This document shows, piece after piece, positions 1 to 30,510 of a stretch of DNA of 30,510 nt (position 1 is the stretch's first letter; each line of letters opens with the position of its first letter). The DNA is from a virus (taxonomy: Duplodnaviria; Caudoviricetes): positions 1 to 30,510 of the IMG/VR virus record IMGVR_UViG_3300033067_000709; one strand, written 5' to 3'. Below the pieces are notes generated by a model, which searched no databases, was not told where the DNA came from, and worked only from the letters and a program-made list of their open reading frames with translations. A program made the position numbers and the translations under genes.

Positions 1-171
1 AAGATCATTGCCGTTCAATCTGGCAAGGCTGCTACAGGCAAATCAGAAGACGAAAACGAAATGGACCACGTGCGTTTCGTATGTGCTCCGGGCTCCGGAC
101 AATTCACCATGTATGCATTCGCCGATACCAGCGTTGCTGGCAAATTCCTAGTCAACTATACAGTAGGGTAA
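1..171 (+). CDS. 3' end of a hypothetical (probably virion) protein, truncated by the window start
   Basis: Frame 1 is open from base 1 (KIIAVQSGK...FLVNYTVG) to TAA at 169-171, 4 nt before the next ATG. Not in the ORF track. Confidence 0.65.
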   Translation, partial: KIIAVQSGKAATGKSEDENEMDHVRFVCAPGSGQFTMYAFADTSVAGKFLVNYTVG

Positions 172-175
172 ACCA

Positions 176-862
176 ATGGCTCAAATCCAAAGCGGCGCTA
201 GTGCGGACCTTCTTACGATCGACGCAACCTCAAAGGCTGCTCGTGCAACGCTGTACGATGCTAGCGGACGTGAGCTTAGGCCCGTCTCTACTGGATCGTA
301 TTGCCTAGGGTTTCAGGTTCGTCATACTACGGCTGCCGCCGCTGGTATTACTGTGCTGAACGTTCGTGGTCCGGCTAGTAAGACCGCGTATATCAAGCGC
401 ATTCACGGTATCGTAGGTTTCGATGGCACGGCTTTGGCCACGTCCGGCACGCTCCGATACGGCATCCATCGCGGCAATGGTGCTGTTAACTCTAGCGCCG
501 GAGGTTCGCGCGTAGCTCCGGATCCTAGCGAGGGTAAGAAGCGTGGAGCTTATCCTAGTTGGTCATTGCAAGAGTTTACGTATGACCTAAACGGAACCGG
601 ACTTACTACTACAGGCATCACATATGAGGCGCAACCTATGCACATTCTGCATATGCCGGTTGTGTCTACGCAAGTTGCTGCCGCCACTACTAGCAACTCC
701 CAAGGATGCTATCAGGCATTCGATCTGAATTTCGCTCGCCACAGCGGTCTAGATCAAGCCATCGAACTAGGCTCAAGCGAGCACCTAGCGATTCGTCTAT
801 TGACCGTTGCTGCAATCATCGGCCTAACAATTTCGGGCTCTATCGAGTGGGACGAACGCTGA
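176..862 (+). CDS. Hypothetical protein, Ala/Thr/Gly-rich, possibly virion structural
   Basis: 228-aa ORF, tightly packed, phage-typical codon usage; no recognised motif. Confidence 0.7.
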   Translation: MAQIQSGASADLLTIDATSKAARATLYDASGRELRPVSTGSYCLGFQVRHTTAAAAGITVLNVRGPASKTAYIKRIHGIVGFDGTALATSGTLRYGIHRGNGAVNSSAGGSRVAPDPSEGKKRGAYPSWSLQEFTYDLNGTGLTTTGITYEAQPMHILHMPVVSTQVAAATTSNSQGCYQAFDLNFARHSGLDQAIELGSSEHLAIRLLTVAAIIGLTISGSIEWDER

Positions 863-864
863 AC

Positions 865-870
865 TATCCT
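865..870 (+). promoter_or_regulatory. Putative -10 element TATCCT of a leaderless transcript
   Basis: TATCCT-ggtagc-ATG(877); the same N6 spacing recurs at other gene starts. Confidence 0.55.
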
Positions 871-876
871 GGTAGC

Positions 877-1053
877 ATGGGCGAGCACGACACCCCTAAG
901 CTACCGGGCTGCAATGAAGGTGTGCATGCAGCTAAGGGATTTGATTCCCCCTGCATGCATTGCGGTGCGCCACCTCCGGCCAAGCACCCTAATAGGATTG
1001 TGAAGGTAGGCGAACGCTACCAGATCAAGCCCGGAGCCTACCTATTCACATGA
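877..1053 (+). CDS. Small Cys/His-containing hypothetical protein (58 aa)
   Basis: In-frame ATG at 877 within the 706..1053 ORF; C..H..CxxC; ATGA overlap with the next gene. Confidence 0.6.
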   Translation: MGEHDTPKLPGCNEGVHAAKGFDSPCMHCGAPPPAKHPNRIVKVGERYQIKPGAYLFT

Positions 1054-1943
1054 GCTACAACCCCTCCATTGAATTGCGCCCCTTCCTATGGGTTGCCTTC
1101 CCTTCCATGCTTGGAGGCTATGCTAAGATCATTGATCTTGCTAAGTCACTAGGCTTCGGAGGCATCGCGCCTCGCGCGGGGCAAGGGAATAGCGACGGGT
1201 CGTTTAGTCCCTCGCTTGACATGAAAGACGTTACTCGCATCGTTGACGCTGGACTAGAGTGCCATCCTTGGGCGTATTCGCGCGCGCAAGCTCTCGAGAA
1301 AGAGATTGGTTGTTACAAGCGCTGCTATGATGCCGGCGCTACCAGCACGATTATCGATGCGGAATCCCCGTGGGACGCACACCCGCAAGCTAAGTATTTT
1401 GCCGCCGTCTATGGAGACAGATTCCGTAAGGTGTGCGGCGATTCGGCTATTGTGTTCGACGCGCCCTGGCCTTGGATCGACTATCACCCTACCTATCCGG
1501 AGAAAGAGTTTCGGTGGGTGGACGGTCGCATGATTCAAGCTTACTGGACAGAGATTGGCGTCTCTGCTCGTGCATGCCTAGATCGTTCCTCCGCTATGTG
1601 GAAGGGTAAAGACGAGCGTGTGATGCCTATCGGTATCACTTACGGGCGTAAGGAAATCGCTAAGTGGGGTGGGCAGCAACTCCCCCCGGGCGAGATTGAC
1701 GCTGCTACGTGCTTGGCCGTCGCGCCCGAAGTGACCGGCGGTTGGTATTCGGCGGAAGCGGCCGGGCCCGGGGTGCTAGATGCGCTGGCCGGCGTTCTCC
1801 GGGCTTCGTCGGACCGGGACACCCTACCGGGAGGCCTGGACGAGACCCTCGTCTGTACGGAAGAGAACCTAGCAGAATGCGCACGCTACTACTCCGCTAG
1901 TGCGTCGCGCTTTGCTTCCTACGCGCTTTCGGTGTTTCCGTGA
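1050..1943 (+). CDS. Putative endolysin, glycoside hydrolase (GH25-like TIM barrel)
   Basis: PWAYS, IIDAE (DxE catalytic-like) and QAYW motifs; followed by membrane-protein genes. Confidence 0.55.
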   Translation: MSYNPSIELRPFLWVAFPSMLGGYAKIIDLAKSLGFGGIAPRAGQGNSDGSFSPSLDMKDVTRIVDAGLECHPWAYSRAQALEKEIGCYKRCYDAGATSTIIDAESPWDAHPQAKYFAAVYGDRFRKVCGDSAIVFDAPWPWIDYHPTYPEKEFRWVDGRMIQAYWTEIGVSARACLDRSSAMWKGKDERVMPIGITYGRKEIAKWGGQQLPPGEIDAATCLAVAPEVTGGWYSAEAAGPGVLDALAGVLRASSDRDTLPGGLDETLVCTEENLAECARYYSASASRFASYALSVFP

Positions 1944-2017
1944 GAGCAGAGCCCTATATTGCTTTCGTGTTTCTGTTCCTAATCGGGTTGCTCGCTTGGA
2001 GATCCGACCATGAGTGA
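1940..2017 (+). CDS. 25-aa single-TM peptide (MRAEPYIAFVFLFLIGLLAWRSDHE)
   Basis: GTG overlaps the upstream stop (GTGA); fills the gap and overlaps the next start; hydrophobic core. Confidence 0.45.
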   Translation: MRAEPYIAFVFLFLIGLLAWRSDHE

Positions 2018-2540
2018 TCCTCTAGTTCTAGCCGGCTTCGGACTTGCGCTAATCGTTCAGACGGGCGGATTCGCTTTCGCGTTCGGGCGAGTGTCAGGCA
2101 AGGTTGACGAGGGGGAAAAGATCGTCAACGAACTAAAGGCGTCTCTCGAGAAAGAGAGAAAGGAACGCGAGGAAGCCGTTAGAGCGGAGCGACTAGAGCG
2201 AGAGAAAGCAGACAAGGAACTAGAGCACACCTTTGCGTCTGTCATGTCGGAGATCCGTAAAGAAGCCAAAGAAGCGGCGACTAGTTCCAACTCACATCAG
2301 GATCGACGGTTGAACGCGGTGGAGGAACGTATCGAGAAACTCGAAACCGACTTGACAGAGCAACTGCATAAGGGTTTCGAGAAAATGGAAGGTGTGATTT
2401 CTGGCTTGACGCATAAGGTGTCAGAGCAAGCCATGCTCATGCAGCGTCTAGAGCTAAATCAATCTCGAATGAGCCAAACCCACATGCAGGCAATGAGGGA
2501 CTCCGGTCACCGTCTAGATCCTCGCAAGGAACCGGGCTAG
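2010..2540 (+). CDS. N-terminal TM plus coiled-coil protein (holin-like or inner-spanin-like)
   Basis: Hydrophobic first ~25 aa, then an E/K/R-rich helical region; adjacent to the putative endolysin. Confidence 0.55.
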   Translation: MSDPLVLAGFGLALIVQTGGFAFAFGRVSGKVDEGEKIVNELKASLEKERKEREEAVRAERLEREKADKELEHTFASVMSEIRKEAKEAATSSNSHQDRRLNAVEERIEKLETDLTEQLHKGFEKMEGVISGLTHKVSEQAMLMQRLELNQSRMSQTHMQAMRDSGHRLDPRKEPG

Positions 2541-2543
2541 GCC

Positions 2544-2549
2544 TATCCT
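2544..2549 (+). promoter_or_regulatory. Putative -10 TATCCT, followed by a short leader with an AAGGA RBS
   Basis: Intergenic gccTATCCTacccgAAAGGActacaccATG(2568). Confidence 0.45.
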
Positions 2550-2567
2550 ACCCGAAAGGACTACACC

Positions 2568-2903
2568 ATGGGAATGCCTACCGGATATGAGCCGCACGCT
2601 GCTACCGCTAACAAGGATCAAGCTAGCGCCGCTACTAGCGGGACAAATGCCACGACTGGCATTACCCTTGCCGGAGCTCCGGAAGGCCTAGTGAGTGTTT
2701 TCTTGGACGGGCTCCGTATGGAGCTAGGCGACGGAGTAAAGACCAAAGACTTTTACTTCTCGTCCGATACCGGAACCACGGCAAAGGCCCTAGCTAACGT
2801 TCGGAAGGGTGACACCCTTTATTGGACTAAGTACCGGGAGACTTACAATCTCTCTACCGCTAACAAGATCTCTCTGCACTACACCACGCTTTCGGGAGTC
2901 TAA
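2568..2903 (+). CDS. Hypothetical virion structural protein
   Basis: 111 aa, Thr/Ala-rich, VFLDGLR beta-rich motif typical of virion accessory proteins; good RBS. Confidence 0.65.
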   Translation: MGMPTGYEPHAATANKDQASAATSGTNATTGITLAGAPEGLVSVFLDGLRMELGDGVKTKDFYFSSDTGTTAKALANVRKGDTLYWTKYRETYNLSTANKISLHYTTLSGV

Positions 2904-2905
2904 CA

Positions 2906-3526
2906 ATGATCTGTTTCAAGGCAATCAAGCAACTCCCTACGGCTCGAAACGTTGTCACGGCTAACGTGGCAAGCCTTGCGGCTTTCACCGTTGCTGGTAA
3001 CGACGGTGTTACCAATATCGAGGGTGATACCGTCATCCTAACTGCACAGACGACCGGAACACAGAACGGCCCTTACGTGGTCGGCGCAGTGGCCGGAGGT
3101 ACCGCAACCCTTACGCGGCCGGATTGGTTTCTCACTGGAGACACCTTCGTACCTGGACTCAAGTCCTCTATCTATGTCACGGATGGAACTATCTTCTCTG
3201 GTACGTGGTGGGACTCTAAGAAGACTGCTAGCGGAGTGGTTGGCACGGATGATCCGCTGTACTACGTCCGTCGCGTCACCGTCGCCGCCGTCCTAGTGGC
3301 CGGTACCGTCACGGTCGCGACGATCCCGCTGTTCAGCGCGACGAAGTCTAGCGTGCAACTCCAGTTGGTCACGCCGAATACCACGACGTCCACCACTAGC
3401 TATTCCACTCCGACCCTTACACCGGGCAAGATTGGTACGGCTTCGATCGTAGCTCGCGCGAACGTGGCAGCCGGAACGATCAACAATGCGGACGTCTCTA
3501 CGCTAGCACTAACCGTCCAGAACTAA
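2906..3526 (+). CDS. Virion fibre/decoration-type protein
   Basis: VTANV...DGV...GDTVILTAQT...NGPY...TR.D motif, widespread in phage fibre/structural proteins. Confidence 0.65.
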   Translation: MICFKAIKQLPTARNVVTANVASLAAFTVAGNDGVTNIEGDTVILTAQTTGTQNGPYVVGAVAGGTATLTRPDWFLTGDTFVPGLKSSIYVTDGTIFSGTWWDSKKTASGVVGTDDPLYYVRRVTVAAVLVAGTVTVATIPLFSATKSSVQLQLVTPNTTTSTTSYSTPTLTPGKIGTASIVARANVAAGTINNADVSTLALTVQN

Positions 3527-3538
3527 AGGGAATAGGCA

Positions 3539-3820
3539 ATGCCCGCATACGGAACGGCCACTCTAGCAGCGTCGACCAATAAGCAACTAAGCGCGGCGGC
3601 TGCTCAGTTGCCGTCCGGCCGTTGCCGTATGCGTTGCATCGTCACTAACCCGTATGACAGCGGGATTGTCGTGGCCATTGGTTCCGACAATACCATTACC
3701 ACTGCTAAGGGTAAGCCCTTGCTCCCGGGAGAGTCTTGCGCGTTCTACGTGGGCAACTCTAACGAGCTATGGGCCATCGCTGCTAGCGGTACTCCGACGA
3801 TCGCAATTTTCCTAGAGTAA
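3539..3820 (+). CDS. Hypothetical small beta-sandwich structural protein
   Basis: 93 aa, G.PLLPGES motif, operonic spacing. Confidence 0.6.
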   Translation: MPAYGTATLAASTNKQLSAAAAQLPSGRCRMRCIVTNPYDSGIVVAIGSDNTITTAKGKPLLPGESCAFYVGNSNELWAIAASGTPTIAIFLE

Positions 3821-3822
3821 CA

Positions 3823-5721
3823 ATGAAGCACCCTTACATGGGTTCCGAGCCGCTCGGGTTGCCGCTATGCATGCGTAGCGTCGACTATTCATTGCTCCCT
3901 GTTGGGGCGATGGCTGGCCGGACGCTTCCGGGAGGGCGGACCTACACGCAGCTCGCGGGGGCGAACCAGCTCGAGGAGACGGTGCAGACGAGCGCGAGCA
4001 CCGTCGCGCGCTGGCCGTTCGTCGCGAACCTGCCGCGCATTGGGCTCTTGGCCGATGGCGGGATCGGGCTCGTGCTCGAGCCGCCGAGGACGAACATCCT
4101 GCTCCGCTCGACCGAGTTCGACAACGCGCAATGGGCGAAACTCGGCGGGTCCAACGTCAACGCGAACGCGACAACGTCTCCGACCGGCGCGAGTGATGCT
4201 GACACGAGCACGGCCGGCGCAGGCTACTGGCAGCAGGGGCAAGCGTGCTCGGTGTCGGTGCCGTACACGGGTAGCGTCTACGTGCGTGGCGATGGCGCGG
4301 TGTCGCTGGGGCTCCGGGTCACCGACACGTCCGACGGTGCGCCAACCACCAACGCCACTTTCGTGTTGTCTACCTCGTACCAGCGTCTAGCCGTAACGCT
4401 GCAAGGCGACGCGACGATGGCGCAGGCAGGCATACTGATCGGCCAGCCTGTCAACTTCCAGGGGGGCCACAGCTATGCGATCTGGCAGGGCCAGACGGAG
4501 CAGGGCCGGTACGCAACAAACCCGATCATCACCGCCGGCACGGCGGCGAGCCGCGCCGGCTTCCGCGTCACGACCCCGCTCTCGCGCTACGTGCGCGGCG
4601 GCGTCTTCCGCGCGGTGCTGACGACGGTGCCGCACGGCGCGGCGACGGAGTACGACGGCGACAGCGCGACGATCCGCCTCTGGACGATCGACGCGAACAC
4701 CTACGCCGAGGTCAACACGACGACGCGCGTCCTCACCGTGAGCGTGAACGGCGTCGCGCGCGTGGCCGGCGTGCCGCTGTGGTGGCTCCGCGGGCACCGC
4801 GTGCAGTGGTCCTGGGAGGTCGGCGGGGGCAACCTTCGCGTGCGCTACCGGTACTCGACGGACCAGGGCGCGACGTGGACGCTCCCTTTCGATCCGTTCG
4901 GCGGGACCGTCTACTCGGACAGCGCGATCTCGACGGCGAGCAGCACGATCGACCTGTACTCGGACAGCGGCTCGTCGAAGTGGTGGGGCACGGGCGTTGT
5001 CAGCGAAGAGGCCATCATCACCGCGCCGGCGTGGGCGCTGCAGTTTTTGCCCACTGCCGACGCTGCTGTGCAGGCACACCTACGCGGCGAGGCCGCATAC
5101 GTGCTCGCTGGCAGCACCGTGTCGTCGATCGGGTCGCAGGCCGCCACAGCGGGGCTCGGGTGGGCACAGGCGGCGGGTGCAAGTCAGCCGAGCGTCGCCA
5201 CTTCCGGTGGCAAGACGTACCTGTCATTTGACGGATCAAACGACTACCTCTACGGCGCCGCAGCCTCTTCGTACGCCGGAGCGAGCGCAAAGACGGTGTG
5301 GATCGTCACCAGGATTCGCAGCGTCACGCTCAATGGTGCGGCCTCGTACAACAATCACATGCTGGTCGGAGACGGCGGCGCGGGCGCTCTATGGGGCGCT
5401 TACACCAAGGTCGGCCCGCTCGCCATCGGATACAACTGGGATGGCACGGACGATGGTGTGACCGCCAGCGTCGGCCTCGCCGCGTGGACGTGGCTTCGCT
5501 ACCGCCACGACGGATCCACGGTCTATCTGTCCGTCGCCGGAGGAGCCGAGGTGACCGTCGCGTCTGGAGCTACGTCCTCCATGGCTGGAGTGTTGAGCGT
5601 CGGCGGGAGAGCTTCGGGCGCGTGGGCACCCATCGACGTGCAGGATGTGATCATCGCCAACAGTGCCACCGTCGGACAGCAGGCTGCGATCGATGCCTAC
5701 TGCGCGCAAAGGGTCGCCTGA
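3823..5721 (+). CDS. Fibre/spike protein with carbohydrate-binding-like and C-terminal LamG/ConA-like domains
   Basis: GLVLEPPRTNILLRSTEF (head-spike-fibre-like), WQGQTEQG..AT.PI.T and LSFDGSNDYL (LamG-like) motifs; 632 aa. Confidence 0.7.
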   Translation: MKHPYMGSEPLGLPLCMRSVDYSLLPVGAMAGRTLPGGRTYTQLAGANQLEETVQTSASTVARWPFVANLPRIGLLADGGIGLVLEPPRTNILLRSTEFDNAQWAKLGGSNVNANATTSPTGASDADTSTAGAGYWQQGQACSVSVPYTGSVYVRGDGAVSLGLRVTDTSDGAPTTNATFVLSTSYQRLAVTLQGDATMAQAGILIGQPVNFQGGHSYAIWQGQTEQGRYATNPIITAGTAASRAGFRVTTPLSRYVRGGVFRAVLTTVPHGAATEYDGDSATIRLWTIDANTYAEVNTTTRVLTVSVNGVARVAGVPLWWLRGHRVQWSWEVGGGNLRVRYRYSTDQGATWTLPFDPFGGTVYSDSAISTASSTIDLYSDSGSSKWWGTGVVSEEAIITAPAWALQFLPTADAAVQAHLRGEAAYVLAGSTVSSIGSQAATAGLGWAQAAGASQPSVATSGGKTYLSFDGSNDYLYGAAASSYAGASAKTVWIVTRIRSVTLNGAASYNNHMLVGDGGAGALWGAYTKVGPLAIGYNWDGTDDGVTASVGLAAWTWLRYRHDGSTVYLSVAGGAEVTVASGATSSMAGVLSVGGRASGAWAPIDVQDVIIANSATVGQQAAIDAYCAQRVA

Positions 5722-6077
5722 TGCCCTCCGTCATCATCCCCACCCGCACCGCCGCGCAGCAGCTCTGCGACGACCTCGCGAAGCTCCTCGGCCTGCCCGA
5801 CCCCGCGCGCTACCCCGGAACCGAGCGGTGGGCCGAGCCTGTGCCGCTCGCCGTCCCTGTCCCTCGGAAGGGTCTGCTAAAGGACGCACTAGACGACCTA
5901 CAGGGCGCTAGGAAGGCTGCGAAGGTCTCCGCCCTTACAGACGACCAGACAGACCTAACGGGCGCGGTACGTGTCAAGGTAATCGGAAAGCTGGCCCTGG
6001 ACGAAGTGCTAGCGCAAATCGATACCGCTCGGAAGGTGCAACCGGAAGAGTGGCAAATAACGGAGCTACCCAAATGA
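5721..6077 (+). CDS. Hypothetical protein (118 aa, MPSVIIPT...)
   Basis: ATG at 5721 overlaps the fibre stop (TGATG); 3' part of track ORF 5298..6077. Confidence 0.65.
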   Translation: MPSVIIPTRTAAQQLCDDLAKLLGLPDPARYPGTERWAEPVPLAVPVPRKGLLKDALDDLQGARKAAKVSALTDDQTDLTGAVRVKVIGKLALDEVLAQIDTARKVQPEEWQITELPK

Positions 6078-6337
6078 CTAAGCTAGGTAACCTATGGACC
6101 TTCCTACTTGCGTGGTGCTACGCGCATCCGACCGTGACGGCACTTGTCGTGCTTCCCCTAGTGTCCGCGCTTTGCAATTGGGCGCTCGCGTTTTTCACCG
6201 GACCCTATTGGCTCGATCTGCTAGACCGCTATCCGCGCGTTGCAGCTATCTGCAAGCTACTAGAGCACGCGGGATTCTCGCCAGTGAAGTTCGTTCAATG
6301 GGCCAAAGTCCTAGTGACTGGCAAGCTAAAGGCCTGA
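6074..6337 (+). CDS. Membrane protein, possible holin
   Basis: ATGA overlap at 6074; hydrophobic segment VTALVVLPLVSALCNWALAFF; basic C-terminus. Confidence 0.55.
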   Translation: MTKLGNLWTFLLAWCYAHPTVTALVVLPLVSALCNWALAFFTGPYWLDLLDRYPRVAAICKLLEHAGFSPVKFVQWAKVLVTGKLKA

Positions 6338-6386
6338 GCTCCGGCCGGGCTAAAATTCGATTCATGAAAGGCGAGTGGTGATTCAC

Positions 6387-6728
6387 ATGTCCGAAGAAAG
6401 CACTAAGGCCGACATTGCTAAGCGTACCGAGCAGATTGCGGCCGGGCTTCCTCCGACCACTGCGATCGGTTACACACCCGAGGAAGCGGAGCTATCCCAT
6501 GCTATCGCCGTGGAGGGCGCTTCCGCTCTACGCGCGATCGAGCAACGGATCCAAGAGCTAACCCCCTCGGATGCTGAACTAATCCTAGCGACCATCGCGG
6601 ATAAGCTTCCGCTGCTAGGGCCGGCGTTCAAGCTTCTAGGCTTGCCTCACGCGGATAAGGCTGCCGAAGGTGCGAAGCTACTCAGCGAAGCCCTGGACGT
6701 TGCCAAGCGGACGCTAGGCCTGTTCTAA
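6387..6728 (+). CDS. Hypothetical protein (113 aa)
   Basis: ATG at 6387; upstream TAAAAT at 6351-6356; strongly CTA-biased Leu codons. Confidence 0.6.
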   Translation: MSEESTKADIAKRTEQIAAGLPPTTAIGYTPEEAELSHAIAVEGASALRAIEQRIQELTPSDAELILATIADKLPLLGPAFKLLGLPHADKAAEGAKLLSEALDVAKRTLGLF

Positions 6729-6736
6729 CCCGCACC

Positions 6737-6742
6737 TATCCT
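6737..6742 (+). promoter_or_regulatory. Putative -10 TATCCT upstream of the tail sheath gene
   Basis: Intergenic accTATCCTagtccgtAAAGGGAGcacctagcATG(6766). Confidence 0.45.
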
Positions 6743-6765
6743 AGTCCGTAAAGGGAGCACCTAGC

Positions 6766-8106
6766 ATGTCCGTTGACACCATTGTCTCTGTCAGCATTAC
6801 GCGAAAGACGAAGTATCCGAGCCGCAAGGGTTTCGGTACGGCCATGCTGCTCGTCTCTAAGGTCCCTACGTCGTGGGGTACTAAGAAGAAGGAGACTTAC
6901 GGTAACACCCTGACGGAGCTTACCGACGACGGATTCCTAGTGACGGATCCGGCCTACCTCATGGCCCAAATCCTCCTAGCCCAGAATCCAACGATCAAGT
7001 CTTTCAAGGTGGCAAAGCGCACGCTACCTCCGACTAAGTCTATCAAGCTAACGGTTACCAACAATACCGAAGGCTACGTGTATAACTTCAAGGTCAATGG
7101 GACCGCGATTACGTACACCGTTCCGGCCGCGCAGACCACTACGCAAGTGGCCACTGCACTAGAGCTACTAATCGAAGCAGTGACGGATATCACTTCTTCG
7201 TCCGCCGTCAACGTTATCACCATGGGTGCCCCGGCCGGTACCTTGATCGACGTGGAGAACTGGATCGGTACTGACAACGATGTGCCCGGCGGCGATAGCG
7301 GGATGCTTCTAGAGGACGCGACCACCGATCCGGGCATTGCCACGGACCTTGCGGCCGTCTATGCCATGGACTCCGATTGGTATGCGATCGTTGTTGACAG
7401 CATGGGAAAGCTAGAAGCGGCGGCAGCATCCACGTGGGCGGAAGCTAACAAGATCCTGCTAATGGTCGACGCGGCCGATAGCGAGATCTGGGATTCCGGC
7501 GATACGAACGATGCTGTTTCGGTCGCCAAAGCCGCAAGCCAATTCCGGACTTGCTATTGGGTGTCTAACACGAAGCTACTTCACTGGACTTCGTGTGGAA
7601 TTCTAGGGAGCCGTCTAACCAAGGATCCCGGTTCGGATACTTGGAAATTCAAGACTCTGTCTAACGTGACTCCAGGACAATTCACGGAAGGCCAGAAGAC
7701 GGCCATCCACAATAAGAACGGCAATACGTATACGACCGTTGGAGGCCTTACTATCACAGAAGAGGGTAAGACCGCCGGCGGAGAATTCGCCGATATCATG
7801 CGGTTTAGCGATTGGCTGCAAGCGGAGATCCAAACGGACGTGTATGCTACGCTAGCGAACGCTGAGAAGCTACCCTTTACGGATGCCGGTGCAGACGTGC
7901 TAAAGGGTGTCGTTAGCAGCGTACTAAACCGCGGCGTCAAGGTCGGAGGCCTAGCCAATGATCCGGCCCCCTCCGTCGACGCTCCGCTAGTGGCTACTGT
8001 GTCCGCCGGCAATAAGGCTGCCCGTAACTACCCTGACATTACCTTCCTAGGTACGTTCGCAGGGGCGATCCACTTCGTCGGTATCAGTGGCACCATCGGC
8101 GTCTAA
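6766..8106 (+). CDS. Contractile tail sheath protein (DUF3383-like)
   Basis: 446 aa; IVSVSIT..GFGT, PGSDTWKFKTL, EG...GGEFADIMRFSDWL, KLPFTDAG and GAIHFV motifs. Confidence 0.9.
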   Translation: MSVDTIVSVSITRKTKYPSRKGFGTAMLLVSKVPTSWGTKKKETYGNTLTELTDDGFLVTDPAYLMAQILLAQNPTIKSFKVAKRTLPPTKSIKLTVTNNTEGYVYNFKVNGTAITYTVPAAQTTTQVATALELLIEAVTDITSSSAVNVITMGAPAGTLIDVENWIGTDNDVPGGDSGMLLEDATTDPGIATDLAAVYAMDSDWYAIVVDSMGKLEAAAASTWAEANKILLMVDAADSEIWDSGDTNDAVSVAKAASQFRTCYWVSNTKLLHWTSCGILGSRLTKDPGSDTWKFKTLSNVTPGQFTEGQKTAIHNKNGNTYTTVGGLTITEEGKTAGGEFADIMRFSDWLQAEIQTDVYATLANAEKLPFTDAGADVLKGVVSSVLNRGVKVGGLANDPAPSVDAPLVATVSAGNKAARNYPDITFLGTFAGAIHFVGISGTIGV

Positions 8107-8124
8107 GGAAAGGACTGAAGTATC

Positions 8125-8562
8125 ATGGCCAAGATTTACGACGCCGATCAAGTCACTCTGTCTACGTTTGGGTTTCTAGTCGATAGCGGTTTCGCGGACG
8201 GGGAATTCCTGTCTATCGAGCACCTCCAACCGCGCCGCACTAGCAAGCAAGGTACCGACGGGGAAATCGTTACCAGTAAGACGACGGGCAGCGGCCGGCC
8301 TAAGCATGGAAAGATGACAGTCAAACTCATGCAGACGAGCGACGGCAATAGCAAGTATGCCGCGGTCGCAGAGATTGACGATCGAACCCCGAACGGTGCG
8401 GGCGTGGGCCCGTTCCTAGTGCGCGATCGTAGCGGTACGATGCTCATGGCCGGCAATTGCTGGATCGAGGAAGTCCCTAATCCTACGTTCGATCGCGAGG
8501 CTACCCCCCGTGAATGGGTGCTAGGTCTAGAGATTGAATTCGAGTTTCAGGGCGGTTCGTAA
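8125..8562 (+). CDS. Tail tube protein (DUF3277-like)
   Basis: YD..QVTL, GFADGEF, G.DGE, LMQTSDGN and REW motifs; directly after the sheath. Confidence 0.85.
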   Translation: MAKIYDADQVTLSTFGFLVDSGFADGEFLSIEHLQPRRTSKQGTDGEIVTSKTTGSGRPKHGKMTVKLMQTSDGNSKYAAVAEIDDRTPNGAGVGPFLVRDRSGTMLMAGNCWIEEVPNPTFDREATPREWVLGLEIEFEFQGGS

Positions 8563-8564
8563 TC

Positions 8565-8573
8565 TGCTAGGGT
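8565..8573 (+). promoter_or_regulatory. Putative extended -10 (TG-n-TAGGGT), leaderless
   Basis: TGcTAGGGT-ggaagc-ATG(8580). Confidence 0.5.
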
Positions 8574-8579
8574 GGAAGC

Positions 8580-9035
8580 ATGGACTTTCACCACCTCCGT
8601 CAATCTCGCACTATCGGCCCCCTCACCTACCACGTAGAGCCTCTAGGGTTCCTGGACGGGCGGAGGGGGCTTGTTCGTCTGAGCAAGCTCCTCGGGCCTG
8701 CCCTGACAGCCCTAGGGAGTCACGAGGGAAAGGTTACCGAGCAAGCCCTAGCCGGCGCACTAGGGGCCCTCGTGACCAACCTTACCGACGAGGATCTAGC
8801 CTACTTTCAAGCGCTGTTCGAAAAGCGTTCCGAGGTAGAGTTTCCGGATGGAAAGAAGCCCCTAGTAGGAGACGCAATCCGTAGCGGACTCTTCGGAGGG
8901 CAGCCGGAAAAGGGCTCGCTACTGGACTACTTCGCATGGCTTGCGTTCTGTCTGCAAGTCACTTATTCGGATTTCTTCTCCGCCCTAGGAAGCGTAAAGG
9001 GAGAGATCCTAGGGCCGGGGAAAGTGTCTCCCTAA
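8580..9035 (+). CDS. Tail assembly chaperone
   Basis: Lies between tube and tape measure; ends ...YSDFF..., typical of these chaperones. Confidence 0.75.
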   Translation: MDFHHLRQSRTIGPLTYHVEPLGFLDGRRGLVRLSKLLGPALTALGSHEGKVTEQALAGALGALVTNLTDEDLAYFQALFEKRSEVEFPDGKKPLVGDAIRSGLFGGQPEKGSLLDYFAWLAFCLQVTYSDFFSALGSVKGEILGPGKVSP

Positions 9036-9226
9036 GCCTCCCGGAAGGCGTCCATTGGGAGGAATGGAGACTACTTACGGACAAGCGTCTGAATCTTTCC
9101 GTACCTTCCGATCTAAACCGAATGGCATTCATAGAAGGATGCGACGCGCACGCTATCCTAGATGCAATCGAGATAGCGGAAGCGGAAGCGTACGAGAGGT
9201 CTAGGTCTAAGCACAATGGCCCTTAG
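8996..9226 (+). CDS. Tail chaperone extension (-1 frame), probably expressed by frameshift; start approximate
   Basis: The -1 frame is open 8936-9226 across the chaperone stop and fills the gap to the tape measure; candidate slip site A AAG GGA at 8996-9002. Confidence 0.5.
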   Translation, partial: KGRDPRAGESVSLSLPEGVHWEEWRLLTDKRLNLSVPSDLNRMAFIEGCDAHAILDAIEIAEAEAYERSRSKHNGP

Positions 9227-10751
9227 AGAAGTAGCAGCGAAGCTAGGCGTAGACGTTGACTCCAAAGCCTTGGAGGGGTTCATGGGAACCATTGATAAGG
9301 CTAAGGCGAGTCTGTCCGGCCTAGCCGCTGCTTTCGCAGGGTCCGCCGTTGTCGGATTCATTTCCGACCAGATCGACGCAACGGCCGCGATCGGTTCCCT
9401 CGCCACGAAGCTAGGCATGGGAACAGACGAAGTGCAGAAACTTTCGTATGCTCTCGAGAGATCTGGCCTATCCGCGGAGAATGCGGAAAAGGCTATGATC
9501 ATGCTGAATAAGGTTATCGGGGATGCGGTTATTCAGAAGAATACCAAGCGCTTCGATGACATGGGCGTCAAGATCAAGGATGCCAACGGAAAGATCAAGC
9601 CTACGATCGAGGTGCTTCGGAGCGTAGCAGACGCCGCTAAGAAGAGTGGCAACGCTTCCGAAGTAACGTCTATGGCGCTAGCTCTGTTCGGCGAGTCTGC
9701 AAAGGACTTGATTCCTTTGCTTATGAAGGGCTCCGCCGGAGTAGATGAGCTAATGGCTTCGTTCGAAGAAATGGGCGGGGTAATCGAAGCGGACGTAATC
9801 GCGCAAGCTCGTGAGACTAAGAAGGGTCTCAAAGATCTAAAGAGCGCCTTTGGCCGCTTGACAGACAATGCAATCGCGCCGTTGCTTCCACTGCTCGTGG
9901 CCGTCGCAAAGAATCTAGCGAAGTGGAGTGGAGCCTTTGCTAAGGTAATCAAGCACAGCAACGCAATGCGAGTGGCACTGCTAATGCTGGCCGTTGTCGC
10001 CGCGATCAAGCTACTGCCTATGCTTTGGTCCCTTATCAGCACATTCTTTACCCTGTCCACTTCCATCTTTGGCATGGCCGTCCCGTTGTGGCTTGTCATT
10101 GGCGTTCTAGCTATTCTGTTCCTTGCACTGGAGGATCTGTATACCCTCATGACAGGAGGAGACTCCGTCATTGGAACGCTACTAGATCGCTTCGGAGGCC
10201 TAGGGACGAAAGAGAAATTCGTCACATCCCTAAAGGATGCGTGGAAAAAGGTTGTCGACATTTGGGATTCGGCTAAGAAAGCCTTTGACGATCTAGCCGG
10301 TAGCTGGACTAAGGGTGAAGGTGTCCTAGGCCTACTGAAATTCATGATCGATGGCTTGGTGAAGTCGATCCAATTCTTGATCGATGCATACGCTAAGCTA
10401 GGCGGCGCTAAGGGTACGAAGGTGTACACCGGAGCGGAAAAGGACGCTAAGCTAGCGGCCGGAGCCAATGAGCCCGGTACGTTCGGAAAGGCTATCCAAG
10501 GGGTTGCTTCCATCCCTCTTGGTGCAGACGCCGCTGGTATCGGAGTGGCCGGGAATACGTACACCGCGCCCAATTGGCTAAGCAAAGGCATCGGAAAGCT
10601 AGCCGGAGCTCCGACCGTCAACAATACGGGTACGGTAACGATCAACGCTCCTATCACTACCACTAGCGACCCCAAAGAAACGGCGGACGCTATCAAGAAA
10701 ACCAATATGGAAGCGTGGCACGCTATGCCTGGATATGGAGTGCTAAAGTAA
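9216..10751 (+). CDS. Tape measure protein
   Basis: 511 aa, Ala/Lys/Leu-rich helical protein with central hydrophobic segments, EDL....GGDSVIG motif, and synteny. Confidence 0.88.
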   Translation: MALREVAAKLGVDVDSKALEGFMGTIDKAKASLSGLAAAFAGSAVVGFISDQIDATAAIGSLATKLGMGTDEVQKLSYALERSGLSAENAEKAMIMLNKVIGDAVIQKNTKRFDDMGVKIKDANGKIKPTIEVLRSVADAAKKSGNASEVTSMALALFGESAKDLIPLLMKGSAGVDELMASFEEMGGVIEADVIAQARETKKGLKDLKSAFGRLTDNAIAPLLPLLVAVAKNLAKWSGAFAKVIKHSNAMRVALLMLAVVAAIKLLPMLWSLISTFFTLSTSIFGMAVPLWLVIGVLAILFLALEDLYTLMTGGDSVIGTLLDRFGGLGTKEKFVTSLKDAWKKVVDIWDSAKKAFDDLAGSWTKGEGVLGLLKFMIDGLVKSIQFLIDAYAKLGGAKGTKVYTGAEKDAKLAAGANEPGTFGKAIQGVASIPLGADAAGIGVAGNTYTAPNWLSKGIGKLAGAPTVNNTGTVTINAPITTTSDPKETADAIKKTNMEAWHAMPGYGVLK

Positions 10752-10752
10752 C

Positions 10753-11487
10753 ATGGCTGCGAAAAGCTCCGTACTCTGGACGTGGAAGGCAACAACGAAA
10801 AGCCCGGGGGGCGTGCTTTCGTTTGACGCTGTCATGTCTGAGACGTACGAAGAGTCTTCCACGCTAACGGACTTTCCCGTAGAGTCAGGGGCGAACGTAA
10901 CGGATCACATCCGAGACCAACCTAGGAAGGTTTCCTTTGAGGTGCTGGTTACGGATACGCCGCATGTCTCAGACAACCGCGTCAATCCGGACGCCGGGCC
11001 CCGTGGAGCCCTTGTCAGCGTGCCACTGGACATCCCAGCGGCCCCCACGCAACGCAACTTCCTAGGGCTTGCTAGGCTGGCCTTGGGAGCCCTCGGGTTG
11101 CGAGGAAAGAAAGACTCTAGCGCTACACTGCTGAAATTCACGTCTGAGTTTTCAGCTATCTCAGACACTCTAGAAGTCCTCTCTAAGCTACGCAAAGAGG
11201 GTAGACTAATCGACGTTGTGTCTCGAGATTGGTTCGCAGAGGGAATGGTAATCGAGTCTATCAGCAAGCCTCGAAAGACCGATGACGGTATGTCCTCCAC
11301 GTTCAATGTCACACTAAAGGAAATCAGGATCGTAGAGACTCGCCAAACGGTTGCGGCCGTACCGGCGGAGCCACGCGCAAAGGGTAAGTTGGACGCGGGT
11401 AAGAAGGATGGGACGGACGCTAGCGGTAAGAAGAAACAGTCTCTATCGTTTCAGGGACTAAAATACATTGGCGCTCCAGGGTTCTAG
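10753..11487 (+). CDS. Baseplate/tail-tube initiator protein
   Basis: FDAV.SE....TDFPVESGANVTDH and LKEIRIV motifs; follows the tape measure. Confidence 0.8.
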   Translation: MAAKSSVLWTWKATTKSPGGVLSFDAVMSETYEESSTLTDFPVESGANVTDHIRDQPRKVSFEVLVTDTPHVSDNRVNPDAGPRGALVSVPLDIPAAPTQRNFLGLARLALGALGLRGKKDSSATLLKFTSEFSAISDTLEVLSKLRKEGRLIDVVSRDWFAEGMVIESISKPRKTDDGMSSTFNVTLKEIRIVETRQTVAAVPAEPRAKGKLDAGKKDGTDASGKKKQSLSFQGLKYIGAPGF

Positions 11488-11489
11488 CC

Positions 11490-11834
11490 ATGATCTCTAT
11501 CCCTATCAGCGATGCTACTTTCTGGACGCAAGTCACAGAGCTTGACGGCACGAACTATTTGCTACGCTTCCGGTACAATACCAGAGAGGCGAGCTACTAC
11601 ATGGACCTAGCGGAAGAAGACGGGACAGACATTTCCGTTGGATGCAAAGTCATTGTGGATGTTCCGCTATTCTCCAATTGCGTCAAGAGCACGAAGCCTC
11701 CCGGCAAGTTGATTGTCCTTACCTCCAATGGAGACACCACTAACCCTGCTTTGGGGGAGCTAGGTATCGGCCTCCGATGCGAGCTATGGTATTACACCGC
11801 TAGCGACCTAGCCAACATTGCGGCCGTAGCATGA
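11490..11834 (+). CDS. Small baseplate protein
   Basis: LDG..Y.LRFRYN.R...YMDL motif; synteny. Confidence 0.75.
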   Translation: MISIPISDATFWTQVTELDGTNYLLRFRYNTREASYYMDLAEEDGTDISVGCKVIVDVPLFSNCVKSTKPPGKLIVLTSNGDTTNPALGELGIGLRCELWYYTASDLANIAAVA

Positions 11835-12667
11835 GACTGTTTCAGCGTGCATGGCATATCGCCGTCAACGATGTTCTAATCTCGGATCAAGAGACAGGGC
11901 TAGCATGCGACTTTAGCGTCAAGAAAACGCTAAAACCGGATCCGAATACGGCCAGCGTAAAGATCTATAACCTCTCCAAAGCGACGCGCGAGAAGTTGAC
12001 CAATCCTAAGCGCGCCTCGCTACGCATAGAAGCGGGGTACGTGGAGAGGCTTTCACAGATCTACCTAGGGGATGTGCGAGCGCTATCACCGGGAGAGATT
12101 AGAGGGCCGGACATTATCACAGAGCTTAGCTCGGGTGACGGCGGGCAAGAGATACAGAAGGCCAACTTGCAGATCCCGATCGGGGCAAAGACCCCCAACG
12201 GTACCGCCCTGACGGCCATTGCAAAGGCTTTGGGGGTCGGGCTAGGCAACGTGCCGAAGGTGTCCGCCGCGCTCGCTAGCAAGGGCTCCGCGGTCTTCCC
12301 ACGTGGCACAGTCCTAACCGGCAACGTCTCGAGAGTGCTTTCGGATTTCTGCCGTTCGGCAGGACTAGAGTGGAGTGTCCAAGATGGGGTTATTCAAATC
12401 CTAGATCTAGGCAAGGGGCTAGAGACTAACCCTTATGTGCTTAGTTCAGACAGCGGAATGATTGGTGCGCCGGCCATTGGAAGCGACGGTAAAGTGTCCG
12501 TTTCGACGCTTATGCTACCGGAGCTCCGGCCTGGAATGCGAGTAATGTTTGAGACTTTCGCAGTAAACGGAGTCTACCGGATCTCCGAAGCGGAGTATCA
12601 AGGCTCCACGCATGGCAATGAGTGGACGATCAAACTTTCTTGCGAAAAGCCTAAGGTTGCACCATGA
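11831..12667 (+). CDS. Baseplate hub protein
   Basis: PNTASVKIYNLS, IEAGY, WSVQDG and SGMIGAP motifs. Confidence 0.85.
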   Translation: MRLFQRAWHIAVNDVLISDQETGLACDFSVKKTLKPDPNTASVKIYNLSKATREKLTNPKRASLRIEAGYVERLSQIYLGDVRALSPGEIRGPDIITELSSGDGGQEIQKANLQIPIGAKTPNGTALTAIAKALGVGLGNVPKVSAALASKGSAVFPRGTVLTGNVSRVLSDFCRSAGLEWSVQDGVIQILDLGKGLETNPYVLSSDSGMIGAPAIGSDGKVSVSTLMLPELRPGMRVMFETFAVNGVYRISEAEYQGSTHGNEWTIKLSCEKPKVAP

Positions 12668-13344
12668 CGGAAATGGTAGACGTACTAGAAGCTTTCCGCG
12701 AAGCCATGCAACGCAACATGCATACGGCTATGCCTGGAGTCGTGGTATCTTACAACCACGATAAGAAGACAGCCAACGTAAAACCTACGTGCCAACAACC
12801 CGTAAAGGTGACTGGAGAGCATCCCACCGACGAGCAAGGGTTTACCTATGTCGAGCTACCTACAATCCCGGATGTCCCTGTTTCGTTCCCTAGTGGTGGC
12901 GGTTTCTATGTCGTGTTTCCCTTGCAACCGGGAGACGCGGTTTTCCTTGTCTTCTCCGAAACCCCAATGGGAGAGTACCTACTAAACGGTACGGTGGGCG
13001 CAAAGCCACTGGACACTAGGCGTCACTCGCTAGGCTATCCTATGGCTATCCCGGGAGGCGCGCGCCCCGATAGCAAAGCCATTGTGGACAGTAGCGCTAC
13101 AGACTTGATCGTTGGCAACGATGGCACGGACTCTCAGATCAAGGTTAGCGCTACCGACATTCAGATCGGTAAGGGAGCAACCGATTTCGTCGCGCTAGCT
13201 AGCAAGGTTCTAACGGAGCTAAACTCTATCCGATCGCAATTCAACTTGCACGTACACGTAGAGACAGGCGCAAGCACGAACACTCCAACCGTTCCAATGA
13301 CGGCACCTAATTCGGTTGCAGCAACGATCGCCAAAGCCAAATGA
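12664..13344 (+). CDS. Gp138-like baseplate spike
   Basis: HTAMPG.VVSY, IPDVPV.FP.GGG, P..PGD...LVF, RRHSL and a C-terminal HVH metal-binding tip. Confidence 0.88.
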   Translation: MTEMVDVLEAFREAMQRNMHTAMPGVVVSYNHDKKTANVKPTCQQPVKVTGEHPTDEQGFTYVELPTIPDVPVSFPSGGGFYVVFPLQPGDAVFLVFSETPMGEYLLNGTVGAKPLDTRRHSLGYPMAIPGGARPDSKAIVDSSATDLIVGNDGTDSQIKVSATDIQIGKGATDFVALASKVLTELNSIRSQFNLHVHVETGASTNTPTVPMTAPNSVAATIAKAK

Positions 13345-13760
13345 TAACCGTAAAGACAGACGCCAACAATGATCTAGAGCTAGTGACGAACCCCGTTACT
13401 GGTAAGCGCAATCTGTCTTACGAGAGAGATCAAGTGGTCGCGGGTATCCTGAAACTCTACCGACGCTTCCGCTTCTTTGAGGGTGAGTGGTTCCTAGATA
13501 AGAGACAGGGAGTACCTTACTACAAATACTTTTTCGTAAAGAATCCGGACTTTACGATCCTCCGTACGCTTGTCCGTAAAGTGATCCTCTCTGTGAAGGT
13601 CATTGCTACCGTTGACAGCGTGCCATTCTCCTACACGAACGCGACCCGCACGGCTGAATTCTCTTTCGAGGCTACCGCCGTCGACGGGCGCAAAGTGAGC
13701 GGCGGGGTAGATAAGCCTTTCATTGTTGACGGCAAAGACATCCATAGGAGCGAAGCCTAA
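13341..13760 (+). CDS. Baseplate wedge/sheath initiator-like protein
   Basis: FEGEWFLD..QGVPY motif; synteny. Confidence 0.8.
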   Translation: MITVKTDANNDLELVTNPVTGKRNLSYERDQVVAGILKLYRRFRFFEGEWFLDKRQGVPYYKYFFVKNPDFTILRTLVRKVILSVKVIATVDSVPFSYTNATRTAEFSFEATAVDGRKVSGGVDKPFIVDGKDIHRSEA

Positions 13761-14932
13761 TGGCATACGGACTAACCGACGCTGGCTTTACTCCGGCAAC
13801 GCTAGAAGAGGTCAAGCTAGATCTAGAGACGGACATGCTAGGAGATGTCGCCTCCGATCTAGACCTAGATCCGGATGAGCCTATTGGACAACATATCGGT
13901 ATCTTCTCCAGTAAGCTAGCCGAAGTGTGGGAGCTTATGGACGTGGCTATGGGAGCCTTTGACGATACCAAGGCCGAAGGCTCGCTACTGGACGCGCTAT
14001 GTGCGCTGACAGGAACCAAGAGGCCGGCGGACGCTAAGGGTACCGTTACAGTGACTTGCACTATCACTAGTGGCACGGTCCTCCCGGATACCGTCACTGT
14101 CAGCGATCCGCTAGACCCTAGCAATACTTGGAAGCTAAAGACGGCGTATACCGCCACGTACACAGGCGCGCACGATCTGGTGTTCGAATGCACGCGCGTG
14201 GGGGCCGTTCCTGCACTTGCCGGAGCCCTCACCGTCATTGATACCCCGGTCGCAGGATGGTCGGCCGCATCCAACGGGCTCGATGCCGCTCCGGGCCGTC
14301 TAGAGGCTAAGGATTCGGAGCTACGTCTGCTCCGTCGAGCCGAGCTACCTTCACAGGGAGACTGTTCTGTCCCGGCCCTACGCGCCGCGCTATTGCAAGT
14401 GACGGGTGTCGTTAGCGCGAACGTGAAACAGAATACGTCTATGGTGACGGACTCCAGTGGCCGGCCACCGAAGGCTATCGAGGCCATCATTTGGGATGGC
14501 ATCACACCCGCTGCATTGGACGCGAGTATTATCGAAACGATCTTCAAGAATACCGCTGGCGGTATCGAGTCTCACGGCGATACGGTAGGCACGTATACCG
14601 ATGCCTATGGAGAGGTTTACACCGTCAAGTTTACCCGCGTGACGCAAGTTGCTTTCACGGTAACCATTACCGTCACCCAAGATCCGGAAGCGGATCCGTA
14701 TAGCTCCGCTGATATCAAGGCTGCTATCGTAGAGTACGGTAACACCGCGCATAAGTCCGGAGCAACGGTGGTAATCGAAAAGATCAAGGCGATTGCTCTA
14801 ACCATTCCTGGTGTGTTCGATGTCACTGCATGCACGCTAGACACTCCAAGCATTAGCCCAACTACTGGCAACGTCACTCTAGCGGAGAATGAGTTTCCAG
14901 TGTTCGACACCTCTCGGGTAACTGTCTCATGA
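13760..14932 (+). CDS. Baseplate J-like wedge protein
   Basis: YGLT..GF, AEG..LD.L, G...E.DSELR.R and PPKAIEA motifs. Confidence 0.88.
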   Translation: MAYGLTDAGFTPATLEEVKLDLETDMLGDVASDLDLDPDEPIGQHIGIFSSKLAEVWELMDVAMGAFDDTKAEGSLLDALCALTGTKRPADAKGTVTVTCTITSGTVLPDTVTVSDPLDPSNTWKLKTAYTATYTGAHDLVFECTRVGAVPALAGALTVIDTPVAGWSAASNGLDAAPGRLEAKDSELRLLRRAELPSQGDCSVPALRAALLQVTGVVSANVKQNTSMVTDSSGRPPKAIEAIIWDGITPAALDASIIETIFKNTAGGIESHGDTVGTYTDAYGEVYTVKFTRVTQVAFTVTITVTQDPEADPYSSADIKAAIVEYGNTAHKSGATVVIEKIKAIALTIPGVFDVTACTLDTPSISPTTGNVTLAENEFPVFDTSRVTVS

Positions 14933-15537
14933 TTCCCACCCTAAACAGTAGCTACGTGACGGAGGCGAAAAACCGTCTTATTAGCATGTATAAGGGCCGC
15001 CCCATTGTGGAAGGTATGCTAACCGCATACGTGAAACAGATCCAGCGCATTGAAAATGCGCTATGGGATATCATCCTGAATAGGAATCTCGAGACTACTA
15101 ACAGCGCATGCCTGGACGGCATCGGTACGATCTTGCAAGAGGAGCGTAAGGGGCGCACGAACGATGAATATCGAGCGGCCCTTCGCATTCGGCAATTGGT
15201 GCTACGCTCGCAAGGCAAGCGACATCAACTAAGCCAAATCATTAGCCTGTCAGCGGCCGGTTCTACTTGGCGCTATTGGGATGCCTACCCCGCTGGTTTC
15301 TTCGTCTACTTCGCTGGTACCTTCCAAGCCTTCAAGGCCCTAGCCAAAGGCCTTAGAGACGCCAAAGCGTCCGGAGTGGAGGGCCAACTTTCGTGGTACA
15401 CTACCCCTTCGGATCTGTTCGTGTGGGGGGATTCTACAGGTGGGACCACTTCGCCCTTGACGGCTAAGGGTTTCGCCTCCACGGACGGGCTACCGCTAGC
15501 AGTGTACGCACACGTTGATTCCCTGGAGTATCCCTAA
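14929..15537 (+). CDS. Baseplate wedge protein (DUF2612-like)
   Basis: LDGIG.I...R.GR.NDEYR motif; follows J. Confidence 0.75.
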   Translation: MIPTLNSSYVTEAKNRLISMYKGRPIVEGMLTAYVKQIQRIENALWDIILNRNLETTNSACLDGIGTILQEERKGRTNDEYRAALRIRQLVLRSQGKRHQLSQIISLSAAGSTWRYWDAYPAGFFVYFAGTFQAFKALAKGLRDAKASGVEGQLSWYTTPSDLFVWGDSTGGTTSPLTAKGFASTDGLPLAVYAHVDSLEYP

Positions 15538-16808
15538 TGGCTAACATCCCTACCGTTCGCGCTATTGCCGCCGATGCCAACTATCCCGCCGGTACGGATG
15601 CGTGGTCCGCTACTCCTACGAAGGTGGCTCCGCCGGGCTCGCTAGCTACTACTGGATACGTTCCTGGAGTGGCCGTCAACGCGCAACATGAAAACTATCT
15701 CAAAGATGAAATCTTTGACCACGTTAGGGACTTGCAAGGCCGGGCCGTTATCAAGCAAGCGGCGTCCGGAGGGCCGTTGTTTACTTGGATGCTTGGCGCA
15801 TACATGCCGCAAATCAATTGTTACGTTTCGGCATCGGATTCCGCAGGTACGCCCAAGATCGCTAAGTACGCTCCGAACGATCTATCGAAGAAGGTTGCTA
15901 CCGCCACCACGATCCCGGCGTACAACAACCGCTTTGCTTATGATAATACCACTAAAACACTAGCGTGCTTTCCAAGCCCGTTGTCTGGCTCGTCCGGGAA
16001 TGTCAGCATTATTGCGGACGTAAAAGCGCTTACGTACACGACGGCGGCAGCACCTACGCTAAACGCTCGTTACCAGGATGCTTGTCAAGATCAAGTGACG
16101 GGCCGGGTAGTGCTAGCCGCCGGCCTCAATAGCGGTACTCCTGTCTATGGAATTGCTTACGGCCAGCCTAGCGCTCTAAGCTGGACTCCGGCCCCTACCG
16201 GATGGGTTTCGGATGCTCGTACGTGGGTTGCGTCCAGTCCTACTGAGACGCGCGTTTTCTCGTCCGCAAAGACTTACGAGACAGCGAACGGAGGCGCAAC
16301 CGTTCCGGCCGTCTGCTCTAATACCACTTGGACGGCTGGACTACCCGCCGGGTCCGTAATGTATCGGCCCACTTGGGATCCTACCTATAACCGTTGGATC
16401 TGCTCCACGCATGACACCGGAAGCCATGCCCTAGCGTCCGCTTCCTCGCGTCTATGGACTAGCTCGGATGGAATCACTTGGACGACGCTAAACGCATTCA
16501 CGAAGTATGCATTCGTCGATCTGCTAGCACACAAGGGATGGCTATTCGGGATTGCCGTCGAGCTAGATCTAGCGGCCGATGCTGGCCACGCTGGCCTAGT
16601 GGTTCTCTACTCCAACGATGGGGGTAGCACGTGGAAGCATACGGGATGCATTCTAAGCATGAATCCCCCGGCGGACGTTACTACGTCTCTCACCCCACAC
16701 GAAGCCCGGCTAGTGGCTTGCGATGACATCTTGCTAGCCACCACGTACCGCGCGCTAGGCTCCGCAGATTTTGAATACGTGGCTATACAGACGGGTAGCA
16801 CCTACTGA
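15537..16808 (+). CDS. Tail fibre/receptor-binding protein with Asp-box beta-propeller
   Basis: N-terminal GY.PG...AQHENY baseplate-anchor-like segment; Asp-boxes WTSSDGITW and YSNDGGSTW. Confidence 0.7.
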   Translation: MANIPTVRAIAADANYPAGTDAWSATPTKVAPPGSLATTGYVPGVAVNAQHENYLKDEIFDHVRDLQGRAVIKQAASGGPLFTWMLGAYMPQINCYVSASDSAGTPKIAKYAPNDLSKKVATATTIPAYNNRFAYDNTTKTLACFPSPLSGSSGNVSIIADVKALTYTTAAAPTLNARYQDACQDQVTGRVVLAAGLNSGTPVYGIAYGQPSALSWTPAPTGWVSDARTWVASSPTETRVFSSAKTYETANGGATVPAVCSNTTWTAGLPAGSVMYRPTWDPTYNRWICSTHDTGSHALASASSRLWTSSDGITWTTLNAFTKYAFVDLLAHKGWLFGIAVELDLAADAGHAGLVVLYSNDGGSTWKHTGCILSMNPPADVTTSLTPHEARLVACDDILLATTYRALGSADFEYVAIQTGSTY

Positions 16809-17388
16809 GATAGGCAAGGTCTAGAAGCACGTTCCGGAATTCTATGGGTGTAGCCCGGAGCTCCGCGCCATGCAATTTCGATCTTGCTTCGCCCCTCTTA
16901 CGCTCCCGGCAATTGTCGATCCGGTGCTTGCCGCTAGAGGGACCCCAAACCAAATCCTTGGGCTGTCTAACTCCAACGTAATAGAGCCAAGTTGCTTTGC
17001 GTGCTCTGTGTCCGTAGTGGCCCTGTTCGACGCAGCAAACCCACCCAAGGCCGGAGCGGATCCAACCCCCATTGCGTGGAGGCTTGGCTAGTCCGTGCGC
17101 CTTGAATGCGTGCGTCGCCTCCGGATGCTCGAGCACCCCACCGCATCGGTTGACGGCTGCTAGCGCCGCTGCAAAGCACCCTCCGTCGTCGCCTAACACT
17201 TTCTGCTTAGGTGTGCCGTGGAGCATCGGCCCTCCGCCCCAATAGCGCCCCCATCTTTCACAGGGAGGGTGCGCCACTACAGGCAGATTACCAGAGTAAG
17301 TCCTAGCGTCTCTTGAGACGTCCCACGCATCCACATTGGGAATGCAGTAGACTCCCGGCCGTTCCACGAACAACGCTGCTACTAGCAT
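16783..17388 (-). CDS. Short DNA cytosine-C5 methyltransferase-like protein
   Basis: AHPPC (motif IV-like), VLEHP (motif VI-like), GH.ARKATWL (motif VIII-like); motif I is degenerate (LFVERPG). Confidence 0.6.
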   Translation of the reverse strand: MLVAALFVERPGVYCIPNVDAWDVSRDARTYSGNLPVVAHPPCERWGRYWGGGPMLHGTPKQKVLGDDGGCFAAALAAVNRCGGVLEHPEATHAFKAHGLAKPPRNGGWIRSGLGWVCCVEQGHYGHRARKATWLYYVGVRQPKDLVWGPSSGKHRIDNCRERKRGEARSKLHGAELRATPIEFRNVLLDLAYLSRCYPSV

Positions 17389-17390
17389 GG

Positions 17391-17828
17391 CTAACGGCGC
17401 AAGCGCTGCAAGTGGAAGAGTCCAAGCCCGATCGCGTCCACCATGTTATGATCGTGCGACGGGAGGATCCTAGTCTTCTCGTCTGCCGTCAAGAGAGCCA
17501 GTACGCGGCGATTGTGAATCTCTTTCGAGACTTGGCCTTTCCAATCTTTGGGAAGCACCTTGCGAACGGTAGCGCCGCGTCGCGAGAACCTTTCGATCCA
17601 TTGGCCGGCGTTTACCGCAACCTTGATTAGATCGTTAGGGTCTCCGACGCTTTGCCCCGCTCGGTAGACTTGCGGTATCTCGATAATGAGGGTGGAATAC
17701 GGGCGATCGTCCACTGCTAGCCATGCCTCCACGCTAGTGGTTCCGGCGTAGTGAAGTAGTCCAGTAACAGGGTTGAACGTTGCCCACCCTGTAGTGTTAC
17801 CAGGGTCGATAGCGATCAATTCTTCCAT
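17391..17828 (-). CDS. RuvC-like Holliday junction resolvase
   Basis: IAIDPG..TGWA, IIE.P, P..WKG and DAIGLG RNase-H-fold motifs. Confidence 0.8.
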   Translation of the reverse strand: MEELIAIDPGNTTGWATFNPVTGLLHYAGTTSVEAWLAVDDRPYSTLIIEIPQVYRAGQSVGDPNDLIKVAVNAGQWIERFSRRGATVRKVLPKDWKGQVSKEIHNRRVLALLTADEKTRILPSHDHNMVDAIGLGLFHLQRLRR

Positions 17829-17835
17829 TGGTGTC

Positions 17836-18384
17836 CTAGTGCGTCGTGATTGGTTCGGACTTCTCTAGCATGCTTCCGAGGGCCGATAGCTCTTCTTCCG
17901 ATAGGTGGGAAAGGTCCGGCCCGTTCTCTTGGATGTTCTCCGTTGACTCGCCACGGATTAGCCTGTCAAGCTTAGTAGCGGACTCAATCAAGGCGAACAG
18001 ATCTCGTGGCCGTAGCACTTCTCCGGCGGACTCTGCAACCGTTGCTTGGAGTTTGGAAATCTCACGATAGGCAACGTCTCTCGAGATTGCCAGGATCCGC
18101 ATATGCTCCGCGGTAATCTCTTTCGCGCTTTGGCGTAGGAATGCCTCTCGCTCCCTTAGACGGATTCCGTCTAGGTGTCGATCGTACTCCGTCACTCTCT
18201 CATTCCAGTAGTGTTCGCGCATCCAAGCGGCCACCTTGATAGGAGACACTGCGCGCCCCTTGACGAATACTTGGAGCCCTCTGCGGGGTGGGTTCTGGTC
18301 GCGATATTCGACGAACACGGCCCACGATTCGTCCGAATCGTACGGCTGGCGTTCCCACGGATCTAGGGGCCTTGCGGCGGACAT
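17836..18384 (-). CDS. Putative terminase small subunit
   Basis: WERQP..S..W..F..YRD N-terminus, W.ER...YD, and C-terminal DLSHLSEEEL, as in terS-like phage proteins. Confidence 0.6.
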   Translation of the reverse strand: MSAARPLDPWERQPYDSDESWAVFVEYRDQNPPRRGLQVFVKGRAVSPIKVAAWMREHYWNERVTEYDRHLDGIRLREREAFLRQSAKEITAEHMRILAISRDVAYREISKLQATVAESAGEVLRPRDLFALIESATKLDRLIRGESTENIQENGPDLSHLSEEELSALGSMLEKSEPITTH

Positions 18385-18412
18385 AGCACCATTGTAGCAC
18401 TATCCTACCAGC
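18385..18412. promoter_or_regulatory. Back-to-back leaderless-type promoters for terS-like (-) and portal (+)
   Basis: - strand TGcTACAAT(18396-18391)-ggtgct-ATG; + strand TATCCT(18401-18406)-accagc-ATG. Confidence 0.6.
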
Positions 18413-20020
18413 ATGGGAATTTTCGATCGCTTCCGCCGCGCGCCTAAGGTCGACGCAGCGCCCACCACGCTAGTCCATGTGACGCATATGGACGCATTCG
18501 AGAATTCCTACATGGGTCTAGGTACCACTAGGGATAAGACTACCTATGGCACGTATGTTCGTGACGACATTATTACGGACGAAAGCCTATCCAGCATCTA
18601 TTACGGCAACGATCTTGCCGCTACGGTGGTAGACGCGATCGTAGATGAGGCCTTTCGAAAGGGTTTCTGTGTAGAGGCCGAAGAAGACAAGGAAACTGGA
18701 GAAGAGCTTTTCAAGTGGGCTAACGAAAACTTGAAGCTACATACAGAGCTAGTACAAGCGATCAAATTTGGTAGGCTTTTCGGCGGAGCTCTTCTCATCC
18801 TAGGACTAGAGGACGGTCAAGATCTAGACCAACCTCTAAACGAGGATCGGATCAAGGACTGCAAGTGGACCCTGCTAGTGGATCGGCGGTTCGCTACTCC
18901 GGCATCGTGGTACACGAAGCTAGGGCCGAAGCTAGGTAAGCCCGAAACGTATCGGATCTCCATGTCCGGAACGTTCTCCGGCGGAGCAATGACGAAGCCT
19001 AACGGAGAACCAATCCCTACGTCGATCGTGCATGAGACGCGCTGCATTCGCTTTGAGGGTCAAGCGGTGGACCGCAAGAAAGCTATGGAGCTTTACAGCG
19101 GCTGGACTCTTAGCGTGCTGCAACGGCCATACCCTATCTTGCGCGGATTTGAGCAAGCAATGTCCGGCGTAGACAACATGCTAGCAGACGCAAGTCAAGG
19201 CGTGTTCAAGCTAAAGAATCTAATTCAAATGCTTGCGTCCAAGAATCGCGACGCCATTCACCAAAGGCTAACGATGCTGGACATGGGCCGGTCAACCGCC
19301 CGTGCCATGGTGCTGGACGAAACGGAGTCTTTCGAGAAAATCGCTACCAACTTCTCAGGAGTGGCGGACATCATTGATCGCAAGATCTCTCGCCTAAGCG
19401 CATGCGTAAAGATTCCGATCGCGATCCTCATGGGTCAATCCGCGGCCGGTATGAATGCCACTGGAGAGCTAGACCGGGGTTCGTGGTACGATCAAGTTGC
19501 GCAATACCAGAACACGCTAACAGAGAATCTCGAGAGGCTATATCGGTTGCTCTCCAAGTGCTCGTCAGCTCCTACTAGCGGTAAGGAACTGGAGATCTGT
19601 ATCGAGTGGCAACCCTTGAAGGAACTAACAGAGAAGGATCGCGCCGAGCTACGCAAGCTTACAGCGGAAGCAGACCAACTGGAGATCAATAGCCAAGTTG
19701 CGGACCCTGCCCAAATCGCTATCGCGAGATACGGTAAGGGGCATTACGATTTTGATGCGGCGATCGAAGTGGATGTGAGTGCCTTGGAAGCGGAGCTAGA
19801 ACAGCGCGCCACGTTTGAACCTCCTACCCCTCCCCCCGGCGCACCCCCCATTTTGCCGGATCCTAACGCTCCCCCCGGACAATCCCCCGCCGTGACATCA
19901 GGAACGCCCGATCCGGCGGACGGCACGGATGGCCAACACCCTCCCGAAAACGCGCCGGAGGGGCAGGGAGAGGGCGAGGATCCGGAAGATAAGAAAGCTT
20001 CCGAAGAGGGAAAGGTCTAA
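18413..20020 (+). CDS. Portal protein (DUF1073/HI1409-like)
   Basis: GLGT.RDK, RLFGGA, VHETRCIRF.G and IPIAILMGQSAAGMNATGE motifs; Pro/acidic C-terminal tail. Confidence 0.88.
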   Translation: MGIFDRFRRAPKVDAAPTTLVHVTHMDAFENSYMGLGTTRDKTTYGTYVRDDIITDESLSSIYYGNDLAATVVDAIVDEAFRKGFCVEAEEDKETGEELFKWANENLKLHTELVQAIKFGRLFGGALLILGLEDGQDLDQPLNEDRIKDCKWTLLVDRRFATPASWYTKLGPKLGKPETYRISMSGTFSGGAMTKPNGEPIPTSIVHETRCIRFEGQAVDRKKAMELYSGWTLSVLQRPYPILRGFEQAMSGVDNMLADASQGVFKLKNLIQMLASKNRDAIHQRLTMLDMGRSTARAMVLDETESFEKIATNFSGVADIIDRKISRLSACVKIPIAILMGQSAAGMNATGELDRGSWYDQVAQYQNTLTENLERLYRLLSKCSSAPTSGKELEICIEWQPLKELTEKDRAELRKLTAEADQLEINSQVADPAQIAIARYGKGHYDFDAAIEVDVSALEAELEQRATFEPPTPPPGAPPILPDPNAPPGQSPAVTSGTPDPADGTDGQHPPENAPEGQGEGEDPEDKKASEEGKV

Positions 20021-20025
20021 CAGCC

Positions 20026-20739
20026 ATGGGAAGCGCGGATAAGGAAACATCCCTACTACGTGGCCCGATGGGTCCTAGGGGCGAACGGGGTCCGGCCGGT
20101 ATCGATGGTGCGGCTGGAGCGGCTGGAGCTAACGGGGCCGATGGTGCGCCTGCCGTCGCTATCAGCGTACCTTCTTCGGGTTGGAGTTGGGTCAACCAAG
20201 GGAGCGCTACCATTAGCACGAACGCCTCTAAAGACGTTGGTAGTGTGTACCTAAAGGCTGCCATTACCGGAGGTGACAGTTTCCGTTTGCGAGTTAGGTC
20301 TTTGCCCGCCGGAAAGCAAGTCATTGCTGCTATTAGACCTTTCGTGCAACCGGGAGCCGCAATAGCAGAGCCGCAAGCGGGCATCCTATGGAGAGAGTCT
20401 AGTTCAGGCAAATTCGCCGCTGTCTCTTTCTTGCGTAACTACAATCTGCCTTCGGACGTTGGCATTTGGCTACCTAAATACAACAATGAGACTACATACT
20501 CCGGAGGTAGGTACACTAGGCCGGACTATGAGAAGCCTATGCCTATGGGTGTCTATTGGCTCAAGTTGAAAGACGACGGAGCTAACCGCATTTTCTCTAT
20601 GAGTGTGGACGGAGAAAACTGGCATACACATCACAGCATTGGTCGAACAGACTTCCTAACGGCGGACCAATTCGGTTTCTTCGTCAATAGCGCCGGCATG
20701 GAAGCGGGTATACAGATCCTTCGTTGGGAAGAATCCTAA
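20026..20739 (+). CDS. Collagen-like repeat protein with a C-terminal beta-sandwich (lectin-like) domain
   Basis: About 10 G-X-Y triplets (GPMGPRGERGPAGIDGAAGAAGANGADGAP), then a WLKL....FSMSVDGENW domain. Confidence 0.7.
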   Translation: MGSADKETSLLRGPMGPRGERGPAGIDGAAGAAGANGADGAPAVAISVPSSGWSWVNQGSATISTNASKDVGSVYLKAAITGGDSFRLRVRSLPAGKQVIAAIRPFVQPGAAIAEPQAGILWRESSSGKFAAVSFLRNYNLPSDVGIWLPKYNNETTYSGGRYTRPDYEKPMPMGVYWLKLKDDGANRIFSMSVDGENWHTHHSIGRTDFLTADQFGFFVNSAGMEAGIQILRWEES

Positions 20740-21521
20740 TGCCCTCCATCGCAGACCGGCGAGCTGCTAAGGTTGCGTCCGCTCGTATGTTGATCGGTAC
20801 GCGCACTATTGAGCGACGATTCACGCGCGAGCTTGCCGGCATCATGGCCGGAGTCCATGAGACGGTGCTGGACTATCTCGGGCCGTCGCTACGTGGCATG
20901 ACAACCGACGCAAGACATAAGCCAATCAACCCGCCTAGTGGAGTTGCTGGTAAGGATCTAGATGCAGTAATGCGCGCCATCCTACCGCAAATCCCACCTA
21001 AGGTTTCGGCGGCACACTCCAAGATGAGCAAGTCTTTGGAGAAGAATTACGCCGCCACCATGAGCAAGATCGTTCCCGTCAAGCTGCAAGCATTGGGCAG
21101 TAACGTGGCTATGGAAGCGGCGCAAGCAAGGAATGAGTCCATTCAGCTAGTAGAGAATGCCGCGCGTGTGTACGCGGATCAAGTCCGCGAAGTGTTCGGC
21201 GATCCTGAGGTAACGCTAGGTGTCCGCTGGGAAGTGCTACGGGATCGCTTGCTCGAGAGGGGGGACGTATCCAAGGCTAGGGCGGAGCTAATAGCTAGGG
21301 ACCAAACCCTAAAACTGAACGGTGCGATCAATAGAGCGCAGCAAACGGGCGTAGGCATTCAGTCCTACACGTGGAGCACTTCGGGTGACGAACGGGTTAG
21401 GGAAACACACGCCGCGCTGAACGGACAGCAATTCATGTGGGCCGCCCCTCCCCCTCCCGGGCATCCGGGGGAGGACTTCCAATGCAGGTGCGTGGCGGTC
21501 CCTGTCATTGATCTAGAGTAG
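20739..21521 (+). CDS. Minor head morphogenesis protein (MuF/SPP1 gp7 family)
   Basis: RAELIARDQT.KLN, YTWSTSGDERVR..H and HPGEDFQCRC motifs; TAATG overlap sets the start at 20739. Confidence 0.9.
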   Translation: MPSIADRRAAKVASARMLIGTRTIERRFTRELAGIMAGVHETVLDYLGPSLRGMTTDARHKPINPPSGVAGKDLDAVMRAILPQIPPKVSAAHSKMSKSLEKNYAATMSKIVPVKLQALGSNVAMEAAQARNESIQLVENAARVYADQVREVFGDPEVTLGVRWEVLRDRLLERGDVSKARAELIARDQTLKLNGAINRAQQTGVGIQSYTWSTSGDERVRETHAALNGQQFMWAAPPPPGHPGEDFQCRCVAVPVIDLE

Positions 21522-22994
21522 TCCCATACTCTTGGCGTTAGCCATAGCAGCGGTGTAATCCAGCGCTCCCATGCCAGCCATGTAAGCTAGATATTGGCTT
21601 GTCATGTCCACCAAATCATCGTTGGTACCGCGCGGAAACTTCACCATTTGATTTATGTATTCCGCAACCCATGGTGCGTTTTCCGGTAGCCAAATGTTGG
21701 CGGAGTGGAAGAAGGGAACTACCGCCTTTGCTCGAGAAAGCTTGCTATCGTTACCAGGGTTGTAAGGTATGATTCCCTGCATACGATCTTGCTTGGTAAG
21801 GTAATTCATAACGGCAGTCCCGTTAGCCTTATCCTCTATTAGCTTTCCGTACGCTTGCGGGTATTGAGCCGTCGTGTCTTTGATCGCTTGGATGGTTTGC
21901 ACGAAATCCATCTTAGCGTTACCGATGTCCACTAGGTAGTGATTCGGATGGTCGTATAGCCATACTCCGGAGGCGACGAAATCGGATGTGCTCTCACCCT
22001 TGAAGGTGCAATCCCATGATTGAGTCCACACACCTGTTTCGGGTAGCTTGCTATAGCGGTTGTCAAAGTGTGTGCGGACGAAAACGATACCACTCTCAGG
22101 GGTTGGATCCTGCTGATACTGGGCGGACCATGTTTCATGATCCTTCTTCTTTAGCGCTAGGACTTCATACGTAAAGCGAGCAATCCAGAAAGAGATCCCT
22201 TTGACCTCTCCACGTGGATCTGTATTGACGCACGTACGGTAGGGCCTGCCGTCGCTTTCGGCAGGGATGCGCAAGTGCTCGAAAGACATACCTCCGGCCT
22301 TAGCGTCGTCTAGCAAGCGGCCAGCTAGATCATTCTCCGCTAGCCGTTGCATGATAAGCACAGTGGAAACAGTGGCCGGGTCTCGAGCACGGCTAGCCAT
22401 GGTGCCTGTCCACCACTTCCAGGCTTTCTCTAGATTCTCTTCTGTCGCTTCTAGTGGCTTCGTGGGATCGTCAATGACCTTCTTACCAGGGTGACGGCCC
22501 GTTGTCTTACCCGCAACGGAGGTGGAAAAACGCCAACCGCCGGCCGGAGCTCCGGTCCCTAGATAGGTGTCTATCTCACCTTGCGCGCTATTCGGATCTA
22601 GCTTTACGTGCCTCCCCCAACGGTCCATGAACCATTTAGAGCACATAAGCATTTGTAGTTTACCCGCGTCACGCAACGTTAGCCCAGCATCAAAGGATGC
22701 ATATAGGAAGGCTTCGGAAGGGTTGCGAATCCACTCCCATGCATTCCAGAACACGCTAACGATTGTGCTCTTGCCGGAGCCCGGCGGCACGTTGATTACT
22801 AGGTTGCGGATCTGGCCGGAGCTAACCGCTTCCAAGTGCTGACAGATATGGTCAATGTGCCAGTTTCCTTGAAAGGTGGTAGCCGGCTCTACTATGTGCC
22901 AACCGTGCTCCACTAGCCAAGCCAGGGACCTCCGACCTTTCTCCCTGTCGTGGGCGCACTGGAGTTGCTCCCGGGAGTATCTAACCGGACCCAA
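21513..22994 (-). CDS. terL: Terminase large subunit
   Basis: Walker A INVPPGSGKS, Walker B VIDDP, IMQRL, YQQ.P, and nuclease SWD, IEDKANG, FP....DDLVD motifs. Confidence 0.93.
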   Translation of the reverse strand: MGPVRYSREQLQCAHDREKGRRSLAWLVEHGWHIVEPATTFQGNWHIDHICQHLEAVSSGQIRNLVINVPPGSGKSTIVSVFWNAWEWIRNPSEAFLYASFDAGLTLRDAGKLQMLMCSKWFMDRWGRHVKLDPNSAQGEIDTYLGTGAPAGGWRFSTSVAGKTTGRHPGKKVIDDPTKPLEATEENLEKAWKWWTGTMASRARDPATVSTVLIMQRLAENDLAGRLLDDAKAGGMSFEHLRIPAESDGRPYRTCVNTDPRGEVKGISFWIARFTYEVLALKKKDHETWSAQYQQDPTPESGIVFVRTHFDNRYSKLPETGVWTQSWDCTFKGESTSDFVASGVWLYDHPNHYLVDIGNAKMDFVQTIQAIKDTTAQYPQAYGKLIEDKANGTAVMNYLTKQDRMQGIIPYNPGNDSKLSRAKAVVPFFHSANIWLPENAPWVAEYINQMVKFPRGTNDDLVDMTSQYLAYMAGMGALDYTAAMANAKSMGLL

Positions 22995-23589
22995 TTGCGG
23001 CCTCCCGGGCGCGGTCTAGAGCGCTTGCTAGTAGTGCTTCGGCCGCTCGCCTTGCCGCCGGCTCGACGCCCCATCCTAGGGCATCAGAGAGGGTGGAGCC
23101 GTTCGCACCCTCGGCGCTCGCCCATAGTAGCTCTAGATCTTGTGGGTCCATGTTCGCGAGGTGGACGCCTAGATCGAGCCTACTAGACACACGCGCTTCC
23201 GGGGATTCCGCTCTAGCGTTGTGGGGGCTTTGCCCTGTCAAGATTTCGTATGCGTCGGACATGGTTACGCCGTCCAGGAACATACGTTTAGAGAGTCCTC
23301 TTTCATCGGCCGCGTTACACTGTAGCTCGTGCAAGATGCGCCAGCGTGCGAACACGTAGAAGAGTCCGCTACGATCGTCCAGTTGCTTCGTGATATCAAA
23401 CTTCTCTATGGCTACGATCAAACCAATAACGCCGGCGTTCACTAGGTCGGGGCTTAGCTCCCTTGATCTGCCCCTACCTTGAAACTTCCAAGCAACATCG
23501 TAAACCAGCGGCATATTCTGGCTTACTAGTTCATTGCGCAATTGCAAATCACCATTTTGCTTGTAAAGACGGAGGGCCGCGATATCCAC
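22981..23589 (-). CDS. Sigma-70-family RNA polymerase sigma factor-like protein
   Basis: Region 2: RNELVSQNMPLV...DLVNAGVIGLIVAIEKFD...F..FA.WRI; degenerate region-4-like C-terminus. Confidence 0.8.
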   Translation of the reverse strand: MDIAALRLYKQNGDLQLRNELVSQNMPLVYDVAWKFQGRGRSRELSPDLVNAGVIGLIVAIEKFDITKQLDDRSGLFYVFARWRILHELQCNAADERGLSKRMFLDGVTMSDAYEILTGQSPHNARAESPEARVSSRLDLGVHLANMDPQDLELLWASAEGANGSTLSDALGWGVEPAARRAAEALLASALDRAREAAIGSG

Positions 23590-23595
23590 ACTAGG

Positions 23596-23604
23596 GGGAT
23601 AGCA
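23596..23604 (-). promoter_or_regulatory. Putative extended -10 (TG-n-TATCCC), leaderless
   Basis: - strand TGcTATCCC-cctagt-GTG(23589); the last base deviates from TAnnnT. Confidence 0.4.
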
Positions 23605-23632
23605 CGGCCCTTGGGTTGTCGGCTAGATCGTT

Positions 23633-24070
23633 CTATGTGCCTTGCAGCCGGCGGATCTCATCTTGGAGGTAGAACACCGCTTTCTCTAGATCTTGCACGG
23701 GATCCTTGGACTTGAGCCCGGCGCGCCAAATGTATTTGACAGCGTTACCGAGGCTGAAATTCATGTGCCTAGTAATCGTGAGACACTCTACGCCGCTCGG
23801 ATGGCTCGTGTAGTGGCTTGGATGCTTGACAGGATCTCCCCCCTTAGCGGCGGCGAGATCCTGTACCGCCTTATCGGCCGCTTGCAGTAGCTCGCTACGG
23901 TAAAGAGGATCCTTGACACCTCTTCGATCGCCGGGCTTTGGCTTATGTATCCAAAGCAATCGACGCCGCTTGTATGCGCATTCGTGACTGCCTGTATGTC
24001 CGTCCTCTAGTTCGCAGACGCCCAAACCTTCCGGATGTTTGACATTGCAGTCAACTCTTGCCAAAGCCAT
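23633..24070 (-). CDS. DUF3310 protein (T7 gp1.7-like nucleotide kinase family) with an N-terminal Cys/His finger
   Basis: DPVKHPSHYT, ECL, F.LGNAVKYIWRAG.K and DLEKAVFYL motifs; start set at ATG 24070. Confidence 0.85.
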   Translation of the reverse strand: MALARVDCNVKHPEGLGVCELEDGHTGSHECAYKRRRLLWIHKPKPGDRRGVKDPLYRSELLQAADKAVQDLAAAKGGDPVKHPSHYTSHPSGVECLTITRHMNFSLGNAVKYIWRAGLKSKDPVQDLEKAVFYLQDEIRRLQGT

Positions 24071-24072
24071 TG

Positions 24073-24423
24073 CTAACCCTTCCTCGGTTGTAGCTCTAGT
24101 TCCGTGGCGCAGGATTCCGCTAGGTCTAGTGCTGCTTTCTGCCATTCCCTCACTGCGTCCAGGGTATGGAACGGCGTATGGTGTCCGGTTCCGGACGTAC
24201 CGGATCCACTCTTGGAGGCGCGATCGTTTTCCTTGACTTGCTTACGTGCCTCGTCTCGAGCAACCAAGTAGGCCACTGCAAGAGGACGAAGCGCCGTCAA
24301 GCCCTTAGTACTCTTGACGGCAATGTCACGATAGCGGTTGCACTCACGCAATAGGTTTGCGTTGTGTGACTCCAAGCGGGCAATCTTCTCCGCGGCTTCG
24401 TTCAGATCTCGCGTTACGCTCAT
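24073..24423 (-). CDS. Hypothetical coiled-coil protein
   Basis: ATGA overlap at 24423 (MSVTRDL...). Confidence 0.6.
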   Translation of the reverse strand: MSVTRDLNEAAEKIARLESHNANLLRECNRYRDIAVKSTKGLTALRPLAVAYLVARDEARKQVKENDRASKSGSGTSGTGHHTPFHTLDAVREWQKAALDLAESCATELELQPRKG

Positions 24424-24692
24424 TCTCCGACCCCCCTGCGCTTGATTCCCCCCGCTGGCTTCGGACACTTCGCAAGCCCGTTTCTCTCCCGGTACTCCTG
24501 CATTGCATCGGCCGCTTGGAGGACATCGTAACAGACAGGATCCATGCCCTTGTCCATGGACCGAAGCCGTACGTACTCCCGCATCACTTGCACCGAATAG
24601 GCATCCGAACCCAAGATCAATGCGCTAGGCATTTCCTTATCTAGTGAGCGGACCATTTCGGATGCGTCAAGTAGATTGCTAAACGTTTTCAT
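24420..24692 (-). CDS. Hypothetical protein
   Basis: ATGA overlap with the polymerase stop (MKTFSNLL...). Confidence 0.6.
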   Translation of the reverse strand: MKTFSNLLDASEMVRSLDKEMPSALILGSDAYSVQVMREYVRLRSMDKGMDPVCYDVLQAADAMQEYRERNGLAKCPKPAGGIKRRGVGE

Positions 24693-26659
24693 GCAGTACC
24701 TTCCCACACTTGAATATTGCCGTTTGCGTCGACCAGACTCTTTGCGTCCTTAGACCAATGAGACATAAGCACGGGCTCCCGGAAGGCCTCCATAGCTAGC
24801 GAGAAAGGCACATCCGGTACCCAACGGTTAGCGCCGGCTACCATTAGCTCGCACATTCGGCGCACCTTAGCGGAAGCCTGTTCGTCCCTACGTACCTCGA
24901 TAATGAATTCATCGTGAACGTAATTGACTAGACGCGAGCCGAACAGGATACTCTTTCGGGTTGGATCGTACATTTCACTTGCGATATACCATCCGGCTTC
25001 GCTAGTGGCGTCCGCACCCAACCCTTGAAAGAATGTGTTACAGGCTGCCGTGTAGCGAACGCTTCCACGATAGCGCTTGCAACCGCCTAGTTGCTCTATG
25101 AACCCAAGGCCTCCGTCACCGGAGCACATGGAAGAAACGGCATCGAAGTAGCTCGACATTTCGGGCCACGTGCTAAGCCATTTCTGTTTGAGGTGTCGTG
25201 CTTCGTCTTCTGTGATAATGACGCCATAGGTAGCGCGCGCGAAGTCCACTAGAGCCTTGAAACCGAGGCCTCCCGGGAATCCGAAATTCGCAACCTTAGC
25301 GGCCTGCCGTGCCTGTTTCACTTCCTTGTCTTTGGAATTGGCTTTGGCGTGTTCATACGTGGTATGGAGCAATTGTGCTGCTACCATCATATGAGGATCC
25401 GCGTCCGGATCTGAATTCAGGAACCGAGCTAGCTCGGATTGTCCGACGAGCCAAATGCACGATTGCGCCAGGGTCCTTAGCTCTAGTCCAGGGTAGTCCG
25501 CTTGTCCGTACACGTAGCCTTCACGTGGCACGAAGCACTCACGTATTCCAGGGAGACGCCGCACGTTCTGAACGTTAGGACCGCTAGAAGAGCTCCGGCC
25601 TGTTTCAATGAGTTGAAAGCGGGAATGTATCGGGAGACTGGAGCCCTGTCTAAGCATCTTGAGATCCTTAGACTGAACTGTCATGAGGGTACTAAATTCG
25701 GCGTACAGTTTCAGCGCAGGATCCTCGGTACGCTCGCAACTGTCAGCGTCCAGACATACCCCTTTGAGGGTGGAAAGGTCCCACACTGCGCCGGCCTTAT
25801 TCTTCTTCTCTTGCGTGTCAGTAGCTACGATGCTGATACCGGCCGCTTGACACACCTTCACCATGTGAGCGGCGGCAGCCTTGGTATTGCGGCTGCCGTC
25901 CTTACGAGCGAAGCCGTACGCCTCCAAGGCCGATTGCAGTTCAGCCATACGGGAGTCTACCCCCTTAGCGAACGCTTCCACGCCAATAGGGTTGGTACGC
26001 AATCCCCAATTGGACATGAGACGGAACCAGAAGTCGCGCCTAGCTTGTCGGTATTGATCTTGAAGTAAAGCGGCGTGTTCCTCTTGAGAGAAGTAGATTC
26101 CAAGGGTCGCACGTGCGTCGTGCAACGGATAGATCCTGGCTTCCTCCGGCCATTGCTCTAGAGGGATGCCGCGTAGGCTTCCGTACTTTAGGCGCCAAGT
26201 ATCTTTCTCGAGACGCCAACCCAAGTTGCGCTTGGCTACGGAGTCAAGATCGTAATTGTTTACGACCCAATAAGAGGACCCATCCGAGCGGGTCTTTAGC
26301 TCTTTCCGAAACTTGCCGGCCGCAATGTCCAGTAGCCTTTGACGGATTTCTGTGTCTGTGACTCTGTCTTCGTTATAGGCTCGGAAGACTAGAGGTATCA
26401 GGCTCGGATCGTGCTGACACATGACGGCAAAGTCAAAGCCTACGTTGTGGCCGACAAGTGTAACGCCGTCTCTTGCCAGCAACTTGGCAAGCACTCCGCT
26501 TGCGTCAAACGAATCAAAGAGCAGTGCTGGCCACTCGCTAGGGTGCTTATCAGGCTCTCTCGTGACAGAGGAGCACAGAGATAGGCAAGCTAGCTCCGGA
26601 GCTTGAACACCGGGCCGGATTAGCTCCGTCTCTGTGTCCCACCCTACTACTGTGGTCAC
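24689..26659 (-). CDS. Family A DNA polymerase with a 3'-5' exonuclease domain
   Basis: ExoI WDTET, ExoII GHNVGFD, ExoIII Y..HD; TGRSSS..PNVQN; motif A DYPGLELR; motif B RQAAKVANFG; motif C VHDE. Confidence 0.95.
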   Translation of the reverse strand: MTTVVGWDTETELIRPGVQAPELACLSLCSSVTREPDKHPSEWPALLFDSFDASGVLAKLLARDGVTLVGHNVGFDFAVMCQHDPSLIPLVFRAYNEDRVTDTEIRQRLLDIAAGKFRKELKTRSDGSSYWVVNNYDLDSVAKRNLGWRLEKDTWRLKYGSLRGIPLEQWPEEARIYPLHDARATLGIYFSQEEHAALLQDQYRQARRDFWFRLMSNWGLRTNPIGVEAFAKGVDSRMAELQSALEAYGFARKDGSRNTKAAAAHMVKVCQAAGISIVATDTQEKKNKAGAVWDLSTLKGVCLDADSCERTEDPALKLYAEFSTLMTVQSKDLKMLRQGSSLPIHSRFQLIETGRSSSSGPNVQNVRRLPGIRECFVPREGYVYGQADYPGLELRTLAQSCIWLVGQSELARFLNSDPDADPHMMVAAQLLHTTYEHAKANSKDKEVKQARQAAKVANFGFPGGLGFKALVDFARATYGVIITEDEARHLKQKWLSTWPEMSSYFDAVSSMCSGDGGLGFIEQLGGCKRYRGSVRYTAACNTFFQGLGADATSEAGWYIASEMYDPTRKSILFGSRLVNYVHDEFIIEVRRDEQASAKVRRMCELMVAGANRWVPDVPFSLAMEAFREPVLMSHWSKDAKSLVDANGNIQVWEGTA

Positions 26660-26742
26660 GGTCGCAAGCGTCCGGGCAGATTGTCAGCGGGATAATCCCA
26701 GAAAGACAGCGGAGCCGTAGCAAGGGCAATCCAGGCAATCAT
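26656..26742 (-). CDS. 28-aa peptide translationally coupled to the polymerase
   Basis: ATGA overlap upstream and GTGA overlap with the polymerase start (MIAWIALATAPLSFWDYPADNLPGRLRP). Confidence 0.45.
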   Translation of the reverse strand: MIAWIALATAPLSFWDYPADNLPGRLRP

Positions 26743-26936
26743 TTGCTTACTAGCTCCGATGCGAAGGTTTCGATCTTGGCTCGTGTCTTCCAAGCGTTCG
26801 CCTTGCCACGTTCGTGCTTGACGGTATCCCCCGAAGCGAAGCCCTCTTGACATTCTTCCATTGCCTGTCCTAGCTCGGTAAGTAACTGGAGTGCTTGCGC
26901 GCCTAGCATGTGCTGCTCTGCTACGGTTAGGCTCAT
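26739..26936 (-). CDS. Hypothetical protein (65 aa)
   Basis: ATGA overlaps at both ends. Confidence 0.6.
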   Translation of the reverse strand: MSLTVAEQHMLGAQALQLLTELGQAMEECQEGFASGDTVKHERGKANAWKTRAKIETFASELVSK

Positions 26937-27181
26937 TTGCTAGCCCTGTTACGTGCCATCTTGATACACTCCAAGCAAATGCAGCTTCTTACTAAGGGCT
27001 TTACTCCGTCTGTGCTAGGCAGGTAAATGAAGGCCCACCCATGCTTAGCTAGGAACGCCCCTAAAGTTTCCGCTGGATCCTCGCCCGGAGCTACGATCTT
27101 GCGCAAATCCTCCGCCGAGGATTCTGGTTCGCAGTAGTCACAGATTACTGTGATAGTCCTAAGCGTTTGATCCTTTACCAT
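26933..27181 (-). CDS. Small zinc-finger-like protein
   Basis: ICDYC...GW...CLEC; purine-rich RBS. Confidence 0.6.
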   Translation of the reverse strand: MVKDQTLRTITVICDYCEPESSAEDLRKIVAPGEDPAETLGAFLAKHGWAFIYLPSTDGVKPLVRSCICLECIKMARNRASK

Positions 27182-28061
27182 TGCGCTTCCCTCTTTCTTC
27201 CGTGTAGCGGCCTAGCCTATCCTTGTCGCGATCGGATAGGGCTCCGGTAGCCTTATACGCTTCGATGCGTTGCCGTGCGAAAGTGGCCCATTGGGGGTCT
27301 AGCTCGAAACCCACGTACGAACGCCCTAGGATGGCGCATGCGAGGCCGACCGTACCGGACCCGGCGCATGGGTCTAGGACTGTCTCCCCCTCGTCTGAGA
27401 ACCACTCCACCAAGTCTAGACATTGGTCTAGGGGCTTCTCCGCGCGGTGCTTACCGTCGCCTCGCAAGCACTTGTGTGATAGGTGCGTGAGATTGCCCGG
27501 ACCGTTCCACGCTTTCTTACCCTTAGTCTTACCGTAGAACAGAGCTAGATCCTCTACGGGCGCGGCTCGTTCGGCCGATTCGGTCCATAGCGTTCCTGGA
27601 TTGCCGTGGAAGATTAGCAAGTCCTCTCGGCCCGAGGGTGGACGGTCCCCTGACAGTTGCGGCATGGACCATCGGATCCACGCTACCGTGCGGATATAGG
27701 TAGCGCCGGATTCTTGGCACGCTTCCCTAAAGTGGTGGGTGGATTCAATGTCTGAATAGATGACGGACCATCGCTTTACTAGGGCGGAGCTCTGAGCAAC
27801 GAACCGAAAAAGTTTTCCGTGTGTCTCTAGATGATCGAATCCGAATTCGCGCTTGCGCGTGTTGTAAAGCTCGCCTCCGGATCCGGTCACACTAACAGCG
27901 GACTTATGGACCTTTTCCGAGTATGGAGGATCGACGATCATAACGTCGCACGAAGCAACGTCCGACGGTGTAAGTGTCGTGCTATCACCGTTGATCAAAT
28001 AGTGGTTCAAGGATTGTACTCCCAAAGAATGCGCCCGATGCAATTCAAGGCCGGATCCCAC
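27159..28061 (-). CDS. DNA methyltransferase, N6-adenine/N4-cytosine, beta class
   Basis: DPPY before H.AEKP and VLDPCAGSGT...GFELD; no cognate nuclease gene nearby. Confidence 0.9.
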   Translation of the reverse strand: MGSGLELHRAHSLGVQSLNHYLINGDSTTLTPSDVASCDVMIVDPPYSEKVHKSAVSVTGSGGELYNTRKREFGFDHLETHGKLFRFVAQSSALVKRWSVIYSDIESTHHFREACQESGATYIRTVAWIRWSMPQLSGDRPPSGREDLLIFHGNPGTLWTESAERAAPVEDLALFYGKTKGKKAWNGPGNLTHLSHKCLRGDGKHRAEKPLDQCLDLVEWFSDEGETVLDPCAGSGTVGLACAILGRSYVGFELDPQWATFARQRIEAYKATGALSDRDKDRLGRYTEERGKRNGKGSNA

Positions 28062-28067
28062 TCTGCT

Positions 28068-28073
28068 AGCCTA
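28068..28073 (-). promoter_or_regulatory. Putative -10 TAGGCT, leaderless
   Basis: - strand TAGGCT-agcaga-GTG(28061). Confidence 0.5.
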
Positions 28074-28175
28074 ATACAGTCATTCCAAGGGCCATTCCAT
28101 GCGCGACAATGACTACCAGCATGCTTCGCAGTGGTGGGAGAACATGCGTGGTAATGTCTGCTATCAGCGCCATCG

Positions 28176-28257
28176 TGCTACCCGGGGGAATCGAACCCCC
28201 ATGCCTTGCGGCGTCGGAACCTAAACCCGGTGCGTCTGCCAGTTTCGCCAGGGTAGC
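28176..28257 (-). tRNA. trnL: tRNA-Leu, anticodon UAG (reads CUA)
   Basis: Acceptor stem GCTACCC/GGGTAGC plus discriminator A; D-arm TGGCGAAACTGGCAGACGC; anticodon loop TTTAGGT; long variable arm GCC-GCAA-GGC; T-arm GGGGG-TTCGATT-CCCCC; CCA not encoded. Confidence 0.95.
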
Positions 28258-28294
28258 AAAGTCCCACTAACGTAGGGACACACGGATCGTATGT

Positions 28295-28316
28295 ACTTAG
28301 GACGATCGGCCTAAGT
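28295..28316. repeat. 22-bp near-perfect palindrome ACTTAGGaCGATCGgCCTAAGT
   Basis: One mismatched pair; lies between the upstream gene stop (28320) and a putative tRNA -10 TACGAT (28291-28286). Confidence 0.7.
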
Positions 28317-28319
28317 CTA

Positions 28320-29072
28320 TCAGGCCTTAGGGGCCGGACTGAAAACGTACCGAGTGACCCGCTGACTCTTCTTCGTGACGTGGATCGAAGTGGTGACGAC
28401 CACGAAACGACCGTTCAGGGTTTTATTCTTGCAGGCGTCCTCCAACATCCCCTGTGATTGAGGCGCAAGTTGCGTATTGATAATCGCCAACTGCTGTGAA
28501 TCGTTCGCATCCAAGCCACTCACGGCGGCGAGGAATTCGATCAAATTGGCGAAAGCGATCGAACGATCCTTCAAGGTTTGCACCCACCCTCGCTTGACGC
28601 CGATCGCAACCTTCGGATTGGTGCTACCCACTACCTCCAGTTCCACGATGACGGCGACACCGCTACGCTGTGTGTTCTTTACCAGCATTTCGTTGATCCG
28701 GCAAAGGTACGAGCCCGGACCTTCCGCGTTGTCTTCCGCGTTGAAATAGCTTCCCTTAGAGAAAGCTTGACCCTGGTTCATACCGTCAAAGGCATTGCCT
28801 AGGACGGGGTGAGCGGGGGCAGGCATGGGAACCGGCGGGGGAGGGGGCGCGTAGCCCGGGGGAGGCGCGTAAGGGGCCGGAGGTGCGAACGCGGGGGGCG
28901 GGGCCGCTCCCGGCGGGGCGTACGGAGGGGGAGCGAAGCCGGGAGGGGAATAGCCCGGGGGAGCGGCCGGAGGCGCGTACGGAGGCGCGAAGCCGGGAGT
29001 AGGTGCGGGGGCAGCCTGGACGGGGGGAGCACCGGGGATCTGGAAACCGTAGGGATTGCTGGGATTGCTCAT
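28320..29072 (-). CDS. Pro-rich N-terminus plus DUF669-like (putative ssDNA-binding) domain
   Basis: AAGGA RBS before ATG 29072; about 90 aa of PPGY/PPYAPP repeats; PG.Y...I...VELEV...L.EFLAA...L.GR pattern; located in the replication module. Confidence 0.6.
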   Translation of the reverse strand: MSNPSNPYGFQIPGAPPVQAAPAPTPGFAPPYAPPAAPPGYSPPGFAPPPYAPPGAAPPPAFAPPAPYAPPPGYAPPPPPVPMPAPAHPVLGNAFDGMNQGQAFSKGSYFNAEDNAEGPGSYLCRINEMLVKNTQRSGVAVIVELEVVGSTNPKVAIGVKRGWVQTLKDRSIAFANLIEFLAAVSGLDANDSQQLAIINTQLAPQSQGMLEDACKNKTLNGRFVVVTTSIHVTKKSQRVTRYVFSPAPKA

Positions 29073-29099
29073 TGGGATTGGTGTCCTTACTTGGGATTG
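29052..29099 (-). repeat. Four CAATCCC direct repeats spanning the start codon
   Basis: + strand GGGATTG at 29052, 29061, 29074 and 29093. Confidence 0.65.
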
Positions 29100-29203
29100 A
29101 TCTCGGAACGTCACGGTATGTGACGGAGCCATGTAAGGGACTTGCACCCTTCACGCTAGCGTATGTGTGGCGCCTTGCGTGTCCTTTGACATGGCTAGTA
29201 TTG

Positions 29204-29287
29204 CTATTTCCCTCCGAACAGTAGCAAAGTAACTATGAAGGTAAGACCGAAGCCGTAGAAAAACCAATCCCAATCGCTAGCGCGCAT
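29204..29287 (-). CDS. 27-aa membrane peptide (MRASDWDWFFYGFGLTFIVTLLLFGGK)
   Basis: TAATG overlap with the upstream gene; one clear TM segment. Confidence 0.5.
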   Translation of the reverse strand: MRASDWDWFFYGFGLTFIVTLLLFGGK

Positions 29288-29526
29288 TAGCGTGTTCCCT
29301 CCGGCGGCCACTTAGCGTGTTGCGGACAGAGATAGATGTATGAGTGCATGTTATCCCTGTCTGATATGGTCTGGAAAACTCGCCACCCTTCGGCCCTAGC
29401 AATAAGCACAGGGGCAGGAGCTATTTCGCTGCTAGGGGATTTCGCTTCCGGCTTTATTACGTATACCTTAGTACAGCCGAAAATATCACACGCAATGGCC
29501 GTGCATTCCAGTTTGCTAGCAGCCAT
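29287..29526 (-). CDS. Small zinc-finger-like protein
   Basis: GGAGG RBS before ATG 29526; CDIFGC...GW...CPQH. Confidence 0.6.
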   Translation of the reverse strand: MAASKLECTAIACDIFGCTKVYVIKPEAKSPSSEIAPAPVLIARAEGWRVFQTISDRDNMHSYIYLCPQHAKWPPEGTR

Positions 29527-29785
29527 GCGCTTCCCTCCATACACCTGCCGGATCCTGATAAGGGTGACGCTTGGATCGCAGATCGAAGCCGCCTCGACTA
29601 GTGGAGCCGATGCGTTGATCGGTCGCCTCTAGTGCGTTCTGAGAGATCAAGTGGGCGCGCAGTGCCACGTGGCCCGGGCAAGCGTGCTCGAGACTGCCGC
29701 AAAGACACTTGGCCGGAGCTTTACGCTCCCTTAGCAGCACGGTAGCAATGCTCGACTCATTTGCGTAGAGACCATCGATAGTCAT
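29516..29785 (-). CDS. Hypothetical Cys/His-containing protein
   Basis: ATGA overlap with the helicase stop; CLCGSLEHACPGH. Confidence 0.55.
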   Translation of the reverse strand: MTIDGLYANESSIATVLLRERKAPAKCLCGSLEHACPGHVALRAHLISQNALEATDQRIGSTSRGGFDLRSKRHPYQDPAGVWREAHGC

Positions 29786-30510
29786 CCGTTCGCCCTCCAA
29801 CGGTAGCAATGTTTTCCCCATTCAAATACAGATCTGAAATCGGGGATTGAAACGTCCGCAAGCAAAATCTTCTGAGAATGTCCAGTCATTTGCTCGATTG
29901 CCTTAGCAGCGTCTAGCGCATTGGTAAAGCTTTCGTAGTGCTCCCGGCAACCTAGCAAGAATTCCGCTGTTACTTCGTCTGCTTTCTGCCCGTCACGGTG
30001 CGTTCGTCCTAGTAGTTGCTCCCACATGGGAGCGCCGGCCGGAGGCGCGGTTAGCAAGTTGCGTCGCCACGCTTGGAGGTTGCGCCCTGTAGCGTTCGCC
30101 TTAGCCGATGCAATCAAGCTTAGCCCAGGATCAGCCGCTTCGATAGCACGACCGGAAGCGTCTAGGCCTTCCTGACCGAAATATGACAGACCAGTCCGAC
30201 GAGCCAATTCCCGGGCGAAAAACCCATGCTCGCACCATATGATACCAGGGACCTTATCCGCCGCCCACCTCGCACACAGATCTAGCGCGGTATCATCGTG
30301 CCAAACGGGTTTGCTGTTCGCTTGAAAGGTTGGTTTGATTGCGTTCCAAGCGTCCCACGTATGCCTAGGAAGATCTCCGGCCTCGCATGCGTGCGCTACC
30401 TGTAGCTCCGTATCGAGTTTCTTGGAGTGGCTTAGCACATCCCGAACGAATTTAGCCCACTCCCTACGCGCTTCTAGCCACTCCATTGGAGGGCGAGGAT
30501 CCCATACGTA
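29782..30510 (-). CDS. Superfamily 2 helicase, C-terminal part (truncated by the window end)
   Basis: Motif V-like ATGRNLQ and motif VI EQLLGRTHRDGQ; the frame stays open to the window edge. Confidence 0.85.
   Translation of the reverse strand, partial: YVWDPRPPMEWLEARREWAKFVRDVLSHSKKLDTELQVAHACEAGDLPRHTWDAWNAIKPTFQANSKPVWHDDTALDLCARWAADKVPGIIWCEHGFFARELARRTGLSYFGQEGLDASGRAIEAADPGLSLIASAKANATGRNLQAWRRNLLTAPPAGAPMWEQLLGRTHRDGQKADEVTAEFLLGCREHYESFTNALDAAKAIEQMTGHSQKILLADVSIPDFRSVFEWGKHCYRWRANG

Follow-up and report, generated by a model that had tools for sequence, protein, structure and literature searches.

Why should CTAG, a normally rare DNA word, be abundant in the genome of an uncultured tailed phage? 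The question is raised by the 30,510-nucleotide stretch analysed here (the window; 56% GC, 40 genes and 1247 non-coding bases), for which the initial annotation had claimed, from hand counts, an enrichment of CTA, TAG and CTAG together with a depletion of CTG and CAG, visible on both coding strands. The counts are exact, with 8 CTAG in positions 1-600 and, in positions 6721-7320, 6 CTAG, 27 CTA plus TAG and 10 CTG plus CAG. Counted over the whole window, 264 CTAG sites give a zero-order observed-to-expected ratio (O/E) of 2.28, with 1.46 for CTA/TAG and 0.64 for CAG/CTG. It also withstands the two controls that the annotation had proposed. Markov-corrected trimer odds ratios are clearly off 1 (CTA/TAG 1.35, z +10.6; CAG/CTG 0.68, z -10.1; CAA/TTG 1.31), TAG and TTG/CAA being the two most enriched trimers, and in 200 synonymous shuffles of 38 of the 40 genes the excess of CTAG (247 observed versus 167.5±8.4) and TAG (383 versus 273) survives, as does the deficit of CTG (291 versus 429) and CAG (270 versus 321). 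Once corrected for its trimers, CTAG lies outside the 15 highest tetramers. The bias is indeed strand-symmetric: it is present in non-coding DNA (CTAG 2.5, CAG 0.66), and the choice of A or G at third codon positions mirrors the T or C context of the opposite strand (r 0.93 for 12 codon boxes; adding TTR gives 0.85). CTAG, GATC and CCGG are all enriched in the window. GTTAG, present at 55 of its 475 allowed places, is not a favoured word. A recoded TAG was rejected: read with code 11, every one of the 40 genes stays open, and TAG is the stop codon of 11.

The hosts are predicted to be GC-rich myxobacteria. Among 301 order-level genomes, nine have short DNA matches to the phage (66-89% identity), none of them an exact spacer-like match, and five have weak matches to the tail-fibre protein. 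Part of the word usage is host-like. The CAG shortfall is partly shared by Polyangiaceae-family DNA (0.52-0.91), and TTAA, whose loss the initial annotation overlooked, occurs once in the window (486..489) where about 39 copies are expected; host-like DNA and Mx8 almost lack it too, so that its loss need not be phage-specific. ACGCGT does not occur in the window. Core phage DNA with the signature occupies 1..3822, with putative lysis and tail-accessory genes, and 6078..30510, with tail, portal, terminase, sigma factor and replication genes. The segment between them (3823..6077, plus strand), holding a putative tail-fibre gene and its neighbour, is GC-rich (GC3 0.74-0.84) and lacks the signature. 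It is probably a recent import and serves as an internal negative control; the avoided patterns considered below have an O/E of 0.84 there, whereas the core has 0.21 and the syntenic sister phage G001, in its own copy of the segment, 0.24.

The CUA-reading tRNA of the initial annotation exists, as a tRNA-Leu with anticodon UAG (28175..28257, minus strand), and CTA makes up 41% of the leucine codons of the window versus 0-2% in host-like DNA. Across the clade, presence of the tRNA tracks CTA use: loci with tRNA-Leu(TAG) have CTA fractions of 0.26-0.42 versus a median of 0.07. The tRNA also lies near PolA in G001 and in the relative G004, and G001 has in addition a tRNA-Gln(UUG), with CAA at 63%. 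Perhaps the tRNA came first and made CUA preferred, the word bias following from translation. The association of tRNA and CTA use would fit, as would the grouping of the three tRNA-bearing nearest relatives in one clade. However, the non-coding strand and non-coding DNA show the bias too, and this strand symmetry already largely rules the reading out; moreover, tRNA-Leu(UAG) was undetected in 7 of 11 CTA-high loci. We consider a primary role of the tRNA hardly credible.

The initial annotation had proposed that 5-methylcytosine in CWG contexts deaminates without Vsr-type repair, so that CAG would become TAG, and CTG would become TTG or CTA; it had also called two methyltransferases. Both calls are reasonable. 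The N6/N4 DNA methyltransferase (27159..28061, minus strand) matches PF01555, and a 201-residue C5-methyltransferase-like protein (phrog_12600; 16783..17388, minus strand) has residues P41-P42-C43 and E87 that are invariant in 117 sequences, the Pro-Cys being presumably catalytic and Glu87 motif-VI-like. Its predicted structure has a pLDDT of 88.7, and among the Foldseek matches listed nearly all are of the DNMT3, M.HaeIII or M.HhaI type (best E 0.002, TM 0.27-0.41); it has no obvious target-recognition domain, and gave no Pfam (including PF00145) or PDB sequence match. Besides these structural matches, the rank of TAG and TTG/CAA among the trimers, the equality of C's loss and T's gain at four-fold sites before AG, and the finding of Vsr in only 10 of 61 family genomes are consistent with deamination.

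However, the footprint of the bias argues against it. CAG is avoided no matter which of its bases is the free one (first -0.71±0.09, middle -1.12±0.10, last -1.40±0.11), so the middle base is avoided as strongly as the C; host-like DNA likewise avoids the middle base (-0.7 to -0.8). CCWGG contexts are not singled out, and CTA also drains CTC and CTT, CTY codons making up 219 of 661 in the CTN box (0.33) versus 0.56 in other boxes. Across 107 clade loci the CTAG excess and the CAG loss are uncoupled. G004 and G005 pair CTA at 27-34% with CAG at 1.6-1.7, and CTAG is still at 0.03-0.06 in two family genomes that gave no Vsr match. The sister phage bears the signature without either methyltransferase, keeping only a 29-residue remnant of the N6/N4 gene, which in the window itself bears the signature. 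Conversely, Persinger, PQ43W and Jess A have the small C5-like gene yet show CTAG at 0.08-0.32 and CAG at 1.14-1.55. The phage C5 and N6 methyltransferases were thus rejected as the cause. No PF00145 match was found in 11 phage records, phrog_12600 is confined to the window among them and was not found in 10 related records, and two contigs of run X5 skip the C5-like gene, which is accessory and unneeded for the signature. Strains about 90-95% alike were found in runs X1, X5, X6 and X10. Substitution totals in X5 are near-symmetric (C>T 282, T>C 258, G>A 200, A>G 211), and none of the 40 variant sites listed, which are too few to judge context, falls in CTAG. Deamination of 5-methylcytosine is very unlikely to underlie the signature.

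Replication itself might be biased. The family A DNA polymerase with 3'-5' exonuclease (24689..26659, minus strand) carries glycine at the position equivalent to Klenow Tyr766, and Y766A is a Klenow mutator (PMC3715850). Such a polymerase, together with escape from host repair, could lower GC, lift the host's TA suppression and pile up TAG, the missing words being by-products. Over the 107 loci CTA use rises as GC falls (rho -0.66) and CTAG goes with TA odds (0.74), and the TAG gain lies mostly at the T position, as this alternative would have it. The residue is unusual, which bears out the annotation's description of PolA as atypical, but all 46 aligned members of the family share it, in a clade whose signatures differ widely, which speaks against a part in this one. 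The middle-base avoidance in CAG and the CTY deficit also argue against mutation bias, as do the gapped 7-mers that are almost missing both here and in the synonymously diverged sister, a pattern hard to obtain from local mutation context. We regard mutation bias as unlikely. Elsewhere in the clade, separate lineages have no GATC, no TTAA, or extreme avoidance of CAG or CA: CAG/CTG has an O/E of 0.10-0.17 in G009 and G010, low at all three positions, and CA/TG one of 0.33 in G007, of the L065 lineage. In IMG/VR, searches by single proteins gave no close relative with PolA or the sheath, and baseplate hub matches of at most 45% identity.

A further property, overlooked by the initial annotation, is the near absence from the window of about 250 overlapping asymmetric patterns of 5-7 nucleotides (247 counted). 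Hexamers at or below 25% of expectation number 69 of 1621, where three simulations gave 2-4 and host-like DNA has 5 of 1209 (P-values for word depletion take overlapping words as independent), and hexamer palindromes are not depleted overall (O/E 1.06). The patterns derived from the window have an O/E of 0.37 in the sister phage, where 109 of 247 are at or below 0.25. In 320 kb of Polyangiaceae-family DNA their O/E is 1.13, with 0 of 243 at or below that level, and five control phages give 1.04-1.12. Taken reciprocally, the O/E of avoided patterns between window and sister is 0.21-0.34, and four-fold sites of the two are near saturation (35.7% identical versus 25.4% if unrelated). An A[CG] ending is found in 94 of the 247 patterns and in 37 of the 70 shared with the sister, versus a background of 18.9%; avoided patterns with this ending stand at 40/658 on the coding strand and at 24/464 on the template strand. 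Among gapped 7-mers (order 3), 36 of 1059 ending in V-A-S are strongly depleted in the window versus 2 of 359 ending in T-A-S, with 2 of 735 for S-A-W and 91 of 9078 for the remainder; in the sister the figures are 26 of 1108 for V-A-S versus 50 of 9473 for the others. The V-A-S depletion ratio is 3.2 in the window, 3.9 in the sister and 2.7 in the clade relative ctsHD2, and 0.6-2.3 in control phages and host pieces, Mx8 and some host pieces being near 2. With GC controlled, loci that use more CTA show stronger V-A-S depletion (partial rho 0.33 over 72 loci); motif-depletion indices uncorrected for GC do not track CTAG (rho 0.02), and an index that includes TAG-ending words relates negatively to CTAG and is inflated in host DNA. 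The Caulobacter phage Jess A resembles the window in its proportion of depleted hexamers (47 of 1458) and in a weak end bias. Shine-Dalgarno avoidance proved insufficient as the cause of AG-rich losses, the SD-like pentamer being low on both strands. Asymmetric 6-7-mers with a penultimate A and a final C or G are thus preferentially missing, TAG-ending words are spared, and the losses affect both strands and are maintained in the diverged sister.

These losses support, in a broader form involving many asymmetric words, the annotation's alternative of selection against host defence motifs containing CAG/CTG. The scenario that we favour, with about as much doubt as confidence, host and mechanism both being inferred, is long selection by host single-strand m6A restriction systems, with TAG/CTA as a refuge and tRNA-Leu(UAG) as compensation. 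Candidate systems would be of the Type IIG/MmeI-family, Type III or BREX-like kind; PF20473 (MmeI_Mtase-like) was found in 63 of 81 genomes of the family of a Labilithrix MAG, mostly as partial matches, and also in 7 of 14 controls. In such sites C, G or a purine would usually precede the methylated A, so that T would be the free letter. Since CAG, GAG and AAG versus TAG are, on the opposite strand, leucine CTG, CTC and CTT versus CTA, escape would shift leucine to CUA, at a cost that the phage tRNA may relieve. A host-type background would account for the absence of TTAA, for the high level of GATC and, in part, for the CAG deficit, and the phage's own methyltransferases would be passengers as far as the signature is concerned. 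When the top-50 avoided lists were compared by eye with the sites in Table 1 of PMC2731913, matches were to the CstMI site (1/19 in the window, 0/39 in the sister), the NhaXI site (0/14 and 1/31), the PspPRI site (0/25 in the sister) and an RpaB5I-like site (3/21 and 5/34). Several observations run against this scenario: G009 and G010 avoid CAG far more without a gain of TAG, two complete records (G005 and G006) reach 27-33% CTA with no tRNA, and Rusinov et al. (2018) found that phages do not avoid Type I or IIG sites (PMC6286503).

CTAG is the top term of a logit model and still its strongest positive term after 30 motif terms, so the refuge effect may fall short of, and may only partly explain, the full size of the CTAG excess. 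It is possible that CTAG itself is selected as a mark for a host or phage protein, atop ordinary site avoidance. In favour of such a mark, CTAG fills a larger share of its allowed places (243 of 635) than any other tetramer and is 20-80-fold above host-like levels, and the CTA-high state shows about seven changes on the PolA tree. However, GATC (36%) and CATG (35%) are filled almost equally, TAG is not preferred when its last base is free (-0.06±0.17, joint model), and CTAG sites are not evenly spaced in the window (CV 1.03 versus 1.02±0.07); for GATC, CCGG and five other words no even spacing was significant either. A CTAG mark appears quite improbable. Slightly less doubtful is a bolder proposal, namely that hosts of the clade carry a DNA-level defence that reads CAG/CTG (CA/TG in the L065 lineage), shorter than classical restriction sites, and drives whole-genome recoding. 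Were this true, the clade genomes would be readouts of an undescribed myxobacterial defence, from which the window would escape into TAG/CUA with its own tRNA.

If long selection by m6A restriction systems is right, the phage runs counter to the published view that Type IIG sites are not avoided by phages. Within one lineage, restriction pressure would then be tied to altered codon usage and to the gain of a tRNA, and the missing words would predict, in a way open to testing, which m6A motifs are found in the uncultured and probably myxobacterial hosts. The clade would offer natural replicates, through its CTA-high changes and its lineages that differ in GATC, TTAA, CAG and CA avoidance.

Phage tRNAs can match codons over-used relative to the host, and the tRNA-Leu(UAG) would likewise read a codon over-used relative to the presumed host; unlike in plain tRNA compensation, the codon shift here is seen at the level of DNA and in particular words, not as plain AT drift, and the tRNA is missing from some CTA-rich relatives. 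Dcm/Vsr very-short-patch repair is the explanation for CTAG rarity in enterobacteria and involves the same words, CTAG and CCWG, but its predicted footprint (C only, CCWGG-specific, with a C5 methyltransferase needed) differs from that in the window. In the literature, mostly open, we found no CTAG-enriched phages, no phage avoidance of IIG, MmeI or BREX sites and no myxobacterial methylome, although supplements of PMC4752239 and PMC6286503 may hold motifs or exceptions. In HF1-group haloviruses CTAG is instead the avoided word (PMC7230728). As in known phage site avoidance, short words are nearly eliminated on both strands and in related viruses, TTAA and ACGCGT among them; unlike the known cases, which mostly concern palindromic orthodox Type II sites (PMC6286503), the words lost from the window are asymmetric. 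The avoidance of 5-mers too is Type III-like by the length rule of Blow et al. (2016; PMC4752239), and unlike the MmeI family, whose enzymes listed in PMC2731913 come from unrelated bacteria. With the MmeI-family (Type IIL/IIG) sites, as given in Table 1 of Morgan et al. (2009), the avoided words nevertheless share their architecture: these sites are asymmetric, 6-7 bp long, with a penultimate A, mostly a final C or G and often one degenerate position, and none of the 22 listed specifies T before the target A (PMC2731913).

The bias reported in the initial annotation proved real: its hand counts were exact on recount, CTAG is enriched in the window (264 sites; observed/expected ratio, O/E, 2.28) and is the largest positive model term, and after Markov correction no trimer is more enriched than CTA/TAG or more depleted than CAG/CTG. 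No even spacing of CTAG sites was found in the window. A codon-shuffled control holding amino acids and codon usage retained 167.5±8.4 CTAG versus the 247 observed. Leucine is encoded by CTA in 347 of 839 codons and by TTA in only 5, and glutamine by CAA in 185 of 301. The bias is indeed visible on both strands, since T/C choice on the opposite strand predicts A/G choice in codon boxes of the same context (r 0.93); non-coding DNA is likewise biased, and on both counts the cause acts on DNA. The signature is absent from the GC-rich genes at 3823-6077. Polyangiaceae-family DNA has values of 0.03-0.12 for CTAG, 0-0.17 for TTAA, 0.52-0.91 for CAG and 1.7-3.4 for GATC. Thus, the window resembles its presumed host in lacking TTAA, in its surplus of GATC and in some of its CAG shortage, and only the surplus of CTA/TAG belongs to the phage itself.

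The window, which is all there is of this genome record, is a 30.5-kb piece of a contractile-tailed phage (completeness estimate 67%) with genes for sheath, tube, tape measure, portal, terminase, sigma factor, resolvase and PolA, two methyltransferase-like genes and tRNA-Leu(UAG). No near cultured phage was found (best PolA match 29%). Of 8000 proteins scored, 796 fall into the same family as its PolA, a large and uncultured one, and an alignment of 46 members led to loci from viral records (80), metagenomes (80) and genomes (27). Dereplicating the 135 of these 187 loci that reach at least 10 kb left 106, which with the window form a clade set of 107. Contigs of Labilithrix and Polyangiaceae MAGs carry some of the loci; unrelated bins carry others. 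The tetramer profile of the core (the window minus 3823-6077) correlates at 0.21-0.50 with five Polyangiaceae-family samples and at 0.03-0.26 with six others, and the absence of TTAA is common to the window, these samples and Myxococcus phage Mx8. A GC-rich myxobacterial host is suggested, and only suggested, by such sequence comparisons. Clade replication genes (L165 and L218 (G011:C1); helicase, PolA, resolvase and two further homologues of sister phage G001) also occur on a 276-kb Labilithrix MAG contig of host-like composition that carries a small-methyltransferase homologue; the stretches retrieved showed no homologue of a structural gene. A separate observation concerns the box CTATCCTA, present five times (1.45 expected) at 2543, 6736, 9153, 13035 and 18400 (+), with four copies 5-55 bases upstream of probable late-gene starts; the phage sigma factor (22981-23589) may use it as a promoter.

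Deamination of 5-methylcytosine, converting CAG to TAG, had been proposed as one source of the bias. Loss would then be expected at the C alone, yet a conditional logit fitted to 8465 synonymous sites shows avoidance of CAG with the first (-0.71), middle (-1.12) or last base (-1.40) free. Part of this is background, since host-like DNA avoids CAG as well (-0.5/-0.7/-0.2 and -0.8/-0.8/-0.2). The model fails further on the deficit of pyrimidine-ending CTN codons (share in the window 0.33 vs 0.56 in other codon boxes), not obtainable from G>A change, and on CTAGG/CTTGG, which are not the leading products.

Nor are the phage's methyltransferases, as far as genome comparison tells, the cause of the signature. 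The 201-aa ORF resembles a stripped-down C5 methyltransferase, having an invariant Pro-Cys and a predicted fold that weakly matches those of DNMT3, M.HaeIII and M.HhaI. However, the syntenic sister G001 (92% complete) has no homologue of this ORF, its N6 enzyme is reduced to a remnant of 29 aa, and despite this it shows 26% CTA, 63% CAA and no TTAA. A PF00145 match is missing from all 11 phage records, and the gene is skipped in two contigs from a related strain (their flanks being short). Conversely, it is carried by three phages in culture and by four loci of the clade that lack the signature. CTAG and CAG are uncorrelated across the 107 loci (rho +0.17), only five of ten CTAG-rich loci being CAG-poor, and the next-nearest relative, G004, combines 34% CTA with a CAG value of 1.64. 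The ORF (16783-17388, -), with its predicted minimal C5 fold, belongs to a very large unannotated family that extends to microviruses (8000 of 8000 scored candidates pass E 1e-10).

Our best reading, on which we are evenly poised, is that the signature reflects restriction-site avoidance wider than first described. Selection against host defence motifs containing CAG/CTG had also been suggested, and it finds support once widened to many asymmetric words. Forward selection and a Markov scan turned up asymmetric words with gaps whose counts are zero or close to it, among them CTCGNAG (0/18) and GATGNAC (0/16). Hexamers at or below 25% of expectation number 69 of 1621 in the window; simulations give 2-4, host-like DNA gives 5 of 1209 and the five control phages give 11-47, with Jess A comparable to the window. 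It is word identity that marks the window out. The 247 overlapping window patterns (six containing TTAA were dropped) have an O/E of 0.37 in G001 and of 0.71-1.00 in eight further genomes of the clade, against 1.13 for host-like DNA and 1.04-1.12 for the controls. G001's own patterns score 0.21-0.34 in the window core and 0.84 in its GC-rich insert, with four-fold sites between the two phages near saturation. Depleted patterns are lost on both strands and end in A[CG] at twice chance frequency, the order-3 excess of depletion being limited to V-A-S endings (V, not T, then A, then C/G), with T-A-S and S-A-W spared. The GC-rich insert, a putative tail-fibre module (3823-6077, +), still contains the avoided words, which the sister's copy (47% identical) has already lost; the module is likely a recent swap.

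Repeated meeting with enzymes of the MmeI-family kind that recognize such words would remove those ending in CAG, GAG, AAG and NAC. T before A would be the free letter, so that TAG would rise; read on the opposite strand, leucine would shift from CTC/CTG/CTT to CTA, escape to TTA being presumably blocked by codon rarity and TTAA. A joint model favours TAG chiefly with T free (+1.32; last base -0.06), the position dependence that site avoidance with such an outlet predicts. The tRNA-Leu(UAG) would then compensate for CTA, whose use in host-like DNA is 0-2%. Four loci with tRNA-Leu(TAG), three of which form a single clade, use CTA at 0.26-0.42, where the median is 0.07, but among the 11 CTA-high loci 7 have no detected copy. 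Clade-wide support for this mechanism is moderate: none without GC control, and a partial rho of 0.33 with it, among non-independent loci. The tRNA-Gln(UUG) of G001 (L190:19273-19344) and of locus L006, both CAA-rich, is a second codon-matched tRNA. It is possible that mutation contributes a share through PolA (24689-26659, -), a possible mutator with Gly at the O-helix position of Klenow Tyr766, Y766A being a mutator of Klenow (PMC3715850); however, this Gly is invariant across the 46 aligned PolA sequences.

Other words are lost elsewhere in the clade. In L065 and G007 (L206-L207), CA/TG has an O/E of 0.33 and TA of 1.86, GATC is near 0 and CTG makes up 1% of Leu codons; avoidance affects T followed by G as well as C followed by A, so the pattern resembles selection acting on a dinucleotide. 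G009, G010 (L211-L216), L023, L025 and L056 have CAG/CTG at 0.10-0.24 and escape toward CAA/TTG and CTC, not TAG; in G009/G010, where no C5 methyltransferase was found, all three positions are avoided (-1.8 to -2.8). GATC is all but missing from G004, G005, G007, G008, L056 and L073 and reaches 4-6 in other members. The asymmetric pentamer TCCAT/ATGGA, a candidate Type III-like site, is lost from G002 (4/44), G005 (0/49), G006 (17/128) and G008 (0/65).

Site avoidance and compensating tRNAs are each already known in kind. A literature search of incomplete coverage found no prior report of this pattern; PMC6286503 gives no avoidance by phages of Type I or IIG sites, and PMC7230728 lists CTAG as an avoided word and leaves non-palindromic avoidance aside. 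PF20473-like methyltransferases occur in 63 of 81 presumed-host-family genomes and in 7 of 14 control genomes. According to PMC2731913 and PMC4752239, MmeI-family sites carry their methyl group on one strand, on the penultimate A, and 0 of the 22 sites in Table 1 of the former specify T before the target A. The V-A-S-ending words depleted from the window have this same architecture, and by-eye comparison places the sites of CstMI, NhaXI and PspPRI and one resembling that of RpaB5I among the 50 most depleted patterns of the window or G001.
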